From positions 33,619-97,618 of the forward strand of contig JBBDPM010000001.1 in assembly GCA_040876345.1 (NCBI GenBank): a stretch of 64,000 nucleotides of DNA, given 5' to 3'. A model generated the notes under the pieces. The model ran no database searches, had not been told where the DNA came from, and worked only from the letters and a program-made list of their open reading frames with translations. The stretch comes from Candidatus Woykebacteria bacterium (GTDB taxonomy: Bacteria > Patescibacteriota > Microgenomatia > Woykebacterales > RBG-16-39-9b). A program made the position numbers and the translations under genes. Positions 1 through 64,000 of this stretch are shown piece by piece; the first letter of the stretch is position 1, and each line of letters begins with the position of its first letter.

Positions 1-2669
1 TTGGGGCCCCAGAGATAATTTTGCGCAATGAAAAAAGAATGCTTCAGGAGGCAGTCGATTCTTTAATTGATTCAACCCAGCGTCCGCAGGGTAGAGTAGC
101 TGCTGGGCAACAACTTCGCTCCCTCTCAGATATGTTAAAGGGGAAACAAGGGAGGTTTCGTCAGAACTTACTAGGTAAAAGAGTCGACTATTCCGGAAGA
201 AGTGTTATTGTTGTCGCTCCGGATATTAAACTAAACGAGTGTAGGGTGCCTAAAGAGATGGCACTAGAGCTCTTCAAACCATATGTGCTCCGTGAGTTGA
301 TTTTTCAAGGTTACGCGCCAAATGTAAAGAGTGCTAAAAACATCTTTGAGAGAAGAGGCGAGGAAGTGTGGGATATCTTAGAGTCAATAACTAAAAATCA
401 CCCAGTACTATTAAACCGAGCTCCAACTCTGCACCGTCTTGGTATTCAAGCCTTCTACCCTATACTAACTGAGGGTAACGCTATTGGTATCCACCCTTCA
501 GTTTGTGCTGGATATGGAGCCGATTTTGACGGAGACCAGATGGCAATTCATATACCACTTTCAAATGCGGCAATTGACGAATCAGCCAGCCTAATGATGT
601 CCACAAAGAACTTACTCAGACCTGCGGATGGTGAGCCCATTATGACTCCAAGGCAAGATGTATTCCTAGGTATATATTATCTGACAAAGATTGAGGGAGA
701 CGAGCCAAAGGGAATTTTTTCCAAAGATGAGGCCATCACCGCTTACCAAGCTGGAAGAATAAATATTAGAGACAGTATTAATGTTTTAATTGGTAAGGAA
801 TCTGCTGTTACCTCTGCTGGACGTATAATGTTTAACGAGCTGTTACCGGAAGAGATGAGGTTTCTTAATAAAGAAATAAAAGGGCCCGAGCTGAAAAATA
901 TTTTAACTTCTTGTCAGAGTCTTTTTGGTGCCGATCGTACCGTAGAGCTTATTGACGCAATTAAAGATTTAGGGTTCTATTTTGCTACGGTCTCCGGTAT
1001 TTCTATGGCTATATCAGATTGTGAGGTAATTCCTGAAAAGGCAGAATTAATCAGCAAGTCAGATGGTAAAGCAGAAGAGATAGAAAACAACTTTAAGAGA
1101 GGGTTAATTACTGAGACTGAAAAAACTCGGCTTATTGAGGAGATTTGGTCTGATGTCACCGCTGATATTGACGAGCGAACCTGGAAAAATTTAAGTGAAA
1201 GTAACCCACTCCGCCTTATGCAAGAATCTGGTTCTCGAGGATCAAGAGACCAGATAAAACAACTTGCGGGCATGAGAGGTTTAGTTGCAGACCCTCTCGG
1301 TAGAATAGTTGAGCTACCATCAAAAAGTAACTTTAGGGAAGGGCTCGATGTTTATGAATACTTCACTTCCACTCGAGGGGCCAGAAAAGGACTTGTGGAT
1401 AAAGCGTTGAAGACTGCCGATGCTGGTTACCTCACTCGAAGATTGGTTGATGTAGCCCATGACGTTTTGGTGCGAGATGAAGATTGCGGCACGAAAGAAG
1501 GTATCGAAATTATAGATGAGCAAAACAGAACTACCCCAATTGCAGATAGGCTTTTTGGGAGGGTTTTAGCTGAAGATTTGGTTGATGATAATGGCAAGAT
1601 AGTTTTCAAAAAAGGGGAACTATTAATAGAGGGAAGCTTCGACACTCTTAAAAAAGTTAAGTTCTCAAAAGTTAAGATACGATCCCCGCTTACCTGTGAG
1701 ACTAAATACGGTGTTTGTATGACTTGTTACGGTGTGGATTTGTCTGTTAAAAAAACGGTCGGAATTGGAACCCCGGTGGGTGTTATTGCCGCTCAGTCTA
1801 TCGGTGAGCCAGGAACCCAACTTACAATGCGTACGTTTCATTTAGGTGGTGTTGTCGGTTTGGACATAACCCAAGGGCTGCCCCGTGTAGATGAAATTTT
1901 TGAAGCACGCTTGCCCAAAACACCGGCGGTTGTCACCGAAATAAGTGGTAAGTTAGAGGTTATTGAGGACGATGAAGTTAGAAAAGTAAGAGTAACCGCC
2001 GAGGATAAATCAGGAAAGCTCGAAAAAGAATACATAATCCCAGTTTCTGTGGAACTTATCGTTAAGGATGGAGAACTAGTTGCGGCTGGCGACCGCCTCA
2101 CCGGTGGTCACCTTGACCTCAAGATAGTATTGGAAACGAGAGGCATTAGGGCAGTTCAGCAATACGTAATATCCGAGCTTCAAAAAGTTTATGAATCACA
2201 GGGAGCTCCAATAAACGATAAGCATTTTGAAGTTATCGTTCGAAAAATGGGAGAAAAAGTTAAGATAGAATCTTCCGGTGATACATCTCTTCTTCCGGGG
2301 GAACTCGTCGACAAGGTCAAATTTGCTGAAGAAAACGCCAAGGTGTTAGCCGAGGGTGGGGAGCCCGCAACCGCCTCAGTGGTTATTTTAGGTATTACGA
2401 GAGCCGCTTTATACACTGACTCAGTACTTTCGGCGGCTAGTTTCCAGGAAACGACTTCTGTTCTTCGGGATGCAGCGATTTCCGGAAAAATTGACTATTT
2501 AAGAGGTCTTAAGGAAAATGTCATAATTGGGAGGCTTATTCCTATCGGTGAAAATGCTAGACTGGATAAAAAGAAGGATTCTCAGGCAATTGAGAAATCT
2601 GTCATAGCAGCTGAAGAGATGAAACTTTCGAAGCTTCGCCTAAAAGAGAAAAAACCAGTCGCGGCTTAG
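1..2669 (+). CDS. rpoC: DNA-directed RNA polymerase subunit beta' (C-terminal ~880 aa; 5' end lies upstream of window)
   Basis: ORF 21..2669 open to window edge; catalytic loop GADFDGDQM and conserved beta' C-terminal domains. Confidence 0.95.
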   Translation, partial: GAPEIILRNEKRMLQEAVDSLIDSTQRPQGRVAAGQQLRSLSDMLKGKQGRFRQNLLGKRVDYSGRSVIVVAPDIKLNECRVPKEMALELFKPYVLRELIFQGYAPNVKSAKNIFERRGEEVWDILESITKNHPVLLNRAPTLHRLGIQAFYPILTEGNAIGIHPSVCAGYGADFDGDQMAIHIPLSNAAIDESASLMMSTKNLLRPADGEPIMTPRQDVFLGIYYLTKIEGDEPKGIFSKDEAITAYQAGRINIRDSINVLIGKESAVTSAGRIMFNELLPEEMRFLNKEIKGPELKNILTSCQSLFGADRTVELIDAIKDLGFYFATVSGISMAISDCEVIPEKAELISKSDGKAEEIENNFKRGLITETEKTRLIEEIWSDVTADIDERTWKNLSESNPLRLMQESGSRGSRDQIKQLAGMRGLVADPLGRIVELPSKSNFREGLDVYEYFTSTRGARKGLVDKALKTADAGYLTRRLVDVAHDVLVRDEDCGTKEGIEIIDEQNRTTPIADRLFGRVLAEDLVDDNGKIVFKKGELLIEGSFDTLKKVKFSKVKIRSPLTCETKYGVCMTCYGVDLSVKKTVGIGTPVGVIAAQSIGEPGTQLTMRTFHLGGVVGLDITQGLPRVDEIFEARLPKTPAVVTEISGKLEVIEDDEVRKVRVTAEDKSGKLEKEYIIPVSVELIVKDGELVAAGDRLTGGHLDLKIVLETRGIRAVQQYVISELQKVYESQGAPINDKHFEVIVRKMGEKVKIESSGDTSLLPGELVDKVKFAEENAKVLAEGGEPATASVVILGITRAALYTDSVLSAASFQETTSVLRDAAISGKIDYLRGLKENVIIGRLIPIGENARLDKKKDSQAIEKSVIAAEEMKLSKLRLKEKKPVAA

Positions 2670-3269
2670 CTAAATTATCATAACTTTTTCTATTACGTCG
2701 CCAATTTGGATTTTATCCACCGCGTCCATTCCCTTAGTAACTTTGCCAAAGATCGTATACTTTTTTGGTAGATCCTTATTATCTGCTAGTAGAATAAAAA
2801 ATTGGCTTCCATTAGTATTTGGGCCAGAATTGGCCATTGCTACAATTCCGCGGTCATAGTTTCTGAGAACCTTTTCGTCTTCAAACTTGTAGCCAGGACC
2901 GCCAGAACCATCTCCTTTTGGGTCTCCCCCTTGGATTACAAAACCTTCTTCTCGGCGGTGAAAGTTAAGGCCGTCATAAAAACCCTCTTTCGCCAAGAAA
3001 ACAAAGTTGCTGACTGTTTTTGGAGCCTCGGCCCCGAAAAGTTCAATCTCAATACCTCCTTTGGCAGTTTTTATCACCGCCTTTTTCGCGTTTAGTTCTG
3101 CCGTTGGTAAAACTCCAGGGAATTTGTCATAAGTTTTTTTGGAAGGTGCAGCACTGCTTGAAGCCTCGTTAGTTGAAGTTGTTTTGTATTCTTCACCAGA
3201 TTGAATCAACACAAATATTGCTCCTCCTATCATCGCTAAAACTATTAAAATATATCCAATATTTTTCAC
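2670..3269 (-). CDS. peptidyl-prolyl cis-trans isomerase, cyclophilin type, N-terminal membrane anchor
   Basis: 199 aa; cyclophilin motifs FHRREEGFVIQGGDP, GIVAMANSGPNTNGSQFFI; N-terminal hydrophobic helix. Confidence 0.85.
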   Translation of the reverse strand: MKNIGYILIVLAMIGGAIFVLIQSGEEYKTTSTNEASSSAAPSKKTYDKFPGVLPTAELNAKKAVIKTAKGGIEIELFGAEAPKTVSNFVFLAKEGFYDGLNFHRREEGFVIQGGDPKGDGSGGPGYKFEDEKVLRNYDRGIVAMANSGPNTNGSQFFILLADNKDLPKKYTIFGKVTKGMDAVDKIQIGDVIEKVMII

Positions 3270-3307
3270 AGACTTTCATATTATATCATGAGAGTAGTTA
3301 AGATATT

Positions 3308-3658
3308 CTATTGACCTTTGAGTTCTTTAAGACGGGAGTCGGAGATGCCGAAGTGGTGGGCGATTTCGTGCTGGACTGTGTCCGTCACTAGTTTTTTTAT
3401 TACGTCTTTGTTTTCATGCGAAACAAGTTCAATTGGCCCTTTAAAAATAGTTATTTTGTCGGGTAGTGCCATTGTGTAGCCAGAGCCTCTTTTTGTTTTC
3501 GGGACACCTTGGTAAAGACCAAGCAATAATCTACTCCCCATTGGATACGAAGGCCACTCTTCCACGACCACATCAACATTATCCAACCGCTCTTTAAAAA
3601 AAGAGGGTAGCTTATCTAAAGATTCGGTTACAAGAAACTCGAATTCTTCGTAAGTCAT
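3308..3658 (-). CDS. zincin-like metallopeptidase (DUF1025-like), HExxH-type
   Basis: 116 aa; motif HEIAHHFGISD near C-terminus typical of small zincin-like proteins. Confidence 0.5.
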   Translation of the reverse strand: MTYEEFEFLVTESLDKLPSFFKERLDNVDVVVEEWPSYPMGSRLLLGLYQGVPKTKRGSGYTMALPDKITIFKGPIELVSHENKDVIKKLVTDTVQHEIAHHFGISDSRLKELKGQ

Positions 3659-3674
3659 GCGGAACTATCTAATT

Positions 3675-3947
3675 TTACCCTTCTCTTGGGGGTCTTGCTT
3701 CGTTAACTACAATTGCCCGACCGTCCATGTCTGAACCGTTGAATTTCTCAATTGCTTTTGCTACATCATCATCGTTTGCCATTTCAACAAAACCAAAACC
3801 GCGAGACCTACCAGTCATTCTATCCGTAATTACGTTTGCAGATGTTACTTCACCAACCTGAGAAAAGAGATCTTTCAATTCATCAGAAGTTGTTGAAAAA
3901 GGTAGGCTTCCAACAAATAATTTTTTAGCCATGAAATTAAACTTCAC
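3675..3947 (-). CDS. RNA-binding protein with RRM domain
   Basis: 90 aa; RNP-2 LFVGSLP and RNP-1 RGFGFVEM motifs. Confidence 0.8.
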   Translation of the reverse strand: MKFNFMAKKLFVGSLPFSTTSDELKDLFSQVGEVTSANVITDRMTGRSRGFGFVEMANDDDVAKAIEKFNGSDMDGRAIVVNEARPPREG

Positions 3948-4118
3948 CCCCTTCGGGTACTTAAAGTTACACTATTCCTTTTTTCTGCAAGGGAAACTTT
4001 CAGAGGAAGGAAACTGTGCTAGATTATAAATAGTACGAGCTAATTTTACTCAACTGAGGCTCAAAAGTCAATTACTTCTTACTTGCACAAACCCCTCTTT
4101 TGAAGTAGCATTTTTAGT

Positions 4119-5246
4119 ATGGATTTTTATGCGGAAGCTATCGCGCAAGCGAAGAAATTGGGTGGAAAAATAGAGATAAAGTCCAAAATCAAGATTCAAG
4201 ATAAGGAAGATTTGTCGATAGCTTACACGCCTGGTGTAGCTGGAGTATCTTTAGAAATAGCCAAAGATAGAAGTAAAGTCTGGGATTTAACAACTAAGGC
4301 AAATTCAGTCGCCGTAGTGTCGGATGGAAGTGCCGTTTTGGGACTTGGGGACATTGGGCCTGAGGCGGCACTGCCGGTAATGGAGGGTAAATGCGTTTTG
4401 TTTAAAGAATTTGCAAATGTTGATGCCTACCCTATTGTTCTAAACACAAAGAGTGTCGATGAAATTGTGTCGACAGTTTCAGCAATTGCTTCAGGTTTTG
4501 GAGGGATAAATCTAGAAGATATTTCTGCGCCACGTTGTTTTGAGATTGAAGACTCACTTCAAGATCTTGGTATTCCAGTGTTTCATGATGACCAACACGG
4601 TACGGCAATTGTGGTACTGGCCGCTTTGCTAAATTCACTTAAAGTGGTAGGTAAAGAATTGGACGATATCAAGGTAGTTATTTTTGGAGCTGGAGCGGCT
4701 GGATTGGCAGTTGCAAGAATTATCAATCCAGCCTCGATTGTCCTCATTGACTCTAAAGGGCCGATAAATTCTGAAAGGAAAGATCTGAATGACTATAAAG
4801 CAGAAATTTTGGCCGGCGAAAATTATCTTCAAGCTTCAACTTTGGAAGAAGCCTTTAGCGGGGCCGATGTTTTTATTGGCGTTTCTGGCAAAGGTAAGAT
4901 AGATCAAGGTCTTATCAAGCGGATGAATAAGAAGCCGATAATTTTCGCTCTTTCTAACCCAGATCCAGAGATTATGCCGGAAGAGGCAAAAAAGGCAGGG
5001 GCCTCTATTGTGGCAACTGGCAGGAGCGATTTTCCAAACCAAATAAATAATGTGCTTGCGTTTCCAGGAATTTTCCGGGGAGCTTTAGATAATAAAATTA
5101 AAAGAATCGATACAAAAATCAAGATAAAAGCAGCTGATGCTTTAGCAGGAATAGTCGAAAAACCAACCTCCGAGCAGATTTTGCCATCTCCATTCTCCAA
5201 AGAAGTTGTTAAGGTAGTAGCCACCGCGGTCAGAAATTATGATTAA
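4119..5246 (+). CDS. NAD(P)-dependent malic enzyme (short form)
   Basis: 375 aa; malic-enzyme signature region AYTPGVA..., Rossmann GAGAAG, ACT-less short architecture. Confidence 0.8.
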   Translation: MDFYAEAIAQAKKLGGKIEIKSKIKIQDKEDLSIAYTPGVAGVSLEIAKDRSKVWDLTTKANSVAVVSDGSAVLGLGDIGPEAALPVMEGKCVLFKEFANVDAYPIVLNTKSVDEIVSTVSAIASGFGGINLEDISAPRCFEIEDSLQDLGIPVFHDDQHGTAIVVLAALLNSLKVVGKELDDIKVVIFGAGAAGLAVARIINPASIVLIDSKGPINSERKDLNDYKAEILAGENYLQASTLEEAFSGADVFIGVSGKGKIDQGLIKRMNKKPIIFALSNPDPEIMPEEAKKAGASIVATGRSDFPNQINNVLAFPGIFRGALDNKIKRIDTKIKIKAADALAGIVEKPTSEQILPSPFSKEVVKVVATAVRNYD

Positions 5247-6354
5247 CCATGACAACCTTGGCCCAGAAAAGTTGTTGGAAGTTTACGATCCAAAAACTGG
5301 CATGAGAGGCCTTTTGGTAATTGATAACACTTGGCTTGGGGTGGGTAAAGGTGGTTTGAGGATGACTCCGAACGTTAGCCTCAAAGAAATTTTCCATTTG
5401 GCGCGGGTGATGACTTACAAAAACGCTTTAGCCGAACTACCATTTGGTGGGGCCAAATCTGGAATAATCGCCGATCCAAAGAAGATTTCCAAGGTAGAAA
5501 AATTTGAGCTTGTGCGGGCTTTCTCCAAAGCCATTAAAGATCTTTGCCCCTCTCTCTATGTTACTGGACCAGATGTTAACACAGGAGAGCGCGAGATGGC
5601 CGAGTTTGTGAGTGCTAATGGATCTCTAAAGTCCGCCACAGGGAAGCCAGCGGATATGTGTGTAAAACCTGGGGTTGAGTGTGGTATTCCCCATGAATTT
5701 GGCTCAACTGGATTCGGAGTGGTTCAAGCCACCTTGGAAGCAATCGAATTTTCAGGAAAAAAAGTCAAAGACATGAAGGTAGCAATTGCTGGGTTTGGTA
5801 ACGTTGGCACCTTTGCGGCAAGTCTTTTAGATAAGGAAGGAGCAAAAATTGTAGCTATATCTGATAGCTCAGGAACAACTTGTAATCCAAGCGGTTTAAA
5901 TGTCCAAAAAGTTTTTGATGTTAAAAAGGAAAAAGGAAGTGCTGGCGAAAATCCGGATGGGGAAAAATTGAGGCCAGAAGAAATCTATGGTTTGGAGGTT
6001 GATATTCTTATTCCAGCCTCTTTAGGCGGGGTTATAAATGAAACTAATGCAGGTGCGGTGAGATCAAAAATAATTGTGGAAGCTGCAAATCTACCAGTTA
6101 GTAAGGAAGCAGAGGAAGAGCTAAACAAGCGCAATATTTTAATTATTCCCGATATTATTGCCAATGCGGGTGGAGTTGTCTCTTCCTACGCCGAGTATCG
6201 GGGTTATAACCCAAAACAAATGTTTAAGCTAGTTGAGAGGAAAATTAAGAAAAATGTTAAAATGATTTTGGAAAAATCAAAAGAAGAAAAAAAGACCCCT
6301 CGCGAAGCTGCGTTAGAAATTGCTACCGAAAGATTAAATAAATCCCGCACCTAG
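5239..6354 (+). CDS. Glu/Leu/Phe/Val dehydrogenase family protein (glutamate dehydrogenase-like)
   Basis: 371 aa; catalytic-lysine motif LPFGGAKSGI, NAD-binding GFGNVG. Confidence 0.8.
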   Translation: MINHDNLGPEKLLEVYDPKTGMRGLLVIDNTWLGVGKGGLRMTPNVSLKEIFHLARVMTYKNALAELPFGGAKSGIIADPKKISKVEKFELVRAFSKAIKDLCPSLYVTGPDVNTGEREMAEFVSANGSLKSATGKPADMCVKPGVECGIPHEFGSTGFGVVQATLEAIEFSGKKVKDMKVAIAGFGNVGTFAASLLDKEGAKIVAISDSSGTTCNPSGLNVQKVFDVKKEKGSAGENPDGEKLRPEEIYGLEVDILIPASLGGVINETNAGAVRSKIIVEAANLPVSKEAEEELNKRNILIIPDIIANAGGVVSSYAEYRGYNPKQMFKLVERKIKKNVKMILEKSKEEKKTPREAALEIATERLNKSRT

Positions 6355-6494
6355 TAATCTGTCGTAATAATCCTAAATTTAAAGTAAGCTACCTACAAAA
6401 CCAATACCCGATACCCATAGTGTAATATTCCAAGTAATTATGATACAATTCGCTCGACTCAGATCCGATAAGTTCAACAAAGAAGGAGGGAATC

Positions 6495-6896
6495 GTGAAT
6501 TACGGTATTCTGCTCAGAATGGAAGAGCGTCCAGGCGGCTCAATGATGAGCGTTGGGCATATCCCGGTAGAAGCCAGGGGACTCTCAGAAGCGACTCGTG
6601 CCGCCTCCCGACTTCTGGCGGAGGGCAAGATCCAAATACCAGCGCCGTTGAAGAGTCTCTGGAAGACAATCTCGATGGGCGGACACATCGTGGAAGCCGA
6701 ACCTGGTGTGTGGGTAGACGCAGATGACTATGAGAAGATCCTTCATTGGACACCTCCGCTGCCCCGCATTCTACTACGGGTTCTTTCCCGATGGATCGAA
6801 CCACAGACGAATCTGAAAAGGAGTCAGATGATGGCGGCACTTGTCGGGACAGGTTGGGGTGACGCAGAACAGGCTTTCGTTTCTATCCTTCGTTAG
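6495..6896 (+). CDS. hypothetical protein, GC-rich, GTG start with strong Shine-Dalgarno (GAAGGAGGG 5 nt upstream)
   Basis: 133-aa ORF; local GC ~58% versus ~40% flanks; consensus SD; antisense ORFs in same span are low-complexity artefacts of GC-richness. Confidence 0.45.
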   Translation: MNYGILLRMEERPGGSMMSVGHIPVEARGLSEATRAASRLLAEGKIQIPAPLKSLWKTISMGGHIVEAEPGVWVDADDYEKILHWTPPLPRILLRVLSRWIEPQTNLKRSQMMAALVGTGWGDAEQAFVSILR

Positions 6897-7017
6897 CCCC
6901 CGCCTTGGGATTATCCAAGATCTTGGTGCCCGAAGAAACCACCTCGGGCGCCACCTTCTCCAGTTGATAATAAAGATCATTTTGTATATAGGATTGTTCG
7001 TAGCCAAATTCATTTAC

Positions 7018-7046
7018 TTGATTTTATTTTTTGAGGTATGTATAAT
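7018..7046 (+). promoter_or_regulatory. sigma70-type promoter of rpsL operon: TTGATT-17-TATAAT, ATG 8 nt after -10 (leaderless or near-leaderless)
   Basis: TTGATT 7018-7023, 17-nt spacer, TATAAT 7041-7046, rpsL ATG 7055. Confidence 0.55.
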
Positions 7047-7054
7047 CCCCAGTT

Positions 7055-7468
7055 ATGCCGACGATAACGCAGCTTGTTCGAAAAGGTAGAAAAAAGGTAG
7101 GCAAAAAAGTTAAGGCCACTGCTTTGCGTGGCTCTTTTAATGCAACGGCCAGGAGAACTACTCCAACTTTTAACCCCCAAAAAAGGGGTGTTTGTGTGGT
7201 GGTAAAGACAATGACTCCAAAGAAACCAAACTCAGCCCTTCGAAAAGTGGCCAGAGTCCGGCTCTCCAATCGGAAAGAAATTACTGCTTACATCCCAGGA
7301 ATTGGACACAGCCTGCAAGAGCACTCAATTGTTTTGGTTCGAGGCGGTAGAGTTAAAGACCTTCCGGGTGTTAAGTACCATGTTATAAGAGGCCATTACG
7401 ATACCGGTGGAGTTGAGGGCAGAAAACAAAGTAGAAGTTTGTACGGGACGAAACAACCCAAAGAGTAA
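7055..7468 (+). CDS. rpsL: 30S ribosomal protein S12
   Basis: 137 aa; [11 protein letters not shown]... canonical S12. Confidence 0.97.
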
Positions 7469-7540
7469 TGAGTTGTGGACTCCAGGTTTTTATCTTATAA
7501 TTAGCAACCCAGAACTCAATCTTAACTTACTAACTAAATT

Positions 7541-8014
7541 ATGCGCGGAAAACGAGCAGAAAAAAGAAAACTTATACCCGACCCAATCTATAATAGTAGG
7601 GTTCTTACTCGATTTGTAAACAGACTGATGCGCGATGGTAAGAAAACAGTCGCTCAGAAAATAGTTTACGATGCTCTGGAAGATATTAAAAAGCAGGATA
7701 AAAATCCCCTTGAAGTTTTTGAGACTGCAATGCGCAATGTAGCCCCTAAAATGGAAGTCCACCCGCGCCGTGTAGGCGGGGCAAGTTACCAAATACCGAC
7801 AGAAGTGAAGGGGGATCGACGTGAAGCTTTAGCAATTCGCTGGATTATAGCCTCTGCGAAATCAAGATCAAGCTCTGAGTATAAAAGTATGAAAGCAAAA
7901 CTCGCCGCTGAGTTCTCCGACGCAGCAGCCGGTACCGGTGCTGCAATCAAGAAAAGAGATGATACTCACCGGATGGCGGAAGCTAATAAAGCCTTCGCCC
8001 ATTTTCGTTGGTAA
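7541..8014 (+). CDS. rpsG: 30S ribosomal protein S7
   Basis: 157 aa canonical S7 N-terminus and length. Confidence 0.97.
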   Translation: MRGKRAEKRKLIPDPIYNSRVLTRFVNRLMRDGKKTVAQKIVYDALEDIKKQDKNPLEVFETAMRNVAPKMEVHPRRVGGASYQIPTEVKGDRREALAIRWIIASAKSRSSSEYKSMKAKLAAEFSDAAAGTGAAIKKRDDTHRMAEANKAFAHFRW

Positions 8015-8065
8015 TTTATAGTCAGATCATCGGCCGCACGTCTAAAATTTTCCCCTCATCCAACG

Positions 8066-8094
8066 TTGACAGCTTGAATGCTTTCTGATATCAT
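8066..8094 (+). promoter_or_regulatory. candidate promoter TTGACA-17-TATCAT in rpsG-fusA spacer
   Basis: TTGACA 8066-8071, 17-nt spacer, TATCAT 8089-8094. Confidence 0.4.
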
Positions 8095-8139
8095 CCTCAA
8101 GTTCCGTCTACGCACAAATTTTTCAGCGAGACAAGTCGA

Positions 8140-8160
8140 ACACCAGTAAGGTGTTTTTTC
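8140..8160 (+). terminator. intrinsic terminator-like hairpin ACACC-agtaa-GGTGT followed by TTTTTC
   Basis: 5-bp GC-containing stem, 5-nt loop, U-tract; lies between candidate promoter and fusA. Confidence 0.45.
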
Positions 8161-8170
8161 ATGCCTAAAA

Positions 8171-8179
8171 TGTTATAAT
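8171..8179 (+). promoter_or_regulatory. extended -10 (TGTTATAAT) upstream of fusA
   Basis: TGnTATAAT at 8171-8179, fusA ATG 8194. Confidence 0.45.
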
Positions 8180-8193
8180 TTAGGTTCAGAGTT

Positions 8194-10311
8194 ATGGCTA
8201 AAGAAGTATCTCTCGAGAAAATTAGAAACATCGGAATTATTGCTCATATTGATGCCGGCAAGACTACCGTTACTGAGCGTGTTCTTTTCTATACTGGTAA
8301 AACTTACAAAATCGGTGAGGTTCATGAGGGGGCAGCGGTTATGGATTGGATGGCCCAGGAAAGAGAGCGTGGGATCACAATTACCTCGGCTGCTACCACC
8401 GCCTTTTGGACTACAGGAAGCGGCCCCTTCAAAGATGAAAGGCACCGAATCAACATTATCGATACCCCCGGCCACGTAGATTTTACGGCTGAGGTTGAGC
8501 GCTCCCTTAGGGTTTTAGACGGGGCGGTAGTTGTTTTTGACGGAAAAATGGGGGTTGAGCCCCAAAGTGAGACTGTCTGGCGACAAGCCGATAAATACAA
8601 AGTTCCCCGGATCTGCTTCATTAACAAACTGGACGCTATTGGTGGGGATTTTTACATGAGCCTCTCTACAATAAAAGAGAGACTTGGTGCCAACGCCCAC
8701 CCGATTCAGATTCCAATTGGCGAGGAGGGCAACTTTAAGGGTGTAGTGGATCTTATCTCTCGTAAGGCGATACTTTTTGCTAGTGAGCTTGGAGATCATC
8801 CTGAGATGGCCGATGTTCCCGCTGAGTCTAAAGACAAAGTTGAAGAATACCGTGCGAAATTAGTTGAGGCTATCGCCGAGCATTCAACCGACACTCTTTT
8901 AGAAAAATATCTTCATGGAGGTGAACTTAGTGAAGATGAATTAAGAGAAGGTTTGCGACAGGCGACTATTGCTACGAAGGTTATCCCGGTAATGGCCGGA
9001 AGCGCTTTGAAAAATAAAGGTGTTCAGCCCTTGCTTGATGCGGTAGTTGATTTTCTACCCTCCCCACTTGACCTACCCCCAGTTGTGGGTATAAATCCAA
9101 AAACAGATCAGGAGGAAGAGAGAAAAACAAGTGACGAAGAGCCCTTTTCCGCACTCGCTTTTAAAGTAATGACCGATCCGTTTGTTGGCAGACTCACCTA
9201 TTTTAGGGTGTACTCTGGAAAACTCGGGGCCGGATCTTATTTATACAATTCTACCAAAGACACAAAAGAAAGAGTCGGTAGAATTCTCTTAATGCACGCA
9301 AACGCTCGGCAAGAACTTCAGGATATTTCTGCCGGTGAAATTGGGGCCGCCGTTGGTTTGAAGCAGACTTTCACTGGAGATACCCTTTGCGATGAGACAA
9401 AGCCGATTGTGCTTGAGTCTATTAAATTTCCGGAGCCGGTTATTTCTTTGGCAATTGAGCCCAAAACAAAGGCAGACCAGGAAAAAATGGGCCTTTCTCT
9501 AGCTAAGCTTTCCGAGGAAGATCCAACCTTTAGGCTCAAAACAGATCATGAAACTGGACAATCAATAATCTCCGGTATGGGAGAGCTCCATTTGGATATT
9601 ATTGTTGATCGAATGAAGCGAGAATTTGGAGTGGAGGCAAATGTCGGTAAGCCCCAGGTTGCTTATAAAGAAACAATAAAGAAAACTGCTAAAGGAGAAG
9701 GTAAATATATTCGCCAAACTGGAGGTAGAGGCCAGTATGGTCATTGTTTCCTAAGAATTGAGCCCAGAGGCAGAGGTGAGGGTAATGAGTTTAAAAACGA
9801 GATCGTCGGGGGTTCAATCCCCAGAGAATTTATTCCCGCTATTGAAAAAGGGGTCAAGTCCGCTCTGGAAAACGGGGTTTTAGCTGGCTACCCAATGGTC
9901 GACATGCAAGTGGCAGTTTATGACGGTAGCTTTCATGATGTAGATTCTTCAGAAGAAGCGTTTAAAATTGCTGGGTCCCTAGCTCTAAAAGAAGCTACCA
10001 AGAGTGCCGACGCCACAATTTTGGAGCCAATAATGAGTCTAGAGGTTATTGCTCCTGAAGAATTTATGGGTGATATAATCGGCGACCTTTCTAGTAAAAG
10101 AGCGAGAATTGAAGGTACAGAGCCTCGCGGTAATGTTAGAGTGATAAAATCCTTGGTTCCCCTCTCGGAGATGTTTGGTTACGCAACAAATTTGAGAAGC
10201 CAAACTCAAGGCAGAGCAAGTTTTAGTTTGGAACCCTCTCACTACGAAGAAGTGCCGCAAAGTGTTTTGAATAATATTGTTAGTGTTAGCAAGGGAAATA
10301 GCAGTTCCTGA
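8194..10311 (+). CDS. fusA: translation elongation factor G
   Basis: 705 aa; G-domain [21 protein letters not shown]; full EF-G domain set. Confidence 0.97.
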
Positions 10312-10416
10312 CTTATAAGATTGATTGGAATCGTTCCGTAATTTGACTTGGTTTGGTAAAATACTAAAGTTAGATTCTGGCTCTTGTTCTAGGATATATG
10401 ATTTAAGTTGGATTCA

Positions 10417-10425
10417 TGATATAAT
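10417..10425 (+). promoter_or_regulatory. extended -10 promoter (TGATATAAT) upstream of tuf
   Basis: TG 10417-10418 + TATAAT 10420-10425; SD GAGGAGG before ATG 10479. Confidence 0.45.
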
Positions 10426-10478
10426 CCTACCCTTAGATCATACATCTTATAACTTAAAACCAAAGTTGAGGAGGTAAA

Positions 10479-11669
10479 ATGGCAGAAGCAAAAAAATTTG
10501 AAAGAAATAAGCCTCACGTTAATGTGGGGACGATTGGTCACGTTGACCACGGAAAAACAACTCTGACGGCAGCGATTACAAAATACCTTTCTGGTAAAGG
10601 GGCCGCTGAGTTTAGAAGTTTTGAAACTATTGATAACGCGCCAGAAGAGCGTCAGCGCGGAATTACTATTGCTCTAGCGCACGTTGAATATGAAACAGAA
10701 AAAAGACATTACGCTCACATTGATGCTCCAGGTCACGCCGATTACATAAAGAACATGATTACAGGGGCGGCCCAAATGGATGGCGCCATTCTAGTTGTAT
10801 CTGCAGCCGACGGACCAATGCCGCAAACAAGAGAGCACATTCTGTTGGCTCGTCAGGTCGGTGTACCGGCGATTGTAGTTTTTATGAACAAGGTAGACAC
10901 TGTCGACGACAAGGACCTTCTTGATCTTGTCGAAGAGGAAATTCGCGATCTCCTTTCCAAGTATGAATACCCAGGAAAGGAGATTCCCGTTATTAGGGGC
11001 AGTGCCCTTAAGGCACTTGAAGGAGACGCCGAGGCTGGAAAGAGTATTGAAGAGCTTTTGAAGGCAGTAGATAACTATATTCCAACTCCTACTCGGGACT
11101 TAGATAAGCCATTTTCCATGCCGATTGAGGATGTATTCTCAATAAAAGGTAGAGGCACCGTAGTTACTGGAAGAGCTGAAAGAGGTAAAGTCAAGGTTAA
11201 CGAAGCGGTTGAGATAGTTGGTATCAAACCTAAGACCCAAGCTACTGTCGTCACTGGTGTTGAAATGTTTAGGAAACAGTTGGATGAAGGTCAGGCCGGA
11301 GATAACGTTGGACTCTTGCTTCGAGGAATTGAAAAAGATGATGTTGAACGTGGTCAAGTGGTAGCTGCTCCCGGTAGTATAAAGCCCCACACTGAATTTG
11401 AAGCCGAAGTTTATGTGTTGACTAAAGAGGAAGGCGGTCGTCATACCCCATTTTTCTCAGGGTACAGGCCTCAGTTTTACCTTAGAACTACTGATGTTAC
11501 CGGTGAAATAACTCTTGCTGAAGGTACAGAAATGATCATGCCCGGGGACAATACTAAGATGAAAGCTAAATTAATAGGTCCAGTTGCTCTTGAAGAGGGG
11601 CTAAGGTTTGCTATCCGAGAAGGAGGGCACACCGTTGGAGCAGGCGTTATCACCAAGATAATCGCTTAA
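10479..11669 (+). CDS. tuf: translation elongation factor Tu
   Basis: 396 aa; [21 protein letters not shown] motifs. Confidence 0.97.
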
Positions 11670-11695
11670 TTTGTGCTCCCCTTCATAATTTATTT

Positions 11696-12004
11696 ATGCC
11701 AAAAGGTCGTATTAGAGTACGTTTAAAATCTTACGACGCAAGGGTTTTGGATGACTCTGCGGAAGATATATTGGATACAGCCATTCGCACTGGTGCGAAG
11801 GTTGTTGGTCCAGTACCTTTACCGACAGAGCGGGAATCTTTTACTGTGACAACTTCTCCTCACGTAGATAAGGATGCTAGAGAACAGTTTGAGATTAGGA
11901 CTCATAAACGTTTAATCGATATTATCGAGCCAACACCAAAAACCCTCGACTCTCTAATGCATTTGGAGCTTCCCGCAGGTGTAGATATTGAGATAAAGAT
12001 GTAG
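11696..12004 (+). CDS. rpsJ: 30S ribosomal protein S10
   Basis: 102 aa canonical S10. Confidence 0.96.
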
Positions 12005-12040
12005 TTAAGAGGTCAAGCATTTAAAAGAGCAACTAAAAAT

Positions 12041-12066
12041 GGACCGGAAGGTCCTTTTTGTTGTTC
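12041..12066 (+). terminator. intrinsic terminator/attenuator hairpin GGACC-ggaa-GGTCC + TTTTTGTTGTTC between rpsJ and rplC
   Basis: perfect 5-bp GC stem, tetraloop, U-rich tail. Confidence 0.5.
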
Positions 12067-12114
12067 TTTATAGGTAAAAAATGGGTACTCCGTTTTTTAC
12101 CCTGAATAACTATT

Positions 12115-12912
12115 ATGGTTAAAGGTTTGATAGGTAAAAAAATAAATATGACGCAAGGGTTCGACTCCCACGGAAGAGCGGCTCCCATAACTCGGGTGTT
12201 AGTTGAGCCAAATTTTGTGATGCAAATAAAGACAGCTGAAGCAGATGGTTATAAGGCAGTCCAGTTGGCGGCGGGGGAATCTAAAAGAGCGCCGAAACCA
12301 CTTTTAGGTCGGATAAAAAAAGCAAACTTAAGTGTAAAACCCACCTCTTTACGGGAAGTCCAATTCGACGGTGATATCAAAACGGGGCAGGAAGTTAGGG
12401 TTGAAGAGGTTTTTGGTAAAGGCAGTCTAGTTGATGTGATTGGAATCTCTAAAGGTAAGGGGTTTGCTGGCGTGGTAAAAAGGTACGGTTTTGCCGGTGG
12501 GCCTCGTACCCATGGTCAATCGGACAGAGAAAGAGCGGGGGGATCAATTGGAGCAACTACCACCCCGGGAAGAGTTTTTAAAGGTACGAGAATGGCCGGG
12601 CACATGGGAGCTGAGAGAGTAAAGATCCAAGGCTTAGAAATTTTAGATATCGATAAAGAAAGTTACATAGTAAATATTAAGGGCTCAGTACCAGGTTCTT
12701 CTGGAAGCCTTGTCCTAATTGAAAAATCAAAGAAAAAGAAAAGAAAGTATCACGAGCCAGAAATTCCGTTGGCCCCGGCCGTCGGTGGGAAAGAGGATAA
12801 GGTAGAATCGTCCGAGGCAGCTGAGGTATCAAGCGGCCAAGAGCAAGCCTCTTCACCGTCAAAGGGGGAAGGGGGAAATGAGGAAAATCATGGAGAAGCA
12901 AACCAAGGTTAA
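12115..12912 (+). CDS. rplC: 50S ribosomal protein L3 with acidic low-complexity C-terminal extension
   Basis: 265 aa; L3 core ~1-205 then K-rich and E/S/G-rich tail. Confidence 0.94.
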   Translation: MVKGLIGKKINMTQGFDSHGRAAPITRVLVEPNFVMQIKTAEADGYKAVQLAAGESKRAPKPLLGRIKKANLSVKPTSLREVQFDGDIKTGQEVRVEEVFGKGSLVDVIGISKGKGFAGVVKRYGFAGGPRTHGQSDRERAGGSIGATTTPGRVFKGTRMAGHMGAERVKIQGLEILDIDKESYIVNIKGSVPGSSGSLVLIEKSKKKKRKYHEPEIPLAPAVGGKEDKVESSEAAEVSSGQEQASSPSKGEGGNEENHGEANQG

Positions 12913-13603
12913 GAAAACAAAAGAGAAAGTTGAAGCAAAGCCTTCAAGGAGTAAAGTTCTTAAGGCGCCACTCTTTAGTGGTGAGGGGGAATTGATCGGT
13001 GAGATAAGTTTAAACACTGAGATTTTTGGTAATAAAGTAAACGAGAAACTTATCGCTCAGGCTCTGCGGGTATACCTAGCAAATCAAAGGTTGGGAGCAG
13101 CCTCTACTAAAACGCGCTCCGAAGTAGAGGGCAGTGGGGCTAAACCTTGGCGGCAAAAGGGGACGGGACGAGCACGAGCTGGTTCTAAAAGAGCTCCTCA
13201 TTGGAAGGGTGGCGGGGTCGCCCACGGACCAAGGCCAAAGTCGTTTAATTTAGAATTGCCTAAAAAAATGAAGAGGAAGGCTCTATTATCGGCACTATCG
13301 GCAAAAGCTTCTGAAAATGAAATTGTCATAATAGATAAGATAGTTTTCAAGGAGCCGAAAACAAAGACAGCGGCAAATCTTCTGGCGAAGATGCGAGTTA
13401 AGGGGAAAAGCTTAGTTATTCTCGAAAGTAAGGATGAAGCAGTAAAAAAGTCTTTTAATAATCTACCCAAAACTAATACCGAACCCGTAGAGAATTTAAC
13501 TACGTATGAGATTTTAAATAACAAGAGTTTGATTTTTACTAAGAGGGCCCTGGAAAAAGCCGACAATTGGTATATAGGAGGAGGCAGCCTTGGAAGTAAA
13601 TAA
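12878..13603 (+). CDS. rplD: 50S ribosomal protein L4 with lysine-rich N-terminal extension (overlaps rplC 3' end)
   Basis: 241 aa; L4 core from ~aa 28; alternative Met at 12890. Confidence 0.92.
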   Translation: MRKIMEKQTKVKKTKEKVEAKPSRSKVLKAPLFSGEGELIGEISLNTEIFGNKVNEKLIAQALRVYLANQRLGAASTKTRSEVEGSGAKPWRQKGTGRARAGSKRAPHWKGGGVAHGPRPKSFNLELPKKMKRKALLSALSAKASENEIVIIDKIVFKEPKTKTAANLLAKMRVKGKSLVILESKDEAVKKSFNNLPKTNTEPVENLTTYEILNNKSLIFTKRALEKADNWYIGGGSLGSK

Positions 13604-13883
13604 GATTATTATAAAACCGACTATTTCTGAAAGAAGTTTGAAGGGGGAAGAGGCTGGAAAGTATGTTTTTGAGGTAGCCAAAGCGGCTACTAAAAAAAGT
13701 ATTGCAAAGGCAATGAAAGAAAAATTCGGTGTTGATGTGGTAAAAGTTCAGACAAGATTGGTAAAAGGACGCTCGAGAAGAATGACTAAAGGCAGATCCA
13801 GAGTTAAGATCGGCCCAATTAAAAGAGCAACTATTCAGTTGGTAGAGGGGCAAAAGTTAGCTATATTTGAAGGTAAAAAGTAA
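13590..13883 (+). CDS. rplW: 50S ribosomal protein L23
   Basis: 97 aa canonical L23. Confidence 0.95.
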   Translation: MEVNKIIIKPTISERSLKGEEAGKYVFEVAKAATKKSIAKAMKEKFGVDVVKVQTRLVKGRSRRMTKGRSRVKIGPIKRATIQLVEGQKLAIFEGKK

Positions 13884-14710
13884 TGGCAATCAAAAAATCA
13901 CCAGGAAAAATAACATCTAGAAGATTTATGACTTCGGTAGCTGAAAAGTTGATAAAGTCGCGGCCCTTAAAGTCTCGCACATCCCCCCTTGTTAAAACCG
14001 GCGGGCGAGACGCCCGAGGTAGGATAAGTGTTCGCCATATTGGTGGCCGGCATAAAAGGCTTTATCGGGAAATAGATTTCAAGCGGGATAAATTTAATAT
14101 TCAAGCCAATGTAGCTTCCATAGAGTATGATCCAAACCGAACTGCTAATATTGCTTTGTTGAACTACGTGGATGGCGAAAAAAGATATATAATTGCCCCG
14201 GAAGGTTTAGAGAGCGGCGATAAAGTAATTTCGGGAGAGAGTGTTGATCTAAGTGTGGGCAACGCCGCACCCCTTAAAAATATACCGATTGGAACTGAAG
14301 TTCACAACGTCGAACTCACTCCCGGTAGAGGTGGGCAGTTTGCTAAATCGGCCGGTGCAAAGGTAGTGTTAATGGCAAAAGAGGGCGGATTTGCGCATTT
14401 AAAAATGCCTTCCGGAGAAATACGCAAGGTTCCGGAAAGGTCCATGGCAACCGTCGGAGTTGTTAGTAAACTGGACTGGAAAAATATAACCTTAGGTAAA
14501 GCCGGAAGGAAGAGACACATGGGTATAAGACCAACCGTTAGAGGAGTTGCAATGTCGCCTCGTGACCATCCCCATGGTGGTGGAGAAGGAAGAAGTGGTA
14601 TTGGAATGAGTTCTCCAAAAAGCCCTTGGGGTAAGAAGACACTAGGTAAAAAAACTAGAAAGAAAAACAAGTCATCGAATAAGCTAATACTTGAAAGAAG
14701 GAAAAAATAA
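13883..14710 (+). CDS. rplB: 50S ribosomal protein L2
   Basis: 275 aa canonical L2. Confidence 0.97.
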   Translation: MAIKKSPGKITSRRFMTSVAEKLIKSRPLKSRTSPLVKTGGRDARGRISVRHIGGRHKRLYREIDFKRDKFNIQANVASIEYDPNRTANIALLNYVDGEKRYIIAPEGLESGDKVISGESVDLSVGNAAPLKNIPIGTEVHNVELTPGRGGQFAKSAGAKVVLMAKEGGFAHLKMPSGEIRKVPERSMATVGVVSKLDWKNITLGKAGRKRHMGIRPTVRGVAMSPRDHPHGGGEGRSGIGMSSPKSPWGKKTLGKKTRKKNKSSNKLILERRKK

Positions 14711-14713
14711 TTT

Positions 14714-14998
14714 ATGGCAAGATCTTTAAAAAAAGGACCATACGTTGACCAAAAATTGCTAAAAAAAGTGAAAACAGCTAAAGGGAGCGGCTCAAGAGAC
14801 CCTATTAAAACCTGGTCGCGAAGATCCCAAATATCACCGGATATGGTAGGGGTTACTTTATCAGTTCACAACGGGAAAAATTTTATTGCCGTTTTTATTA
14901 CTGAGCCGATGGTTGGCCACCGGTTAGGGGAGTTCTCCCCAACCCGGACTTTTAGGGGCCATGGTAACGTGGCAAAAAGGACTTTGTCGGCGACATAA
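14714..14998 (+). CDS. rpsS: 30S ribosomal protein S19
   Basis: 94 aa canonical S19. Confidence 0.96.
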
Positions 14999-15011
14999 GG
15001 ATTAAGGATTT

Positions 15012-15353
15012 ATGGAAGTCGAAGCATCAAGTAACAACATTAGAATATCACCAAGAAAGGTTAGGCTAGTTGCCGAAGGCCTTGCTGGGAAAAGGGTGTT
15101 GGAAGCCCTAGAGACGCTTCGTTTTGTCCCAAAGAAAGCAAGCAGCCCCCTTTCAAAGGTAATAAAATCAGCTCTAAGTAACGCTACGAACAACAATAAA
15201 TTAGACGAGAAGAAAATTGTCATTAAAGAAATAATTGTTAATGAGGGGCCAAGACTGAAGCGTTACTTGCCAAGAAGTAGAGGTATGGCCCATCCAATTT
15301 TAAAAAGAACCACCCACGTTAGGGTGGTAGTTGAAGAAAGGGAGGGTAAGTAG
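15012..15353 (+). CDS. rplV: 50S ribosomal protein L22
   Basis: 113 aa canonical L22. Confidence 0.95.
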   Translation: MEVEASSNNIRISPRKVRLVAEGLAGKRVLEALETLRFVPKKASSPLSKVIKSALSNATNNNKLDEKKIVIKEIIVNEGPRLKRYLPRSRGMAHPILKRTTHVRVVVEEREGK

Positions 15354-15992
15354 ATGGGCCAAAAAGTCCACCCTAAGGCCTTCCGGTTAGCAAAAGATTT
15401 TGGTTGGAGCAGCCTTTGGTTTGCAGAGAGGAAAAGGTATAAGGAGTTTTTAGAGCAAGATGTCAAGATAAGAAGCTACATAATGGCTAGACTCAAAGCA
15501 GCCGGTGTCTCCCACGTTGTTATTGAGCGCTCGATAAATAAATTGAATATCATAATTTATGTTGCCCGGCCCGGTATGGTAATTGGACGCTCTGGCGCTG
15601 GCGTTGAAGATCTAAGAAAATCAATTGATGAGTTAGTCGGTCAGAAAGTTAGTTTGAATATCGAAGAGATTCGAGTACCTGATCTAGACGCTTACCTAGT
15701 GGCCCGTAGCGTCGCCGACCAAATAGAAAGAAGGCTTCCAGTTAAAAAAATTATGGCTACATCAGTGTCTAGAGTGATGAGGTCTGGAGCAGCTGGGGTG
15801 AAAATACTTTGCAGCGGTCGGATTGGTGGTCGGGAAATTGCCCGGAAAGAAAAGTTGGTGGAAGGCAGTATTCCCCTGGCAACCCTCCGAGCCGATATTG
15901 ACTTTGCAGTGGTACCGGCTAGAACAGCCACTGCCGGTGTGGTGGGGGTAAAGGTATGGATTTACAAAAAACCACCAAAAACTAAGGATTAG
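15354..15992 (+). CDS. rpsC: 30S ribosomal protein S3
   Basis: 212 aa; KH + S3-C domains. Confidence 0.96.
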   Translation: MGQKVHPKAFRLAKDFGWSSLWFAERKRYKEFLEQDVKIRSYIMARLKAAGVSHVVIERSINKLNIIIYVARPGMVIGRSGAGVEDLRKSIDELVGQKVSLNIEEIRVPDLDAYLVARSVADQIERRLPVKKIMATSVSRVMRSGAAGVKILCSGRIGGREIARKEKLVEGSIPLATLRADIDFAVVPARTATAGVVGVKVWIYKKPPKTKD

Positions 15993-15995
15993 TAA

Positions 15996-16412
15996 ATGTT
16001 ACAACCAAAAAGAGTAAAATTTAGAAGAGTTTTTAGAGGCAACATGGGTGGTGTTGCTACGCGGGGGGCCACCATTGAGTTTGGGGAATACGCCTTGAAG
16101 GCCCAGGCGGCCGGCTGGCTAACGGCCAGGCAGATAGAAGCGGCGCGAAGATCGATAACCCACTATACAAAAAGGGGCGGTCGACTTTGGATAAGAGTTT
16201 TTCCCGACAAGCCCGTCACTAAAAAACCACCCGAGACTCGAATGGGGTCGGGAAAGGGTGCAGTGGATCACTATATTGCTGTAGTAAAACCCGGCTCGGT
16301 TATTTTTGAAGTTGGCGGAGTACCTAGAAACGTAGCTGCAGAAGCAATGAGATTAGCCGGCAGAAAACTACCATTAGAGGTGCGGTTTGTTGTGAAAGAG
16401 GAAGTTTTATGA
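15996..16412 (+). CDS. rplP: 50S ribosomal protein L16
   Basis: 138 aa canonical L16. Confidence 0.96.
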
Positions 16413-16606
16413 AAAAGAAAAAATTAGAGACCCGAGATTTAAACGAGTTAAAAGAACTTTTATTAAAAGGCCAAAAGGATTTGGTAGATCTTAGAATCCA
16501 AAACACTACTCGCAAACTTAAAAACCCGCACGAGATTAATTTAAAAAGAAAAGAAATTGCAAGAATTATTACAAAAATGAACGAAGGGCACCTGGCGAAA
16601 CCATGA
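16409..16606 (+). CDS. rpmC: 50S ribosomal protein L29
   Basis: 65 aa canonical L29. Confidence 0.92.
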
Positions 16607-16821
16607 TCGGAATAGTTTTAAGAAAAAAATTAGAAAAAACAGTGGTGGTGGAGGTGGATAGATTGGTCGTCCACCCACTGTATAAAAAAAGGATAAAAAG
16701 AAGAAAAAGGTACCTTGCGCACGATAATTTGGGTGTTAAAGAGGGACAAAGGGTGGTTATAAAGCCCACCAAACCAATATCGAAAAGAAAGAAATTTGTT
16801 ATCGCGGAGATATTAAAATGA
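16603..16821 (+). CDS. rpsQ: 30S ribosomal protein S17
   Basis: 72 aa canonical S17. Confidence 0.93.
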
Positions 16822-17186
16822 TACAGAAAAGAACAATTCTTAATGTCGCTGACAATTCTGGCGCAAAAAGTTTAGTGGTTATTGGGATTCCTGGTAGAAG
16901 TAACCAAAGATTTGCAAGACTTGGAGACGTTGTTACTTGTGTGGTAAGGAAGGCAGATCCTTCCGGTAACGTTAAAGATTCTGAAATAGTTAAAGCCTTG
17001 GTGGTACGTACTAGAAAGGAAAAAAGACGCGATGATGGCTCTTACATAAGGTTTGATGATAACGCGGCCGTCGTTATTGATAACTCAGGGGTGCCAAAGG
17101 CCACTCGTATTTTTGGTCCGGTGGGCCGCGAGATAAGAGAAGGCGGGTTTTTGAAAATTGTTTCATTAGCCCCGGAGGTAGTTTAA
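16818..17186 (+). CDS. rplN: 50S ribosomal protein L14
   Basis: 122 aa canonical L14. Confidence 0.96.
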
Positions 17187-17495
17187 ATGAAGATTAAGAC
17201 AGGTGATCAAGTACTCGTTTTGGTTGGTAAAGATAAAGGTAAAAAAGGCAAGGTTGAGAAATCTTTACCTAAAATAAATAAAGTCTTAGTTGGCGGTATT
17301 AATGTTTATAAAAAACACCAAAAGCCGCAAGGCAAGACTTTGCAGGGTGGAATCATCGACCTAGCTAAACCAATTAATGTCACAAACGTTGCTTTGATAT
17401 GTCCAAAATGCAACTTGCCTACTAAAGTTAGTTACCGGACAGGGGATAAAAAAAAGGATAGGATCTGCAAGAAATGTAAGCAGGTAATTGAATAA
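17187..17495 (+). CDS. rplX: 50S ribosomal protein L24 with C-terminal C4 zinc-ribbon-like tail
   Basis: 102 aa; KOW domain then CPKC...CKKC. Confidence 0.93.
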   Translation: MKIKTGDQVLVLVGKDKGKKGKVEKSLPKINKVLVGGINVYKKHQKPQGKTLQGGIIDLAKPINVTNVALICPKCNLPTKVSYRTGDKKKDRICKKCKQVIE

Positions 17496-17501
17496 AAAGC
17501 T

Positions 17502-18029
17502 ATGAAAGAAACTCTAACTCAAAAAAAAGAAGATTTGGCAAAAGAATTGGAAATAAAAAATATCATGGCGATTCCAAGGATTGAAAAGATCATCGTCAAC
17601 GTAGGGTTTGGAGCCCTTTTGGGTGACCAAAAAGCGATTGATAACTGCTTTGAGAATTTGAAAAAAATCACTGGGCAAAAACCAGCTGAAACTAAGGCCA
17701 AAAAAGCGATTGCCTCCTTCAAGATAAGAGAGGACCAAGTAGTGGGTGCCAAAGTTACTCTTAGAGGTAAGAAAATGGTTGATTTCTTTCAAAAATTAGT
17801 TAGTATAGTTCTACCAAGAGTTAGGGATTTTCGTGGTCTTCCAAACACGGCAATGGATGGTAAGGGAAACTACACCCTTGGGTTTAGTGAAATAAATGTT
17901 TTTCCAGAAATTGAATATACCAAAAGCGAGAGACAGACTGGCCTGGAGATAACAATTAAAACTAGCGCCAAGGATAATAACGAAGGAAAAAAACTTCTGG
18001 AATTTTTAGGAATGCCTTTTAAGAAATGA
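17502..18029 (+). CDS. rplE: 50S ribosomal protein L5
   Basis: 175 aa canonical L5. Confidence 0.96.
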
Positions 18030-18039
18030 GGCAAAAATT

Positions 18040-18225
18040 ATGGCTAAGAAAGCATTAATTGAAAAATCAAAAAGAAAACCAAAATTTGCAGTCAGAGCCT
18101 ACAATCGGTGTTTAATTTGTGGCCGTCCTCGGGCTTACATGAGAAAATTTGGTCTTTGCCGAATTTGTTTCAGAAATCTTGCCCACAAAGGTGAACTGCC
18201 AGGTGTAGTTAAATCTAGTTGGTAA
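18040..18225 (+). CDS. rpsZ: 30S ribosomal protein S14, zinc-binding type Z
   Basis: 61 aa; CxxC...CxxC (CLICGRP...CRIC). Confidence 0.95.
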
Positions 18226-18614
18226 TTATGGATACAGTAGCTGATATGTTGACAATAATAAGAAATGGTTACTTGGCGAGAAAGATCCAAGTCGTCTCTC
18301 CTCATTCTAAAGCCAAGGAGGAAATTGCCAAAAAACTCCTAAAGATTGGGTTTTTAGATCACGTGGCAGTTAAAAAGGACGAAAACAGGATCAATCTTAT
18401 TATCAAACTTAAGTACGAGAACGGTGAGCCGGTCCTGACGCATCTCAAAAGGATTTCAAAACCGGGTCTGCGGATTTACAAAGCTAAAAGGGAACTAAAA
18501 CCAGTGCTTGGAGGAATCGGCTTCGCCTTGTTGTCGACCTCTCGGGGAATTATGACTAATAAAGAAGCCCACCAGAAGGGTATTGGTGGAGAAATTGTTT
18601 GTGAGGTATGGTAA
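18219..18614 (+). CDS. rpsH: 30S ribosomal protein S8
   Basis: 131 aa canonical S8. Confidence 0.96.
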
Positions 18615-18617
18615 AAA

Positions 18618-19163
18618 ATGAGTAAAATAGGAAACTTACCAATAAAGATTCCACAAGGAGTGGAAGTTACAATTGAAAAACAGAAAGCCTTAGTTAAGGG
18701 ATCAAAGGGCGAATTAGTAGTATCTGTGCCCAAGGATATTAACATCGAAATGACGCAGGATATTTTGGTAGTTAAAAGGTCCAATGATTTTAAGGAGACA
18801 AAAGCATTACACGGGCTGATCAGAAGCTTAATTAATAACGCCATTTTGGGAGTTTCTGAGGGCTTTAAGAAAACTTTAGAGCTCTCAGGAGTGGGATTTC
18901 GGGCTATTCTGCAAGGAGAAAAATTGACGCTTTCATTAGGCTATTCGCATCCGGTTGAGGTAGAGAAACCTGAAGGTGTGAGTTTTTCTGTTGCCGAAAA
19001 CAAAATAACTGTTTTGGGAATAGATAAAGGGCTTGTCGGTAATACCGCTGCAAAATTAAGGAAAATTAGACCAGCCGAACCCTACAAAGGTAAAGGAATA
19101 AAATACGAGGGCGAGACGATTAGAAGGAAGAGCGGTAAAGCTCAAGCGGCAGGAGGAAAATAA
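18618..19163 (+). CDS. rplF: 50S ribosomal protein L6
   Basis: 181 aa canonical L6. Confidence 0.96.
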   Translation: MSKIGNLPIKIPQGVEVTIEKQKALVKGSKGELVVSVPKDINIEMTQDILVVKRSNDFKETKALHGLIRSLINNAILGVSEGFKKTLELSGVGFRAILQGEKLTLSLGYSHPVEVEKPEGVSFSVAENKITVLGIDKGLVGNTAAKLRKIRPAEPYKGKGIKYEGETIRRKSGKAQAAGGK

Positions 19164-19166
19164 TCT

Positions 19167-19511
19167 ATGGAAAACCTTTCTGGTAGAAGCCTAAGACAAA
19201 AAAGAGTTAGAGCAAAAATAAAGGGTGATCAAGAACGTCCAAGATTAAACGTGTTTCGTTCTAATAAGCATATCTATGGAGCGTTGGTAAACGACCGGGT
19301 TGGCAAAACTTTACTTTCGGCAACCGATAGAGAGATTGGCGAAAAGGGAAAAACAAAAACCGAACTTGCCTTTAATCTTGGGGTTTTGATTGGTAGCAAA
19401 GCAGTCGCAAAAAAGATAAAAAGCGTAGTTTTTGATCGGGCCGGCTACAGATATCACGGCCGGGTAAAAGCTTTCGCTGAGGGTGCCCGAAAGGGAGGTT
19501 TGAAGTTCTAA
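19167..19511 (+). CDS. rplR: 50S ribosomal protein L18
   Basis: 114 aa canonical L18. Confidence 0.95.
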
Positions 19512-20021
19512 ATGGAAGAGTATATACCAGAGGCAGAATTTGAAGAAAAAATTGTTCAAGTAAACCGAGTCTCCAAAAAAACAAAGGGTGGAAACAAGAT
19601 TGGGTTTTCGGTTCTTGTTGTCGTTGGTGATAAACGCGGAAGAGTTGGGGTTGGTCTTGGAAAAGCACCAACTGTGCAAGCTGCAATTAAAAAAGGGGTG
19701 AGCTACGCAAAAAAACACCTCATCAAGGTACCGATGGTTGAAACAACAATACCGCACGAAATTTTTGTTAAAAAAGGGGCTGCCAAAGTGTTTATGAGAC
19801 CAGCTTCGGCTGGGACAGGCGTTATTGCGGGTGGCGCCGTGCGAGCTGTAGTTGAAGCCGCCGGTATAAAAGATATCCTTTCTAAGGTATTGGGTACCTC
19901 CAATCAAGCATCAAATGTCTACGCTACAATTTATGCTCTAGGCAAACTAAAAGAAAAAAAGCACTTTTCTGTTTCAAAGGTCAGTATAAAAAGTGAGACG
20001 GGAGCTGAAAAGATAAAATGA
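19512..20021 (+). CDS. rpsE: 30S ribosomal protein S5
   Basis: 169 aa canonical S5; directly followed by L15 (no L30 gene). Confidence 0.96.
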
Positions 20022-20458
20022 AACTTTCAGAATTAAAAACAATGAACTTAAATAAGAAGAGATCAAAAAGGGTTGGCCGGGGCGAGTCTTCTGGTAAAGG
20101 GAAAACATCTGGTCGGGGAATGAAAGGTCAAAGGGCAAGGGGTTCGGTAAAGACTGAGTTTGAGGGGGGCCAACTACCGATAATTAAAAGATTGCCTTTT
20201 AAGAGAGGCGTTGGTAACACGAGTTTGGTGAGGAAAAGGGCAATTACTCTTGATCAACTAGAAAAATTTGAAAAAGGCTCAACCGTAGACGTCGAATTCT
20301 TAAGAAAAAATAATTTAATCCCCAAAGGAAAAAGATTGTCCGTAAAAGTTGTGGCGTCTGGAGAAATAACCAAGCCTTTGATTGTTAAATTAAGAGTGAG
20401 CAAAAAAGCCAAAATTTTAATTGAAAAAGTAAAGGGTAAGGTGGAGGATAATGCTTAG
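20018..20458 (+). CDS. rplO: 50S ribosomal protein L15
   Basis: 146 aa canonical L15. Confidence 0.95.
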
Positions 20459-21746
20459 AATTTTGCGAGATATTTTAAAAAGTCCAGATTTGCGAGGTAA
20501 GATTCTTTTTACCTTAATGATAATGGTGATTTTCCGCGTCCTCGCTTTCATACCAGTGCCCGGAGTAGATCCTGGAGCACTTCGGGGTCTTTTTTCGACC
20601 AGTGGATCGTTTGAACAAGTTTTACGTCTTCTTGACCTTTTTTCTGGTGGTACACTTCTAAACTTTTCGATTGTGGCCCTTGGCTTGAACCCTTACATTA
20701 ATGCATCGATTATCATGCAGCTTTTAGGGGTAGTTATTCCAAAGCTTGAAGAACTCCAAAAAGAGGGTGATTATGGTCGGCAAAAGATAAATCAGTACAC
20801 CCGGTATATAGCCCTACCGCTAGCTTTGGTTCAGGCTTACGGGGTGATTATTCTAATTCGCCGAAACGCCCCTGAATTTTTAGGAGACTCCAATCCCATC
20901 GCCCTCTTAACAATAATGATTACGATAGCGGCCGGCACGCTGCTTTTAATGTGGCTTGGTGAGCTTATTACAGAGAATGGAATCGGAAATGGTATTTCGA
21001 TGCTTATCTTTGCAGGTATAGTAGCAAGAATCCCGGTGAACTTTGGACAGACCGCTTACATATTTAACCCCCAAAATATATCCAATCTTTTGTTAGTTGT
21101 CGGTCTGGGGTTGGCGGTTATAGTTGTGACTGTTCTTATAAACGAGGGGCACCGGAGAATTTTGATTCAGTATGCGAGAAGAGTTCGCGGAAACAGATTA
21201 TATGGTGGGCAAAGCACCCACTTGCCAATTCGGGTTAACCAGGCTGGCGTTATTCCAATAATTTTTGCGGTGTCGATAATACTATTGCCGGGTATGCTAG
21301 GGGAATTTTTTTCCTCGGCCACCAACCCTTTAATTGCTAATGCAGCGAGTGCAATAAAAGACTTTTTCAGCAACACCTACTACTATTCAGCTATTTATTT
21401 TGTGCTGGTGTTGGTTTTCACATATTTTTACACTGCTGTGAGTTTTAACCCAACAAAAGTAGCCGACGAGATAAAGAAATATGGCGGTTTTGTTCCCGGT
21501 ATCAGACCAGGTAGAGCGACAGCCGAGTATTTAGGGAATATTCTTAATAGAATTACTTTAGTTGGAGGAATATTTTTAGGCGCGATTGCTATTTTACCCT
21601 TCCTGGTACAAGATTTTACTGGTATTAGTACTCTGGCTTTAGGTGGTACGAGTCTTCTAATCGTAGTCTCAGTTATTATTGAAACTACCAAGCAGCTAGA
21701 ATCTCAGCTGATAATGCGCTCGTACGAGGGGTTTCTTTATCAATGA
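20451..21746 (+). CDS. secY: preprotein translocase subunit SecY
   Basis: 431 aa, 10 TM helices, conserved SecY plug/TM2 region. Confidence 0.96.
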
Positions 21747-22288
21747 ATATCTTGATTTTTGGTGTTCAAGGATCGGGCAAAAGCACTATCGGCAAATATA
21801 CCGCTGAAAAATTAAATATACCTTTCATTGCGACTGGAGATATATTTAGGAATCTTCGGGAAGAGGGTTCTTCATTGGGAAAGCTGGTCAAAGAAAAAAT
21901 AGATGAAGGATTCCTTGTGCCAGATGGCCCAACGATGGAAATTGTAAATAAAAGATTGGCCAACGAAGATGCAGAGACAGGATTTGTTTTGGACGGAGCC
22001 CCTCGCAATTTAGAGCAAGTTAAGATGCTCAAAAAATCAGTTGATCTGGCCATAATGGTCGCTCTGGATAAAAACGAAGCTCTAAAAAGACTGTTTTCTA
22101 GAGGTCGGGTCGATGACACTCAGGAGGCAATAAATAAAAGGTTCGCCTGGTATGAGGAACAAACCAAACCAGTAATAAGTTACTATAAAGATAGGGGAGT
22201 AAAAATAATTGAAATAGACAATACTCCTGCTGAAGACACAGTTAGAAAAAACTTAGATGATTTACTTAAAGAGCTCAAAAGAGATTGA
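21743..22288 (+). CDS. adk: adenylate kinase, short form lacking Zn-binding LID insert
   Basis: 181 aa; P-loop GVQGSGKST. Confidence 0.93.
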
Positions 22289-23003
22289 AATAATGAGACA
22301 AGCCGGCAGAATAGCTGCCCAGGCTCTCTCTGAAGTTGAAAAGCACATTAAAATTGGAACAAATATAAAAGAATTAGACGAAATAGCCGAAAAAGTAATA
22401 GATGATATGGGAGCAGAGGCCTCCTTTAAAAAAGTTGCCGGTTACAAATATTGCATTTGTGCTACACCAAACGCTCAAGTTGTCCATGGTATACCAGGTG
22501 ATTACACTTTGAAAGGCGGGGATATTGTCGGTGTTGATTTAGGAGCCTATTATAAGGGTTATCATTCCGACATGGCTCATACTTACTCAGTCGGCAAGGT
22601 AGATTCAAAAAAGGTAAAGTTTCTTGAAACTGGTAAAAAAGCCCTTTTTGAAGCAATAAAAGAGGCAAAAGTTGGTAATAAAATTGGCGATATTGGTAAC
22701 AAAATTCAGACCATGGTTGAGGAGTCTGGTTATTCAGTTGTGAAAGAATTGGTCGGTCACGGCGTTGGCAAAGATTTACACGAGGATCCTTTGGTTCCTG
22801 GTATTGGTAAGAAAGGTACGGGACCAGTGCTTAAAGAGGGAATGGTGCTAGCGATTGAGGTTATTTACAATATGGGCAAGAGAAACGTGGTTTTACTGGA
22901 GGATGGTTGGACTATAACTACTAGAGACGACAGTCTATCCGGTCTTTTTGAGAGAACAATAGCGGTGACTAAAAAAGGGCCTGTAGTATTGACCAAACTT
23001 TAA
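22257..23003 (+). CDS. map: methionine aminopeptidase type I
   Basis: 248 aa; pita-bread fold metal ligands (D, D, H, E, E positions). Confidence 0.93.
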   Translation: MIYLKSSKEIEIMRQAGRIAAQALSEVEKHIKIGTNIKELDEIAEKVIDDMGAEASFKKVAGYKYCICATPNAQVVHGIPGDYTLKGGDIVGVDLGAYYKGYHSDMAHTYSVGKVDSKKVKFLETGKKALFEAIKEAKVGNKIGDIGNKIQTMVEESGYSVVKELVGHGVGKDLHEDPLVPGIGKKGTGPVLKEGMVLAIEVIYNMGKRNVVLLEDGWTITTRDDSLSGLFERTIAVTKKGPVVLTKL

Positions 23004-23036
23004 TTTTAGTGTAAAATTAGTGGGTTTGAAGTTTAT

Positions 23037-23273
23037 ATGCAAAAAGAAAATATTGAAGTCAAAGGTGTAGTAGTTGAGTCGTTGCCCAATACGTTGTTTA
23101 GGGTTGAGGTAGATAAAAGTGCCCCGGAGATGCTTTCTGGTAAGATTCTACTTTGTCATGTAGCCGGGAAAATGCGAATGCACTACATAAGGATTTTACC
23201 CGGGGACAAGGTAAGAGTTGAAGTTACACCTTACGATTTGGATAAGGGAAGGATAGTTTACAGAGACAAGTAA
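23037..23273 (+). CDS. infA: translation initiation factor IF-1
   Basis: 78 aa S1-like OB fold, canonical IF-1. Confidence 0.94.
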
Positions 23274-23304
23274 TATACATAAACACTCTGTGATTTAAGT
23301 TTAA

Positions 23305-23418
23305 ATGAAAGTTCAAGCATCAATTAAAAAACGCTGTAATAAATGTAAAATCGTTAAGAGACGTGGAGTTTTATACGTTATTTGTGATAATCCACGGCAT
23401 AAACAGCGTCAGGGTTAA
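23305..23418 (+). CDS. rpmJ: 50S ribosomal protein L36 (not in ORF track; <60 aa)
   Basis: translated by hand: [38 protein letters not shown]-x2-C...C...H zinc ribbon, canonical position infA-rpmJ-rpsM. Confidence 0.9.
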
Positions 23419-23475
23419 ACCCTGTTTACTGCTTGGGGTCCGGTAAAATCGAGACTAGAGCAGACAAGGAAATTT

Positions 23476-23880
23476 ATGGCTAGAATTGCAGGAATAGAAA
23501 TGCCCGGAAACAAAAAAATATTATTTGCCCTCCCCTATATTTTTGGGATTGGTAGAACTCGTTCGCAGGAAATAATAGCGAAAGCAAATATTGATGAAAA
23601 TAAAAGAGTCCGCGAACTAACTGAAGAAGAGCTTTCTAAAATACAAAAGCTTGTCGATAATTATCCGATTGAAGGAGATTTGAGGCGGCAAATTCAACAA
23701 AATATCAGAAGAATTGAAGAAATAGGAACGTATCGCGGGACAAGACATAAGAAAGGCTTGCCAGTGAGAGGGCAAAGAACAAGAAGCAACGCTCGAACTA
23801 AAAGGGGTAAAAGGGTTACTATCGGAGCAATTAAGAAAGAGCAGCTGCAGAAAATGCAGAAACCCCCTGGAGCCAAATAA
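23476..23880 (+). CDS. rpsM: 30S ribosomal protein S13
   Basis: 134 aa canonical S13. Confidence 0.96.
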
Positions 23881-24251
23881 TGCCAAAAAAGAAAGTTCTT
23901 AAAGAAGTAAAAGAAGGAAAAGTTTTTGTTAACGCTACCTTTAATAATACAATTGTAACCATCACTGACATGGGTGGTAACGCCTTGGGTTGGAGCAGCG
24001 CTGGTAAAGTTGGATTTAAGGGAGCCCGTAAATCCACACCTTACGCGGCCACTACCGCCGTGGAGAATTTAGCCAAGAAGGTTCAAGAGAGGGGCTTAAG
24101 AGAAGTTGAAGTTTATATAAAAGGTCCAGGATCTGGTCGGGACGCTACTATTAAAGCCCTTAAAAATAGTGGCCTATCCATTAGGGCAATAGCGGATGTT
24201 ACCCCCATACCTCACAATGGGCCAAGACCAAGAAAGAAACGAAGGATTTAA
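23880..24251 (+). CDS. rpsK: 30S ribosomal protein S11
   Basis: 123 aa canonical S11. Confidence 0.96.
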
Positions 24252-24253
24252 AA

Positions 24254-24883
24254 ATGGGTAGATATTTAGGACCAAAATTTAAATTAGACCGCCGGGAAGG
24301 TACAAACCTTTTCCTTAAGGGAAAGAGAAGTTTGAGCCCAAAGCACCCAATTGAAAAAAAGGGGGCGGTGCCACCTGGACAACACGGGCAAAGATCCTTG
24401 AGGAGAAAGTTTTCTGATTACGGTCTTCAGCTTCGCGAGAAACAAAAAGTCAAGAGAATGTACGGTCTTTTGGAAAGGCAGTTTAGAAAATATTACAAGG
24501 AAGCGGCTAAGAAAAAAGGGGAAACAGGGGTGGCACTTTTGCAGAAATTAGAAACAAGGCTTGATAACGTGATTTATAGACTTGGATTTACAATGTCAAG
24601 AGCGCAAGCAAGACAACTTGTCTCCCACCGCCATGTTTTAGTTAATGAAAAAAAGGTTAACATCCCTTCTTACGCGGTTAAAATTGGTGAAGTGGTTACG
24701 ATTTCAGATAAAGCTCAGAAGTTTAATTTGGTTAAAGAAGCGCATGAGATAGTGGATAAAGAGTCGCTACCAAAGTGGCTTGAAAAGAAGGGACTTTCAG
24801 GAAAAATGAAAAGGCTTCCCGACCGGGAAGAAATAGGAGCTAATATTAACGATCAATTAATAGTAGAGTTTTACTCCAGGTAG
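24254..24883 (+). CDS. rpsD: 30S ribosomal protein S4
   Basis: 209 aa canonical S4. Confidence 0.96.
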   Translation: MGRYLGPKFKLDRREGTNLFLKGKRSLSPKHPIEKKGAVPPGQHGQRSLRRKFSDYGLQLREKQKVKRMYGLLERQFRKYYKEAAKKKGETGVALLQKLETRLDNVIYRLGFTMSRAQARQLVSHRHVLVNEKKVNIPSYAVKIGEVVTISDKAQKFNLVKEAHEIVDKESLPKWLEKKGLSGKMKRLPDREEIGANINDQLIVEFYSR

Positions 24884-24933
24884 AGAGTAAAATTAATGAT
24901 TCTGACTCCTGTAGGAGTCAAGAAGGAGGTTTT

Positions 24934-25836
24934 ATGGTAGATAAAGTTAGAGTTGCCGTTTCCGGTAACTCAAATGAGGGGACACTTATAATTGAGCCGC
25001 TCCCCCAAAGTTATGGTGTCACACTAGGAAACTCTTTGAGAAGGGTTCTTTTAACTTCCCTTCCAGGAGCAGCTATAACCCAAGTTAAAATGGATGGGGT
25101 TACTCATGAGTACTCCACAGTTAAGGGGGTTAAAGAAGATGTTGTGGAAATATTACTAAATCTAAAAAGGGTTAGGCTAAAAATTGACTCCGACAAACCC
25201 GTAAAGCTCTCTATAGAGGAAAAAGGTCCAAAAGAAGTTTTAGCAAAAGATATAAAGGTTCCCGCTGGTGTTAAAATTTCAAACCCAGATCATCACATCG
25301 CGTCTCTGGCTGATTCAAAAACAAAGATAAATATGGAACTCAAGGCCGAAAACGGATTTGGGTATGTGCCGGTGGAGAGCAGACGAAGTTTGGGAGTAGG
25401 CGTGATACCCCTTGATGCAACTTTCGGCCCGGTTACTAAGGTTAACTACAAGGTTGAAGCTACCCGTGTTGGTCAGATCACAAACTTTGATAAGTTAATT
25501 ATCCACGTCACGACAGATGGTACCGTTTTTCCACAGGAAGCGGTGAAACAAGCGTCAAAGATCTTGACCGACTACTTCGACGTACTAGTTGAACAAAAAA
25601 AGCCGACAAAGGAGGAAAAGGAAGATAAATCAGCCCGGCCAAAGATCGAAAAAGATGCTCTTGTCGAGGAATTGGAACTTTCCACCAGGATTACAAATTC
25701 ACTTCGGAACGCGGGTATTGATACAGTCGAAAAACTCCTAGAAACACCCAAGGAAGAATTAGTCAAGTTAAAAAATATGGGCGCCAAATCAATTAGCGAC
25801 ATTGAAGAAAAGATTAAGGAAAAAGGTTTGTCCTAA
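24934..25836 (+). CDS. rpoA: DNA-directed RNA polymerase subunit alpha
   Basis: 300 aa; NTD dimerisation + CTD. Confidence 0.95.
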   Translation: MVDKVRVAVSGNSNEGTLIIEPLPQSYGVTLGNSLRRVLLTSLPGAAITQVKMDGVTHEYSTVKGVKEDVVEILLNLKRVRLKIDSDKPVKLSIEEKGPKEVLAKDIKVPAGVKISNPDHHIASLADSKTKINMELKAENGFGYVPVESRRSLGVGVIPLDATFGPVTKVNYKVEATRVGQITNFDKLIIHVTTDGTVFPQEAVKQASKILTDYFDVLVEQKKPTKEEKEDKSARPKIEKDALVEELELSTRITNSLRNAGIDTVEKLLETPKEELVKLKNMGAKSISDIEEKIKEKGLS

Positions 25837-25838
25837 AT

Positions 25839-26378
25839 ATGATTCACCGAGTTTCAGCCCGAAAATTAGGTAGAGGAACAAAAGAACGGAAAGCTTTGCT
25901 TAAGAGCTTAGCAAATTCGGTTGTTCTTTACGAAAAAATTACCACCACAGAGGCAAAGGCAAAAGCAGTTAGACCTTTTTTGGAAAAGCTGGTAACCGTT
26001 GCTAAGGAAGACAGTCTAACAGCGAGAAGAAGATTAACTGCTAAACTCGGGTTTGAAAACTCAGTTAGGAAACTACTTGAGGTAGTCGGTCCCACGTTCA
26101 AAGAAAGACCAGGTGGCTATCTTCGCCTCACCAAACTCGGCCCCAGAGCGGGTGATTCAGCCCCAATGGTAGTAGTGGAATTTGTTGAGGCTTTGAAATT
26201 ACCCAAGATCGTAGCCAAGGAGAATGTTAGAGTCAAGAAAAGTGAGACTAAAAAAGTAGAAGTTAAGAAAAGAGCTAGTAAGAAGGTAGAAGAAACAAAG
26301 AAACCTGTTAAAAAAACTAAAACTGCCCTGAAGAAACCGGTAAATGAAAAAGGAAGAAGTAAAAAAACAACAAAATAA
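25839..26378 (+). CDS. rplQ: 50S ribosomal protein L17 with lysine-rich C-terminal extension
   Basis: 179 aa; L17 core then K-rich tail. Confidence 0.94.
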   Translation: MIHRVSARKLGRGTKERKALLKSLANSVVLYEKITTTEAKAKAVRPFLEKLVTVAKEDSLTARRRLTAKLGFENSVRKLLEVVGPTFKERPGGYLRLTKLGPRAGDSAPMVVVEFVEALKLPKIVAKENVRVKKSETKKVEVKKRASKKVEETKKPVKKTKTALKKPVNEKGRSKKTTK

Positions 26379-26817
26379 TATTGGAAAGGCCGAAGGTGCA
26401 ACTTCCATCAAAGAAGCAAGCAGCCGAGGTTGGTATTTAGTTGATGCTCGAAATCAAATTTTGGGAAGGCTCGCCACAAGAGTGGCTAAGCTTTTGATGG
26501 GAAAGGATAAAGTGGCATTTGCTAGATACAAAGATATGGGAGACTCTGTTGTGATAGTTAATTCTTCCAAGGTGGCAGTTTCTGGTGCTAAAGAACAAGA
26601 TAAAAAGTACTATCGTTACTCAGGCTATCCGGGTGGGTTAAAAGAAACCACCTTAGCCAAACTCAGGGAAAAAAAGCCTGAGGAACTTATTTATCATGCA
26701 GTTTCCGGAATGCTGCCAAAAAATCGTTTGGGAAAAAGTATAATAAAAAATCTCTATGTTTATCCAAAAGATAAACACTCCCATGAAGCCCAGAAACCAC
26801 AGGAGGTGGAAATATAA
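26344..26817 (+). CDS. rplM: 50S ribosomal protein L13 with N-terminal extension (overlaps rplQ tail)
   Basis: 157 aa; WYLVDA...LGRLA L13 core. Confidence 0.93.
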   Translation: MKKEEVKKQQNNIGKAEGATSIKEASSRGWYLVDARNQILGRLATRVAKLLMGKDKVAFARYKDMGDSVVIVNSSKVAVSGAKEQDKKYYRYSGYPGGLKETTLAKLREKKPEELIYHAVSGMLPKNRLGKSIIKNLYVYPKDKHSHEAQKPQEVEI

Positions 26818-27296
26818 TGCTCAGGAAAAAAACTCCCCCCGAAGAGGTAGTTGAAGAAAAAGCTGAAAAAACCAAAGAAGTTGTTAAGAAAAGTGATGCG
26901 AAAAAAGCCGAATTTTTTCAAGGTACGGGTAGACGCAAAGAAGCTGTCGCCCGTGTTCGGCTATTTCTTAAAAAGGGAGAACTTTTGATTAATGAGAAAC
27001 CCATAGATGACTATTTCCCAGACGCAGTTGCTAAAAAAATATATGAGGAGCCGCTGCGGGTGGTGAATCGACTCGGACAGCTTTCCGGAACCATAAAAAT
27101 TGAAGGTGGTGGTAAGAATGGCCAAATTGGCGCCGTCTCTCTTGGTATTGCCAGAGCCCTTGTCGATCTTGATGAGAGCTTTCGGCCTATCCTTTCAAGA
27201 AAAAATCTTCTCAGCCGCGATCCAAGGGTAAAAGAACGCCGCAAATTCGGACACGCTGGGAAAGCGCGCAAAATGAAGCAATCCCCAAAGCGTTAG
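26817..27296 (+). CDS. rpsI: 30S ribosomal protein S9
   Basis: 159 aa; C-terminal GKARKMKQSPKR. Confidence 0.95.
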   Translation: MLRKKTPPEEVVEEKAEKTKEVVKKSDAKKAEFFQGTGRRKEAVARVRLFLKKGELLINEKPIDDYFPDAVAKKIYEEPLRVVNRLGQLSGTIKIEGGGKNGQIGAVSLGIARALVDLDESFRPILSRKNLLSRDPRVKERRKFGHAGKARKMKQSPKR

Positions 27297-27298
27297 TT

Positions 27299-27493
27299 CT
27301 AATATTTATTGTGAAAGATAAATTGGTAAAGAAAGAGAACTCCGACCACCCCAGGTAGAAGGGCAAGAAGTTGGAAGAAACGCACAGGTATTTGAGCAAT
27401 TAGAAGGGCCAGTAAAAGAAAGAGAAATCCCCAAACAAAAGTTGGAATTCTTTTTAGCACCAACCAATCAATTTGACGAAACCATTCTCCCAT
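27299..27493 (-). CDS. small hypothetical membrane protein (2 TM)
   Basis: 64-aa hydrophobic ORF, no competing ORF. Confidence 0.4.
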   Translation of the reverse strand: MGEWFRQIDWLVLKRIPTFVWGFLFLLLALLIAQIPVRFFQLLALLPGVVGVLFLYQFIFHNKY

Positions 27494-27528
27494 TTACTAA
27501 GTATATCAGATAAGTTTACTTCGATTTT

Positions 27529-28365
27529 CTATAGTTTAAACTTTCCTCTGTGTTTAATTTCATCGACAACGATTTTTATCATTTCTTTATATTGATAGAC
27601 AGGCAAATCTAACTCCTTCAATTTTCCTAAATCCTCAGTTATTAGTTTGCTGTATTGTTGATCTTCAAAAGACGTAACCTTGATATCAAAAGTAGAAATA
27701 ATGTCCTTGGCTATATCATATCTACTTTTTATCTCATCTACCGCTACTGGTGTTGTTTCTTTATTAATATCGCGCTCTATGGATAAAGATATAACTTCAC
27801 TTAAATGACCAATGTAAGTCGGTTGGTATCTCCTAGTGGATTCGGCGGGAAACTCGTTCAATTGTTTATCGATGCTTTCAATTATATGATTAAAAAAGTT
27901 GTCAGTTTCTGTCTGAGGGCTACAACCAATAATTACCGAAGGTCTAATTATTAGGTATTTATCCACTGTTGATTTAATAATCTCCTCACTTTGCTTCTTT
28001 GTATATCCGTAAAAATAGTCTGGATTGTTTGCAGCAAACGAAGAAATAAAAATAATTTTTGAACCAATACTCTTGGCCGCATCAACGACATATTTAGTTG
28101 CATCTATATTTATTTTCCTGGCTAAATCTTCATGATCTTGGCACCATTTCCTATTTGCATTGGCAGCTGCGTGAATTATTATGCTTGGTTGAACTTTTCT
28201 TATTAGTTCCCTTACGTCATTTTGGTTTGTTGTATCTAATTTGATAAACTCGCTATAAAGGCGGGTTCTGTTATAGGTGCCTACCACCTCAAATTTATTT
28301 CTTAGATCTAGAAAAAGTCTAGCTTCAAGGTACCCACTTGCACCAGTTAGTAGTATTTTTTTCAT
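27529..28365 (-). CDS. NAD-dependent epimerase/dehydratase family protein (RmlD-like reductase)
   Basis: 278 aa; N-terminal Rossmann ILLTGASGYL; leaderless-type promoter TGCTAAAAT 6 nt upstream of ATG. Confidence 0.7.
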   Translation of the reverse strand: MKKILLTGASGYLEARLFLDLRNKFEVVGTYNRTRLYSEFIKLDTTNQNDVRELIRKVQPSIIIHAAANANRKWCQDHEDLARKINIDATKYVVDAAKSIGSKIIFISSFAANNPDYFYGYTKKQSEEIIKSTVDKYLIIRPSVIIGCSPQTETDNFFNHIIESIDKQLNEFPAESTRRYQPTYIGHLSEVISLSIERDINKETTPVAVDEIKSRYDIAKDIISTFDIKVTSFEDQQYSKLITEDLGKLKELDLPVYQYKEMIKIVVDEIKHRGKFKL

Positions 28366-28411
28366 GTTTGGATTTTAGCATTTTAGTGTTAAAATATCAC
28401 TCTAGCGATTA

Positions 28412-28771
28412 ATGTTTCCTCACAGACTCGAAAGGGCACCTATGTTATTATTAATTGAAGATAAAATTTCTGATAAAGATCTAAAAAAGGTCGCTGAGGA
28501 TTTCGACGGTTATGTTAAAGTGGTTGTTGATGTTGATAGAGAAATTCTAACCGCTGGTGGCAAACAACATGTTGAAGGTGAGGAATTGCTTTTGCAGGGC
28601 GGTAGTAGACAAGATAATCTTTGGGGAGGTGGTTTAGATTTGGAGACTGGAGAGATAGATTTTGATTCAATGATAAACCTTCGGCCCAACCAAGATAATT
28701 CTAGTCGTGAAGTCTTAAATCAAAAATTAAGAGAAAAAATTACTGAAATTGTACAAAAGTTGTTGGTATGA
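28412..28771 (+). CDS. conserved hypothetical protein (DUF5674-like); start may be 28442 (MLLLIED) after SD AAAGGG
   Basis: 119-aa ORF; acidic, widespread small CPR-type protein pattern. Confidence 0.5.
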   Translation: MFPHRLERAPMLLLIEDKISDKDLKKVAEDFDGYVKVVVDVDREILTAGGKQHVEGEELLLQGGSRQDNLWGGGLDLETGEIDFDSMINLRPNQDNSSREVLNQKLREKITEIVQKLLV

Positions 28772-29052
28772 ATGCTAAGGATCTAACTTTAAACATTGCC
28801 GTGAATTTAGGTAGACTCGGCCGTTGGGTAGATGAAGGAAAAACCTCTCGAGTAGCTATTTTTTTGGAGGAGACAGAGTTTTATCTGACAAATCTAGAAA
28901 AGGTTGAGAAAAATACACGCTTCCAGAGAACTTTCGAAGCATTTAAAATTAGCTTCCTGGCCTTAAAAAACAATCATGTATACGATCAAAATTGGGCTGA
29001 GGAAGCCTTGACCTGGGCGAATATCCTCCAACATAGAGCAAAATTAGCTTAA
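28768..29052 (+). CDS. hypothetical protein
   Basis: 94-aa ORF coupled (ATGA overlap) to upstream gene. Confidence 0.45.
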   Translation: MNAKDLTLNIAVNLGRLGRWVDEGKTSRVAIFLEETEFYLTNLEKVEKNTRFQRTFEAFKISFLALKNNHVYDQNWAEEALTWANILQHRAKLA

Positions 29053-29104
29053 ATCTGGCTGGCCTTGCTGGAACAATATTGGATTTCACGCTAAAAATGC
29101 TAGA

Positions 29105-29533
29105 ATGACAGCAGTGAAGAACGATTGTCCTTTTTGTGAATTTAATGAAGATAGAGTTTTGAAGGAAGGTAAACACTCCTATGTTATTTTTAGCAATCCG
29201 CGTCTAATGCCCGGACACTTACTAGTGATAACTCGAAGGCACATTCAAAGGCTTTCACAGATGAACAATGAAGAGCGAGACGAGGTTTTAAATTTTGTAA
29301 CAGAATTTGAAGAAAGGATCTTAGAAAAGCTATCTAAAGGCTGTGATATTCGCCAAAATTTTAAGCCTTACGTGGAAAATAGCAAGACGCACATCAAGCA
29401 TTTTCATTTCCACCTAAATCCAAGAGTTTTTGAAGATGAGCTATATGAAAAAGCAGATGTCTACAGAAAACCTTTGTATAAAGAATTGACGGGAGAAGAA
29501 AGAGATAAGATCGCCAAGTTATTGATTGGTTAG
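29105..29533 (+). CDS. HIT-family (histidine triad) nucleotide hydrolase; functional start may be GTG 29114
   Basis: HIT motif HFHFHLNP; CPFCEF zinc-ribbon-like N-term; promoter module TGCTAGAAT overlaps annotated ATG. Confidence 0.8.
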   Translation: MTAVKNDCPFCEFNEDRVLKEGKHSYVIFSNPRLMPGHLLVITRRHIQRLSQMNNEERDEVLNFVTEFEERILEKLSKGCDIRQNFKPYVENSKTHIKHFHFHLNPRVFEDELYEKADVYRKPLYKELTGEERDKIAKLLIG

Positions 29534-30043
29534 ATTTATCCTCAGACTTGCCAAATTAACCCCAATTCGAATATCTATGTAATTGCCGTTGACGTTTCCA
29601 TCACCATTTACCCAAATTTGTTCAGAAATCGCTTTGTAAACTCTTCTCGGCATTGTTCCCAAAAATTGGTTTGGGGTGTGGGATTTTTTGTTCACTCTAC
29701 CATCAAGATACTTAAGGGCGTTCCTCACCTCCTTCTCATCTTTTATCTCGTAGGCTTTTGCTTGGATGTAAACTCCTTCGCCAGCACCTTCTTGCACAGT
29801 TGAGTCATAAATTACCAAAAAGACTTGATTGTTTTCTTTGATGTTTTTTGAATGTTGTGCGTTTTGATCCGAAGCCCAAAAGAAATTGAGATTTTTATCA
29901 TGTGCAGAAAATACAGGAGAGTTCCAAGGAATGTTATTATTAGACACTGACGCAATCGTAATATATCGGATACTTTCAATTATTCTTTTGGCTATTTGTT
30001 CAGGGGTTTCTTGCATATTTTTACCAAGTCTCCTCTGAAACAT
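29519..30043 (-). CDS. pyridoxamine 5'-phosphate oxidase-like FMN-binding split-barrel protein (general stress protein 26-like)
   Basis: 174 aa; split-barrel pattern and length. Confidence 0.5.
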   Translation of the reverse strand: MFQRRLGKNMQETPEQIAKRIIESIRYITIASVSNNNIPWNSPVFSAHDKNLNFFWASDQNAQHSKNIKENNQVFLVIYDSTVQEGAGEGVYIQAKAYEIKDEKEVRNALKYLDGRVNKKSHTPNQFLGTMPRRVYKAISEQIWVNGDGNVNGNYIDIRIGVNLASLRINLTNQ

Positions 30044-30392
30044 CTAAAGGGTTTATCTGCATCTCCTCTTCTGTCACACTATTTGCTAATCCATATTCCA
30101 CTGCTTTTGAGAAGTCATCTTTACCCAAAAGAAACTTCTTTTCAGAAAAGACAACAATAAGCTGTGATTTATTTGGGTCCTCATGGTAAAGATGAGTATA
30201 GTAAGGGTAAATAATCTTCTCCTCAAGTAAATCAGCTAAACTAGGCGCCTCATCTTCCGGTACTTCAACCTTTAACATTCTTGACTCTCTATCCGTTCCT
30301 TCGGCAAACGTGGTTTCAGAAAGAACCTTGTACTTATCCAAGACGTTTTTATCTTTTAGAGAATTCTCAATTATAATCCAACGATAATTCAT
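30021..30392 (-). CDS. hypothetical protein
   Basis: 123-aa ORF, acidic. Confidence 0.4.
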   Translation of the reverse strand: MNYRWIIIENSLKDKNVLDKYKVLSETTFAEGTDRESRMLKVEVPEDEAPSLADLLEEKIIYPYYTHLYHEDPNKSQLIVVFSEKKFLLGKDDFSKAVEYGLANSVTEEEMQINPLDVSEETW

Positions 30393-30445
30393 ACTTCGAA
30401 TTTTACATCAAAAATAATAAAAAGACAGCTGTGGAGAAGGAGAGG

Positions 30446-31396
30446 TTAGTTTTGGGTGTTGGAATTGGTTTCGAGGGCTTCCTGCACCCCGGCCATATCA
30501 ATTTTTGACTTATAAAAGAAATAGCCTACTGTCCCGAAAGTAATTATTGGCGAAACCCAAGGTGGAATGTGAAAGCCAAAGCTGTCCAGTATCATAATTG
30601 TTCCTAAGAACAGAATTGAGTACATGGCTCCATTTTTTAGATATCGGTAACGTTTAATTCTTTCAATGTTACTAACAGTTAACTTTCGAAGTACCAAGGC
30701 ACCCAGACCATTTCCAATCAATATTAGGGGTACCAAAAAAGTGAAAGCAAAAGCCCCAATAACACCATCAATCGAAAAAGTGGAATCCAGAACCTCCAGA
30801 TAGGCAATCTTACTTAAATCCGACATGCTCCCGCTCAGCAATTTTTTTTCCTGTTCTTCTGCAAACTGCCGAAAGCCATGAATGATAAAGAAAGTTGTGG
30901 ATCCAACCACCGCCGCAAAAGCGAGCATTGGACTTTCGCGAAGAGCGAACCAAACGATAATTGTCAGAAGAATTGAAACTACGGCGAAAAACCAGGCCCC
31001 TTGAGCTTGGAAGAAATTTTCTCCCCGAAGACCGAAATTTTTTGGCTCAAGAAAAAGCCAATTAAAGAAGAGAAACACAAGAAAAATTCCCCCACCAAGA
31101 AGTAGCAAGGGGGACGATTGCTCAATTGCTTCCACAATGTGGGGGTCATTTGAAAAAGCAGCGGTAATTACTCCAACTGGACCAATGCTTGGGTTTGCAA
31201 GCCAAACGATAAGAAAAGGTAAAAGCCCTCGAACAACAAAAACAGCAAAAAGAAACCCCCAAAGGAGGAACCAACGACGGGCTTTTTGGCTCATTCCTCC
31301 GAGGACTTCAGCGTTGATAATAGCGTTATCAATACTCGTGATTATTTCAAATAGTGATAAGCCAAGAATAGTAAGTATTAGAAAGCCAATTTCCAT
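30446..31396 (-). CDS. integral membrane protein, TerC/DUF475-like
   Basis: 316 aa; multiple TM helices; SIDNAIINAEVL motif. Confidence 0.55.
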   Translation of the reverse strand: MEIGFLILTILGLSLFEIITSIDNAIINAEVLGGMSQKARRWFLLWGFLFAVFVVRGLLPFLIVWLANPSIGPVGVITAAFSNDPHIVEAIEQSSPLLLLGGGIFLVFLFFNWLFLEPKNFGLRGENFFQAQGAWFFAVVSILLTIIVWFALRESPMLAFAAVVGSTTFFIIHGFRQFAEEQEKKLLSGSMSDLSKIAYLEVLDSTFSIDGVIGAFAFTFLVPLILIGNGLGALVLRKLTVSNIERIKRYRYLKNGAMYSILFLGTIMILDSFGFHIPPWVSPIITFGTVGYFFYKSKIDMAGVQEALETNSNTQN

Positions 31397-31451
31397 AAAT
31401 ACGAATTATATCATATACATAATTAACTGCGGATATGGGATATAATTAAAA

Positions 31452-31616
31452 AATGAAGTTAAAACATCTTTGGTTAATTCTGGCAGCTTACGGTGTATGG
31501 TTTGCTATTTTATCAGGTTTAGTAGAAGCCTCAAACGGTAAATACTGGAAGCTTGTTTTGAGTCTCGTTCTAGGTTTATTAACGTATTGGGTAATTGAGA
31601 AAAAGATGGGTAAGTA
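31452..31616 (+). CDS. small hypothetical membrane protein (54 aa, below ORF-track cutoff)
   Basis: hand translation MKLKHLWLILAAYGVWFAILSGLVEASNGKYWKLVLSLVLGLLTYWVIEKKMGK. Confidence 0.3.
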
Positions 31617-31672
31617 ACAAACGATTTGGCGGGCCTTGTTAGACCATCTCGACTCGATCCGAGGCGGACGAT

Positions 31673-31933
31673 TTAGCTCTTATAGATATCTCTTCTATGC
31701 CCGACTCTTAAGATCTCTTGTATATTATTTTCTAAATAAAAAATTACACGATAGTTACCCACTCGCAGCCTTCGAGCTCCTTTTACTTCAAAATCTTGTA
31801 ATTGGAGAGAGTTTGCTAAGGGGTCTGTTAAAAGTTTAGTTTCAATTGCTTCTTTTATCTTTTTCTTAACAAGATTGTCTAGTTTGGAAATTTCTTTCGC
31901 CGCGTTTTTAGAATACTTGAGTTGGTAACCCAT
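31673..31933 (-). CDS. type II toxin, RelE/ParE family
   Basis: 86 aa; RVGNYRVIFY...ILRVGHRRDIY signature. Confidence 0.8.
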   Translation of the reverse strand: MGYQLKYSKNAAKEISKLDNLVKKKIKEAIETKLLTDPLANSLQLQDFEVKGARRLRVGNYRVIFYLENNIQEILRVGHRRDIYKS

Positions 31934-31936
31934 CGA

Positions 31937-32188
31937 TCAGATGTTACCAAAAACCTCTTCATGAGTGTAGACCTCGCCTCTTTTGATTTGTTCACGAGCC
32001 TCTTTTATAGACTCAGTAAAGGCTTTACTGTTGACAGCTTCAATGTCTTCGAGTAGATCAAGATTGACCACTCCAGCCACGGGATCACCATTTTTGGTTA
32101 CAATTAGAAAATCGTTTTTCTCATTAACCTCTGCGATGGCAGATGCTAAGTTGTTACGTAATTTTGTAGTCTCAATAGATTTTGGCAT
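31937..32188 (-). CDS. type II antitoxin, Phd/YefM family
   Basis: 83 aa from MPKS...; 4-bp gap to toxin gene. Confidence 0.75.
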   Translation of the reverse strand: MPKSIETTKLRNNLASAIAEVNEKNDFLIVTKNGDPVAGVVNLDLLEDIEAVNSKAFTESIKEAREQIKRGEVYTHEEVFGNI

Positions 32189-32199
32189 AACAAAATTAC

Positions 32200-32218
32200 T
32201 GTACATTAACAATGTACA
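32200..32218. promoter_or_regulatory. palindromic operator TGTACATT-aac-AATGTACA upstream of antitoxin
   Basis: perfect 8-bp inverted repeat 12 bp upstream of antitoxin start. Confidence 0.5.
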
Positions 32219-32256
32219 TAAGTCAAGTGGTTTGGTCGACCTTTTGGAAGCCCGTA

Positions 32257-32295
32257 TTAATTAAGTCTTGACTTAATTAAGTATAAGGTTTATCA
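32257..32295 (+). promoter_or_regulatory. palindrome TTAATTAAGTC-tt-GACTTAATTAA overlapping -35 (TTGACT) of leaderless arsR-type promoter (-10 TATCAT 32290-32295)
   Basis: perfect 11-bp inverted repeat; TTGACT-17-TATCAT then ATG 32303. Confidence 0.5.
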
Positions 32296-32302
32296 TGGGC
32301 TC

Positions 32303-32647
32303 ATGAATGTTTTTTCTGCACTTGCGGATCCAACTCGTCGTAGCATCATTGAGATGCTTGCGGCTAGTGGCCAGTTGACAGCCTCCGATATATACGGTAA
32401 ATTTCAGGTCAGTCATCCCGCTATATCACAGCATCTAAAAGTTCTGCGCGAAGCAAGTTTAGTGCAGGTGGAAAAACGCTCTCAGCAACGAATTTACAAA
32501 GTCAATCCTGATAAGATTTCTGAACTGGAAGAATGGGTCCAAAAAATGAAGCAGAATTGGGACGAGCGTTTTGATAGACTTGATAAACTACTTGCAAAAG
32601 AAAAAAAGAGAGAGGGGGTGAGCTTTCGAAAATATGGCAAAAAATAA
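32303..32647 (+). CDS. ArsR/SmtB-family transcriptional regulator
   Basis: 114 aa; w[15 protein letters not shown]...ISQHLKVL. Confidence 0.85.
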
Positions 32648-33158
32648 GCAAAGCTTACGATCTAGCGAGCTAAAAACAAAAATAGTTGCAGAACCTGGTA
32701 AACAAGAGCTTTTCATTACAAGAGAGCTTGATGCTCCCCGAGATCTTGTCTTTAAAGCATATACCGACCCAAAGCTTTACGTTCAGTGGTTGGGACCAAA
32801 GGGTTATAAAATGCATTTGGAGAAATTTGAACCAAGAAGTGGTGGATCATGGCGATATATTCAAACCGATCCAGAGGGTAATAAATGGGCGTTTCATGGT
32901 GTGATTCATGAGGTTCTTAAACCAGAGCGCATTATCGACACCTTTGAGTTTGAAGGGCTCCCGGAGAAAGGACATGTAATCTTGCAGACAGCAACGTTCG
33001 AGGAATTGCCAGGCGGGAGGACAAAAGTGACCGCCCAAGCAGTTTTTCAGTCTGTGGGAGATCGTGATGGTATGATCCAAAGTGGTATGGAGAAAGGTGT
33101 TAATGAAGGCTTTGTTCGCCTTGATGAAGTTTTAGCAAAATTGAAGGAGAAAAAATAA
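32634..33158 (+). CDS. SRPBCC-superfamily protein (AHSA1/Aha1-like domain)
   Basis: 174 aa; typical ArsR-adjacent AHSA1 pattern. Confidence 0.7.
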
Positions 33159-33665
33159 ATGATGGACAAAAATACACTTGTTATTGAAAGAATTTTTGAC
33201 GCCCCTGTTGAGAGTGTTTGGAAATACTGGACAGACTCTGAGATGCTTAAAAAATGGTGGGGGCCGAAAAATTTCACTGCGCCAGTGGTCAATATTGATT
33301 TTCGTGTTGGGGGAAAATACTTAAGCTGCATGCGTGGAGCGCCAGCCGAAGGCGCACCCGCTCAGGACTTTTGGTCAACTGGAACCTACAAAGAAATCAC
33401 CCCGCTGAAGAAAATTGTCGCAACAGATAGTTTTGCCGATGAAAAGGGCAGTATTGTTCCATCATCTCACTACGGCATGGAAGGTTTCCCAATGGAAATG
33501 CTTGTGACATTTGAATTTGAAGAATATCCGCCAGATGGTGGAGGCAAGACAAAGTTGACATTAACCCACGTGGGTATCGAAAATATTCCTGACGAGGCCC
33601 GTGAGGGTATGGATCAAGGTTGGAATGAAAGCTTTGACAAGATTGAAAGGGCCTTGCAAAAATAA
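33159..33665 (+). CDS. SRPBCC-superfamily protein (AHSA1-like), paralog
   Basis: 168 aa; ERIFDAPVESVWKYWTD N-terminus. Confidence 0.7.
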   Translation: MMDKNTLVIERIFDAPVESVWKYWTDSEMLKKWWGPKNFTAPVVNIDFRVGGKYLSCMRGAPAEGAPAQDFWSTGTYKEITPLKKIVATDSFADEKGSIVPSSHYGMEGFPMEMLVTFEFEEYPPDGGGKTKLTLTHVGIENIPDEAREGMDQGWNESFDKIERALQK

Positions 33666-33697
33666 GATAGTCCGCCAACTGGCGGAGAAAGGAAACT

Positions 33698-34207
33698 ATG
33701 CAAAAAATTACCCCATTCTTGTGGTTTGATAAGAATGCCGAAGAAGCAATAAAGTTTTATATTTCAGTCTTTAATGCCGCTCCATGGGGTGGCAAGAACT
33801 CAAAAATAATACACATCGAACGCTACCCAGAAGGAAAACAGATAGGTTCAATGAAAGATATGGAGGGTAAAGTGCTAACGGCTATATTTGAGCTTGCAGG
33901 TCAAAGATTTATGGCACTTGACGGAGGACCAATACTCAAATTTAACGAATCAATATCCTTTTATGTAGAATGCGCCGATCAAGAGGAGGTGGATTATTTT
34001 TGGGGGAAATTCTCCGCCGTTCCCGAATCCGAACAATGTGGGTGGCTCAAGGATAAATTCAGTCTGTCGTGGCAGATTGTTCCCAAACAACTTGGCGAAC
34101 TACTAACTGGCCCGGATAAAGAAAAGGCCGGAAGAGTAATGGACGCAATGCTGCAAATGAAGAAAATTGATATTGCGGGTTTGGAAAAAGCCTTTGAGGG
34201 AAAATAA
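33698..34207 (+). CDS. VOC-family protein, PhnB/3-demethylubiquinone-9 3-methyltransferase-like domain
   Basis: 169 aa; ITPFLWFDKNAEEA N-terminus. Confidence 0.7.
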   Translation: MQKITPFLWFDKNAEEAIKFYISVFNAAPWGGKNSKIIHIERYPEGKQIGSMKDMEGKVLTAIFELAGQRFMALDGGPILKFNESISFYVECADQEEVDYFWGKFSAVPESEQCGWLKDKFSLSWQIVPKQLGELLTGPDKEKAGRVMDAMLQMKKIDIAGLEKAFEGK

Positions 34208-34809
34208 TGAGAAAAATTGTTGTTCTTACATTTTTAACTCTGGATAGCGTTATGCAAGCTCCTGGTGGCCCGGAGGAAGACACGAGTGGTGGATTCAAGT
34301 ACGGTGGCTGGACAGTCTCCTACTCTGATGATTTTCTTGGCGAAGTGATGACTGAGCAAATGAGCAAACCATTTGAATTATTACTCGGCAGAAAAACATT
34401 TGAGATATTTGCAGACTATTGGCCAGATCATGAAGACGACTGGCCTGGTGTGAATAAAACAACAAAATATGTTGTTTCGCACAATGACATAAAACTTCCT
34501 TGGGAAAATTCGGTTTTAATCAAAGACGACGTTGTTTCCGAAATCAAAAAACTAAAAGAAGAGGACGGTCCAGACCTGCAAGTATACGGCAGTGGCAATC
34601 TCGTTCAGACATTGTTGAAACATGATTTGGTAGACCAGTTTTGGCTCAAAACATTTCCAATAACCCTTGGTTCGGGAAAGCGTTTGTTTGGCGAGGGTAC
34701 TGTCCCTGCCGCTTTTAAACTGCTTGAGTCGAAAACTTCTCCTAACGGTGTCGTCATTGCTAATTACGCCCGAGACGGTGAAGTCAAAAATGGCTCTTTC
34801 GGCAACTGA
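34207..34809 (+). CDS. dihydrofolate reductase-family protein (RibD C-terminal domain type)
   Basis: 200 aa; KIVVLTFLTLDSVMQAPGG...ITLGSGKRLF. Confidence 0.7.
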   Translation: MRKIVVLTFLTLDSVMQAPGGPEEDTSGGFKYGGWTVSYSDDFLGEVMTEQMSKPFELLLGRKTFEIFADYWPDHEDDWPGVNKTTKYVVSHNDIKLPWENSVLIKDDVVSEIKKLKEEDGPDLQVYGSGNLVQTLLKHDLVDQFWLKTFPITLGSGKRLFGEGTVPAAFKLLESKTSPNGVVIANYARDGEVKNGSFGN

Positions 34810-34851
34810 GAAAAAACAAAGGAGCTATCCAATTGGAGGAGGTGAAATTAA

Positions 34852-35259
34852 ATGAAAAAAAGTCCTGTTACCCATTTTGAAATGCCTTACAAAGACGGCA
34901 GGAGAGTCAGCGAATTTTATTCCAAAGTTTTTGGTTGGGGAATGAGCGAAACTGGGGAGGAAATGGGCCATTATATACTGGCAACTACTACCGAAACAGA
35001 CGAGAATCGTATGGTGCAGACTCCAGGAAATATAAACGGCGGCTTCTACGATTTGAAGCAAACTCCCGGTTCGACCGAGCCATCAGTCGTGATCGAAGTT
35101 GAGGATCTTGAGCAAAGCATGGAGTCTATCAAACGCTCTGGTGGTGAAATACTTGGTGAGCCTCAAGATATCCCCGGTGTTGGACTGTGGGTTTCCTTTC
35201 GAGACAGTGAAGGCACTCGGGTCAGTATCTTGCAGCCAAAACAGGAAGGTGGATCATGA
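34852..35259 (+). CDS. VOC-family glyoxalase/bleomycin-resistance-like protein
   Basis: 135 aa; two beta-alpha-beta-beta-beta modules. Confidence 0.65.
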   Translation: MKKSPVTHFEMPYKDGRRVSEFYSKVFGWGMSETGEEMGHYILATTTETDENRMVQTPGNINGGFYDLKQTPGSTEPSVVIEVEDLEQSMESIKRSGGEILGEPQDIPGVGLWVSFRDSEGTRVSILQPKQEGGS

Positions 35260-35708
35260 AAAAACTTCATTACTAAATCAAGATAATTGCTCCGGCGGAA
35301 AAAGTCTGGGATAGTATGCTTTCTGATCAAACTTTTCGCGAGTGGACCAAGACGTTTAGTCCTGATCCACATTTCGTAGGTAGTTGGGAGGAGGATTCTG
35401 AAATCCGCTTTTTGGGCTCTGATCCCAAGACTGGTGAGCAGGGCGGAATGTTTAGTCGGATCAGGGAGAATAAAAAATATGAGTATCTGTCTATAGAACA
35501 TCAGGTAATTATTGAGAATGGCCAGGTGGATACGACAAGCGAAAAAGCCAAGAAATGGGCACCATCATACGAAAACTACACTTTCAAAGAAGAGAATGGT
35601 AGCATAGAAGTTACAGTTGATGTAGACGTTGATGAAGAAATTATTTCTGATTTTGAAAAAATGTGGCCCGCTGCCCTAGCAAAATTAAAAGAAATATCCG
35701 AAAAATAA
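35256..35708 (+). pseudogene. SRPBCC-family gene with in-frame TAA at codon 7 (35274-35276); downstream ORF 35316..35708 intact
   Basis: ATGA-coupled start at 35256 gives MKKLHY*IKIIAPAEKVWDSML..., matching SRPBCC N-termini except for the stop. Confidence 0.55.
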
Positions 35709-36082
35709 TGGACAGTAGAAAAGCAAAAGACATCGATGAATATATAAGTGCCTTTTCCAAGGATCTACGGACTATCCTGCAACAAGTTAGACAAACTATT
35801 CAAAAAGCAGCCCCAGAAGCCAAAGAAAAAATTGGTTATGGTATTCCAACCTTTACCTTTCATGGCAATTTAGTCCATTTTGCTGCCTTTGAACATCATA
35901 TCGGTTTTTACCCCGCCCCATCAGCTATAGTCACTTTCAAGAAAGAGCTCGCTCCCTACAAACAAGCCAAAGGCTCAGTCCAGTTCCCCCTGGATAAACC
36001 AATCCCGTTTGATTTGATAACTAAAATGGTGAGGTACAGAGTGGAAGAAAACTCCGAGCGAAAGAGTGGCTATTTAAAATAA
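35708..36082 (+). CDS. DUF1801 (YdhG-like) domain protein
   Basis: start MDSRKAKDIDEYISAF...; DUF1801 pattern. Confidence 0.6.
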   Translation: MDSRKAKDIDEYISAFSKDLRTILQQVRQTIQKAAPEAKEKIGYGIPTFTFHGNLVHFAAFEHHIGFYPAPSAIVTFKKELAPYKQAKGSVQFPLDKPIPFDLITKMVRYRVEENSERKSGYLK

Positions 36083-36126
36083 CTAACTTCATTGCTTTTA
36101 CAGCAGTGATCAAATAAACTTTTCTT

Positions 36127-36594
36127 ATGAGTTCCGGAGAGTCTGAAGGTTTTCCAACAGAGGGAATGGAGACCGAAATCCCCCAAGAAACAGCTGAACC
36201 AGTTACTGACAGCGAACGACTTAGACAGGGGGAATCTGTACAGTTAACTGGCGGTAATATCAAAACTGTTTATCGAGAAGTAAACACAGGCCAGCCCCCG
36301 TTTCAAGCAAAATTTATTCGTGATGGAGATAATATTTGGATAGGTCCTCTGGGTAAAAATCATGATGAAATAGCCAAGGATATAGGTTTAAGAAATCCTG
36401 TCGATGCGGGGTTTTTTGACACCGTCTCTGGTAGGGATACTGTTTCATTATTGGGTGTCTCCCAAGGATATGAGTTACCCCAAAACCTTGGAGATAGAAG
36501 AAGAACAATCGAACTTATGAGAGAAATGGTGAAAGGTCAAAGCCTGCGTGTTGATGATAGCCGGAGCTTTGAAAATCTAGTTTATCTAAAGTAA
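36127..36594 (+). CDS. hypothetical protein
   Basis: 155-aa ORF. Confidence 0.4.
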   Translation: MSSGESEGFPTEGMETEIPQETAEPVTDSERLRQGESVQLTGGNIKTVYREVNTGQPPFQAKFIRDGDNIWIGPLGKNHDEIAKDIGLRNPVDAGFFDTVSGRDTVSLLGVSQGYELPQNLGDRRRTIELMREMVKGQSLRVDDSRSFENLVYLK

Positions 36595-36603
36595 TTCACT
36601 CCA

Positions 36604-36819
36604 ATGAAACAAGAACACATTAAATATCACAAAGACGGGAGCATTTGGGCCAAGGGCCAATTAGTTGTTGGGGTGATGGAGGGATATTGGGAATGGTTCC
36701 GTAAGGAAGGCACCAAAATGCGTTCAGGACATTTTGAAAAAGGAAAGCAAACCGGCGAATGGATCACGTACGACAAGAATGGTGATGTGTACAAGAAAAC
36801 TTTGATAAGTAAAGAATAA
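36604..36819 (+). CDS. MORN-repeat/YwqK-like small protein
   Basis: 71 aa; repeated G-x-W-x-x-Y-x-x-N-G-like units. Confidence 0.45.
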   Translation: MKQEHIKYHKDGSIWAKGQLVVGVMEGYWEWFRKEGTKMRSGHFEKGKQTGEWITYDKNGDVYKKTLISKE

Positions 36820-36821
36820 AA

Positions 36822-37199
36822 ATGAATTTACAGGATTGGGCAATAATTTCTGATATATTCAACAAGGTAGCTATAGGTATAGCAGCATTAATTACGGCTT
36901 ATTTTGGAAGTGCTTATTTTATAGAAGAGCTATCTAGAAAAAGAAGCATAGAGTACTACAGAAAAAAATACCCACCAGAAAAATACAAAAAAACGTTCAA
37001 AATAATTGAGAGCGAAAAAGACCGAGGGGCAATATTTCTTTTAGATTTAGAAAGTCTGCATAAGCATCACATTTGGAATATGAAAACCGTTTATGATTTG
37101 GGTTGGCAGCTTTATGAACGAGAAGCGTTACCAAAGGAAAAATTTCTTTCATATTTACTCGGAGACCCCATCCGTACTAGAGGGGATTTGGGTGAGTAA
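36822..37199 (+). CDS. hypothetical membrane-associated protein
   Basis: 125-aa ORF with N-terminal TM. Confidence 0.4.
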   Translation: MNLQDWAIISDIFNKVAIGIAALITAYFGSAYFIEELSRKRSIEYYRKKYPPEKYKKTFKIIESEKDRGAIFLLDLESLHKHHIWNMKTVYDLGWQLYEREALPKEKFLSYLLGDPIRTRGDLGE

Positions 37200-37308
37200 G
37201 GTTTGAAAGGAGAACTAAATGAGAAAAATTGTTATGTTTAATCCGGTGTCAGGTGACGAGCCTAAAACTTTGGCCAATCCTTTTGGACGATTTGAGGAAC
37301 CCCAAGTG

Positions 37309-37533
37309 CTATAGTTGCAGAAGTTTTAAAACCTCATACACTAAAACTGCTGGCCAAAAGATAGCCTTTACAATTCCCAGTATTACAGCCCAAAAAGAAT
37401 CAGCTCTCTGTAAGAAATAAACGAGAGCTCCGATAATACCCAAACCATAAATAGCCCCCGAACCGCCGTTGTTCACTACCTTCTCGACATGTTGATATTT
37501 GAATAAACTATCTCCGTTTGCCAAAGCAACCAC
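37309..37533 (-). CDS. small hypothetical membrane protein (GTG or internal TTG start)
   Basis: 74-aa ORF, 2 TM; SD AAAGGAGG upstream. Confidence 0.4.
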   Translation of the reverse strand: MVALANGDSLFKYQHVEKVVNNGGSGAIYGLGIIGALVYFLQRADSFWAVILGIVKAIFWPAVLVYEVLKLLQL

Positions 37534-37552
37534 CTCCTTTACTTCAAATAAT

Positions 37553-37571
37553 ACACCAAAAATGCTAGAAT
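37553..37571 (+). promoter_or_regulatory. copy of conserved promoter module ACACCAAAAATGCTAGAAT, oriented toward tRNA-Pro
   Basis: identical to module upstream of cassette genes; ~85 nt upstream of tRNA. Confidence 0.45.
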
Positions 37572-37655
37572 ATCACTATAAAGACGATCGAAGCTGCGGG
37601 GAGTAGTATAAGCAGAGCTTGAATTTTGCTTAGCAAAAAGTAGTGGTAATAATAG

Positions 37656-37730
37656 CGGGGTGTAGTTCATTGGTAGAACGCGGGGCTGGGGGTCCTGATG
37701 CAGGAGGTTCGATTCCTCTCACCCCGACCA
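37656..37730 (+). tRNA. tRNA-Pro (anticodon GGG), CCA encoded
   Basis: hand fold: 7-bp acceptor CGGGGTG/CACCCCG, D-arm GTTC/GAAC, anticodon loop CTGGGGG, T-arm GGAGG-TTCGATT-CCTCT, discriminator A, CCA. Confidence 0.85.
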
Positions 37731-37800
37731 AGGCTATTGATTTCGGAACGTCTTCAAACCCTCAGGAGAATCGAACCTCAAAACGAACTTGACAAAAGTT
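37727..37800 (+). repeat. repeat copy 1 (3' module only, fused to tRNA-Pro 3' end)
   Basis: CCGACCAAGGCTATTGATTTCGGAAC...GAGAATCGAACCTC aligns with 3' half of other copies. Confidence 0.6.
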
Positions 37801-37826
37801 TGAGCGATAGTTAATCTTTAAATAGA

Positions 37827-38150
37827 GTGAGACGCCTACTTATCTACACCGTCTTTTTAGTAATTGCAGTCGTTATTACAGTTGCCACAACAGTTCTTCA
37901 ATCAAGACCATATCCTACACAACAAATACCAGACGCAGATTTTCTATATGTCTCTGGTTACCCATTACATTACTTAATTACTGGCTTTGCTGGGTTTGAA
38001 GAAAAACTTCAGTTCCCCAACCCAAATTTTGCTTGGAAAACTGAAATACTTTGGGGTCATTTGGCTATAGACATTCTTTTCTGGTTCCTAATAATAGTTA
38101 TGCTAGCCAAAGCTTGGGACTTGGTGAAACAGAGCGAAAAGAAATCCTAA
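37827..38150 (+). CDS. hypothetical membrane protein (GTG start)
   Basis: 107 aa, 3 TM. Confidence 0.45.
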   Translation: MRRLLIYTVFLVIAVVITVATTVLQSRPYPTQQIPDADFLYVSGYPLHYLITGFAGFEEKLQFPNPNFAWKTEILWGHLAIDILFWFLIIVMLAKAWDLVKQSEKKS

Positions 38151-38164
38151 CCTGCAAAGTTTAA

Positions 38165-38305
38165 AAATCTCCCTAAATTTGTAATACTAAAATCAAATGA
38201 GTTCATCTGAATCCAGAGGTTCCTGATATCGTCCAACAAGGCCGACCAATATTTTTGAACCTAACACACCCTTTGACCCTAAAATTCAATCGAACTTAAC
38301 CCGGC
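38165..38305 (+). repeat. repeat copy 2
   Basis: ...GAGTTCATCTGAATCCAGAGGTTCCTGATATCGTCCAACAAGGCCGACCAAT + 3' module. Confidence 0.7.
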
Positions 38306-39221
38306 CAAACTTTCAGGTTTTCAGCGTAATCTTTCATTGCTTTTTCAATTGTGAATTCTGGAAAATAATTAAGCTCTGCCTCAGCCTTTGATATATCAAG
38401 TGGGGTGGTTCGTACGGACTGAACTCTTTCTTCACCTAAATCTATGTCAGTTAACTTAACCTCTATGTTAAAGAGGTTCTTCGCACTACGAGCAATGTCT
38501 TCATAAGAAGTTAGTGTCCCAGCACCAACGTTAAAATTTTTTTTTTAATACTTGAACTAGTCACCGCATTTATTATTGCCACTGCTAAGTCTTTCACGTA
38601 AAGTTGCTCACTTTTTTCTGCAAACGGTACTGCCATTTCAAACTCTTTTCCTTCTATTCCAGCTTTTACAATATCGCGGATAATCTCGTTAAAAGTGGAA
38701 GCAGAACCAAGCCAAGGGCCGTAAACTGAAGTTAAACGTAAAATAACTGCTTTGTCGTAAGGTGTTATAAGTTTTTCTGCTTTTAGTTTTGTCTGTGCAT
38801 ATAAAGTTTTTGGTTCTAAGTGAGTTTCTTCCGTAATTGAGGTAGCTGACTCCAAAGCAGTGCCATAAATTGAGTCTGAACTTGTGTAAACTAAAGGAAT
38901 ATTCGCTTGAGAAGATACTTCGACGACTAATTTCGTCCCTTCGACATTAACCAAACTACCTCGAACAGGGTCTGCTTTTACTGCTCTTTGTCTCAGTGCT
39001 GCCGTATGAACAATAACATCAGGAACAAAATCTTTAACTGCTTTTTCAAAATCTTTTTTGTCGGTTATATCTCCAACAATAACTTTATAACTATTCCAAA
39101 CACTTTTAATAGACTTTTCATCAGGATTTACTTCAAAAAGAATTGGAGAAAATCCTTGTTTTTCCGCTTCTAACGCTGAATAAGTTCCGGCTAAACCGCC
39201 ACCGGTAATTAGTACCTTCAT
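38296..39221 (-). pseudogene. NAD-dependent epimerase/dehydratase (UDP-glucose 4-epimerase-like) interrupted by a 1-nt frameshift in a T10/A10 homopolymer (38537-38546)
   Basis: ORF 38511..39221 (MKVLITGGG...) stops at ...IKKKILTLVLGH*; the C-terminal third (NFNVGAGTLTSYEDIA...KAEAELNYFP...) continues in the +1 frame to 38296; 11 As would restore the frame. Confidence 0.6.
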
Positions 39222-39258
39222 AGCTGTCATTCTAACAGCTTTGTTGTAATATAAAAAA

Positions 39259-40284
39259 GTGAACAAAGCATTTATCTATGGAGCAAGAACCTTAGAAAAA
39301 TATACTGATAGAATATTGGTAAAAGGTTTAAAGAATAATTCTTGGGAAATTTCAGAAGAAGCAGAAAATATCGTTTATCAAATCCACGGAGCACCTCAGT
39401 CAGAGGAAGACGACAAGTTAATTCTTGATAATATTAAGCGAAATATTGTTAAAAACGATTCAACCAAGAGAATTATTCTTGTCCACCGTCCCGATGAAAT
39501 ACAACTTCGATTTCCAGAATTAAAAGATATTTTACAAACAGCTCAGAAACCAATCGGACTCACTTTTTTGGGAGATATGCATGTTAATGACAGTTTCTTT
39601 GGTGCTGAAAACCTAATAAAAAGAGTTATTCCCCACGGGTTTTTCGCAATTTCAGAAAAATTACAAATAGAACCATTAGTCGTCGGCAGTCACACTACTT
39701 GGGGAGAAATGCGATCTATCGAGCACATTTTTAAACTTCTAGTCGAAGTGTTCAGGAAAAATAGTTCTATCATCGGTTATGTTGGTGGTAAACCAAAAGA
39801 CCAATTAGAAGAAGGTTACCTAAAAACTGAATGGGCAAAATTAAACCCCAATGTTCAAGCAACATTCTTTGATGCCCATAAAGATAACTTCGACCTATCG
39901 AAGAAAAATGTAATTTTTGTTGATTCAGACAATGTTGAGCCCGAAAACTTTGGTTTATCGTTTAATGTCCAGATGTATTACTTGAATGACTCAGTAAGAA
40001 CTGGGGAAAGTTCAGGTTCTGTTCATTCTAGTGTTGGTGTACCAGTTATTCTGGAAATGAATGGTTCTGAAATTATCGAAGATGTGAAAGTAATAAAAGT
40101 CCCTTACAGTTCAAAAGAAGATATACACTCGATTGATTTTAAAGCTGGAGCAGACTTGATACTTAAATCGATTGAAGATAGTAGTTATCAGGAAATGCTA
40201 AAACACAATTTAGAGCAATCCAAGAAATTTAATTCTACTTTTGTTGGTAGTGAGTACGTTAAATTGTTTCAAGAGTTGGGTTAA
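39259..40284 (+). CDS. hypothetical protein (GTG start)
   Basis: 341-aa ORF. Confidence 0.45.
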   Translation: MNKAFIYGARTLEKYTDRILVKGLKNNSWEISEEAENIVYQIHGAPQSEEDDKLILDNIKRNIVKNDSTKRIILVHRPDEIQLRFPELKDILQTAQKPIGLTFLGDMHVNDSFFGAENLIKRVIPHGFFAISEKLQIEPLVVGSHTTWGEMRSIEHIFKLLVEVFRKNSSIIGYVGGKPKDQLEEGYLKTEWAKLNPNVQATFFDAHKDNFDLSKKNVIFVDSDNVEPENFGLSFNVQMYYLNDSVRTGESSGSVHSSVGVPVILEMNGSEIIEDVKVIKVPYSSKEDIHSIDFKAGADLILKSIEDSSYQEMLKHNLEQSKKFNSTFVGSEYVKLFQELG

Positions 40285-40286
40285 AA

Positions 40287-40437
40287 AACCTAGTTAAGTT
40301 TGTTGAGCTAAAGTTGAAGGAGTTTATCTGAGGCCAGAGGTTCCTGATATCGCCTGCCACGCATAGTTTCAACGAAGTGTGGTCCAACAAGGCCGACCAA
40401 TGTTTTTTGAACCTAAAATTTTATCGGGCCTCTGAGG
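40287..40437 (+). repeat. repeat copy 3, with 30-bp insertion (40353-40382) inside 5' module
   Basis: TGAGGCCAGAGGTTCCTGATATCG[ins]TCCAACAAGGCCGACCAAT...GGGCCTCTGAGGC. Confidence 0.7.
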
Positions 40438-40443
40438 CAAAAG

Positions 40444-40923
40444 TTATGCGTCTTTGAGATTTTCTAAAACTTTTTTAACATCTCCGGTAATCATTACCCA
40501 ATTTTCTATTTCTTCAAACCCAAGCTTTTGGTACCATTTTAATGGGTGTTCGTGTACCCGATGAGTATAAGTATCCCAAGTCACTACTCCATATTTTTCT
40601 TGAGCTTCGGTAAAGAGCTGTTTTATTAACTTCTTTCCCAAGCCTAAATGTTGATAACTCGGATGAATAAATAACTCCCCTTCAATTAAGTGATTGCCAT
40701 CCCACCAAGGGCGAACGCTTGCAACGATTGCTCCTACTGCTTTTCCGTCTACTTCCAAAACAAAAAATAAATCAGACTGGTCTTCAAACATATATTTCAT
40801 TAACTCTAAAGCACTAGAAACATCCCAAGTCTCACCAATATCAATAGAGTTATAAGCTTCTATATAAACTTGGGCTAAAGTTTTTAGGTCTTCTTCTTTT
40901 GCTAGTCTAAAATTAGTATTCAT
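40444..40923 (-). CDS. GNAT-family N-acetyltransferase
   Basis: acetyl-CoA-binding motif region QHLGLGKKLI; start MNTNF at second ATG of promoter module. Confidence 0.75.
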   Translation of the reverse strand: MNTNFRLAKEEDLKTLAQVYIEAYNSIDIGETWDVSSALELMKYMFEDQSDLFFVLEVDGKAVGAIVASVRPWWDGNHLIEGELFIHPSYQHLGLGKKLIKQLFTEAQEKYGVVTWDTYTHRVHEHPLKWYQKLGFEEIENWVMITGDVKKVLENLKDA

Positions 40924-41006
40924 AGCTGCCATTCTAGCACTTTTTTGAGAGCTAGATCAAAAAAAGTGCTGCGCAAGCTAAGCATTTTTGGTGTAAGATA
41001 CAACCA

Positions 41007-41297
41007 ATGATAATTCATATTGCTTTATTTAAATTTAAGCCGGAAGTTTCAAAAGAAGAAGCTGATGATGCGCTAAATGAAGTTAGAGATTTAAAGATTA
41101 AGATTCCACAAATAATTGAAATCTATACCGGAGAAAATTTCTCCAAACACTCAAAAGGTTTCACCCATGCCATAGTCGTAAAATTCAACTCGGGGGAAGA
41201 TATAGATGCTTACAGGGCTCATCCAGCACATAAACCAATCGCTGATAAATTAGATTCGATGGAAGAGGACTCTATCGGAATAGATTTTGAAGTATGA
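41007..41297 (+). CDS. Dabb (stress-responsive dimeric alpha+beta barrel) protein
   Basis: 96 aa; IIHIALFKFKPE...AHPAH. Confidence 0.65.
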   Translation: MIIHIALFKFKPEVSKEEADDALNEVRDLKIKIPQIIEIYTGENFSKHSKGFTHAIVVKFNSGEDIDAYRAHPAHKPIADKLDSMEEDSIGIDFEV

Positions 41298-41833
41298 AAA
41301 TAATGCTACTTGGTAGTTTACCAAAAGGCGACGAGGCGAGAAGAAGTTTCATTGATTGGAAAAAAGATTACGAAGAGAAAATACTCAAAGAAATTCCTGA
41401 TGCTCAAATAGTTCATGGGGATTTAATAAGTGACAAAGAAGGGCCAGAAATTGTTGTTGGCCACGATTTGTGGCTCGTTAAGCACTCTGATGTAATAATT
41501 GTTGATGCAAGAGCCAAAATAGGGGCGGGGACTGCTCAAGAGATGGTTCTAGCAAAATACTTTAAGAAAGCTGTAATTTCAATCCTTCCTAAGAACACTC
41601 ACCACCGCCGTTCAAACGTCATCTTCCATGGAGAAACAGTTGAGGACTGGATTCATCCATTCCTCTATATTTGTTCAGATTTTATTTCTGAAACAATAGA
41701 GGAAGCTATCAAACGGATAAAGGGCTCCTCAGGCAAAAACGTTAAAGATTTTTCCGTCTTCGAGAAAGAGATTAAAACTTTTGAAACTAAACTTCCCGAC
41801 GTTGTAAAAGAATACTTGAAAAGAGGCTGGTAA
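41294..41833 (+). CDS. nucleoside 2-deoxyribosyltransferase-like fold protein
   Basis: 179 aa; SDVIIVDARAKIGAGTAQEMVLAKYFKKAVISI pattern. Confidence 0.45.
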   Translation: MKIMLLGSLPKGDEARRSFIDWKKDYEEKILKEIPDAQIVHGDLISDKEGPEIVVGHDLWLVKHSDVIIVDARAKIGAGTAQEMVLAKYFKKAVISILPKNTHHRRSNVIFHGETVEDWIHPFLYICSDFISETIEEAIKRIKGSSGKNVKDFSVFEKEIKTFETKLPDVVKEYLKRGW

Positions 41834-41839
41834 GCTCTT

Positions 41840-42340
41840 ATGAAATATCAAGAGAAAAAATATCGAGTAGATTCGTTTACTAAAATTTGGAGAATATTAG
41901 AAGAAGCAGGTGCGAAAAAGAAATCAAAAGTCCTTTCAACTCACTATTATGCACAACAAGAAGGCAATAACATTATAAAACTTGTCCAATACGAAAACAA
42001 AAACGAAATACATCTACTCCAAGAGTCACAAGGTAAATATTCTCTAAAGGAAAAAATCCCTGTAGAAACCACCGATGCTGGCCTAAAACGGCTTAAAGAC
42101 GAAGGCTATAAGGCAGTTGAGGTTGTAAAAATGGTTAATACTGATTACGAATATAAAGGCGGAATTGTAGGACTTTACCTAATAAACAACTTTCTTCATT
42201 CGGTAATTCTAGATTTTCCAGAAGGTCACCACGAAACGCTAGAAAAGGAATTTGGTTTAGAGACTGCAGAAGTCATTAGTGTTCCCTATAATAAATACCT
42301 TGAGCAGATTGGCAAACTCCAATCAATAAAACTAAAGTAA
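41840..42340 (+). CDS. hypothetical protein (possible CYTH-like)
   Basis: 166 aa; N-terminal YQEKKYRV resembles CYTH ExExK start; weak. Confidence 0.35.
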   Translation: MKYQEKKYRVDSFTKIWRILEEAGAKKKSKVLSTHYYAQQEGNNIIKLVQYENKNEIHLLQESQGKYSLKEKIPVETTDAGLKRLKDEGYKAVEVVKMVNTDYEYKGGIVGLYLINNFLHSVILDFPEGHHETLEKEFGLETAEVISVPYNKYLEQIGKLQSIKLK

Positions 42341-42364
42341 TACTTTAGTGGTAAAATCCAAGCT

Positions 42365-42697
42365 ATGATTTCTGACGTATTAGCAGTTTACAAGTTTTTA
42401 AAGGAGACCGTAGAGGATATTACAGTGATAGAAGCTTTATTCTCTTATGATGGTATCCTGGTGGAAGGGGATGAAGTTATAAAAATAAGACTGCACGGCA
42501 CTCCTGGTCAAGATAGAGTTTGGTTTTATGAGGTTTTACCCTATGAAGATTACATTTTTGTTCCTTTTCCTGTAAACCCCGCAGTCTATGTCGATTATGG
42601 TAAACAGAACGGTAAAGAAAACCCCAATGCAAAGTTTTTTTTAGGTATGTTGCTAGCCCGCTATCTAAATATTCGCAAGGTGGAGAGGAAAACGTAG
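42365..42697 (+). CDS. hypothetical protein
   Basis: 110-aa ORF. Confidence 0.4.
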   Translation: MISDVLAVYKFLKETVEDITVIEALFSYDGILVEGDEVIKIRLHGTPGQDRVWFYEVLPYEDYIFVPFPVNPAVYVDYGKQNGKENPNAKFFLGMLLARYLNIRKVERKT

Positions 42698-42775
42698 AAT
42701 TAGATTTTATAGTTTTTGGATACAAGCCTACTGATTTGATAAAAGCACGTAAAAATAAGGGCTAAGCCGCTTGGA

Positions 42776-42927
42776 AGAACCTGCTTAAGTTCGTAAGACT
42801 AAAGTCAAAAGAGTTAATTTGAGGCCAGAGGTTCCTTAAATCGTCCAATAAGGCCGACCAATGAAGTTCGTGCCTGAGTTACTATATCTTAACGTATCAG
42901 GGCTGGTGTGTTATCGAACCTCTGAGG
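42776..42927 (+). repeat. repeat copy 4
   Basis: TTGAGGCCAGAGGTTCCTTAAATCGTCCAATAAGGCCGACCAAT...CGAACCTCTGAGGC. Confidence 0.7.
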
Positions 42928-43410
42928 CTAAGTTTTACTGGACGATTGTTTTAGTAGCTTAGGCCAATTTTCAATAACTTCTTCAAGTTTGTCATACTCG
43001 TAGTAAACTACTTCACCACTTTCAATTAGCCCGCGAACAATTTTTCCAATTCTCCTATCAAACTTCTTCCCCTTTATAATTATTATTGGTGTATAAGGTA
43101 AACCCATCCTAGGTTTGTCAATGGCACGTTGAATTACCATTGACCGACCTTCGCTTGGTGCGGATATTTCAGCAAGTAGAAGGTCAGATTCATCAATCCA
43201 TTTTATGTGAACTTCTCTTTGTTCCCTAAACGTAGGCTTTCTGTTCAATCCCAATTCCTTCTGTAGAAATAAATCTGGGTCGGTTGCAAATACGTATTCG
43301 GCTCGGTAAAGTTTGTGACCTTCGTCTTGTAGGAAAGTCATTAGCTTCCTTAGGTTTACATCAGATTCGCCACCACTAACCTCTGGGTCAACACTGAAAT
43401 ATATCTTCAT
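42928..43410 (-). CDS. nucleoside 2-deoxyribosyltransferase-like fold protein (paralog of 41294..41833)
   Basis: start MKIYFSVDPE at second ATG of promoter module; SDLLLAEISAPSEGRSMVIQRAI pattern. Confidence 0.5.
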   Translation of the reverse strand: MKIYFSVDPEVSGGESDVNLRKLMTFLQDEGHKLYRAEYVFATDPDLFLQKELGLNRKPTFREQREVHIKWIDESDLLLAEISAPSEGRSMVIQRAIDKPRMGLPYTPIIIIKGKKFDRRIGKIVRGLIESGEVVYYEYDKLEEVIENWPKLLKQSSSKT

Positions 43411-43523
43411 AGATGCCATTCTAGCATTTTTGGTGTAAAATTCGAACTGATAAAAATATAGTAAAATAAATAAAGGGTCTGTAGTTCCACAGACACCTGA
43501 ACCTATATTAGTTACACAAAAAG

Positions 43524-44666
43524 ATGGAAAAGTTGAGAAATAAACTCGGAAATAAAGTAATTTTTGGAATTGTAGCAATCATAATTTTGCTTGCCCTTTC
43601 GTTTGTTTTCGGCCGTATTTTTACTAAAGAAGCAATAAATCCTTCTCATACAACTAATACAAAAACGGAAAATTGCACTAATCCTGTGTTCACCGAGTAT
43701 TTCGTTGATCCAAAATTCGTGCAAAAGGTTGGGCAAGTTGGAGTGGTTCATGGTTCTGGACTCTATATTGTAGAGCGTTCGTATGTAAGCGTAAAAAATG
43801 AATTTACCGGACAGAAAGTGCCGGTGTATGCCCCAGTTAATATGACGGTTCTCTCCGGCAGCCATTATATCAATCCCGCAGCTTCCAGCACTGCCTTGCC
43901 AGATTGGGCTCTTTGGTTTGACGCTGGCTGCAATGTGGAAGTAAATCTTGCCCATCTTAAGGAAGTTGTAGATCCAATTGCGGTGCAGCTGCCTGAAGCA
44001 AAAAAAGATAGCAGAAGCACCCAACTAAAACCTCAGCAATTCAAAGCGGGGGATCTTATCGGATACTTCATTTATAACCAGGGAGATGTTGCCGGTTTTG
44101 ATTTCATCGTCAGAGATAAAAAGGTGGTTAATCAATTTATCAATCAGGAGAGATATTCTGGCAATAGAGCGTCAAACTTGATTAACGGTGTCTGCCCTTA
44201 TGATTATTACGAATCTAGAAAAAAAGAAACCTACTACAATTTGCTCGGAGGAGGCGGGGGAACCCTGTTTAAGGTCAAAGACTGCGGCAAGTCTTCGAGG
44301 GATGTGGCGGGAACTATTTCAGGGATGTGGTTTTTGGACAAAGAACCGCAGGAAAATATATATGACAGTTATAAAGATGGGCATTACGGTAGTACCTTAT
44401 CTATTGTTGGAGACGAAGAAAGAGTCACCATAGGCAATTTGGGCACGAGCAATGTCTCCTGGACCCTCAGCAAAAATCCAACCTACAAACTCCCGGAAGA
44501 AGTCGCAAACCAACACTGCTACCAGTTAGACGTATTCACACCTGGGGAAACTAGTGGGTGGGTGTATTTAAAGCTCATTTCTGAAGTTGAACTTGATGTG
44601 GTGTTTTCGCAAACAGGAACTTGCCCGTCTGCATTTCCTGGAAACGCAAAGAGATATTATAAGTAG
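43524..44666 (+). CDS. hypothetical secreted/membrane-anchored protein
   Basis: 380 aa; N-terminal signal anchor; GGGGG tract. Confidence 0.45.
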   Translation: MEKLRNKLGNKVIFGIVAIIILLALSFVFGRIFTKEAINPSHTTNTKTENCTNPVFTEYFVDPKFVQKVGQVGVVHGSGLYIVERSYVSVKNEFTGQKVPVYAPVNMTVLSGSHYINPAASSTALPDWALWFDAGCNVEVNLAHLKEVVDPIAVQLPEAKKDSRSTQLKPQQFKAGDLIGYFIYNQGDVAGFDFIVRDKKVVNQFINQERYSGNRASNLINGVCPYDYYESRKKETYYNLLGGGGGTLFKVKDCGKSSRDVAGTISGMWFLDKEPQENIYDSYKDGHYGSTLSIVGDEERVTIGNLGTSNVSWTLSKNPTYKLPEEVANQHCYQLDVFTPGETSGWVYLKLISEVELDVVFSQTGTCPSAFPGNAKRYYK

Positions 44667-44723
44667 GCAACTAAAATCCGGTTTTTAGCCAGCCTTCTAA
44701 AGAGCGATACTAAACTGTAAGAA

Positions 44724-44908
44724 ATCTGTTTAGATTATTTGGAGAGAAGTCAAAACTGTTAAGTCGAGGCCAGGAGTACCTTATATCGTCCAACAAGGCC
44801 GACCAGAAAACTCGTGCCTAGATTTAATCCCTAGAAAATGAAGTTTCGCAAAGCTCGAAGAGATTTATATCAAATAGATCAGGATGAGGAGAATCGGACC
44901 TTGAATCT
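44724..44908 (+). repeat. repeat copy 5 (longer 3' module variant)
   Basis: GAGGCCAGGAGTACCTTATATCGTCCAACAAGGCCGACCAG...GAGAATCGGACCTTGAATC. Confidence 0.65.
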
Positions 44909-44918
44909 AATAGGGAAG

Positions 44919-45635
44919 TCACTTAGATACAATAAGACTTGCGAACATTGTTGAAGCGTGAGCACTACAGTGGTAGTTGTATTGACCTAAAATAGTGAAT
45001 GTTTGGGAAAAAGTTTGTCCCTGAGTCAACTCTCTTGAGTTCTGTTCCTGAAAATAAGTGTGTTCTGGGTGAGTTTCTGTATTAACAAAATGTCCAACAC
45101 TATCTTGATTTATCCAAACAACTTTAGTTCCTGGTGAAATAATTACTTTATCCTCCCCAAACTTAATATCTCTCATATCAATCGCAACTTCTGCTTGACC
45201 TCTTAAATCTTTGTATGAGGATTTTTTTGAGGAATCAATTGTAAATGAAAAATTACCCTCGTGGCAGCTCTCGTCAGGCCAGCAAGCAGAGTATTTTACA
45301 ATATATTCGCCATCAGGCATTTCTCCCTTTAAGGTTCTTTTCAGAGCTGTTTTTGAATCCTCAATTAAAACCTCTCCTTCTGACCACTCTGTATCAGAAT
45401 TATCTCTAACAGATAGGTTACTTGTCTCGGAAAGGTCAAAATCAAAGTTTATTGTCACGTTTATTGGTTGGGCTGCATAGATCTCACTATGTAGTGGGGT
45501 TGAGTCTAGAAAGTGTGGGGTCTTTTTCTGCCCTTGTGAAGAAGTTTTGTCTTGTTTAAGAAAAATTACTATTCCGACCACAACCAAAAGTATAACAACA
45601 GCTAGACAGGTTAAAATTAAATGGTTTAGTTTCAT
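44919..45635 (-). CDS. CopC-like domain fused to cupredoxin (type-1 copper, plastocyanin/pseudoazurin-like), membrane anchored
   Basis: 238 aa; N-terminal TM; YSACWPDESCHEGNF CopC-like; C-terminal H...YHCSAHASTM copper site. Confidence 0.6.
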   Translation of the reverse strand: MKLNHLILTCLAVVILLVVVGIVIFLKQDKTSSQGQKKTPHFLDSTPLHSEIYAAQPINVTINFDFDLSETSNLSVRDNSDTEWSEGEVLIEDSKTALKRTLKGEMPDGEYIVKYSACWPDESCHEGNFSFTIDSSKKSSYKDLRGQAEVAIDMRDIKFGEDKVIISPGTKVVWINQDSVGHFVNTETHPEHTYFQEQNSRELTQGQTFSQTFTILGQYNYHCSAHASTMFASLIVSK

Positions 45636-46117
45636 AGTTTAACCGAGAAACCAAAAGAACCTTGATGGCAGCTCCCATCTGGCCAGCAAGCACTGTAAGA
45701 AACGCTGTAGTTTCCAGTTTGAGCGGCGTTTACGAGAACACTCATATTAAGCTTGTCGGAACTTATTTGCTTTTCTCCCGTAACAACACTAGACCCATCG
45801 CGTGTGACTTCAATAATCGAGTTGTTCGCCAGGTCAAAGTTAAACTGAATTGATACCTGATTTAAACTTGTGATTAAAAGCTCATTATTTGCTGGGGTAC
45901 TAGACACATAGTGCGGGGTCTTAATATTCTGGAAAGTATCCTGGGTAAATTCTGAGTTTGAATTGTTTGTTGGATTTTTTTCTTCAGCTATATTTGTAGA
46001 TGAATTTGATGAGACGGTTGTGTCCTCACTAGTGTTATTGGTTACATAGAGAATAATAACGATTGTTACTATTGCCAGAACCACGATAAAAGCTGAAATA
46101 ATAACTACTTTTTTCAT
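45632..46117 (-). CDS. CopC-like copper-binding protein, membrane anchored (paralog of N-domain of 44919..45635)
   Basis: 161 aa; YSVSYSACWPDGSCHQGSFGF; HY... after signal anchor. Confidence 0.55.
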   Translation of the reverse strand: MKKVVIISAFIVVLAIVTIVIILYVTNNTSEDTTVSSNSSTNIAEEKNPTNNSNSEFTQDTFQNIKTPHYVSSTPANNELLITSLNQVSIQFNFDLANNSIIEVTRDGSSVVTGEKQISSDKLNMSVLVNAAQTGNYSVSYSACWPDGSCHQGSFGFSVKL

Positions 46118-46165
46118 TCTAAGCTATTTTAACACATAAAATTACAATCCCGACTTGAAACGGTT

Positions 46166-46306
46166 TAAATTCTCAGGACTAAAATTAAAGGAGTTGATTT
46201 GACGCCAGAGGTTCCTGAAATCGTCCAACAAGGCCGACCAATTAATTTCGTGCCTAAGTTACTATATCTTACTGTATCAGGGTTGAGGAGAATCGGACTT
46301 CTGAAG
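46166..46306 (+). repeat. repeat copy 6
   Basis: GACGCCAGAGGTTCCTGAAATCGTCCAACAAGGCCGACCAAT...GAGAATCGGACTTCTGAAGC. Confidence 0.7.
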
Positions 46307-46684
46307 CTAATTCTTTACTGCTACCATACTAATTTCAACGTTGGCACCGAGAGGTAATTCTTTTACACAAACTGTTTCACGAGCTGGAAAAGGGTCGGAC
46401 AAGTAACTTCCATATACTTCATTAATTTTTCCATAAACTGACATATCAGTAACATAAATTGTGGATTTAACTACATTGGCAAACGATACATCCGCTGCTT
46501 CAAGTATAGCTTTTAAGTTTTTCATTATCTGATGTGTTTGTTCTTCGATAGTTCCTTCCAGAAGTTTCCCTTCTGTAGTTAAGTAAATTTGACCAGAAGT
46601 ATATACAAAGTTATTAGCAACGATTGCCTGTGAAAAAGGCCCTGTGGCTTTTGGAGCTTTATCTGTTTCAACTTTTGTTTTCAT
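46307..46684 (-). CDS. RidA/YjgF-family reactive-intermediate deaminase
   Basis: start MKTKVE (leaderless, variant module TGGTAGAAT-N7-ATG); conserved RidA core. Confidence 0.8.
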   Translation of the reverse strand: MKTKVETDKAPKATGPFSQAIVANNFVYTSGQIYLTTEGKLLEGTIEEQTHQIMKNLKAILEAADVSFANVVKSTIYVTDMSVYGKINEVYGSYLSDPFPARETVCVKELPLGANVEISMVAVKN

Positions 46685-46745
46685 TACTGACATTCTACCA
46701 TTTTTAGGGCTTTTTATAAATTTAGTCTTTCTGTATAATGTCGTC

Positions 46746-48122
46746 ATGCCTAAATTAGTTTCAACAAATCCCGCTAAAAACTATGAGCTTGTTGGAGAAG
46801 TAAGTGTTTCGACTGCTTCTGAAATAGCAGAGAATGTAAAAAAGGCTCAAGCTACAAAAGAAGCTTGGAAAGAACTGGGCGTTAAAAAACGAGTCGAGTT
46901 GATGAAACCAATAGTCGAGGAGTTTGAAGGACGCCAAGGGGAGGTTGCTCAGATAATAACCAAGGAGGTAGGAAAGCCAATACGGCAGAGTCGTGATGAA
47001 GTTAGAGGTTACATAGGAGATTTTAAGTGGTTTATAGAAAACGTTGAATCTTCTCTCGCTGAGCAAGTAACTTTTGAAGACGAAAAATCATTACATAAGA
47101 TGGTTCATGAACCAAGTGGCGTTGCTGCCGTAATCACACCATGGAATTTTCCCTTTGGCATGGCCGTTTGGGGAATCGTCCCAAATTTATTAGTTGGTAA
47201 TACTGTTGTTTTCAAGACTTCTGAGGAGTGCCCTTTACTTGGAAAGGTAGTTGAAGAAATTTTTCTAAACCATGATTTGCCTGATGGGGTTTTTGCTGAG
47301 GTGTATGGTAACGGGAACGTTGGCGAACAATTGGCCAAGAGTGATATCAATCTAATTTGGTTCACTGGTAGCTCAAAAACAGGTGGATTCTTGTACAAAA
47401 TCGCTGCCGATAAGTTTGTAAAAGTGATTTTGGAAATGGGCGGTTCCAACCCTGGTATTGTTTTTGAGGATGTAGATATAGAAAAGGCAGCAAATATTAT
47501 GGCTGATGCGAGGCTTCTTAATTGTGGTCAAGACTGCTCTGCTGTTAAAAGACTCCTTGTTGAAGAATCAATTTACAAGGAATTCATTCCTCATCTCAAA
47601 AAGACATTTAAGTCAAAAGTTATTGGTAGCCCAGATGATGAAAAAACTGATGTAGGTAGTCTGGTGGCCAAGAGGCAGTTGGAATTATTAGAGGGTCAAG
47701 TTAACGACTCTTTAGATAAAGGAGCGAAAATAGTTTATCAGGCTAAACTTCCAAAAAATCTAAAGGGTGCCTTTTATCCCCTCACAATTTTAAACAACAT
47801 CGATAAGGACATGAGAGTTTGGAGAGAAGAAGTTTTTGGACCAGTTCTTTCTGTGGTTCCATTCAAAACCGAGGAAGAAGCTGTGGAATTTGCTAATGAT
47901 ACTATCTATGGCTTGGGTAGCAGAATAATTTCTAATGATAAAGAAAAAATAGACAGAGTTGCATCGAAAATTGAAGCAGGAACAGTTGAGGTTAATAAAG
48001 GCGACCGATGGCTTCTCTGCAATCCTTATGGCGGTTATAAAAATTCGGGAATGGGTATTGAACATGGAACCAGAGGTTTTCAAGAGCTTTGCAGGGTGAA
48101 AATTATTGCTTACTCGAAATAG
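46746..48122 (+). CDS. NAD(P)-dependent aldehyde dehydrogenase
   Basis: start MPKLVSTNP 6 nt after TGTATAAT; motifs LEMGGSNP, catalytic LLNCGQDCSAV. Confidence 0.85.
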   Translation: MPKLVSTNPAKNYELVGEVSVSTASEIAENVKKAQATKEAWKELGVKKRVELMKPIVEEFEGRQGEVAQIITKEVGKPIRQSRDEVRGYIGDFKWFIENVESSLAEQVTFEDEKSLHKMVHEPSGVAAVITPWNFPFGMAVWGIVPNLLVGNTVVFKTSEECPLLGKVVEEIFLNHDLPDGVFAEVYGNGNVGEQLAKSDINLIWFTGSSKTGGFLYKIAADKFVKVILEMGGSNPGIVFEDVDIEKAANIMADARLLNCGQDCSAVKRLLVEESIYKEFIPHLKKTFKSKVIGSPDDEKTDVGSLVAKRQLELLEGQVNDSLDKGAKIVYQAKLPKNLKGAFYPLTILNNIDKDMRVWREEVFGPVLSVVPFKTEEEAVEFANDTIYGLGSRIISNDKEKIDRVASKIEAGTVEVNKGDRWLLCNPYGGYKNSGMGIEHGTRGFQELCRVKIIAYSK

Positions 48123-48142
48123 GAGTAGTTTAAGATTCAAAT

Positions 48143-49075
48143 ATGAAAATTGTAATCACGGACAGAATTAATTTTCCTGCTGATACTATGGATAGGTTAA
48201 GGAAAGTTCCAGGAATAGAGATTTATGACGATGTGCCTGATAAGGAAATGGTGATCGAAAGAATCAAAGACGCGGATGTTGCAACCGCTTGGTACGTGGA
48301 TATTACTCGAGAAATAATTGAAGCGACGAATATACTTAAATATATTATTGTGCCTGCCGTTGCTACTGATTGGGTTGACAAGGAAGCCGCAAAGGAAAAA
48401 GGTATAAAAGTCCTGAACTGCCCTACCTTTAATTCTCAAGCAGTTGCCGAACACGCTATCGCCTTGATGTTTGCGGTAAAGAGGCAAATTGTGGCCGCGA
48501 ACTTGCAGATTTTGAATGGTGGGTTCAACTCAAAAAACTTTGAAGGAACTGAGGTCAAAGAAAAAACTCTAGTTACTTTCGGATACGGCAATATTGGTAA
48601 AAAGGTTATTGAAATGGCCAAGGGGTTGGGAATGGAAACAGGCTATATAAACACAAAAACAAGTGAGCAAGAAGCCGAACAACTACTCAAAAAAGCAGAC
48701 GTTTTGGTGATGTGCTTATCTCTAAGCGAAAAGTCTAAGGAAATCTTAAACTCTGAAAGACTTTCCCTGCTAAAAACTTCTGCGGTAGTTATCAACGTGG
48801 CAAGAGGGTTGGTGATAGAACAAGACGCTTTTTATAAAGCACTAACTGAAGGAGAACTAGCAGGGGCGGGAATTGATACTTTCCCAAATGACGAAACCAC
48901 TACCACTGATGGTAAAACACCCGAGCACATCCTCAAGTTTGCCAAACTTCCCAATGTTGTAGCTACTCCTCATATGGGTTTTAAGACAAAAGAATCTATG
49001 GAAAGGCTTGGAGATGAACTAATTAAGAATATTGAAAGCTGCATTAAAGGCAATCCCACCAATGTAGTTAATTAG
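48143..49075 (+). CDS. D-isomer-specific 2-hydroxyacid dehydrogenase family protein
   Basis: 310 aa; GYGNIGKKV NAD-binding; catalytic R...E...H (VVATPHMGF). Confidence 0.8.
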   Translation: MKIVITDRINFPADTMDRLRKVPGIEIYDDVPDKEMVIERIKDADVATAWYVDITREIIEATNILKYIIVPAVATDWVDKEAAKEKGIKVLNCPTFNSQAVAEHAIALMFAVKRQIVAANLQILNGGFNSKNFEGTEVKEKTLVTFGYGNIGKKVIEMAKGLGMETGYINTKTSEQEAEQLLKKADVLVMCLSLSEKSKEILNSERLSLLKTSAVVINVARGLVIEQDAFYKALTEGELAGAGIDTFPNDETTTTDGKTPEHILKFAKLPNVVATPHMGFKTKESMERLGDELIKNIESCIKGNPTNVVN

Positions 49076-49107
49076 TTAAGATTGCTATATCAGGCTATAA
49101 TTAGTCT

Positions 49108-49650
49108 ATGACCTTTCTTAAAGTAATACGGCTTGGACATCCTAAATTGAGATCTAAATCAAAACAAGTAAGTAAAAAGGAACTGTCTTCAAAAACTTTT
49201 CAGAAGTTTTTGGACGATTTAGCCGAAACTTGTTTGAAATATAACGGGGCTGGAATAGCAGCCCCGCAGGTTGGGGTAAATAAAAGAGTAATTGTAGTTC
49301 ATGTAGATCCAAAGAACCCCCGTTATCCAAATAAGAAACCGTTTCCCCTTTCCATAGTCATTAACCCAAAAATAGTTAAACGCTCATCTAAAATAACTGA
49401 TGATTGGGAAGGAGATCTGTCCGCTGGTATTATAGGTCTTGTGCCAAGACCGAATGCCTGCACTGTGGTAGGACTTGATAGAAAAGGTAAAGAGGTAACT
49501 TTCAAACTCACTTATGGTTTCCATGCGAAAGTTTTTCAACACGAGATCGATCATTTAAACGGTGTTTTCTTTATTGATAGGGTTAAAAAGAACAACACAA
49601 TCAGTGAGTTGGCAGAATGGGAGAAATATTGGAAGGACAAGAAGATTTAG
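49108..49650 (+). CDS. def: peptide deformylase homolog with Cys-to-Asp substitution in motif II (EGDLS)
   Basis: 180 aa; motif I GAGIAAPQVGV, motif III HEIDHLNG, motif II reads WEGDLSAG. Confidence 0.75.
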   Translation: MTFLKVIRLGHPKLRSKSKQVSKKELSSKTFQKFLDDLAETCLKYNGAGIAAPQVGVNKRVIVVHVDPKNPRYPNKKPFPLSIVINPKIVKRSSKITDDWEGDLSAGIIGLVPRPNACTVVGLDRKGKEVTFKLTYGFHAKVFQHEIDHLNGVFFIDRVKKNNTISELAEWEKYWKDKKI

Positions 49651-49838
49651 TTAGGATAATAATAAACTGCGGTTCCTTTTCTTTCTTTTCTCACTAAACC
49701 TCTTTTAATGAGAGTATCTCGGAAACTGGCAGTATGAGGTTTACCCAATACACGATTTAATTCAGAAGGTCTGATTCCTGGATTATTTTTAATGATTAAA
49801 AGCATTTCCTCCAAAAACTTTTCCCTAAAGCTTTTCAT
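49647..49838 (-). CDS. small winged-helix DNA-binding protein
   Basis: start MKSFREKF at second ATG of promoter module; helix-turn-helix pattern. Confidence 0.45.
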   Translation of the reverse strand: MKSFREKFLEEMLLIIKNNPGIRPSELNRVLGKPHTASFRDTLIKRGLVRKERKGTAVYYYPN

Positions 49839-49877
49839 AGCTGCCATTCTAGCATTTTTGGTGTAAGATACAAACAT

Positions 49878-50417
49878 ATGAAACGTGGTCCGTTTAAAAT
49901 AAAAAGTTCTAAGCTCATTTATAAAAACGATTGGATAGAAGTACGAGAAGATGAAATCATTCGACCTAACGGGAAAGAAGGTGTTTTTGGCATTGTGGAA
50001 GGGGCTTCTGGCTCATCGATTGTCGCTTTGACCAAGGATAATGAAGTTTACCTCACCGAAGAATATCGCTACGCTCAAGATAAAATTACATACGAACTGC
50101 CAAGCGGTGCGATAGATAAGGGGGAGACACCTCTTGATTCGGCAAAAAGAGAACTGAAGGAGGAAACTGGTCTGACTGCAAATAAATGGGCTGATTTGGG
50201 TTATATAAATCCACTTACCGTTATCCTTAAGTCTCTGAACTATATGTTTCTTGCAGAGCAACTAAGGGAAGGTGAGGCTGAAGATGAGGAAAGCGACTTA
50301 ATCGAACTTAAAAAGGTTTCTTTAATTAAGTGTTTAGAAATGATTGAGAAGGGCCAGATAACTCATGCAGCTAGCGTGGTCGCTATACTAAAAGTTGCAA
50401 AATTAAAGGAATTATAA
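49878..50417 (+). CDS. NUDIX hydrolase (ADP-ribose pyrophosphatase-like)
   Basis: Nudix box GAIDKGETPLDSAKRELKEETGL. Confidence 0.8.
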   Translation: MKRGPFKIKSSKLIYKNDWIEVREDEIIRPNGKEGVFGIVEGASGSSIVALTKDNEVYLTEEYRYAQDKITYELPSGAIDKGETPLDSAKRELKEETGLTANKWADLGYINPLTVILKSLNYMFLAEQLREGEAEDEESDLIELKKVSLIKCLEMIEKGQITHAASVVAILKVAKLKEL

Positions 50418-50440
50418 AGTCATACAATTTAGAAATCTAC

Positions 50441-50530
50441 CGAGGTTAGCTAAACTAAAGTCGAACGAATTTAGTGTAGGCCAGAGGTTCCGAATATCGT
50501 CCAACAAGGCCAACCATTGCGTCTAACACG
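50441..50530 (+). repeat. repeat copy 7 (degenerate 3' part)
   Basis: GTGTAGGCCAGAGGTTCCGAATATCGTCCAACAAGGCCAACCATTG. Confidence 0.6.
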
Positions 50531-50604
50531 ACCATTGACAAATAAAGTTTACAAGTTTACAATGTAAGAAGTTTGAAAATTAAACACAATGTTAGGAGTA
50601 TACA

Positions 50605-50886
50605 ATGGAAAATAAAAATCAAGAAAAATGGGTAAAAATACTTGGTAAAGGAATGCTGACTCTTCCTAAAGAATGGAGGGATGAGGCAGGTATTGATACC
50701 GGTGATGTCGTCAAGGCAAAAAAGGAAAGAAATAAGATCGTTATCGAATTAAAAGATCAAACCAAGAAAGTTCCCTATCGTACTTACACCGACTCTGAAC
50801 TAGATGAATTTTTAAAAGAAGATAAGCTTCCTAAAAGCCTTTCCGAAAGAATCGATAGGTTTTTGTCCACCGCCAAAAATAAATGA
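50605..50886 (+). CDS. AbrB/MazE/SpoVT-family antitoxin
   Basis: 93 aa; swapped-hairpin motif GKGMLTLPKEWRDEAGIDTGDVV. Confidence 0.7.
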   Translation: MENKNQEKWVKILGKGMLTLPKEWRDEAGIDTGDVVKAKKERNKIVIELKDQTKKVPYRTYTDSELDEFLKEDKLPKSLSERIDRFLSTAKNK

Positions 50887-51314
50887 GGGTATTTTTTGAT
50901 GCCTCAGTAATCATCGCCGCTTTCCTCTCCCCGGCCGGTGGCTCAGCAAAAACTCTTAAACTTATTAAATCGGGACTGATAAGGGGTGTTACTTCTCAGA
51001 CTGTTATAGAAGAAGCATTGGAAGAAAAGCACCTGCTCAAAATAAAAAGTTCCAAGCAGGATTTAGAAGGGTTTATTGCTAGCAGTGGTTTAATTGTACG
51101 AAGCCAAATCACTCCAGACGAAATTACTCCTTATCAAAACTTAATCGACCCAGATGATGCACATCTTATCGCAGGAGCAAATTTGACAAAGTGTACCCAT
51201 CTCGTAACTCTAGATAAGAAGCATTTACTCCGAGCAGATATAAAAGAAAAATTCTCACCACTTCGCATCGTTTCACCAAAAGAGCTCTTAGAAGATGGGG
51301 TTAGAAGTAACTAA
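50883..51314 (+). CDS. PIN-domain toxin (VapC-like)
   Basis: 143 aa; VFFDASVIIAAF with conserved acidic residues; ATGA-coupled to antitoxin. Confidence 0.7.
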   Translation: MRVFFDASVIIAAFLSPAGGSAKTLKLIKSGLIRGVTSQTVIEEALEEKHLLKIKSSKQDLEGFIASSGLIVRSQITPDEITPYQNLIDPDDAHLIAGANLTKCTHLVTLDKKHLLRADIKEKFSPLRIVSPKELLEDGVRSN

Positions 51315-51351
51315 CGACACTTCTAGCATTTTTTGAGTAGGATACAAAGTT

Positions 51352-52035
51352 ATGAAGAAACCTTCTTTAAATTATGACGCAGGGATCATTCTTGGCGGAG
51401 GTCGTTACGATGAAAATATTTTGACACCATTAAGTAAGATGCGTCTGGATAAGGGGTGGGAACTTTATAATCAAGGTATCATTCCTAAGATTATTTTACC
51501 AGGCTCTAATTATGGTACTTACATTCCAAAGGCAACAAAGTTTGAAAAGACCACCGCTAAATTACGGAAAGAGTATTTGTTAGCTAAAGGAAGTGTAAAG
51601 GACGAAGCTATTATCTTAGCTGAAGAAGGAAGAGATACGATTTATGAGGCATTTGCAGTCCGTAAGAAAGCAAAGGAGCTTGGATTGAAGAATCTCCTAC
51701 TTATTACTTCCGAGCGTCACATGCCTAGAGCCTTTTTTATTTTCAAAAGTATATTCGGTAGTGATTTAAAAGTATACACAAATAAACTGAGTGAGGTTGT
51801 TACTGGGAATATTCTAATAGGTGATGAAGAAAAGGAATATTTATCCTTGGTTAAAGAGCTGTTTAGTTCTATGCCAGAAACTATCCCCCAACCTGATAGT
51901 TGGGAGAATTGGTACTCTGAACATTTAGATTTTTATAGTAACTACAAAAGGATTCATGATAGGTTTCACCCACCGGGAAAAGAATCCCAAGCCTATACTC
52001 TCGGGGCAAAAAAGATTAAACTCATACAACTATGA
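51352..52035 (+). CDS. DUF218/YdcF (SanA-ElyC-like) family protein
   Basis: 227 aa; IILGGG...ITSERHMPRA. Confidence 0.6.
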   Translation: MKKPSLNYDAGIILGGGRYDENILTPLSKMRLDKGWELYNQGIIPKIILPGSNYGTYIPKATKFEKTTAKLRKEYLLAKGSVKDEAIILAEEGRDTIYEAFAVRKKAKELGLKNLLLITSERHMPRAFFIFKSIFGSDLKVYTNKLSEVVTGNILIGDEEKEYLSLVKELFSSMPETIPQPDSWENWYSEHLDFYSNYKRIHDRFHPPGKESQAYTLGAKKIKLIQL

Positions 52036-52583
52036 AAATACCAAAGGAAGCAAAAAGAGTCTTCGAAGGGATTATTTTTGATGTTTATCACTGGAAACAG
52101 AAAATGTTTGATGGTAGTACTACAACCTTTGAAGCTTTAAAAAGACCCGATACTATACAAATAATTCCTGTCTTTGATGGAAAGATTCTACTTTCTTATG
52201 AAGAACAGCCAAACCGACCAGCCACTTATACTTTTTTAGGTGGGCGGCAAGAAAAAGATGAAGACCAATTAGTTACAGCCAAAAGAGAATTACTCGAAGA
52301 AACTGGTTTGGAATCAGATGATTGGGAATTGTTCAAAGTTTACGACGTTGAGGCCAAGATTGAATGGCAAATTTACTTATTTATTGCAAGGAATTGTAAA
52401 AAGACTACTGAACCTTCGCTAGATGCAGGTGAAAAGATTGAGGTAAAAGCAGTAGATTTTGAAGAATTCTTGAACCTCGCCGCCCAAGAAACTTTTTGGG
52501 GAACAGAAATAGCTAATGATATTTTTCGAATGAAAGAGAACAAGGCTAAGTTGGAGGAGTTTAGTAAAAAGCTACTTGGTTAA
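52032..52583 (+). CDS. NUDIX hydrolase
   Basis: Nudix box LGGRQEKDEDQLVTAKRELLEETGL. Confidence 0.8.
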   Translation: MKIPKEAKRVFEGIIFDVYHWKQKMFDGSTTTFEALKRPDTIQIIPVFDGKILLSYEEQPNRPATYTFLGGRQEKDEDQLVTAKRELLEETGLESDDWELFKVYDVEAKIEWQIYLFIARNCKKTTEPSLDAGEKIEVKAVDFEEFLNLAAQETFWGTEIANDIFRMKENKAKLEEFSKKLLG

Positions 52584-52585
52584 AG

Positions 52586-52722
52586 AACCTGTTTAAGTTG
52601 TTAGGACTGAAATCGAAGGAATTCAAAGTTGGCCAGAGGTTCCTTAAATCGTCCAACAAGGCCGACCAATGTATTTGAATTCCGAACTTCTCTGAACCCT
52701 GAGTAGAATCGAACTTCAGAAG
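52586..52722 (+). repeat. repeat copy 8 (near-consensus), followed by T-rich tract
   Basis: TTGGCCAGAGGTTCCTTAAATCGTCCAACAAGGCCGACCAATGTATTTGAATTCCGAACTTCTCTGAACCCTGAGTAGAATCGAACTTCAGAAGC. Confidence 0.75.
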
Positions 52723-52730
52723 CTATTTTT

Positions 52731-53072
52731 TTATTTGAAAGTGTTTTGAATTGAATTTTCCATAAGTATGTTTGCATACACACCTACTAGATAGAAAATG
52801 AGGAACGGTCCAATTAAAAGAGCCAAACTAACAATTAATCCGTAACCAACCTTTACTCCTTGCTTTGACTTTCCTTTCAGAAAAAACCAAAACCACCAAC
52901 TAACAAATGCAAAAAGTAAAAACATAATTACTGGCCAGTATTGTGTTAAAGGGTTTGGCTTATTAATTTCCAAATCAGAATAAAGCGTGTTTATCCGAGA
53001 GGAGATAAAAAGATAAAATAAAATAGCTAACGTGTTTACAATTGCTGCAATCAAAGTGACGATAGAAGCCAT
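52731..53072 (-). CDS. hypothetical membrane protein (3-4 TM)
   Basis: 113-aa hydrophobic ORF. Confidence 0.45.
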   Translation of the reverse strand: MASIVTLIAAIVNTLAILFYLFISSRINTLYSDLEINKPNPLTQYWPVIMFLLFAFVSWWFWFFLKGKSKQGVKVGYGLIVSLALLIGPFLIFYLVGVYANILMENSIQNTFK

Positions 53073-53104
53073 TAACTAAATCATAGCAAAGAAACTTCAA
53101 AAAA

Positions 53105-53255
53105 GCGATTTAGGTTCTGAAGACTAAAATCAAAAGAGTTTAAGGAAGGCCAGAGGTTCCTGTAGTTCGAAAGAACGCAAGATTATAGCTAAGCTAATCT
53201 TTAATCGCTTGCCCTCGCGAAGCCTCGGCGAAGCAGGGTCCAACAAGGCCGACCA
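53105..53255 (+). repeat. repeat copy 9, with 75-bp insertion (53163-53237) at same site as copy 3; lacks 3' module
   Basis: GGCCAGAGGTTCCTG[ins]GTCCAACAAGGCCGACCAG. Confidence 0.6.
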
Positions 53256-53308
53256 GCTCACGTCGCCACACTTGACACGGCCAATTTATATGTTATGCTG
53301 TATACAGC

Positions 53309-53575
53309 ATGAAAAGAACTCAAGTTTACTTCTCAGAAGCAACGATAGAAATTATTAAACGGGAGGCCAAAGAGAATAACACTACGATGGCCGCGGTCAT
53401 ACGCGAGAAAGTAGAAAAAGAGACAAAGAAACCAGCCGAAAAAGGGATAAATGACGCGCTAAAAGCAGTAAAAGAAATCTCCAATCTTAGGTTGCCTACT
53501 ATGCACCCTGCCAAAATGAAGGAGATCCTCGCCGAATCCCACGGAAGGACCTATGACATATTATCTGGACGCTAA
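53309..53575 (+). CDS. ribbon-helix-helix (CopG/VapB-like) antitoxin
   Basis: 88 aa; RTQVYFSEATIEIIKREA N-terminal RHH. Confidence 0.65.
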   Translation: MKRTQVYFSEATIEIIKREAKENNTTMAAVIREKVEKETKKPAEKGINDALKAVKEISNLRLPTMHPAKMKEILAESHGRTYDILSGR

Positions 53576-53969
53576 TATTTTTATTTACGCAAGCAATCCT
53601 GACGATCCCAATTTTGAAACTTGCTCAAGTATCTTAAAAAGAGTTGGTTTAAGAGAAATTAAGGCCGTAACTTCAACTGAGACGATTCAGGAGATTATTT
53701 TCTACTCTCAAAAATTTAAAAATGTAAAGGCAGGAATTGCAATTGCAAGCGGAGCGTTAAAAATCGCCCATCAAATTCTGTCTATTGATCTTAATGTAAC
53801 CCACAGGTATTTAGATCTGGTAGCCTTATACCCAAATATTGACAGCCGGGACAATCTACATACCGCAACTTGTCTGGTTAATAATATAGACACTATAGTC
53901 TCCGCTGATAAATCACTAGACAAAATCAAAGAAATAAAACGGGTGGATCCGAAGATTTTTATTCCTTAA
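53553..53969 (+). CDS. PIN-domain toxin (VapC-like)
   Basis: 138 aa; YYLDANIFIYA start; 23-bp overlap with antitoxin. Confidence 0.7.
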   Translation: MTYYLDANIFIYASNPDDPNFETCSSILKRVGLREIKAVTSTETIQEIIFYSQKFKNVKAGIAIASGALKIAHQILSIDLNVTHRYLDLVALYPNIDSRDNLHTATCLVNNIDTIVSADKSLDKIKEIKRVDPKIFIP

Positions 53970-54000
53970 AACACACATAAACTAACGGGGTGAATAGATT

Positions 54001-54435
54001 ATGAAAAATACCACCAAAAAAACCGCGGCTGGCAAGACATTCACGGACGAGGAACGAGCCGCGATGAAGGAGCGTATCCAAGAGCTGAGGGCGGACAAAA
54101 CGGACGGGGAAAGCGACGTGCTCGCAAAGATCGCCGAGATGCCGGAACCGGATCGCGCCATGGGCAAGCGGCTCCATGCTATCATCAAAGCCAGCGCGCC
54201 AGAACTCTTGCCGAAAACCTGGTACGGGATGCCCGCCTATGCCAACAAGGATGGCAAGGTTGTCTGCTTCTTCCAAAGCGCGCACAAGTTCAAATACAGA
54301 TACGCGACATTCGGCTTCAACGACGCGGCGAACCTAGACGAAGGCCACATGTGGCCGACCTCCTTCGCGCTGAAGGAGTTGACTGCCGCCGAAGAGGCAA
54401 AGATCGGCGCCCTCGTGAAGAAAGCGGTGAGCTGA
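54001..54435 (+). CDS. DUF1801 (YdhG-like) domain protein, GC-rich (foreign composition)
   Basis: 144 aa; local GC ~58%; YdhG-like pattern. Confidence 0.6.
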
Positions 54436-54535
54436 GAACTGAGCGTGCCACTGGGCCCCGCCAACTGTCTGATGAAGAAATGATGTCAACTACAGGTAGG
54501 TTTAAACTTTCAGACCATACTAAATTGTAGAATAG

Positions 54536-54625
54536 AATCTGTTTAGGTCAGTAAAACTGAAATCTAAAGAGTTCATCTGAGGCCAGAGGTTCCTAATACC
54601 GTCTAACAAGGCCGACCAACAAAGG
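54536..54625 (+). repeat. repeat copy 10 (5' module only)
   Basis: GAGTTCATCTGAGGCCAGAGGTTCCTAATACCGTCTAACAAGGCCGACCAAC. Confidence 0.65.
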
Positions 54626-54740
54626 TAGCGCTCCATATAAATCTGTTATTTTTGGGATAGAGCACCTCCAGCAATCTAAATCTGAGTATTCCTATTTTTT
54701 TTATCTTCAAAATTACTTGAAGGAAGTTCAAAAAATGGTT

Positions 54741-55379
54741 TTACTGCAGATTTTCTAAGAAAAGTTGCTTGTCCGCTGGACTAACTTGATCTAATTGTTG
54801 ATCAAATAATTTATAGCCCATCTGCTCAAATGTTTCTAAATTTTCATCTTCCAAAAAAACCATTTTTTCGTTCGGTGTTTCAAGAATAATAATGCAGCCG
54901 ATCTCTCTATTTTTGTATTGTGGGAGCAAGCGATCTACAAATCCTTCGCTTTTGATAAGTGCGAACTCCAAGGCCTTGATGCTCACGTCTTTAGGTTCGT
55001 ATTTGCTAATTAAATCTAACACCTCTGGTTTTTGAAGGACTGTGATTTTACCTTCGTACTCTTCAATCCACGTCCCGTGGCAGAACAAATTTGCTTCATC
55101 AGGATTGACTGGAAGATAATGAGTTTCCCATGTTGAGCCACCCATATGCCCGACTAGCTTTCTTTGTCTTTGGACTTTGATAGGCTTGGAGCAGGCATAG
55201 CCAGCCCCTCCAGGGCTATACTCCGTTACTTCCTTAAATTCAGGCTCGGTTATATTCTCTATCACACTCTTAGGCGTGTACCCGTAGTAGTTATATGTAA
55301 ACCAGCTTACTAATAAAATAGCCGCAAGAATTATTAAAGCGATAAATTTTTTATTCATAAAGTTAAGTTTATTTAACAC
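54741..55379 (-). CDS. hypothetical membrane-anchored protein
   Basis: 212 aa; N-terminal TM. Confidence 0.45.
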   Translation of the reverse strand: MLNKLNFMNKKFIALIILAAILLVSWFTYNYYGYTPKSVIENITEPEFKEVTEYSPGGAGYACSKPIKVQRQRKLVGHMGGSTWETHYLPVNPDEANLFCHGTWIEEYEGKITVLQKPEVLDLISKYEPKDVSIKALEFALIKSEGFVDRLLPQYKNREIGCIIILETPNEKMVFLEDENLETFEQMGYKLFDQQLDQVSPADKQLFLENLQ

Positions 55380-55610
55380 AATTCTATCTTATAAAATCCT
55401 CAATTGAAACCCCAACCCCTTTCCTTACCGCCCCGCCCGAGCGGTTTGGTTTCTGCCGCACCACAGGCACGGCATCATTCAGGATGTTGTTCAAAAAAGA
55501 TTCGAGCAGCGTTCAGTGATCGCGACCATATAGTAAAAGTATAAAGAGTTGCTAGTATCAACTTTTTGTGATACTGTTCAATCAAGACACCCTGCGTCCA
55601 AACTGCCCTT

Positions 55611-56525
55611 ATGGATTTTAACCATCTTATCGCCGAAGCGTATAAAATTACACTGAAAAACAAAGTTCTCTGGATTTTTGGTGTAGTTGTTGCGGTTTTT
55701 GGCGGTTTTCCCCAAGTCTTTACTTACAACTTTAATTTCCCGGTTGGGCCCACAGGCTCTGCAGAAATGGAAAAAAGTGCACAGAATATGCCCAAGGCTA
55801 TGCAGTTTTTGGAGTTTGTAGATCCTTCTAAACTGCTTTTATTAGTGGGGCTAGCCTTGATAATTTTTTTAACCCTGTTTTTAGTTTCAATATACCTGCA
55901 GACATGGGCAACCGCTGCTCTTATCTCCCAAACTCTGGGTGTTTTGAAGGGTGAGTCAATCGACTTTAAAAAAGGAAGTTTGGCCGGGGAGAAATATTTT
56001 TCAAGAATTCTGCTGTTTAGATTTATTCTGATGGCACCACTCCTGCCAATAATCTTAGTTCTTGTCGGCGTCCCTTTAATGTTCTTCTTAGCAGATTTAA
56101 AACTGTTTGCCGCTATTTTTATGATACTAGACATTTTGATTCTTATAATAGGGCTGATAGCTTATTCGGTAGTAGTTGGAATTGTTTCTGAATTTGGATT
56201 TAGAAGAATGATAGAGCGTGATTTAGGAGTAGTCGAATCTGCTAAGCAAGGCTGGGAATTGTTTAGAGAAAATCTGGGAACAAGCCTTACTGTTTGGATA
56301 GTAAACCTTGCCCTAAGTTTTGTGATTAGCCTACCAATCTCAATTTTGGTATTTATTTTTGTGGTTTTGGGTATCCCATTTTTCATGGTTAACCCTTGGC
56401 TTATCGTAGTTCCAGTCCTCGCGTTTTTAGCAGTGGGTACCTTTGTTGGTGGCCTCTGGAATGTGTTTCTCTTCTCCTACTGGAGCCTAGCTTACAACAG
56501 GGTTTCAAGAAAAGGTGAGTCTTGA
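55611..56525 (+). CDS. hypothetical polytopic membrane protein
   Basis: 304 aa; ~6-8 TM helices. Confidence 0.5.
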   Translation: MDFNHLIAEAYKITLKNKVLWIFGVVVAVFGGFPQVFTYNFNFPVGPTGSAEMEKSAQNMPKAMQFLEFVDPSKLLLLVGLALIIFLTLFLVSIYLQTWATAALISQTLGVLKGESIDFKKGSLAGEKYFSRILLFRFILMAPLLPIILVLVGVPLMFFLADLKLFAAIFMILDILILIIGLIAYSVVVGIVSEFGFRRMIERDLGVVESAKQGWELFRENLGTSLTVWIVNLALSFVISLPISILVFIFVVLGIPFFMVNPWLIVVPVLAFLAVGTFVGGLWNVFLFSYWSLAYNRVSRKGES

Positions 56526-56944
56526 GTTGCAGCATCAGAATAATATAGTACCTGCACAATCTGCCAATTGCTAATCAACTGCAAAAGACTTAATGTCCTG
56601 AGCAAGGGTATTTTTCTTCTTATAAGACAGCTCGTTCTTAGTACTTTCCCGAATCAGTTTATTTAGTATCTTTTGGTGTACCTCCCCTCTTTATTTTTTA
56701 TAGGTACAATATTTATTAGTAGGGTCTTTAGCGTAGCGTTTCTTTGTTTCTTCTGAGGTTATTTTTTTGTTTTTCCAGTCATTTATTATGTCAAAAATTA
56801 ATCTCTCCCCTTACTACGTAAGGGAAGAGAGACAAAAAAAATTAGAAAAGTAGCCTCAAAAATCCCTAAAAACTATGGCCGCGCGCGGCCACAAAAGTTG
56901 TGTCTTTTTTACATAGTATTTAGGGTACCTGTCAATTTAACGTC

Positions 56945-56973
56945 TTGACGATGGTGGTCGTTAATACTAAGAT
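56945..56973 (+). promoter_or_regulatory. candidate recA promoter TTGACG-17-TAAGAT
   Basis: hexamers at 56945-50 and 56968-73; SD GAGAGGAGG before ATG 57022. Confidence 0.4.
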
Positions 56974-57021
56974 CTTGGTACTTTAATTTAATCTGCCTTC
57001 CGAGAGGAGGTTTTTTATTTT

Positions 57022-58050
57022 ATGGATACAAAAAAGATTGAAGCGATAAAAGCAGCCATGGGGGAAATTGAGAAACAATTTGGTAAAGGTTCTATTATGC
57101 AGCTTGGTGAAGCAGCCGCCAAAATGGATATCTCCGCAATTCCGACTGGCTCTTTAGGACTAGATCTTGCTTTGGGGATTGGTGGCCTTCCAAGGGGCAG
57201 AATAGTCGAAATCTTTGGTCCAGAAGGAGGCGGAAAAACTACACTAGCACTTCATGTAATTGCAGAGTCTCAAAAAAAGGGCGGAACCGCCGCTTTTATC
57301 GATGCCGAACACGCTTTGGATCCCTCTCGTGCTGAAAAAATCGGCGTAAATATTAAAGACCTTCTTGTTTCACAACCAGATACTGGTGAGCAAGCTCTGG
57401 AAATTGTCGAAACTTTAGTGAGAAGCGGGGCGCTTGATGTAGTGGTAGTAGACTCAGTTGCTGCGCTTGTGCCAAGAGCCGAAGTTGAGGGGGAGATGGG
57501 GGATTCTTTCATGGGAATTCAGGCTCGTCTTATGAGCCAGGCCATGAGAAAACTCGCTTCTGCAATTTCAAAATCTAGGACGTTGGCAATATTTATAAAT
57601 CAGCTCCGCGAAAAAATCGGCGTGATGTTTGGCAACCCAGAGGTTACTCCTGGTGGCCGGGCCTTAAAATTCTATTCTTCCGTTCGAATCGATATCCGTC
57701 GGATAGAATCCATAACTGATGGTCCTACTACTATTGGTAACAGAGTTCGAGCTAAAATCGTCAAAAACAAAGTTGCCCCACCTTTCCGCCAAGCAGAGTT
57801 TGACATAATGTTTGACCGGGGAATTTCGAGGGAAGGCTCGACCTTGGATGCTGCAGTTGAAACTGGCGTGATCAAAAAAACAGGTGGTTGGTTCTCTTAT
57901 GGAGAGCAAAACATCGCTCAAGGAAGAGAAGCTGCGAAGGGGTATTTGGAGGAACATGCTAAAGTAGCTTCCGAAGTTGAGAAAAAGGTAAAAGAAAATT
58001 ACGCAAAAGGTACCTCAGCTCCTCCTTCGAAAGAAGAAGAATCCGAATAG
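57022..58050 (+). CDS. recA: recombinase RecA
   Basis: 342 aa; Walker [11 protein letters not shown]1/L2 loops. Confidence 0.97.
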
Positions 58051-58060
58051 AGTCGGGGCC

Positions 58061-58090
58061 GCCTGAGAAGCGAGAGACTGCTTCTCAGGC
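58061..58090 (+). terminator. strong hairpin GCCTGAGAAGC-gagagact-GCTTCTCAGGC after recA (no U-tract)
   Basis: perfect 11-bp stem, 8-nt loop, immediately 3' of recA stop. Confidence 0.4.
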
Positions 58091-58123
58091 GTTGGCCAGC
58101 ACTCCTTCCCCTAAGCGTTACAA

Positions 58124-58516
58124 CTAGGCGACCAAGATGACATTGGTACTGCGCTTCATACCGAAGACGTCGGTGTGGAGGTTGTACCAATTCTCACTCC
58201 ACTTACCCCCGCCTTGTATGCTTCGACGAACTTGCCTGGCGCCTTTGGTCAGATCTCCAGCCAAGTAGACTTTGCTGTCGCCGTGTAGAACTTTGAAAAG
58301 CTCTCCAAGTTCAAGGTCGGCGAGCTTGAACACCAAGATCATCTTGGTGCCTGGTTCTATGGAAACTGTCTCCCCGTGCTCTTGGGTCTGGAAGATGGCG
58401 GGAGAGCCGTCCGAAGAAGGAGTGGTAAGTGTCCACACCTCGTTACCATCCGCAGCAACCACCCTGGACCCTTCTCTTAGATCTTTGACAGCCGTTGTTA
58501 ATGCTGTCGTTGGCAT
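58124..58516 (-). CDS. hypothetical protein, GC-rich foreign gene inserted between recA and recX (start at ATG after SD AGGAGGTG)
   Basis: 130 aa from MPTTALTT...; GC ~57%; consensus SD 4 nt upstream; upstream part of ORF 58124..58684 judged non-coding. Confidence 0.45.
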   Translation of the reverse strand: MPTTALTTAVKDLREGSRVVAADGNEVWTLTTPSSDGSPAIFQTQEHGETVSIEPGTKMILVFKLADLELGELFKVLHGDSKVYLAGDLTKGARQVRRSIQGGGKWSENWYNLHTDVFGMKRSTNVILVA

Positions 58517-58783
58517 GTGACACCTCCTACTTCCAGAACTCCCCCCCACCGCTTGGGCGGTTTTGGGGGTTGTTGAATGTTGGGCTTTTGGATGGTCAGC
58601 CTTCTCACCTGGTGGCCAGTCACGTTGAAACGCCCACTCCTGGTCATCGACCAAAATTTTGTCGCCAGGCGACAGCTGTCCCACGAACCTTAGTTCCGTT
58701 GGCGGCGTAATCTTACCCCTTTCCCGCGTCTGCGCTGATAGCCGAAACCTCCCCGCCTATGGGCCATCTTATACCACAATTGC

Positions 58784-58792
58784 ATGGTATAA
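58784..58792 (+). promoter_or_regulatory. extended -10 TGGTATAAT, ATG of recX 10 nt downstream (near-leaderless)
   Basis: TGGTATAAT then CAAGCGGAT then ATG 58803. Confidence 0.45.
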
Positions 58793-58802
58793 TCAAGCGG
58801 AT

Positions 58803-59480
58803 ATGAAAATTACTAATATTGAGCCGCAGAAGAAAAAGCAGCGGTTTAATATTTTTTTGAACGGGGAGTTTAGTTTTGGAGTATCGGCTGACGTGTTGTT
58901 TGAGGAAAAATTGAAAGTTGGAAGGGATTTGGATGAAAGTGAAGTATCCAAGGTAATCGAGCAAGATCAGACTAAGCGGCTGCTCGATAAATCCTTGAGA
59001 CTTTTGTCGTATAGGCCCCGCAGTGAAAAAGAAGTTCGTGATTATTTACTCCGCAAGCAAAAAATAAAGGAAATTGAAAAATCTGAAGTAGAAAAAGCCC
59101 AATATGAAAAATCAATTGAAAGAGTTATCAGTCGGCTTAAAGATTTAGATCAGATCGATGATAAAGAATTTGCTCTTTGGTGGGCCGAGCAGAGGAGTAA
59201 GTTTAAACCACTAGGGCAGAGTTTGATAAAGCTAGAGTTACGGCAGAAAGGAATCGATGTGGATATTATTGAGGAGGTAGCAAAAGGGGCACAGGGGACA
59301 GAAGAGACAAATGGTTCTGAAGTAGAACTAGCGAAAAAGGCGGCTCTTAAAAAATTGGGTAGTTACAAAAATTTAGAAAAAGCAGAATTTAGGGTTAAAA
59401 TGGGGCAGTTTTTAGCAAGAAGAGGTTTTAGCTGGGATATCATCAAAAAGGTCGTTGACACCCTTTCTAAAAAGGGGTAA
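58803..59480 (+). CDS. recX: recombination regulator RecX
   Basis: 225 aa from MKITNIEPQKKK; RecX three-helix-repeat pattern; recA-proximal. Confidence 0.8.
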   Translation: MKITNIEPQKKKQRFNIFLNGEFSFGVSADVLFEEKLKVGRDLDESEVSKVIEQDQTKRLLDKSLRLLSYRPRSEKEVRDYLLRKQKIKEIEKSEVEKAQYEKSIERVISRLKDLDQIDDKEFALWWAEQRSKFKPLGQSLIKLELRQKGIDVDIIEEVAKGAQGTEETNGSEVELAKKAALKKLGSYKNLEKAEFRVKMGQFLARRGFSWDIIKKVVDTLSKKG

Positions 59481-59620
59481 AATGAGGCTGAAAGTTTTAT
59501 AAACTTTCTTGTTATATCAATCAATTTCTCCCCATTAGCTAAAGATGGGGGGAGCTCTGCTCCGTTGTTAAATTATTATGGCCAATCTTGATTTAGAAAG
59601 GTTTAAGGTGAAAATTTCTT

Positions 59621-61105
59621 ATGGATCCTGCATTAATGGCAGTCGGAGCCCTGGTAGTTGGGGCGGTGGTAGGGTTTGCATATCAAAACTTTGTTAAGAA
59701 GCAAACCCCGCAAAAATCTTCGGAAAAAGTAAGTTCAACTGAATCTTCCACAAAAGAGATAATAATCGAAGCAAAGGATGAGGCTTATAAAATTAAGCGT
59801 GAAGCTGAGGAAGAAGCCCGTAAAATTCGGGAAGAAGTAATAAAGCTTGAAGCAAGATTAGCCTCTCAAGAAGAAAATATCGAAAGAAAAACGGGTGAAA
59901 TTGAGCAAAAGGAAAAAACTCTAACAAATAATCTAGATGAGGCAGAGAAAACAAGAGCCGAGCTTGTCACAAAATTGGAAAAGGTAGCTGGAGTCACCAG
60001 AGAAGAGGCAAAAAAGCTCATTGTTGATGCCACCGAATCTCACCTGAAAGAAGAAATCTCCAGAAGAATCAAAGAGGCTGAAGAGCAGATAAAGAAAGAG
60101 TCGAGTGAAAAAGCCAAGAACATTCTTATTGATGCGATGCAGCATGGGGCGACAGATTACGTGGCAGAATACACCACAAGTACCATGAAACTTACTGATG
60201 ATGACATGAAAGGCCGAATTATTGGTAAGGAAGGAAGAAATATAAAGGCCTTTGAGGTCGCAACCGGGGTTGATGTTGATCTGGACGATCCTGGTATTGT
60301 GCGGCTTTCTTCATTTGATGGGGAGCGAAGAGAAGTTGCCAAAGTTAGCCTTGAGAAGCTTATGGCTGATGGTCGGATTCAACCAACAAGAATTGAGGAA
60401 GTGGTGGAGAGGGTCCGTAAAGAATTTGAAAGGATACGACGTGAAGAAGGGGAAAAACTTGCAAACGAAGTCGGTGCTCCTAATCTGCCACTTGAGATAT
60501 TAGAAACTTTGGGAAGGTTCAAATGGCGTTTTTCCTACGGACAGAATCTTTGGCTTCACACTTTGGAAGAGACAAAAATCGGTATGGCAATTGCTAGAGA
60601 AGTTGGAGCGGACGTTAACATTGTCCGTCTTGGTTGTCTGTTCCACGATATTGGTAAAGTATTTACCCCAGAGCAAGAAGGTACTCATGTTCAGGTCGGA
60701 GCAGATTTTCTAAAAAAGTTCAAGTTTGACCAAAGAGTTTCGGCAGCCGTCGAAGAACACCATGAGGATAAGCCATTTTCTGGGGTCGAGTCGGTGATTG
60801 TCTGGATCGCTGATGCCATATCTGGTTCTAGGCCAGGAGCAAGGCACGAGGCAATAGAAGATTACATCAAGCGAGTTACCGAGATAGAAAATGTGGCCAG
60901 TTCCTTCCGAGGTGTAGAAAAGTCTTTCGCCATTGCGGCCGGCCGTGAAGTGCGGGTAATCGTCATTCCGGAGCAAATAAGCGATGCCGATCTTACAAAA
61001 CTTGCCCATGATGTTGCCAATAAAATCCACGATTCGATAACTTATCCAGGGCAAGTCAAAGTGACGGTGGTTCGCGAGACCCGAGCTGAGTCAGTAGCCA
61101 GATAG
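59621..61105 (+). CDS. rny: ribonuclease Y
   Basis: 494 aa; N-terminal TM, coiled coil, KH (GKEGRNIKAFE), HD (LFHDIGK). Confidence 0.93.
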   Translation: MDPALMAVGALVVGAVVGFAYQNFVKKQTPQKSSEKVSSTESSTKEIIIEAKDEAYKIKREAEEEARKIREEVIKLEARLASQEENIERKTGEIEQKEKTLTNNLDEAEKTRAELVTKLEKVAGVTREEAKKLIVDATESHLKEEISRRIKEAEEQIKKESSEKAKNILIDAMQHGATDYVAEYTTSTMKLTDDDMKGRIIGKEGRNIKAFEVATGVDVDLDDPGIVRLSSFDGERREVAKVSLEKLMADGRIQPTRIEEVVERVRKEFERIRREEGEKLANEVGAPNLPLEILETLGRFKWRFSYGQNLWLHTLEETKIGMAIAREVGADVNIVRLGCLFHDIGKVFTPEQEGTHVQVGADFLKKFKFDQRVSAAVEEHHEDKPFSGVESVIVWIADAISGSRPGARHEAIEDYIKRVTEIENVASSFRGVEKSFAIAAGREVRVIVIPEQISDADLTKLAHDVANKIHDSITYPGQVKVTVVRETRAESVAR

Positions 61106-61184
61106 ACTGCAGCGTGGGCTCGGCTATGGCTAAGTGCTTTCCTAAATAGATACAAAAATCTTTGGTTTGTAAACGCAGAATTTT

Positions 61185-61976
61185 ATGAAAATCTTATTAA
61201 TCGGAGACATTGTTGCAAAACCTGGTCGCGAAGCGGTTAAAGAAGTCCTTCCAGGGTTAATTAAGAAAGAAAAAATCGATTTGGTGGTCGCTAATATTGA
61301 AAATCTTACTCACGGTAAAGGAGCGACGAAAGAAAAGGTGGAAGAGATGAGGGAGGCAGGAGCTGATATTTTCACTTCCGGTAATCACATCTGGTTTAGA
61401 AAAGAGTTTGTTGAGGTATTAAATAACGACCCAACCGTAATCCGGCCGGCAAATTACCCAGGAGATAACCCTGGATTTGGTTTTACCTATGCAAGTGTGG
61501 GGAAAGAAAAAGTTTTGGTCATTAATTTAATCGGTCGGCAGTGGATTGATGAACCAATCGATGATCCCTACCGGACGATAGACGCTCTATTACTTGATCA
61601 AGTTGAAAAAGAAAAACCCACAGCGATAGTTGTCGATTTTCATGCAGAGGCAACCAGTGAAAAGAACGCCCTTGGTTGGTTTCTTGATGGTAGGGTCAGT
61701 GCTATACTTGGCACCCACACCCATATACCAACAGCCGATCAATGGATTTTACCAAAAGGAACAGCGTTTGTTACTGATGTAGGTATGTCTGGCGCGCTCC
61801 ACTCGGTTTTAGGAGTTGAGCCCTCAATAATAATCGCAAAGCAAAAGAATCCGGGACCTTCTAAATTTGAATGGGTGGAGACTGGGCCAAGAGTGTTCAG
61901 GTCGGTTTTAATAGAGACAGATAAAAAAGGGCTTGCAAAATCAATCAAAAGGGTAGATAAATTATTAGGAGCGTAG
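61185..61976 (+). CDS. ymdB: YmdB-like metallophosphoesterase (TIGR00282 family; 2',3'-cNMP phosphodiesterase)
   Basis: 263 aa; MKILLIGDIVAKPGREAV; conserved rny-ymdB synteny. Confidence 0.85.
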   Translation: MKILLIGDIVAKPGREAVKEVLPGLIKKEKIDLVVANIENLTHGKGATKEKVEEMREAGADIFTSGNHIWFRKEFVEVLNNDPTVIRPANYPGDNPGFGFTYASVGKEKVLVINLIGRQWIDEPIDDPYRTIDALLLDQVEKEKPTAIVVDFHAEATSEKNALGWFLDGRVSAILGTHTHIPTADQWILPKGTAFVTDVGMSGALHSVLGVEPSIIIAKQKNPGPSKFEWVETGPRVFRSVLIETDKKGLAKSIKRVDKLLGA

Positions 61977-62054
61977 CGACCAGAAGGATAGGGTAGATAG
62001 AAATTTCCTGGTCATAAATTGGAACTATTTAACATCGAGGGGAGGTGAAAGAAA

Positions 62055-62330
62055 TTGCTCAAAGCAGATATTATTGAAAAAGTAGCAAAGGAAGCCCACT
62101 TAACTAAAAAAGCTGCCAAAGATGCAGTGGACGCAACTTTTGATACAGTCAACACCGCCCTAAAAAAAGGAGAAAAGGTGGTACTTTCAGGCTTTGGTAC
62201 CTTCATAATCCGGGGTAGAAAAGCTAGAGTCGGTCGAAATCCAAAGACGGGTAGTACAATTCAACTTCCGCAGATGAATACAATTGGGTTTCTTGCCTCA
62301 AAGTCTATGAAGAAATCAGTCCGCAAGTAA
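62055..62330 (+). CDS. hup: DNA-binding protein HU
   Basis: 91 aa; GFGTFIIRGRKARVGRNPKTG arm. Confidence 0.9.
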   Translation: MLKADIIEKVAKEAHLTKKAAKDAVDATFDTVNTALKKGEKVVLSGFGTFIIRGRKARVGRNPKTGSTIQLPQMNTIGFLASKSMKKSVRK

Positions 62331-62334
62331 CTTA

Positions 62335-63528
62335 ATGGGCCTACCGTGCGATTCTCTAAAAGTTATGGCAAAACTTAAATATTTTATTATCACATTTGGC
62401 TGTCAGCAAAATATGGCCGATTCTGAGCGTGTCGCCGGCGCATATGAATCGCGTAATTTTGTGAAGGCGCTTTCTTTAGAAAAGGCAGATCATATCGTAA
62501 TCAATACTTGTATGGTACGCCAACACGCTGAGGATAAGGTCTACGGCATTATGCAGAAATTAAAACCACTGAAAGAGGCGAACCCCAACTTTAAGTTAGT
62601 AGTTACTGGCTGTTTGGTGGGAGCAATGGCCCGTGATCCAAGCGGTAAAATGTATAAAATAATGAAGGCGAGACTGCCTTTGGTAGATGAGTTTTTGCCC
62701 ATAGATGAGGTTGGTTTTGACGTCCCGATAAAAAGAGAAGATAAAGAGCATGCGTGGGTGGTAATTTCCCAAGGCTGCAATAACTTCTGTACTTTTTGTA
62801 TTGTTCCTTTTACCCGGGGGCGAGAAATTTCTCGTCCATGGGCTGACATAATAAATGAGGTCGATGATCTTAAATCTAAGGATTACAAAAGGGTGACTTT
62901 GCTTGGGCAAAACGTGAATTCGTACGGTGCAGATTTTGTAAAAGAGTCTCTCAGAGACGGTTTTTACCAGTTGCCGGATGGCAGAGCAGTCCTTCCAGTT
63001 ATGGTTAAAATGTCCATGGGTCGCAAAAGAATCCCCACCATTTTCCCTTATCTTTTAGAAGAGGTGGTCAAAAAAGGTTTTGAAAAAGTATCGTTTCTTT
63101 CCAGTAACCCTTGGGATTTTTCGGATGAGCTGGTAGATGTTATTTCAAGAAACAACAATATAGATCGTTACATTCATCTGCCGGTGCAGTCTGGAGACGA
63201 TGCTATTTTGCGAAAGATGAACCGCTGGTATACGTCCGAAGAATATAAAGATTTAGTTAGGAGGATTCGGGCGAAAGTCGAAAACGTTGAAATTGGCACA
63301 GATTTGATTGTTGGTTTCCCTGGAGAGACAGAGGAGCAGTTTAATAATACGATGAGACTTGCAAAAGAAATTGGCTGGGCAGTTGCTTATATTGGTATGT
63401 ACTCGCCTCGCTCTGGAACAGCCTCCCACAAAAATTTTCCAGATGAAGTCACACGAGCTGAGAAACTGCGCCGTTTTCACATCCTAGATGACCTAATCAA
63501 CAAACAAAAAGTTGGAGTACCTTCCTAA
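62335..63528 (+). CDS. radical-SAM methylthiotransferase, MiaB/RimO family (start possibly 62365)
   Basis: UPF0004 N-domain FGCQQNMADSE; radical SAM CNNFCTFC. Confidence 0.8.
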   Translation: MGLPCDSLKVMAKLKYFIITFGCQQNMADSERVAGAYESRNFVKALSLEKADHIVINTCMVRQHAEDKVYGIMQKLKPLKEANPNFKLVVTGCLVGAMARDPSGKMYKIMKARLPLVDEFLPIDEVGFDVPIKREDKEHAWVVISQGCNNFCTFCIVPFTRGREISRPWADIINEVDDLKSKDYKRVTLLGQNVNSYGADFVKESLRDGFYQLPDGRAVLPVMVKMSMGRKRIPTIFPYLLEEVVKKGFEKVSFLSSNPWDFSDELVDVISRNNNIDRYIHLPVQSGDDAILRKMNRWYTSEEYKDLVRRIRAKVENVEIGTDLIVGFPGETEEQFNNTMRLAKEIGWAVAYIGMYSPRSGTASHKNFPDEVTRAEKLRRFHILDDLINKQKVGVPS

Positions 63529-63636
63529 GAAAACCTTCAAAGAGGTTTGCTTGGGAAGTGGCCCGATATTGTCAGTCCTTTGAATTGAAATTTAGAGGTG
63601 GGGAAAGTGGGAGTGAACTCGTATAGTCGTGTATTA

Positions 63637-63990
63637 TCACCCCTGACTAATCCTTGATCTCGCAGCCTCAATGAATTCTTTTAAAATCGTTCCTGTTTTT
63701 CCAAAGTCTTCATTATTAAACATCTGATGTATTTCGTTAGTAACCGCTGTGGATCCAGGTACCAGTGCTAGTTCTAACTCTCTAAGCAATCTACCCATAG
63801 TTTCTTTGCTCATCTCCCTTTCAACTAAATTTCCACTCGCATCAGTCCCCATTACATCCTCTACAAATAATTTACTTTGTTTTGCTAAACCTTCTTTAAC
63901 AGTGTGATCTATCGATTTTTCCTTCTTAGGGATTTGTAGGCCCTCATCTGGGAGGTTTACAGCCATTGGTTTCTCAGAGTGCAAACCCAT
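63637..63990 (-). CDS. hypothetical protein
   Basis: 117-aa ORF near window edge. Confidence 0.35.
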   Translation of the reverse strand: MGLHSEKPMAVNLPDEGLQIPKKEKSIDHTVKEGLAKQSKLFVEDVMGTDASGNLVEREMSKETMGRLLRELELALVPGSTAVTNEIHQMFNNEDFGKTGTILKEFIEAARSRISQG

Positions 63991-64000
63991 ATCTTCGGGA

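Follow-up and report, generated by a model that had tools for sequence, protein, structure and literature searches.

Orphan genes that are confined to one strain and lie in islets of odd composition are nothing unusual, and hypothetical proteins abound in CPR genomes. Among the closest described systems, the Lawrence-Ochman 'alien' ORFan islets are small segments with atypical GC, GC3 and amino-acid composition, which have no homologues and occur patchily among relatives at a syntenic junction. The phage 'morons' are single genes that bring a promoter and a terminator of their own, sit between conserved genes and deviate in GC content.

Here we describe a GC-rich islet that resembles both, the moron layout being mirrored by a promoter-like element, a single ORF and a stem-loop. 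It lies in a 64-kb window (the whole stretch of DNA that was analysed, 64,000 nucleotides) from a Candidatus Woykebacteria organism, a CPR bacterium known only from metagenome assemblies. Compared to the ORFan islets, it comprises just one gene in 506 bp, lacks direct repeats, a tRNA, an integrase and any other mobile-element gene, has no identifiable donor, and shows a GC3 lower than its GC1. Compared to the morons, it is located on the chromosome by the ribosomal str operon rather than in a prophage, and has no match to PHROGs, viral contigs or phage DNA. We consider it fairly probable that the islet represents a horizontally acquired, lineage-specific orphan gene organized as a small self-contained expression unit, which would have entered as a single-gene insertion from a higher-GC source into a variable intergenic slot between gdh and rpsL.

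The gdh-rpsL slot and its GC-rich occupant

The window displays the gene order rpoB-rpoC, three minus-strand genes (encoding a PPIase, a zincin and an RRM protein), malic enzyme (4119-5246), gdh (5239-6354), the islet, rpsL (7055-7468), rpsG, fusA, tuf and further ribosomal protein genes. The islet extends over 506 bp (6450-6955) with 54.9% GC and has sharp edges, being flanked by 95 bp at 29.5% GC upstream and 99 bp at 28.3% GC downstream, in a window of 40.7% GC overall. An earlier, sequence-only reading had described a GC-rich islet between gdh and the rpsL promoter in a genome of about 40% GC. The islet is confirmed, but the GC content of about 58% given for it is too high, as the stated interval 6440-7010 has 51.8% GC and only 100-bp sub-windows get to 60-64%. 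Against all 506-bp windows of the 64 kb, the islet has a GC z-score of +3.7. Only 0.23% of these windows reach its GC content, and all of them fall at three places: the islet itself, near 54.0-54.5 kb and near 58.1-58.7 kb.

A blastn search for a second copy in the rest of the window and in the loci of relatives returned only chance matches of at most 20 nt. Mobility signatures at the islet, namely an integrase, a tRNA, a target-site duplication or terminal repeats, were not found; the sole tRNA of the window is at 37656. The best pair of flanking repeats at the borders is 25 nt long, 72% complementary and AT-rich, which is unconvincing.

As the sequence comes from metagenome-assembled genomes and the composition switches abruptly, the islet might be an assembly or binning chimera, in which reads of a GC-rich organism were spliced into the CPR contig. 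However, identical islet DNA is present in six assemblies, namely three NCBI MAG contigs (375-469 kb) and three Logan contigs, which another pipeline had built independently from individual SRA runs, with 0 SNPs among them. Where Logan and NCBI loci were aligned with the window, ~7 kb across both junctions showed 0 mismatches, and the window is identical to JBBDVF010000004.1 (GCA_040903525.1) over 20 kb. A chimera would moreover require two joins 506 bp apart, placed on the promoter-SD boundary and on the hairpin described below, which is implausible. The identity of the DNA in six assemblies thus indicates that the islet is not an assembly artefact, and we regard a chimera as highly improbable.

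Among 5.8 billion protein clusters, the closest gdh reaches 84% identity, indicating that no close relative has been sampled. The synteny of malic enzyme, gdh and rpsL is nevertheless kept at five loci of relatives (L002, L004, L009, L011 and L014), none of which carries the islet. In L014 (gdh identity 70%) the slot is reduced to 54 bp, and in L004 (RBG_16_39_9b; 70%) it is a 310-bp spacer of 30% GC. The slot of L002 (84%) is filled by a gene of 38% GC encoding a 242-aa PsbP-like membrane protein, that of L009 (78%) by a Ham1-like gene and a 6PGD-like gene, and that of L011 (75%) by a 95-aa hypothetical gene and a 6PGD-like gene. None of the five slots is GC-rich or resembles the islet by blastn. 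The islet is therefore absent from every available relative, and as the content of the slot differs at each of them, it is a lineage-specific occupant of a slot that is variable across Woykebacteria. In L002, the closest relative, the translations also point to a pair of HicB-like and HicA-like genes (5544-6004) between malic enzyme and gdh, which suggests that the whole rpoC-rpsL interval gathers accessory genes in this lineage. With the nearest relative at 84% identity in gdh and six identical assemblies, the comparison lends no support to the earlier suggestion that the acquisition was recent.

The 133-codon frame and its predicted expression signals

The islet contains a 133-aa ORF with a GTG start (ORF133; 6495-6896, plus strand), which the sequence-only reading had correctly picked out. 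ORF133 has a GC content of 54.7% and occupies 402 of the 506 bp. Its predicted product is an orphan of 14.8 kDa with a pI of 8.1 and no hydrophobic segment; it is soluble, mildly basic, richer in Arg than in Lys (10 versus 5 residues) and probably helical. A Shine-Dalgarno (SD) site, GAAGGAGGG (6482-6490, plus strand), precedes the start codon. The earlier description of an SD followed by five nucleotides and GTG holds for the GGAGG core, which ends 5 nt before the GTG, whereas the spacer from the full GAAGGAGGG is 4 nt. The leader around the SD (6450-6500) is unstructured, with a fold z-score of +1.15. Immediately upstream, an extended -10-like element, TGaTACAAT (6441-6449, plus strand), lies in the AT-rich spacer ~45 nt before the GTG. 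This putative promoter has a weak -35 and was not reported by a consensus promoter scan, which needs 4/6 matches in both hexamers. There is no terminator-like site between the gdh stop codon and ORF133, so read-through from gdh would be an alternative source of the transcript.

Downstream of ORF133, a stem-loop at 6924-6953 (plus strand) begins 28 nt past the stop codon and forms a full 10-bp GC-rich stem, with arms GGTGCCCGA and TCGGGCGCC at 6925-6933 and 6944-6952, respectively. Its predicted folding energy is -19.9 kcal/mol (z -4.7), and 0/200 shuffles are as stable. A GC-rich terminal hairpin had already been recognized, but its location at 6938-6968 needs correction, as the arms lie ~14 nt further left. 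The stem is followed by ACCTTCTCCAGTTG instead of a U tract, and a terminator scan did not call it as the T run is missing. It is thus not a canonical intrinsic (Rho-independent) terminator, and might be a 3' end, a stabiliser or a terminator.

From these signals we propose that transcription of the islet would start from the extended -10-like element in the AT-rich spacer. The transcript would then present an unstructured leader of ~45 nt, an SD that suits the host and lies 5 nt ahead of the GTG, and 133 predicted codons, and the stem-loop 28 nt past the stop codon could end or stabilise it ~65 nt before the rpsL promoter.

The public annotation differs from this model. NCBI annotates only 73 aa of the frame (hypothetical protein WD231_00175, P0001), and the three NCBI MAG contigs encode this version, whereas an independent gene caller applied to the Logan assemblies chose 133 aa (P0122) and the three Logan contigs encode the exact 133-aa product. 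We prefer the longer form, because the 73-aa call leaves 220 nt of GC-rich 'leader' unexplained and 133 aa fill the islet. Thus, the public annotation probably truncates the gene, and the 133-aa GTG form with its consensus SD would account for the entire islet.

An open frame, a start codon and a ribosome-binding site are thus present, and the base composition of the codons was compared with that expected of a coding frame. The first codon position of ORF133 has 35% G and 11% T, as in real genes. Scored with a generic 55%-GC codon table, which was trained on only ten long ORFs from two 51-55% GC Planctomycetota loci (L005 and L006), the ORF133 frame is the best of six with +0.013 per codon, compared to -0.17 to -0.37 for the other five. 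For random open frames matched in base composition, the score is -0.13 ± 0.05 per codon (P 0.003 for ORF133), and both halves of the gene (codons 1-60 and 61-133) score highest in the ORF133 frame. Codon-position statistics therefore agree with a protein-coding gene as far as this small training set goes.

As the main alternative, the same DNA might be foreign non-coding debris, such as a remnant of a decayed gene or mobile element, in which ORF133 would be a chance frame and the SD-like purine run a coincidence. The length of ORF133 exceeds chance, but taken alone only at P 0.033, as 3.3% of dinucleotide shuffles also contain an ORF that reaches 133 aa. Moreover, three frames of the islet are poor in stops, with overlapping ORFs of 133, 108 and 95 aa (P 0.005 for the second and 0.002 for the third), and the low stop density is thus partly a property of the DNA itself. 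The 133-aa form was not called by NCBI, it has no homologues at all, and AlphaFold2 run on the single sequence without an alignment gave no fold, its pLDDT of 37 being uninformative either way. However, the chance of a GGAGG core lying at a workable distance upstream of the longest frame's first possible start is only ~1.2% (P ~0.012), independent of ORF length, and the codon model prefers ORF133 over the five other frames and over random open frames in both halves. Debris would also leave the layout to coincidence, with ORF133 filling 402/506 bp and the hairpin just past its stop. The competing frames translate to Ser/Arg/Pro-rich products, of which neither the antisense 108-aa ORF nor the 95-aa ORF has a Pfam match; the antisense ORF also has no PHROGs match and no plasmid match by tblastn. 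We therefore regard debris as unlikely, though well short of negligible, and the intrinsic evidence, which is drawn from the nucleotide sequence, favours coding in the 133-aa frame.

We also considered a structured non-coding RNA of ~500 nt, GC-rich in an AT-rich genome, in which ORF133 would be incidental. The GC-rich stretch begins right after the -10-like element and ends at the stable hairpin, as a putative transcript of this kind would. In a sliding 120-nt scan, the window 6680-6799 (plus strand), which lies inside ORF133, folds into a long imperfect hairpin with a z-score of -3.5, a value that may be due to chance since it rests on 60 shuffles only and 42 windows were tested. Against an RNA, the fold z-score of the whole islet is only -1.2 on the plus and -1.5 on the minus strand, and the local scan stays at ~0 over most of the islet body on both strands, with 6680-6799 and the region of the 3' hairpin as the exceptions. 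A search with Rfam 15 left the islet region unmatched even at E-values up to 1, as did a search of the whole window at the gathering threshold. There is also no second copy in the window or in relatives, and no related sequence from which covariation could be read. With neither a family match nor excess folding energy over the islet, a structured RNA is decidedly improbable. The sequence-only reading had linked a lack of any conservation of the ORF to a non-coding structured element; the lack of conservation is indeed found, but the structured element finds no support in Rfam or in the folds.

Homologue searches and possible function

Searches for relatives of the 133-aa product, which had been proposed as a check on the gene, yielded no homologue beyond the organism's own sequence. 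A word-indexed search of 5.8e9 clustered proteins returned self-hits only, as did a full phmmer search against 1.84e9 cluster representatives. Comparison with Pfam gave only a zinc-ribbon fragment at an E-value of 0.21, PHROGs, NCBIfam and PADLOC gave no match, and the best hit among PDB sequences had an E-value of 0.24, which is no match either. No match was found by tblastn against plasmids, and peptide-pattern scans of metagenome contigs and viral contigs detected no relatives. At the nucleotide level, a 'distant' blastn search of the islet against plasmids and phages returned nothing. With no homologue of ORF133 in any database searched, a donor cannot be named, and the high-GC donor that the earlier reading had invoked remains without a counterpart in these collections.

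The result also weighs on the reading that we favour, as the absence of homologues in all databases searched leaves no evolutionary evidence of selection on ORF133. In addition, the identical copies, which offer no variants for a dN/dS, the stop-poor DNA, the small codon table, the pLDDT of 37, the 73-aa call of NCBI, the missing mobility signature and the GC3 below GC1 all count against a horizontally acquired gene. As for function, our best guess, which is speculative, is that ORF133 encodes an accessory protein which is specific to the strain and dispensable, as often travels on mobile DNA, perhaps an immunity, anti-defence or toxin-related factor.

Base composition and two further GC-rich islets

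The composition of ORF133 differs clearly from that of native genes. Its GC1, GC2 and GC3 are 0.63, 0.46 and 0.55, compared to native means of 0.50, 0.36 and 0.37 (0.37 ± 0.08 for GC3), and its GARP/FYMINK ratio is 1.65 versus 0.79 (z +3.3), ranking second among 69 ORFs after ribosomal protein L16. A comparison of codon usage and GC3 with core genes, suggested earlier, thus places ORF133 far from native values, and together with its absence from relatives this agrees with the claim that the composition points to a higher-GC foreign source. The GC3 of 0.55 is lower than the GC1 of 0.63, an unusual pattern for a gene newly received from a donor of 60% GC or more, so that partial amelioration or a donor of ~50-55% GC would be needed.

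The translation signals that had also been taken as a mark of foreign origin do not serve as such. The earlier contrast with mostly leaderless or weak-SD native genes holds for the majority, as 17/21 called genes nearby have no SD core of at least 5 nt, but rpoC, tuf, rplW, rpsC, recA and others possess AGGAGG-type sites. Since native genes such as rpoC, tuf, rpsC and recA share these sites, the SD of ORF133 matches the host's own strong SDs and is not a sign of foreign origin.

Host-type expression signals, along with the lack of a donor and a GC3 that is only moderately raised, would suit a native origin, with a gene that is old in this lineage or arose in it de novo and whose GC and amino acids reflect the protein's own composition. 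However, no relative has the islet although the malic-gdh-rpsL block is otherwise syntenic, a spacer of 28-30% GC cannot yield 55% GC by de novo origin, and the GC content is shifted upward at all three codon positions. The other two GC-rich islets in the window, described below, include one proven import. A native origin hence appears improbable. Overall, deviant composition and codon usage are combined here with absence from relatives at a conserved junction, while neither a donor or homologues nor mobility signatures were found. The absence from relatives, the variable slot, the shift in GC3 and GARP/FYMINK and the precedent of the DUF1801 gene make a foreign, higher-GC source the best reading.

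The first of the two further islets harbours a DUF1801 gene (54001-54435, plus strand), which encodes 144 aa in a 57%-GC islet and has a GC3 of 0.76. Its product shares 60-73% identity with proteins from Deinococcus, Arthrobacter, Streptomyces, Nonomuraea and other high-GC bacteria, with a borderline Pfam match (26.7 bits against a cut-off of 27.2). This gene has clearly been imported into the 41%-GC CPR genome from a high-GC lineage. Both it and the ORF133 islet are GC-rich single-gene inserts of similar size in the same genome, but they differ in that the DUF1801 gene has a Pfam domain, homologues and a GC3 of 0.76, whereas ORF133 is an orphan with a GC3 of 0.55.

The second (58060-58700, 54% GC) contains a 130-aa ORF (58124-58516, minus strand) between recA and a recX-like gene. 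This ORF is preceded by an SD, AGGAGGTG, five nucleotides before its ATG, and followed past its stop by a GC-rich stem-loop that has a perfect stem of 11 bp and no U tract (about 58066-58095); a homologue search in 5.8e9 protein clusters returned only the sequence itself. The recA-recX islet therefore resembles that of ORF133 in its GC content of ~54%, an orphan product of ~130 aa, a strong SD and a U-less GC-rich stem-loop. The two orphans nevertheless share no sequence similarity, and the recA-recX orphan lies on the strand opposite to its own neighbours.

Altogether, at least three GC-rich single-gene inserts are present in 64 kb of a 41%-GC Woykebacteria genome, one of them demonstrably from a Deinococcus- or actinobacteria-like source, a hint that a CPR bacterium has received genes from high-GC neighbours or hosts. 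A bolder extension, to which we assign a slim chance, is that ORF133 and the recA-recX orphan founded unsampled families, and that an unknown mobile element or a phage brought them into this CPR genome or they derive from the genome of a high-GC host. If so, both orphans would trace a path by which genes pass between CPR episymbionts and high-GC hosts, and might have a role in their interaction.

The relatives' loci provide two further observations. In several Woykebacteria, only 7-9 nt separate a TATAAT box from the ATG of rpsL, the first gene of the str operon, which implies a leaderless mRNA for ribosomal protein S12. In the window, the rpsL promoter (TTGATT-17-TATAAT; 7018-7046, plus strand) lies outside the islet, and the ATG follows 8 nt past the -10 hexamer, giving a leaderless-looking gene. 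The close arrangement of promoter and ATG spans 7018-7057 in the window, 7955-7993 in L002, 7412-7451 in L004, about 6740-6765 in L009 and about 1795-1814 in L018; L014 is the exception, with an rpsL leader of ~29 nt and no SD. The second observation concerns two database entries. L002 is OZ246414.1, a 915-kb chromosome labelled 'uncultured Gammaproteobacteria bacterium', which possesses a Woykebacteria-like gdh (84% identity) and also a syntenic malic enzyme-gdh-rpsL-rpsG-fusA block, and L003 is DASVHF010000072.1, labelled 'Candidatus Nanoarchaeia archaeon', with a Woykebacteria-like gdh of 71% identity. The taxonomic labels of both look wrong.

Follow-up and report, generated by a model that had tools for sequence, protein, structure and literature searches.

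The tRNA-Pro-linked accessory region

The window, the 64 000 nt stretch of DNA that was analysed, comes from an uncultured groundwater bacterium of the Candidatus Woykebacteria. A tRNA-Pro gene (anticodon GGG; 37656–37730, + strand), detected using ARAGORN and with an Rfam score of 58.2 bits, forms the left anchor of an array of nine direct repeats of approximately 190 nt that lies downstream of it (38133–54693, + strand). The repeats were identified as find_repeats families and recovered by nhmmer with E values between 1e-47 and 3e-19. They are located at 38133–38319, 40256–40449, 42746–42939, 44696–44872, 46140–46319, 50402–50595, 52557–52736, 53098–53275 and 54507–54693, and their core is GGCCAGAGGTTCCTnAnATCGTCCAACAAGGCCGACCA. 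They delimit eight cassettes of 0.4–4.1 kb, and a partial inverted copy is present at 37246–37303. When aligned, the repeats share the 3′ end of the tRNA-Pro gene (CCGACCA), and no recognisable partial tRNA or attC-like hairpin was found in them. No integrase is present in the window, and the ORFs tested from 27.5 to 55.4 kb yielded no recombinase domain. In a related locus (L069), a gene for a large serine recombinase abuts the tRNA-Pro gene. An earlier reading made from the sequence only had left this cassette-bounding repeat family unconnected to the promoter module described below, which is found inside the cassettes.

Structure of the putative promoter module

The archetype of the module (49834–49880, both strands), delineated from the sequence, exact pattern matches and gene calls, is the best nhmmer match in the window (E=1.3e-14). 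It occupies the entire 39 nt intergenic region (49839–49877) between a wHTH gene (49647–49838, − strand) and a NUDIX gene (49878–50417, + strand). The left promoter, on the − strand, has a putative -10 box, TAGAAT (49846–49851), with an extension TGc (49852–49854), followed by a 7 nt gap, GGCAGCT (49839–49845), and an ATG (49836–49838). Candidates for its -35 box are TTGTAT (49868–49873, 16 nt spacer) and TTTGTA (49869–49874, 17 nt spacer), the former giving the layout TTGTAT-N16-TGc-TAGAAT-N7-ATG. The right promoter, on the + strand, has a putative -35 box, CTGCCA (49841–49846), a 17 nt spacer, TG (49862–49863), a -10 box TAAGAT (49864–49869), an 8 nt gap and an ATG (49878–49880), and its general layout is CTGCCA-N17-TG-TAAGAT/TAAAAT-N6-8-ATG. 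The two -10 boxes are 12 bp apart.

The module of about 40 bp probably consists of two fully overlapping divergent promoters of the sigma-70 type. The stretch GGCAGC that separates the left -10 box from its start codon would double as the -35 box of the opposite promoter, which would account for its unexpected conservation. The matches to the -35 consensus are weak (four of six positions for CTGCCA, three of six for TTGTAT), the TG of the right promoter abuts the hexamer directly rather than forming the canonical TGn, and a simple promoter scan of the region returned 49 sites against 41.4 expected, barely above background. Canonical promoters are found elsewhere in the window, ahead of rpsL (TTGATT-17-TATAAT) and at 50535–50563 (TTGACA-17-TACAAT).

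Copies of the module in the window

The claim that near-identical modules of about 35 nt precede several unrelated genes was borne out for the recurrence itself. With up to three mismatches permitted, TGCTAGAATGGCAGCTATGAA was found five times against 0.00 expected (100 shuffles), exactly at 40919–40939 (−) and 49834–49854 (−), with one mismatch at 43406–43426 (−), with two at 39217–39237 (−) and with three at 29098–29118 (+). Under the same limit ACACCAAAAATGCTAGAAT was found five times against 0.07 expected, exactly at 37553–37571 (+), 43418–43436 (−) and 49846–49864 (−), and more loosely at 29088–29106 and 51320–51338. However, near-identity over the full length of about 40 nt is confined to two copies, 43406–43447 and 49834–49877 (86 % over 50 nt), the remainder being half-modules or diverged (62–82 %). 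As had been noted, the + strand genes at 41007, 49878 and 51352 are each immediately preceded by the reverse complement of the module.

The second full module (43406–43447, both strands; nhmmer E=4e-13; listed by the promoter scan at 43413–43441) has TAGAAT at 43418–43423 (reverse complement), the gap GGCATCT and the ATG (43408–43410) of an NDT-like gene (42928–43410, −) on its left side. Its right half is ATGCCA-N17-TAAAAT (43436–43441), and the next + strand gene starts 82 nt further on, at 43524. The exact match before the GNAT gene lies in a region, 40919–41009, that contains a tandem pair giving two separate nhmmer matches (40922–40944 and 40981–41003), with each module decayed on its unused side (40919–41006). 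In the first, TGCTAGAAT (40931–40939, −) is followed by GGCAGCT and the ATG (40921–40923) of the GNAT gene (40444–40923); in the second, AGCATTTTTGGTGTAAGAT with a -10 box at 40994–40999 (+) is followed by 7 nt and the ATG of a Dabb gene at 41007.

A diverged module (39217–39261, nhmmer E=0.024) separates an epimerase gene (38511–39221, −) from a gene for a 341 aa protein (39259–40284, +), with TGTTAGAAT (39229–39237), GACAGCT and ATG (39219–39221) on the left and TAATAT (39247–39252), 6 nt and GTG (39259) on the right. The half-module before the HIT gene (29079–29116, +; nhmmer E=2.5e-5; the gene product matches the HIT Pfam) includes TG (29098–29099), TAGAAT (29101–29106), the gap GACAGCA and a GTG start (29114–29116). 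At 30391–30437 (−), a decayed module that forms an inverted repeat with 43404–43446 (79 % identity; nhmmer E=0.084) has the right-type half ATTTTTGATGTAAAATTCGAAGT and the ATG (30392) of a gene at 30021–30392, while its left half has decayed to CACAGCTGTCTTTTTA. Directly 3′ of the stop codon of a PIN gene (51314), a half-module (51315–51354, +) has a decayed left -10 box (CTTCTA, 51320–51325) and, on the right, TTTTTTGAG-TAGGAT (51338–51343), 8 nt and the ATG of a DUF218 gene (51352).

Two further regions are variants. Between the genes for RidA and an aldehyde dehydrogenase (46682–46748, both strands), where the promoter scan lists 46720–46692 with TG, the RidA copy reads TGGTAGAATGTCAGTAATG: TGGTAGAAT (46692–46700, −; -10 box 46692–46697) is followed by GTCAGTA and ATG (46684), and a separate TGTATAAT (46732–46739, +) lies 6 nt before the ATG (46746) of the dehydrogenase gene. 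The variant proposed for the second epimerase gene (27529–28365), TGCTAAAATCCAAACATG (28372–28380, ATG at 28365), is present, but the diverged bidirectional region containing it (28366–28411; CAT-GTTTGG-ATTTTA-GCATTTTAGTG-TTAAAAT) looks like the module's right half, that of the opposite strand. There, TGCTAAAAT (28372–28380, −) lies 6 nt from the epimerase ATG, TGTTAAAAT (28387–28395, +) lies 16 nt before the ATG of a DUF5674 gene (28412), and the L052 ortholog of this epimerase gene carries TGGTAAAATCCAAACAATG.

The copy ahead of the tRNA-Pro gene (37534–37576; nhmmer E=3.5e-6; listed by the promoter scan as TTCAAA-17-TAGAAT with TG) reads TAGAATATCACTATAAAG and, as previously observed, has no ATG. 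Its left-type promoter ACACCAAAAATGCTAGAAT (37553–37571, +) faces the tRNA gene, 84 nt downstream, and appears to drive it. On the opposite strand, TATTAT (37548–37553) is followed by 14 nt that include AAGGAG and then by GTG at 37533, so the 74 aa gene at 37309–37533 (−) would have a leader.

Predicted leaderless starts

In the copies serving protein genes, the second of two possible start codons lies 7 nt beyond TAGAAT. The sequence-only reading proposed that an extended -10 box is combined with a leaderless start at a second ATG exactly 7 nt downstream; the spacing holds in all of these copies, although the HIT gene starts with GTG. The first ATG overlaps the -10 box as stated, being formed by its AAT and the next G (in the HIT copy an in-frame ATG at 29105 likewise falls within the box). 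Leaderless translation from the second start is supported by several observations. The 39 nt between the starts at 49838 (−) and 49878 (+) are too few to hold a leader or a Shine–Dalgarno site, and the gene calls of the source assembly place the starts of the GNAT, NDT-like, RidA and wHTH genes at the second ATG. The HIT ortholog in L023 (74 % identity), which is not preceded by the module, begins MKNSCSFC, aligned with the GTG at 29114. In L019 and L066 the copies read TAGAATATCAGCCGTG, lacking the first ATG and keeping a start codon, GTG, 7 nt after the -10 box. Pfam domains start at residues 1–5 counted from the module-adjacent starts.

That the first ATG is the true start, with a promoter further upstream and proteins beginning MAAMK, is very improbable. 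Every copy in the window has it in the reading frame of the gene, with the ORF open upstream, but a 7 nt gap after AAT+G automatically places both ATGs in frame. No Shine–Dalgarno site precedes it, the archetype intergenic region has no space for an upstream promoter, and the extension is missing from the L023 ortholog and the first ATG from the L019 and L066 copies, in addition to the evidence of the gene calls.

Distribution in core genes and metagenomes

All nhmmer matches with E<1 are confined to 29.1–51.3 kb; over the approximately 79 kb of one genome that were covered, none fell in the window's core portions or in about 15 kb of additional flank, and the core promoters inspected, among them those of rpsL, fusA, tuf, infA and recA, do not carry the module. 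This agrees with the expectation that the motif is not generic in front of core genes. Restriction to accessory protein genes holds less strictly, as the module is also found at tRNA-Pro and probably serves tRNA-Lys. Relatives of the host carry the module too. The bidirectional form was found in just one other of 185 579 species representatives, and a single look-alike TGYTAGAATGNCAKCTATG start was seen in each of two Saccharibacteria MAGs and in one Terracidiphilus MAG.

The module core was found on 56 metagenome contigs, some with further, diverged second copies, against a chance expectation of about 3 matches that is a rough estimate, not a computed value. Because these copies were retrieved using the exact core pattern, the invariance of the core is partly an ascertainment effect, and the flanks alone are unbiased. 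In 53 distinct contexts, the left flank has T at -4 in 52, G at -3 in 47 and C at -5 in 39, which with the first core base gives cTGCCA, 17 nt 5′ of TAAGAT; a ‘gctgcc’-like flank is kept in the 39 contexts that lack a start codon at 7 nt on the left. The right flank is nCAAA (51/53 have A at position 4), which reads as TTG on the opposite strand, 16 nt 5′ of TAGAAT. Start codons lie exactly 7 nt away on the left in 13/53 contexts, and on the right 6–8 nt beyond the opposite strand's own -10 box in 18/53, consistent with the suggestion that the module may be bidirectional.

Around 46 unrelated protein families, together with tRNA-Pro and tRNA-Lys, flank the module, in line with its reported reuse on unrelated cargo, and the left and right partners are re-assorted. 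The pairs joined at it include HAD|NUDIX, HAD|HD, PNPOx|NUDIX, PNPOx|other and tRNA-Lys|NUDIX. The copies share non-consensus choices, and variants are linked, with TAAGAT accompanied by ACAA in 23/24 copies and TAAAAT by a non-A first base in 28/29 (Fisher p=9e-13). This re-assortment and the haplotype-linked variants indicate that the module spread by copying rather than by convergence. Vestigial halves persist at 51315–51351, 30391–30437 and 40919–41006.

Origin and role of the module

We consider it likely, at a probability of roughly 70 %, that the modules are a homologous family of compact bidirectional promoters copied together with accessory genes. Transcription would begin no more than 2 nt from the A of the ATG, or from the corresponding position of the GTG, on each side. 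Its products would be leaderless mRNAs or, at modules with no adjoining start codon, a tRNA precursor or an mRNA with a short leader. As the predicted start points are 38–40 bp apart, the two modes of polymerase binding should be mutually exclusive. The module would travel with accessory genes within a hypervariable, tRNA-Pro(GGG)-linked region of repeat-bounded cassettes, gene pairs would be re-assorted via recombination within or at it, and an unused half would decay. It resembles a natural standard part for turning on newly acquired genes.

Strong selection on a generic promoter consensus of this lineage could produce similar sequences without any copying, an explanation that we regard as unlikely. 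An extended -10 box with leaderless geometry is common genome-wide, a -10-like hexamer lying 5–9 nt upstream of 26/101 ORF starts, including that of rpsL, compared to 7 % of all ATGs; T-tract/G motifs also precede the rpsL -10 box, and the look-alike starts in the Saccharibacteria and Terracidiphilus MAGs point the same way. However, the examined core promoters lack the module, convergence would not be expected to yield the shared departures (TAGAAT, TAAGAT, CTGCCA) or their linkage, decayed halves remain where they are not needed, and the bidirectional form is rare among species representatives. No better placed is the proposal that the conservation chiefly reflects an operator, through which a transcription factor such as the 63 aa MarR-like wHTH protein controls the accessory genes together as a regulon. 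Repressors classically act on divergent promoters that overlap, as in Tn10 tetA/tetR, conservation reaches past both -10 hexamers, and the small wHTH gene (weak MarR matches, E=0.002) adjoins the archetype. Yet the conserved positions fall on the -35, TG and -10 elements of two promoters with 16–17 nt spacings, no dyad or direct-repeat symmetry of the HTH-operator type was seen in the module sequence, and the wHTH gene was not seen beside modules at other loci. An operator is in any case compatible with a bidirectional promoter and need not replace it.

A little less probable again is that the module serves site-specific recombination, or that it is a tiny mobile element whose promoters face outward and that inserts itself before genes. 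Re-assortment of left and right genes exactly at the module, the tandem duplication at 40919–41006, the surrounding array of repeats resembling recombination sites and the serine recombinase in L069 would all fit. Against this, neither terminal inverted repeats nor duplicated target sites were seen around the module and coding sequence begins at once on both sides, the tested ORFs lack a recombinase domain, and the cassette boundaries carry the different, 190 nt repeat family. Homologous recombination between identical copies of 24–40 bp would give the same pattern, and RecA is encoded at 57022–58050.

Comparison with known systems

In Actinobacteria and Deinococcus, and in lambda cI transcribed from PRM, leaderless genes have a -10 box, frequently of the extended type, immediately 5′ of the start codon. 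The module appears similar, with its -10 box 6–8 nt before ATG or GTG and no 5′ UTR or Shine–Dalgarno site, and differs in being a near-invariant promoter and start unit, paired back-to-back, on dozens of unrelated genes. The TAT at its predicted start point matches the Y-R-Y ‘start element’ of bacterial promoters (PMC12641261). In the bidirectional promoters of Warman et al., -10 boxes are shared or overlapping and start points lie 7–25 bp apart, with a mode of 18 bp (bioRxiv 10.1101/2020.01.31.928960; PMC12825309). The module shares with these a short length, divergent transcription and two mutually exclusive orientations of RNA polymerase, as predicted here, but its -10 boxes are separate, its predicted start points are more widely spaced and each putative -35 box lies within the -10-to-start stretch of its partner. 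In this respect the module is more like the classic divergent pairs with overlapping promoters, for example Tn10 tetA/tetR.

The tycheposons of Prochlorococcus are tRNA-linked islands built by serial integration (bioRxiv 10.1101/2020.12.28.424599). As in tycheposons and integron arrays, a hypervariable region lies beside a tRNA gene, with small cargo units between direct repeats that share the tRNA 3′ end and, as in tycheposons, a recombinase at the tRNA, here in a related locus. In contrast to both, the repeats are a family of their own, with neither recognisable partial tRNAs nor attC-like hairpins, and most units have a promoter of their own, as integron cassettes typically do not, in a window that lacks an integrase. 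Highly similar promoter DNA before non-homologous genes, within and between genomes, is also the hallmark of the putative mobile promoters of Matus-Garcia et al. 2012, which are 50–100 nt long with at least 80 % identity (PMC3488235). The module differs from these in its length of about 40 nt, its predicted bidirectional and leaderless character, its link to a cassette array and the re-assortment of gene pairs at it.

Genomic setting and recurrence of the module

The first 27 kb of the window carry rpoC, the ribosomal protein region from S12 to L17, secY and related genes, with the genes for L18, S5 and L15 contiguous at 19167–20458 and S5 and L15 overlapping with no L30 between them. This ribosomal gene order, together with the finding of relatives in 0.1-µm groundwater filter fractions, suggests that the host is a CPR/Patescibacteria organism. 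The region at 27.5–54.7 kb had a G+C content of 0.36–0.39, compared with 0.40–0.45, and contained small accessory genes (HIT, epimerases, GNAT, NUDIX, RidA, CopC, toxin-antitoxin pairs and an ArsR cluster).

Pattern searches of the window with TGCTAGAATGGCAGCTATGAA returned 5 matches at ≤3 mismatches, against 0.00 in shuffled sequences, and ACACCAAAAATGCTAGAAT returned 5 matches where 0.07 were expected. Each site at which the sequence-only reading had placed a copy was then read individually. The recurrence was confirmed and the coordinates were borne out, as was the 7-nt gap from TAGAAT to the second start codon. The tRNA-Pro copy indeed lacks an ATG, and reverse-complement copies do lie immediately upstream of the + strand genes at 41007, 49878 and 51352. 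Near-identity over the whole unit held for 43406–43447 and 49834–49877 only, the rest being halves or diverged copies, and the second start of the HIT copy proved to be GTG, not ATG. The stretch at 40919–41006 consists of two tandem modules.

Anatomy of the module

The archetype lies between the start of the wHTH gene at 49838 (−) and that of the NUDIX gene at 49878 (+), and takes up the whole 39-nt gap (49839–49877). Its layout is CAT-AGCTGCC-ATTCTA-GCATTTTTGGTG-TAAGAT-ACAAACAT-ATG, so that the bottom strand reads TGc-TAGAAT followed by 7 nt and ATG, and the top strand TG-TAAGAT followed by 8 nt and ATG. A profile of the flanks was built from 53 distinct metagenome copies, using only the positions left free by the search pattern. 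In the left flank, 52/53 copies had T at −4 and 47/53 had G at −3. Taken with adjacent bases these form cTGCCA, whose location, 17 nt upstream of TAAGAT, is that of a −35 box for the top-strand promoter. Flanks resembling 'gctgcc' were retained in the 39 contexts that lack a start codon 7 nt leftward, and conservation of this flank is therefore independent of the leaderless start. The right flank, nCAAA, had A at position 4 in 51/53 copies and reads TTG on the other strand, 16 nt upstream of TAGAAT.

Because the flanks are conserved at the −35 positions, the module is best read as two fully overlapping, divergent predicted promoters. The conserved 'spacer' GGCAGC would then be the −35 box of the partner promoter, which in this model accounts for the conservation of the DNA between the −10 box and the start codon. 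As the predicted start points are 38–40 bp apart, only one polymerase could presumably occupy a module at a time. Canonical promoters are also present in the window, namely TTGATT-17-TATAAT before rpsL and TTGACA-17-TACAAT at 50535–50563. In the right-hand promoters at 46732–46739 (TGTATAAT), 49862–49869 (TGTAAGAT) and 43434–43441 (TGTAAAAT) the TG abuts the −10 hexamer, unlike in the left-hand promoters, which have the canonical TGnTATAAT spacing.

No dyad symmetry was seen in the module, either by eye or by a repeat search, and a reading of it as mainly an operator is considered unlikely. A consensus promoter and terminator scan was not used as evidence because it did not discriminate: it reported 49 promoter-like sites (41.4 expected) and 14 terminator-like sites (14.1 expected), and a few module promoters were among the sites listed.

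Leaderless starts

The gap between the −10 box and the start codon was 7 nt at 29114, 39221, 40923, 43410, 46684 and 49838, and on the opposite strand of the window modules it was 6–8 nt. Among the 53 metagenome contexts, a start codon was found at exactly 7 nt on the left in 13 and at 6–8 nt on the right in 18. The −10 elements thus end about 6–8 nt upstream of the start codon, as those of leaderless genes do. There is also no Shine-Dalgarno sequence and apparently no 5′ UTR, the 39-nt intergenic space at 49839–49877 being fully taken by the two predicted promoters; GGAGG-type sites do occur in this genome, before genes internal to operons.

The first ATG, formed by the AAT of the −10 box and the following G, is automatically in frame given the 7-nt gap. 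The proposal that translation begins instead at the second start codon, on a leaderless mRNA, was supported in several ways besides the spacing and the absence of room for a leader. For the GNAT, NDT-like, RidA and wHTH genes, the gene calls of the source assembly begin at the second ATG. The HIT ortholog in L023, a related metagenome locus, has no module and is 74% identical, and its N-terminus MKNSCSFC aligned with VKNDCPFC encoded from GTG 29114 in the window. In front of the PNPOx genes of two further loci (L019 and L066), which carry TAGAATATCAGCCGTG, the first ATG is absent and a GTG start is found 7 nt after the −10 box. Pfam domains start at residues 1–5 of the proposed starts, and from the ATG onward orthologous flanks differ mostly in the third positions of codons. 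These comparisons lead us to infer that the genes are probably translated from the second start codon.

Generic geometry and a specific module

A −10-like hexamer was found 5–9 nt upstream of 26 of the 101 ORF starts, compared with 7% of all ATGs, and rpsL is one of the genes with this geometry (TATAAT, 8 nt, ATG). A profile made from the module copies gave matches at E<1 only at 29.1–51.3 kb, and none either in the window's core regions or in ~15 kb of additional flank (rpoB/C and genes beyond recA). The leaderless geometry therefore appears to be generic, and the specific module does not. The view that the module is special, and not the generic consensus of core promoters, thus withstood the profile search over ~79 kb. 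The module was absent from core promoters in the same ~79 kb, but it is not confined to accessory protein genes, the left promoter facing tRNA-Pro(GGG) in the window, L025 and L059 and tRNA-Lys in L057 and L067 (all four metagenome loci).

Copying and re-assortment

The proteins flanking the module belong to about 46 unrelated families, including B3_4, SET, NAD(P)HX dehydratase, NUDIX, MBL, uridine kinase, HAD and HD as well as epimerases, PCC, histidine phosphatase, NDT and PNPOx. Variants within the module are linked, TAAGAT occurring with ACAA in 23 of 24 copies and TAAAAT with a non-A first base in 28 of 29 (p=9e-13). They thus behave as haplotypes, as descent predicts. Decayed, unused halves were found at 51315–51351, at 30391–30437 and in the tandem pair at 40919–41006. 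Gene families recur at the module with different partners from locus to locus: HAD with NUDIX (L058), HAD with HD (L029), PNPOx with NUDIX (L066), PNPOx with another gene (L019) and tRNA-Lys with NUDIX (L057). The ortholog of g41294 lies directly on a module in L027 and is second in its operon in the window, and the HIT gene has a module in the window and none in L023.

The diversity of families, the variant linkage, the vestigial halves and the re-assorted pairings together support the description of the module as transplantable, and the interpretation offered in the sequence-only reading is supported by these comparisons with the refinements described here. The simplest mechanism for re-assortment would be homologous recombination or gene conversion between identical copies of 24–40 bp; the window includes a recA gene.

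Distribution

An exact scan for the bidirectional core identified 56 metagenome contigs, where we roughly estimate that ~3 matches would be expected by chance. Judged from contig names, these include Hainich groundwater assemblies. Several contigs contained 2 or 3 copies, some of them diverged (TAGAAT to TATAAT or TACAAT). Carriage by phage was also considered and rejected, neither the module core nor the core of the repeats described below being found in viral contigs.

When species-representative genomes were scanned with the left half, the bidirectional form was found, among the 13 matches listed, only in L005 and L012, two contigs of a single MAG (SMAG_U7546), as the variant CACTTTGGTGGTAAAAT. 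The scan cannot serve as a count, as five of those 13 are atpG coding sequence (ARMSAMK/ARMTAMN) and about three look like chance. The left half TGCTAGAATGnCAGCTATGAA matches the coding sequence of the ATP synthase gamma subunit, at the motif ARM(S/T)AM, in unrelated bacteria (L002, L003, L006, L008 and L010), and pattern-based counts of the module are misleading for this reason. Look-alike single leaderless starts, TGYTAGAATGnCATCTATGAA followed by an ORF, were found in L001 at 2990, in L007 at 955 (−) and in L013 at 7241 (−). These are from two Saccharibacteria MAGs and a Terracidiphilus MAG, where the start precedes a serine recombinase gene, and all lack the bidirectional half.

SMAG_U7546 (DATBWR01) is labelled 'Candidatus Nanoarchaeia archaeon', and its contig L012 has sequence in common with the metagenome locus L055. 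In L055, bacterial recA and recX adjoin tRNA-Pro, and this locus has proteins 86–89% identical to counterparts in the window; the label is therefore probably wrong.

The cassette array at tRNA-Pro(GGG)

The + strand at 38133–54693, downstream of tRNA-Pro(GGG), carries nine direct repeats of ~190 nt with the core GGCCAGAGGTTCCTnAnATCGTCCAACAAGGCCGACCA; on the upstream side of the tRNA gene, at 37246–37303, there is a partial inverted copy. The repeats divide 38.1–54.7 kb into eight cassettes of 0.4–4.1 kb each. Five of the eight contain the module, typically in the order (−) genes, module, (+) genes, and the remaining three possess promoter-like sequences of their own a short way before a start codon. 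The motifs GAGGTTC and CCGACCA are common to the repeats and the 3′ part of tRNA-Pro, and the 60 nt after the tRNA gene are 77% identical to the sequence after one repeat. The tRNA-Pro T-arm sequence GAGGTTCGATTC at 37704–37715 has a perfect 12-bp inverted copy at 37768–37779, ~50 nt downstream of the gene, and weaker inverted pairs of the T-arm type flank some repeats, e.g. CCAGAGGTTC and GAACCTCTG at 42.8 kb.

The nature of the repeats was examined from several directions. That they are degenerate tRNAs was rejected, as a permissive Rfam scan found only the real tRNA and nothing tRNA-like in the repeats. Nor do they resemble attC-like hairpins or a structured RNA, since RNAalifold gave 6 pairs at −3.4 kcal/mol with no covariation and single-strand DNA folding gave z-scores of −1.4 to +0.7, which are not significant. 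The promoter and terminator scan revealed no classic intrinsic terminators in them.

Of the 56 metagenome loci with a module, 11 also contain the repeat family, as does L012. A tRNA-Pro(GGG) gene is located near modules or repeats in 6 related loci, and is combined with both in L016, L043, L055, L059 and L069; the content and order of the cassettes vary between genomes. None of the ORFs tested at 27.5–55.4 kb yielded a recombinase domain, a few small ORFs at 32.6–35.7 kb lying outside this set. In L069, a 495-aa large serine recombinase (Resolvase, Recombinase and Zn_ribbon_recom domains) is encoded at 9018–10505 (+) and ends at the 3′ end of tRNA-Pro(GGG) at 10494–10568 (−), with two exact modules and two repeats further along. 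This protein is a candidate integrase for the array.

Comparison with L016 revealed a 2.95-kb insertion in the window at 27494–30445, between two conserved genes whose L016 homologs (those of g27299 and of the TerC/DUF475 gene g30446) are adjacent. The insertion includes six accessory genes (epimerase, DUF5674, HIT, PNPOx-like and others) and three module-type promoters, and no repeats were found within or flanking it. Toxin-antitoxin pairs are present in the accessory region at 31673–31933 (ParE), 50605–51314 (MazE/PIN) and 53309–53969 (RHH/PIN). In L054, too, a module follows MazE/PIN, and the RHH/PIN pair occupies the tRNA-proximal cassette in L016 and the last cassette in the window.

The module and the ~190-nt repeats may belong together as components of a so far undescribed gene-cassette system of a probable CPR/Patescibacteria clade. 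Its arrays, attached to tRNA-Pro(GGG), would be made up of small, self-expressing cassettes that a recombinase encoded elsewhere mobilizes in trans. Each cassette would have a standard bidirectional leaderless promoter that doubles as a joint for half-cassette swaps. We hold this reading only tentatively, at a probability of about 0.3.

Implications

If the promoter model is true, a 39-bp sequence suffices for two divergent genes without leaders or ribosome-binding sites, and the module would rank with the most compact complete expression units known from bacteria. We found no promoter data of this kind for the lineage of the module in the literature searched, and to our knowledge it is a lineage with no genetics. 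The comparative evidence is that promoters have been propagated with, and re-assorted among, horizontally acquired genes, which is relevant to how small-genome symbionts get newly gained genes expressed at once. The module is a searchable marker of accessory islands in these genomes, and annotators should beware of spurious N-terminal extensions such as ...TKNARMAAMK. It could possibly be used as a short bidirectional part in synthetic biology. Were the cassette-system reading true, organisms whose regulatory capacity is minimal would have a natural means of expressing and shuffling genes in plug-and-play fashion.

Comparison with known systems

Nothing describing the module or the array was found in the literature on leaderless and promoter work in CPR or on integrons in CPR. 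In its predicted action the module is akin to leaderless genes driven by a −10 box and to the classic pairs of overlapping divergent promoters. The bidirectional promoters of Warman et al. have start points 7–25 bp apart and overlapping, symmetrical −10 elements (bioRxiv 10.1101/2020.01.31.928960). The module falls outside their 18-bp class with a shared −10, its predicted start points being 38–40 bp apart and its −10 hexamers 12 bp apart. Putative mobile promoters were defined by ≥80% identity over 50–100 nt of upstream DNA (PMC3488235). Identity between module copies is high over ~24–44 nt only, and just one pair reaches 86% over 50 nt. Like those promoters, however, the module is found upstream of non-homologous genes within and between genomes (~46 families, 56 metagenome contigs and a second MAG), and at a length below the 50-nt threshold it appears to show the same phenomenon. 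A MITE would have terminal inverted repeats and a target-site duplication, whereas the module has a start codon directly at either end and showed no inverted or direct repeats around it.

The array differs from an integron in that no IntI tyrosine recombinase was found beside it among the ORFs tested at 27.5–55.4 kb, the repeats do not form the imperfect hairpins of attC sites, and the cassettes are not mostly promoterless units under a common Pc, five of the eight carrying the module and three their own promoter-like sequences. Islands of the Islander or tycheposon type start at the 3′ end of a tRNA gene and contain direct repeats of its 3′ fragment. The array begins after tRNA-Pro(GGG), and its repeats have GAGGTTC and CCGACCA in common with the tRNA 3′ part, yet they are not tRNA-like to Rfam. 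The integrase that such islands have at the tRNA-proximal end was not found in the window, and the related locus L069 encodes a candidate for it. Overall, the array appears closer to islands built by serial integration at a tRNA, such as tycheposons (bioRxiv 10.1101/2020.12.28.424599), than to integrons.

Follow-up and report, generated by a model that had tools for sequence, protein, structure and literature searches.

A tRNA-Pro-Anchored Array of Gene Cassettes in a Candidatus Woykebacteria Genome and Its Probable Origin from Large Serine Recombinase Elements

A 64,000-nt stretch of DNA from a Candidatus Woykebacteria bacterium (the window) carries, behind tRNA-Pro(GGG), an array of accessory gene units bounded by repeats. 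These repeats resemble the tail of a large serine recombinase (LSR), and LSR genes are found at tRNA-Pro in related loci. We therefore think that the array very probably arose by tandem accretion of LSR elements that target the tRNA-Pro 3' end, together with LSR-less derivatives, attP lying inside the 3' end of the LSR gene. How the repeat is built and the coding signature on its minus strand were observed directly, as were, in relatives, fusions of LSR genes to antisense tRNA, the reconstitution of one LSR ORF (locus L018), and the sharing and reordering of cassettes. The array would be an integron-like gene collector that uses another, already known enzyme class.

Results

The anchor named in the original prediction, tRNA-Pro(GGG), was called by ARAGORN and Rfam alike (Table 1). 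Its final 7 nt, CCGACCA (37724-37730), are the core common to every repeat in the alignment, and the tRNA end with this core is the B side of the proximal (attL-like) junction. About 10 direct plus-strand copies had been predicted. [quoted passage not shown] The geometry, tRNA-core-P' ... P-core-P' ... P-core-flank, fits the proposed serial site-specific insertion at the tRNA-Pro 3' end. The arrangement recurs in related loci, where repeats lie 3' of tRNA-Pro(GGG) and co-oriented in all 10 of the 10 loci that include the tRNA.

Table 1: Features of the array and its surroundings (window coordinates).
Feature	Position	Strand	Remarks
Weak degenerate site TTCCAGCAAGGCCAGCCA	29052-29078	-	E=3
RelE/antitoxin cassette	31614-32248	-	Degenerate site on each flank
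Degenerate site GGGGTTCCTCAAATCGTCCAAAAGGATTGGCCAAAG	37267-37301	-	nhmmer E=0.0055; just upstream of tRNA-Pro(GGG)
tRNA-Pro(GGG)	37656-37730	+	ARAGORN; Rfam RF00005, 58 bits (gathering score 29); alignment
P' arm of cassette 1 (half copy)	37731-37790	-	77% identity to P' arm behind copy 7
Repeat copy 1	38150-38248	+	Minus-strand tail frame WSALLDDIRNLWIQMNSFDFSITNLGRFLNFAG*
Repeat copy 2	40262-40399	+	30-nt hairpin insertion (40353-40382), in frame with minus-strand tail (…LLDHTSLKLCVAGDIRNLWP…)
Repeat copy 3	42765-42860	+	Tail WSALLDDLRNLWPQINSFDFSLTNLSRFFQAA*
Repeat copy 4	44713-44805	+	
Repeat copy 5	46145-46240	+	
Repeat copy 6	50415-50516	+	Core variant GGCCAACCA
Repeat copy 7	52564-52668	+	Followed by type-A P' arm
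Repeat copy 8	53084-53255	+	~70-nt insertion (about 53163-53237); tail frame shifted
Repeat copy 9 (last)	54523-54618	+	Unrelated flank behind
Nine cassettes	37731-54618	.	None with a recombinase (Pfam, phmmer, tblastn)
Cassette 1	37731-38248		
Cassette 2	38249-40399		
Cassette 3	40400-42860		
Cassette 4	42861-44805		
Cassette 5	44806-46240		
Cassette 6	46241-50516		
Cassette 7	50517-52668		
Cassette 8	52669-53255		
Cassette 9	53256-54618		

The nine copies share a 5' arm of ~85 nt that ends in GTCCAACAAGGCCGACCA, and the core of each copy ends at the last position given in Table 1. The repeat had been described as ~150 bp long. The arm and core are indeed constant, but in the 3' half of the 150-nt consensus conservation is limited to the sequence behind the tRNA and copies 1, 2 (partly), 3, 5, and 7, and the sequence behind copies 4, 6, 8, and 9 is unrelated to it. 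Because the 3' half is kept at only some junctions, the constant unit comprises ~85 nt and the core rather than 150 nt. The P' sides, behind the core, are heterogeneous, and a clear dyad is present at only some junctions. The copy fused to the tRNA consists of the 3' half only, as predicted. Its minus strand reads ...RFDSPEGLKTFRNQ*PWSG*, and tblastn with the LSR P0016 as query aligned LQKYRKNENWSGREESN to 37757-37659; it appears to be what is left, in decayed form, of the final ~15 codons of an LSR gene entering the tRNA antisense. The type-A P' arm behind copy 7 (52669-52730), with KFDSTQGSEKFGIQIH and then W on the minus strand, likewise looks like the remnant of an LSR 3' end. Remnants of this kind (15-30 codons) also stand beside cores in the related loci L005 (58-147) and L006.

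The cassettes range from 0.5 to 4.3 kb, and many are multi-gene with promoter-like motifs of their own. Their GC content is 36-41%, versus ~42% in the core flanks (1-27300, 55400-64000), except in the last cassette, which reaches 45% because DUF1801 has 57.5% GC. The gene content was mostly as first listed: Pfam identified epimerase, GNAT, Dabb, CopC/cupredoxin, RidA, ALDH, 2-hydroxyacid dehydrogenase, def, two NUDIX, two MazE/PIN, DUF218, and DUF1801 genes, but the NDT-like assignment was not reproduced. The predicted occurrence of both gene orientations within units was confirmed. So was the absence of an integrase in cis, since no recombinase was found among window ORFs of at least 100 codons by Pfam or by phmmer with XerD, IntI1, and gamma-delta resolvase.

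On the minus strand, the copies carry an open frame, WSALLDDIRNLWPxLNSFDFS..NLNRF*, that begins at the core TGGTCGG (antisense of the tRNA 3' end) and ends at the sharp edge of the repeat. This frame is open in 17 of the 17 distinct uninterrupted copies, and the other five frames have stops in 10-17 of them. The outer tail shows a period-3 signal (codon-position entropy 0.78/0.61/1.37). The inner 38 nt are nearly invariant, third codon positions included (entropy 0.30 versus 1.37), although the tails have diverged to 60-80% identity, which suggests a constraint at the DNA level, as for a recombinase half-site. Deletion variants in L001 (at 96) and L007 (at 1746) retain exactly the inner ~17 nt and the core. 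Judged by its sequence, the repeat is most simply read as the detached C-terminal tail (~30 codons) of an LSR, with the P half-site and core. The 5' half, which had been thought tRNA-derived or a SINE/MITE, would thus be the antisense of the last ~30 codons of an LSR gene plus the P half-site.

Intact LSR genes in related loci run antisense into tRNA-Pro and terminate ...NENWSG*. In the homologues P0017, P0018, P0014-16, P0019, and P0022, the C-terminus is ...N(E/G)NWSG, either terminal or followed by antisense-tRNA read-through. P0017 (ORF L018 9018-10505) is convergent with tRNA-Pro(GGG) at c[10494,10568], P0018 adjoins tRNA-Pro(CGG) in L027, and P0014 adjoins tRNA-Pro(TGG) in L031. Fusing the L018 LSR, at the core, with the tail repeat 8.5 kb off (at 2027) yielded a single in-frame ORF of 527 aa. 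L025 has a diverged tail copy 5.3 kb from an LSR with Resolvase, Recombinase, and Zn_ribbon domains; the C-terminus of this LSR is tail-like, and the core CAGGnnTGGATG is common to both. P0012, P0031, and the L025 LSR have short native tails of the form WQAWMEDIR.... In L027 and L031, the 10 kb upstream of the LSR contain no tail repeat. No LSR with the full long tail was found, and a profile search of 5.8 billion proteins returned only fragments of 42-84 aa. No free or circular element was found; scans of viral contigs gave no relative, or two matches read as chance.

A candidate integrase elsewhere in the genome is P0018, which is 77% identical to the L018 LSR. In each of three Woykebacteria assemblies, 322-722 accession numbers separate the NCBI protein entries of RecA and P0018, and Logan sample SRR27977662 contains both proteins. 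From this proximity and the shared sample, P0018, at tRNA-Pro(CGG), appears to belong to the genome of the window. The 3' ends of tRNA-Pro(GGG) and tRNA-Pro(CGG) differ by a single T-loop base.

Comparison of the related loci at the level of cassettes, as suggested with the original prediction, revealed shared cassettes in varying order. The CopC cassette (44919-46240) matches L012 4917-3592 at 83%, with the core as the exact end of the alignment. Five arrays contain DUF1801 cassettes, and the order of the DUF1801 and 2-hydroxyacid-dehydrogenase cassettes relative to each other differs between the window and L012. On these alignments, the cassettes are modular, common to several genomes, and reordered.

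Degenerate minus-strand sites lie on the other side of the tRNA. The segment around the nearest one (37319-37544) matches L012 415-644, distal to the L012 array. Farther out, the RelE/antitoxin cassette lies between two degenerate sites, one at 32220-32248 (TTCCAAAAGGTCGACCA) and one at 31614-31649 (a hairpin and GGTCTAACAAGGCCCGCCA), and it has homologues within the arrays of L005, L007, and L015. The weak site at 29052-29078 may mark how far out an older, distal stretch of the array reaches.

Discussion

While the element is free and circular, its LSR ORF would read ...NENW-SALLDDIRNLWPQLNSFDFS..NLNRF*. Crossover would occur within TGGTCGG, the reverse complement of the tRNA CCGACCA, and integration would join the LSR gene body to the antisense tRNA, so that the ORF would now end ...NENWSG*. 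The far end of the element would receive the P half-site together with the final ~30 codons, and each repeat of the window would be such a detached tail with P half-site and core, GGCCAGAGGTTCC...GTCCAACAAGGCCGACCA being the putative LSR-bound sequence. The tRNA-proximal junction would be the entry point, with older elements shifted outward, and the nine cassettes would be LSR-less derivatives, either deletion products or non-autonomous cassettes. If they are still moving, the LSR at tRNA-Pro(CGG), apparently of the same genome, may be what mobilises them in trans. Mobilisation had been attributed to action in trans or to an unknown mechanism; the mechanism need not be unknown, given the LSR clade for antisense tRNA-Pro insertion in L018. 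A point against this model is that canonical LSRs recombine attP with attB only; inserting again into a tRNA junction already in use, or into P-core-P' sites within the array, would require relaxed site use. The missing free form and long-tailed LSR, the lack of a tail repeat near the LSRs of L027 and L031, the heterogeneous P' sides, and the tail-less resident P0018 also weigh against it.

A distinct possibility, toward which we lean less, is that the array is a fossil, built from serial LSR elements each reduced by deletion, and that its cassettes and sites are inert today, without mobilisation in trans. The LSR 3'-end remnants beside some cores, the decayed sites of the distal minus-oriented block, and the lack of a tail on the resident LSR P0018 are in its favor. 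Exact-sequence look-ups of two cassette proteins also returned only the window's own arrangement and so give no pointer to ongoing cassette turnover. Against a fossil, LSR remnants are either a complete gene (L018) or at most 30 codons, and no intermediate-sized LSR pseudogene was seen in L001-L018 (fetched by the repeat pattern; about 35 junctions). The invariance of the inner 38 nt beside diverging tails, the precise retention in the L001 and L007 deletion variants, and the varying order of cassettes between genomes also argue against it.

It is very unlikely that the minus-strand frame is an independently expressed small protein, such as a regulator or a recombination directionality factor. 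Every uninterrupted copy keeps it open, and gene callers predict it at times, but it has no conserved start codon (L010 has TTA TTA, versus TTG TTG in other copies) and stops occur 2-18 codons upstream of the W. It also continues the LSR ORF seamlessly in L018 and aligns with the C-termini of P0012, P0031, and the L025 LSR.

We regard a tRNA-derived SINE/MITE, a structured RNA, or a terminator marking cassette boundaries as highly improbable. Like a mature tRNA, the repeat ends in GACCA, and the strings TCCTGAT and GGTTC are common to it and tRNA-Pro; identity to the tRNA is nevertheless confined to 7 nt and scattered bases, the genuine tRNA is the sole Rfam and ARAGORN match, and no cloverleaf or stable fold is predicted. 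Nor is the repeat a terminator spread uniformly, as all copies in the 64-kb window are confined to one locus, with none beyond the accessory region. The minus-strand coding signature accounts for both the sequence and the sharp boundary, and with the absent fold it already contradicts such an identity.

A chromosomal integron or CALIN (a cluster of attC sites without an integron integrase), in which an IntI-type tyrosine recombinase would act on the repeats as single-stranded, folded attC sites, with the tRNA as attI, has next to no chance of being correct: the co-oriented repeats at cassette 3' ends, the lack of a nearby integrase, and the cargo typical of sedentary integrons (TA pairs, GNAT, NUDIX) are a superficial likeness, whereas single-stranded DNA folds of either strand gave z-scores of -2.2 to +1.5 with mutually inconsistent structures, the consensus fold (-3.65 kcal/mol) showed no conserved hairpin and no covariation, conservation is in the primary sequence with a codon signature (which, with the folds, contradicts an attC hairpin), many cassettes are multi-gene with genes facing either way, a phmmer search with IntI1 gave no match in the window or L001-L022, and the associated enzyme is a serine recombinase.

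The array was first noted as having no known described counterpart in small-genome bacteria, but SSV-type integrases, SCCmec composite islands, and CIME accretion are close conceptual precedents, the first two being, by analogy, probably the closest. SSV-type ("suicidal", type I) integrases of archaeal viruses and plasmids have been linked to "gene capture" at tRNA genes (She et al. 2001, cited in PMC7253208). Their attP lies within the integrase ORF, a tRNA gene is the target, and integration splits the integrase gene into fragments that flank the integrated element (PMC7253208). Tandem integration would rebuild an intact gene, and captured elements pile up beside tRNAs (PMC7253208). [quoted passage not shown] The family of the window would share the attP in the integrase ORF, the tRNA target, and the splitting of the gene. 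It differs from SSV-type integrases in its enzyme, an LSR of Patescibacteria, in detaching no more than the final ~30 codons of the gene, and in forming arrays of as many as nine units without an integrase. As the catalytic body stays whole, LSR integration need not be suicidal.

SCCmec and pseudo-SCC are composite islands of staphylococci at the 3' end of rlmH (orfX), moved by the large serine recombinases CcrAB/CcrC. They form tandem arrays in which several units lack a recombinase and each has a direct repeat with integration-site sequence at its boundary; they are mobilised in trans, or in cis with a neighbour. The array seems analogous in its enzyme class, its target at the 3' end of a conserved gene, its tandem recombinase-less units, and its direct-repeat bounds; it differs in that the target is a tRNA rather than a protein-coding gene, the ~85-nt repeat is derived from the integrase gene rather than the target gene, and the units are far smaller. 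In streptococci, CIMEs (cis-mobilisable elements), ICEs, and IMEs accrete at tRNA genes and other att sites, with tyrosine (or other) integrases, separate att sites, usually one or two units, and an integrase gene that is not split. They share with the array the site-specific tandem accretion of non-autonomous units that keep a related element's att sites and have lost the recombination module; the nine units, the split LSR gene, and the serine enzyme set the array apart.

Integrons and CALINs are similar in being anchored, polar arrays of small cassettes with co-oriented boundary sites, comparable cargo, and apparent entry at the anchor-proximal end. Unlike them, the array has neither IntI nor folded attC sites, its gene-derived boundary sites are conserved as double-stranded sequence, and its multi-gene cassettes have promoter-like motifs of their own. 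In the integration-dependent immunity of cluster G/N/P mycobacteriophages, attP lies inside the repressor gene; these phages use a tyrosine integrase and form no arrays. In both cases, integration would alter the C-terminus of an element-encoded protein through an attP in the 3' part of its gene; here, however, the integrase gene itself is affected, not a repressor, and arrays are formed. The altered ending ...NWSG had been predicted beforehand and was then found in the LSR homologues.

Anatomy of the Array and of Its Repeat

The locus downstream of tRNA-Pro(GGG) is best explained as tRNA-targeted integrative elements accreted in tandem. Nine plus-strand copies of one repeat follow the tRNA (see the table), and the original prediction of an array anchored at tRNA-Pro, with co-oriented copies and a half copy at the tRNA itself, was confirmed with ARAGORN, Rfam, and alignment. 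The final 18 nt common to the nine copies are GTCCAACAAGGCCGACCA, for which 0 matches are expected in shuffled sequence. Alignment and a motif scan place the same core, CCGACCA, at the tRNA 3' end and in every repeat. The repeat had been described as ~150 bp long; of this, a 5' arm of ~85 nt plus the core proved constant in the alignment, and the 3' half of the 150-nt consensus is retained behind the tRNA and behind copies 1, 3, 5, and 7, in part behind copy 2, and nowhere else. The half copy at the tRNA was borne out, since the ~60 nt that follow the tRNA are 77% identical to the stretch that follows copy 7. The P side of the site, which precedes the core on the plus strand, is ~38 nt long and invariant. 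The P' sides, which follow the core, are heterogeneous between junctions; a partial dyad (GTCCAACAA ... TTTTTGAAC) is found at some junctions only, and its symmetry is weak. Insertions are present in copy 2 (30 nt) and copy 8 (~70 nt).

According to Pfam, the cargo of the array is a mixture of accessory genes in both orientations with no recombinase among them, as had been stated from the sequence. Queries with XerD, IntI1, and gamma-delta resolvase matched none of the window frames of at least 100 codons in phmmer, and the same queries also missed the large serine recombinase (LSR) of the related array L018, which was reached only through the lead provided by another locus, L025 (see below).

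Features of the window and of related loci
Feature	Locus	Position	Strand	Remarks
Accessory block upstream of the tRNA	Window	27300-37500		Epimerase, DUF5674, HIT, PNPOx, TerC, RelE TA pair, ArsR, PhnB-like, RibD_C, glyoxalase, DUF1801; two SRPBCC-like ORFs beside ArsR (judged by sequence)
Promoter-like motif	Window	29086-29107	-	
Flank	Window	37319-37544		Compared for the inversion; matches sequence distal to the L012 array
Promoter-like motif	Window	37551-37572	-	
tRNA-Pro(GGG)	Window	37656-37730	+	Single tRNA called in the window (ARAGORN and Rfam)
tRNA-Pro with array	Window	37656-54618	+	Inverted segment
Half copy (P' arm)	Window	37731-37790		
Repeat copy 1, end	Window	38248	+	
Promoter-like motif, weaker	Window	39217		
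Hairpin insertion	Window	40353-40382		
Repeat copy 2, end	Window	40399	+	
Repeat copy 3, end	Window	42860	+	
Promoter-like motif	Window	43417-43438	+	
Repeat copy 4, end	Window	44805	+	
CopC cassette	Window	44919-46240		
Repeat copy 5, end	Window	46240	+	
Promoter-like motif	Window	49845-49866	+	
Repeat copy 6, end	Window	50516	+	
Promoter-like motif, weaker	Window	51308		
Repeat copy 7, end	Window	52668	+	
Gene checked as tail source	Window	52731-53072		Rejected
Hairpin insertion	Window	~53163-53237		
Repeat copy 8, end	Window	53255	+	
DUF1801 gene	Window	54001-54435		57.5% GC
Repeat copy 9, end	Window	54618	+	
Flank	Window	55611-58050		Compared for the inversion
Tail repeat	L018	2027		Distal end of the 8.5-kb element
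Cargo genes	L018	3386-6493 and 2099-2713		1035-aa DUF4365 protein and weak HEPN-like protein
DUF5659 gene	L018	8000-8242		
LSR ORF (P0017)	L018	9018-10505		
tRNA-Pro(GGG)	L018	c[10494,10568]		Core at 10494
DUF5659 gene	L025	14725-14952		
DUF5659 gene	L027	9290-9541		
Hairpin insertion	L001	~680-710		
Promoter-like motif	L001	~1480-1510		

A promoter-like motif (CATTCTAGCATTTTTGGTGTAA) is confined to the accessory region of the window and occurs in the array of another genome as well. It tracks the local array orientation, and some copies overlap the start of a small divergent gene.

A Coding Signature on the Minus Strand

The repeat copies vary with a periodicity of three bases. On the minus strand, one frame, beginning at the core (TGG TCG GCC, the reverse complement of GGCCGACCA), is open in all 17 distinct copies; the frames other than this one and the plus-strand frame have stops in 15-17 of the 17. 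The encoded peptide, hereafter the tail, is WSALLDD[IL]RNLWPx[LIM]NSFDFSxxNLxRF[FL] followed by a stop within a few codons, and this stop falls on the sharp 5' edge of the repeat. No conserved start codon was found for the frame, which is closed by stops 2-18 codons upstream of the W. Entropies at codon positions 1/2/3 are 0.78/0.61/1.37 in the outer part of the tail, which is thus coding-like. Over the inner 38 nt they fall to 0.14/0.08/0.30; hardly any variation is left there even at third positions, which indicates an added constraint at the DNA level. Some copies in other loci retain only the inner ~17 nt plus the core, which suggests a minimal functional P half-site of about 20 nt.

Hairpin insertions of 30-70 nt divide the outer from the inner P half-site at two places in the window, and similar ones were seen in L001, L002, L005, L007, and L016. 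Their stems covary (CCACGC/GTGTGG, CTACGC/GTGTAG, CCGCGC/GTGCGG, and CCCTGC/GCAGGG), and in copy 2 and L005 the insertion keeps the reading frame of the tail. They may be small palindromic inserts or may form a functional structure.

Other identities of the repeat were considered and rejected. The period-3 signal could also be read as a plus-strand peptide (KNLFKF..LKSKEFI-stop); 10 of the 17 distinct copies have stops in that frame, and none does in the minus frame. A second candidate for the tail was the end of whichever minus-strand gene comes first in the following cassette. Such genes vary between cassettes, and the one checked in detail as a source (following copy 7) ends 62 nt short of the core and in another frame. 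An attC-like site would be expected to fold, and the repeat is not attC-like because it has no conserved fold: the consensus forms six pairs at -3.65 kcal/mol with no covariation, and whole copies folded as single-stranded DNA on both strands gave z from -2.2 to +1.5 with inconsistent structures. The suggestion that the repeat derives from a tRNA, as a SINE or MITE, did not hold up either. ARAGORN and Rfam detect the genuine tRNA alone (at Rfam gathering thresholds it is the sole match in the entire window), the bases shared with it are CCGACCA and scattered positions, every copy in the window is at one locus, and the coding origin of the repeat on the minus strand accounts for its sequence. 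By inspection only, no dif-like 11-6-11 palindrome was seen in the invariant 38 nt, which disfavors a Xer/dif module.

Evidence That the Tail Belongs to a Family of Large Serine Recombinases

A profile of the tail peptide was searched against 5.8 billion proteins and recovered seven short predicted ORFs of 42-84 aa, three of them from more distant genomes; no long protein ending in the tail was found in this search. In L025, one of these three, a copy of the tail lies 5.3 kb upstream of a 525-aa LSR with Resolvase, Recombinase, and Zn_ribbon_recom domains. The C-terminus of this LSR (...ENQDWQAWMRSKWFLNGLKF...) resembles the tail (...LQGWMDDIRNAWLNLNSFDF...) and the two share the DNA core CAGGnnTGGATG, which suggested that attP is located inside the 3' end of the LSR gene. 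Since the antisense of the tRNA 3' end reads TGG TCG GGG TGA, an LSR integrated at tRNA-Pro was predicted to end in ...W-S-G-stop. P0017, the LSR of L018, and P0018, the LSR at tRNA-Pro(CGG) in L027, do terminate in ...NENWSG, and five other members of the family (P0014-16, P0019, and P0022) read through the antisense tRNA (WSGREESNLRY...). P0017 is convergent on tRNA-Pro(GGG); tRNA-Pro(CGG) adjoins P0018, and tRNA-Pro(TGG) adjoins P0014 in L031. All three proteins have PF00239, PF07508, and PF13408 and the N-terminal catalytic-serine motif YYRVSSREQ. A W[QS]G-type junction motif is located close to the C-terminus in 33 of the 53 members of the family that were inspected, and in 21 of the 33 it is followed by antisense T-loop read-through.

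The element of L018 spans 8.5 kb between the core of the tRNA and the tail repeat. When the L018 LSR and its distant tail repeat are joined at the core, a single in-frame ORF of 527 aa results, ending in ...KHRQNENWSALLDDIRNLWPQLNSFDFSIANLNRFFNISRLV and a stop. Short native tails of the same type are present in P0012, P0031, and the L025 LSR. On the minus strand, the half copy of the window and the stretch after copy 7 correspond to a decayed version of the last ~15 codons of an LSR; L005 keeps 30. Neither a free form nor a full-length LSR with the long tail was found by the protein profile search and the scans of viral contigs. Two hits came from the pattern scan of viral contigs and were both read as chance: the first falls within a phage gene, and the second is on a contig of 66% GC. 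The LSR search of the viral contigs returned no relatives. For the LSRs of L027 and L031, the 10 kb upstream were searched for a tail repeat, and none was present.

A small DUF5659 gene is directly upstream of the LSR in three independent loci (L018, L025, and L027), and its product is a candidate recombination directionality factor or regulator. L018 has the one intact LSR element, and its two cargo genes entered in the table look defence-related. Phage structural, replication, and conjugation domains were absent by Pfam from the six ORFs of this element that were searched.

Recurrence at tRNA-Pro and Modularity of the Cassettes

A genome-collection scan found the repeat in the genome of a single further species, on the 915-kb chromosome OZ246414.1, and it was also present in 16 metagenome contigs. 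Ten of the loci include tRNA-Pro(GGG), and each of them has its repeats downstream of this tRNA and co-oriented with it. Identical cassette types were found in differing array contexts. The CopC cassette is 83% identical to its counterpart in L012 and the match stops exactly at the core; DUF1801 cassettes occur in five arrays, and the relative order of the DUF1801 and 2-hydroxyacid-dehydrogenase cassettes in L012 is reversed with respect to the window. Exact-sequence look-ups of two cassette proteins returned the window's own arrangement only, with no alternative context. In L018, the sole LSR-bearing unit adjoins the tRNA and an LSR-less cassette comes next, an order that fits entry at the junction proximal to the tRNA.

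The GC content of the DUF1801 gene stands out in a window of 41% GC. At the nucleotide level, its homologues are 86-93% identical in the L001, L005, and L012 arrays and 69% in L009, which is evidence that the gene was acquired from a donor of high GC and then spread from array to array. The chromosome OZ246414.1 is titled "uncultured Gammaproteobacteria bacterium"; this label is doubtful, and probably wrong, because positions 248001-264000 (L001/L002) have the tRNA-Pro/recA/RNase Y neighbourhood and the repeat as in the window.

Accessory DNA Upstream of the tRNA and an LSR Probably in the Same Genome

Upstream of the tRNA, the stretch at 27.3-37.5 kb likewise consists of accessory DNA and has degenerate sites on the minus strand. 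It includes a RelE cassette with homologues inside other arrays. In relatives (L001, L004, and L010-L012), recA is divergent and directly upstream of the tRNA. In comparison with these five loci, tRNA-Pro and the plus-strand array of the window are inverted relative to the DUF7544/recA flank, between the same two flanks. The breakpoints of the inversion do not coincide with site cores. The minus-oriented upstream block is probably an older, distal part of the same array.

In each of three submissions of Candidatus Woykebacteria bacterium, the protein accession of the RecA of the window is 322-722 away from that of P0018, and both proteins are present in the Logan sample SRR27977662. From the proximity of the accessions and the common sample, we infer that the ~1-Mb genome of the window also encodes P0018 at tRNA-Pro(CGG). 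P0018, which lacks the tail, is 77% identical to the L018 LSR, and the 3' ends of tRNA-Pro(GGG) and tRNA-Pro(CGG) differ by one T-loop base.

Mechanism and Relation to Known Systems

The original prediction offered serial accretion at a tRNA attB as one reading, with mobilization in trans or by an unknown mechanism. The accretion is supported, and the unknown mechanism gives way to the LSR clade fused antisense to tRNA-Pro found in relatives. [quoted passage not shown] Elements that arrive later would then enter at the tRNA-proximal junction, and the LSR genes may have been lost, or LSR-less cassettes may have been propagated in trans. Since canonical LSRs recombine attP with attB only, growth of the array needs the use of hybrid or attP-like sites. 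The use of such sites has been reported for the Ccr recombinases.

The array resembles LSR integrative elements in being bounded by short direct repeats of the core, with CCGACCA at the tRNA end and in every repeat; LSRs with Resolvase, Recombinase, and zinc-ribbon domains are encoded in L018, L027, and L031 and none inside the window. CIMEs are similar in that the nine cassettes of the window are bounded by LSR-element sites and lack a recombinase, with an autonomous relative in L018, and the composite islands of SCCmec and pseudo-SCC and CIME accretion likewise have recombinase-less units between att repeats. As with the SSV-type integrases, the integrase gene is partitioned at the attachment site: the reading frame of the LSR continues past the core into the antisense tRNA, and adding the detached tail restores it. 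The SSV-type enzymes are tyrosine recombinases, whereas the family described here has serine-recombinase Pfam domains and is therefore an analogue and not a member of the SSV type. For tyrosine integrases, attP within the integrase gene was described as "so far restricted to archaea" (PMC7253208). The array is anchored and polar, like an integron; unlike integrons and CALINs, it has no attC fold, and its repeats conserve primary sequence with codon periodicity. IntI1 and XerD queries found nothing in the window or in L001-L022 with phmmer. Two features stand out: an LSR with a putative attP in its own 3' end, and a row of small LSR-less cassettes in a CPR genome that is integron-like and unusually long. 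We found no description in the literature of arrays of this kind, or of such an LSR arrangement, in Patescibacteria.

It is conceivable, although we think it rather unlikely, that in Patescibacteria a serine recombinase operates an integron-like platform for gene capture, in which LSR-less cassettes of 0.5-4 kb with a gene-derived site of ~20-85 bp are excised, reshuffled, and inserted at tRNA-Pro in trans, and in which detachment and re-attachment of the ~30-aa LSR tail is a built-in switch of directionality or activity, the tail being lost beside the tRNA and regained when the tail of another cassette is downstream. If true, the "suicidal integrase" logic of archaea would have a bacterial counterpart built on a serine recombinase. 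If the cassettes can be mobilized in trans, they would represent a second, mechanistically independent route to integron-like arrays, and serine integrases that target tRNAs and use short, defined sites could be drawn from them.

Tandem accretion at tRNA-Pro explains a dedicated hotspot for foreign genes, here of 17-27 kb, in very small, streamlined CPR genomes. The LSR clade defined here has a target that is readily predicted: tRNA-Pro at its 3' end and, if the C-termini are a guide, other tRNAs too. The detached tail is a simple signature for finding arrays and for correcting LSR ORFs that run through the antisense tRNA. Public annotations of the clade (P0015, P0016, P0019, P0022, and many others) often extend the ORF in this way (...WSGREESNLRYRTPSA...); these antisense-tRNA C-termini are artefacts, yet they reveal the integration target.
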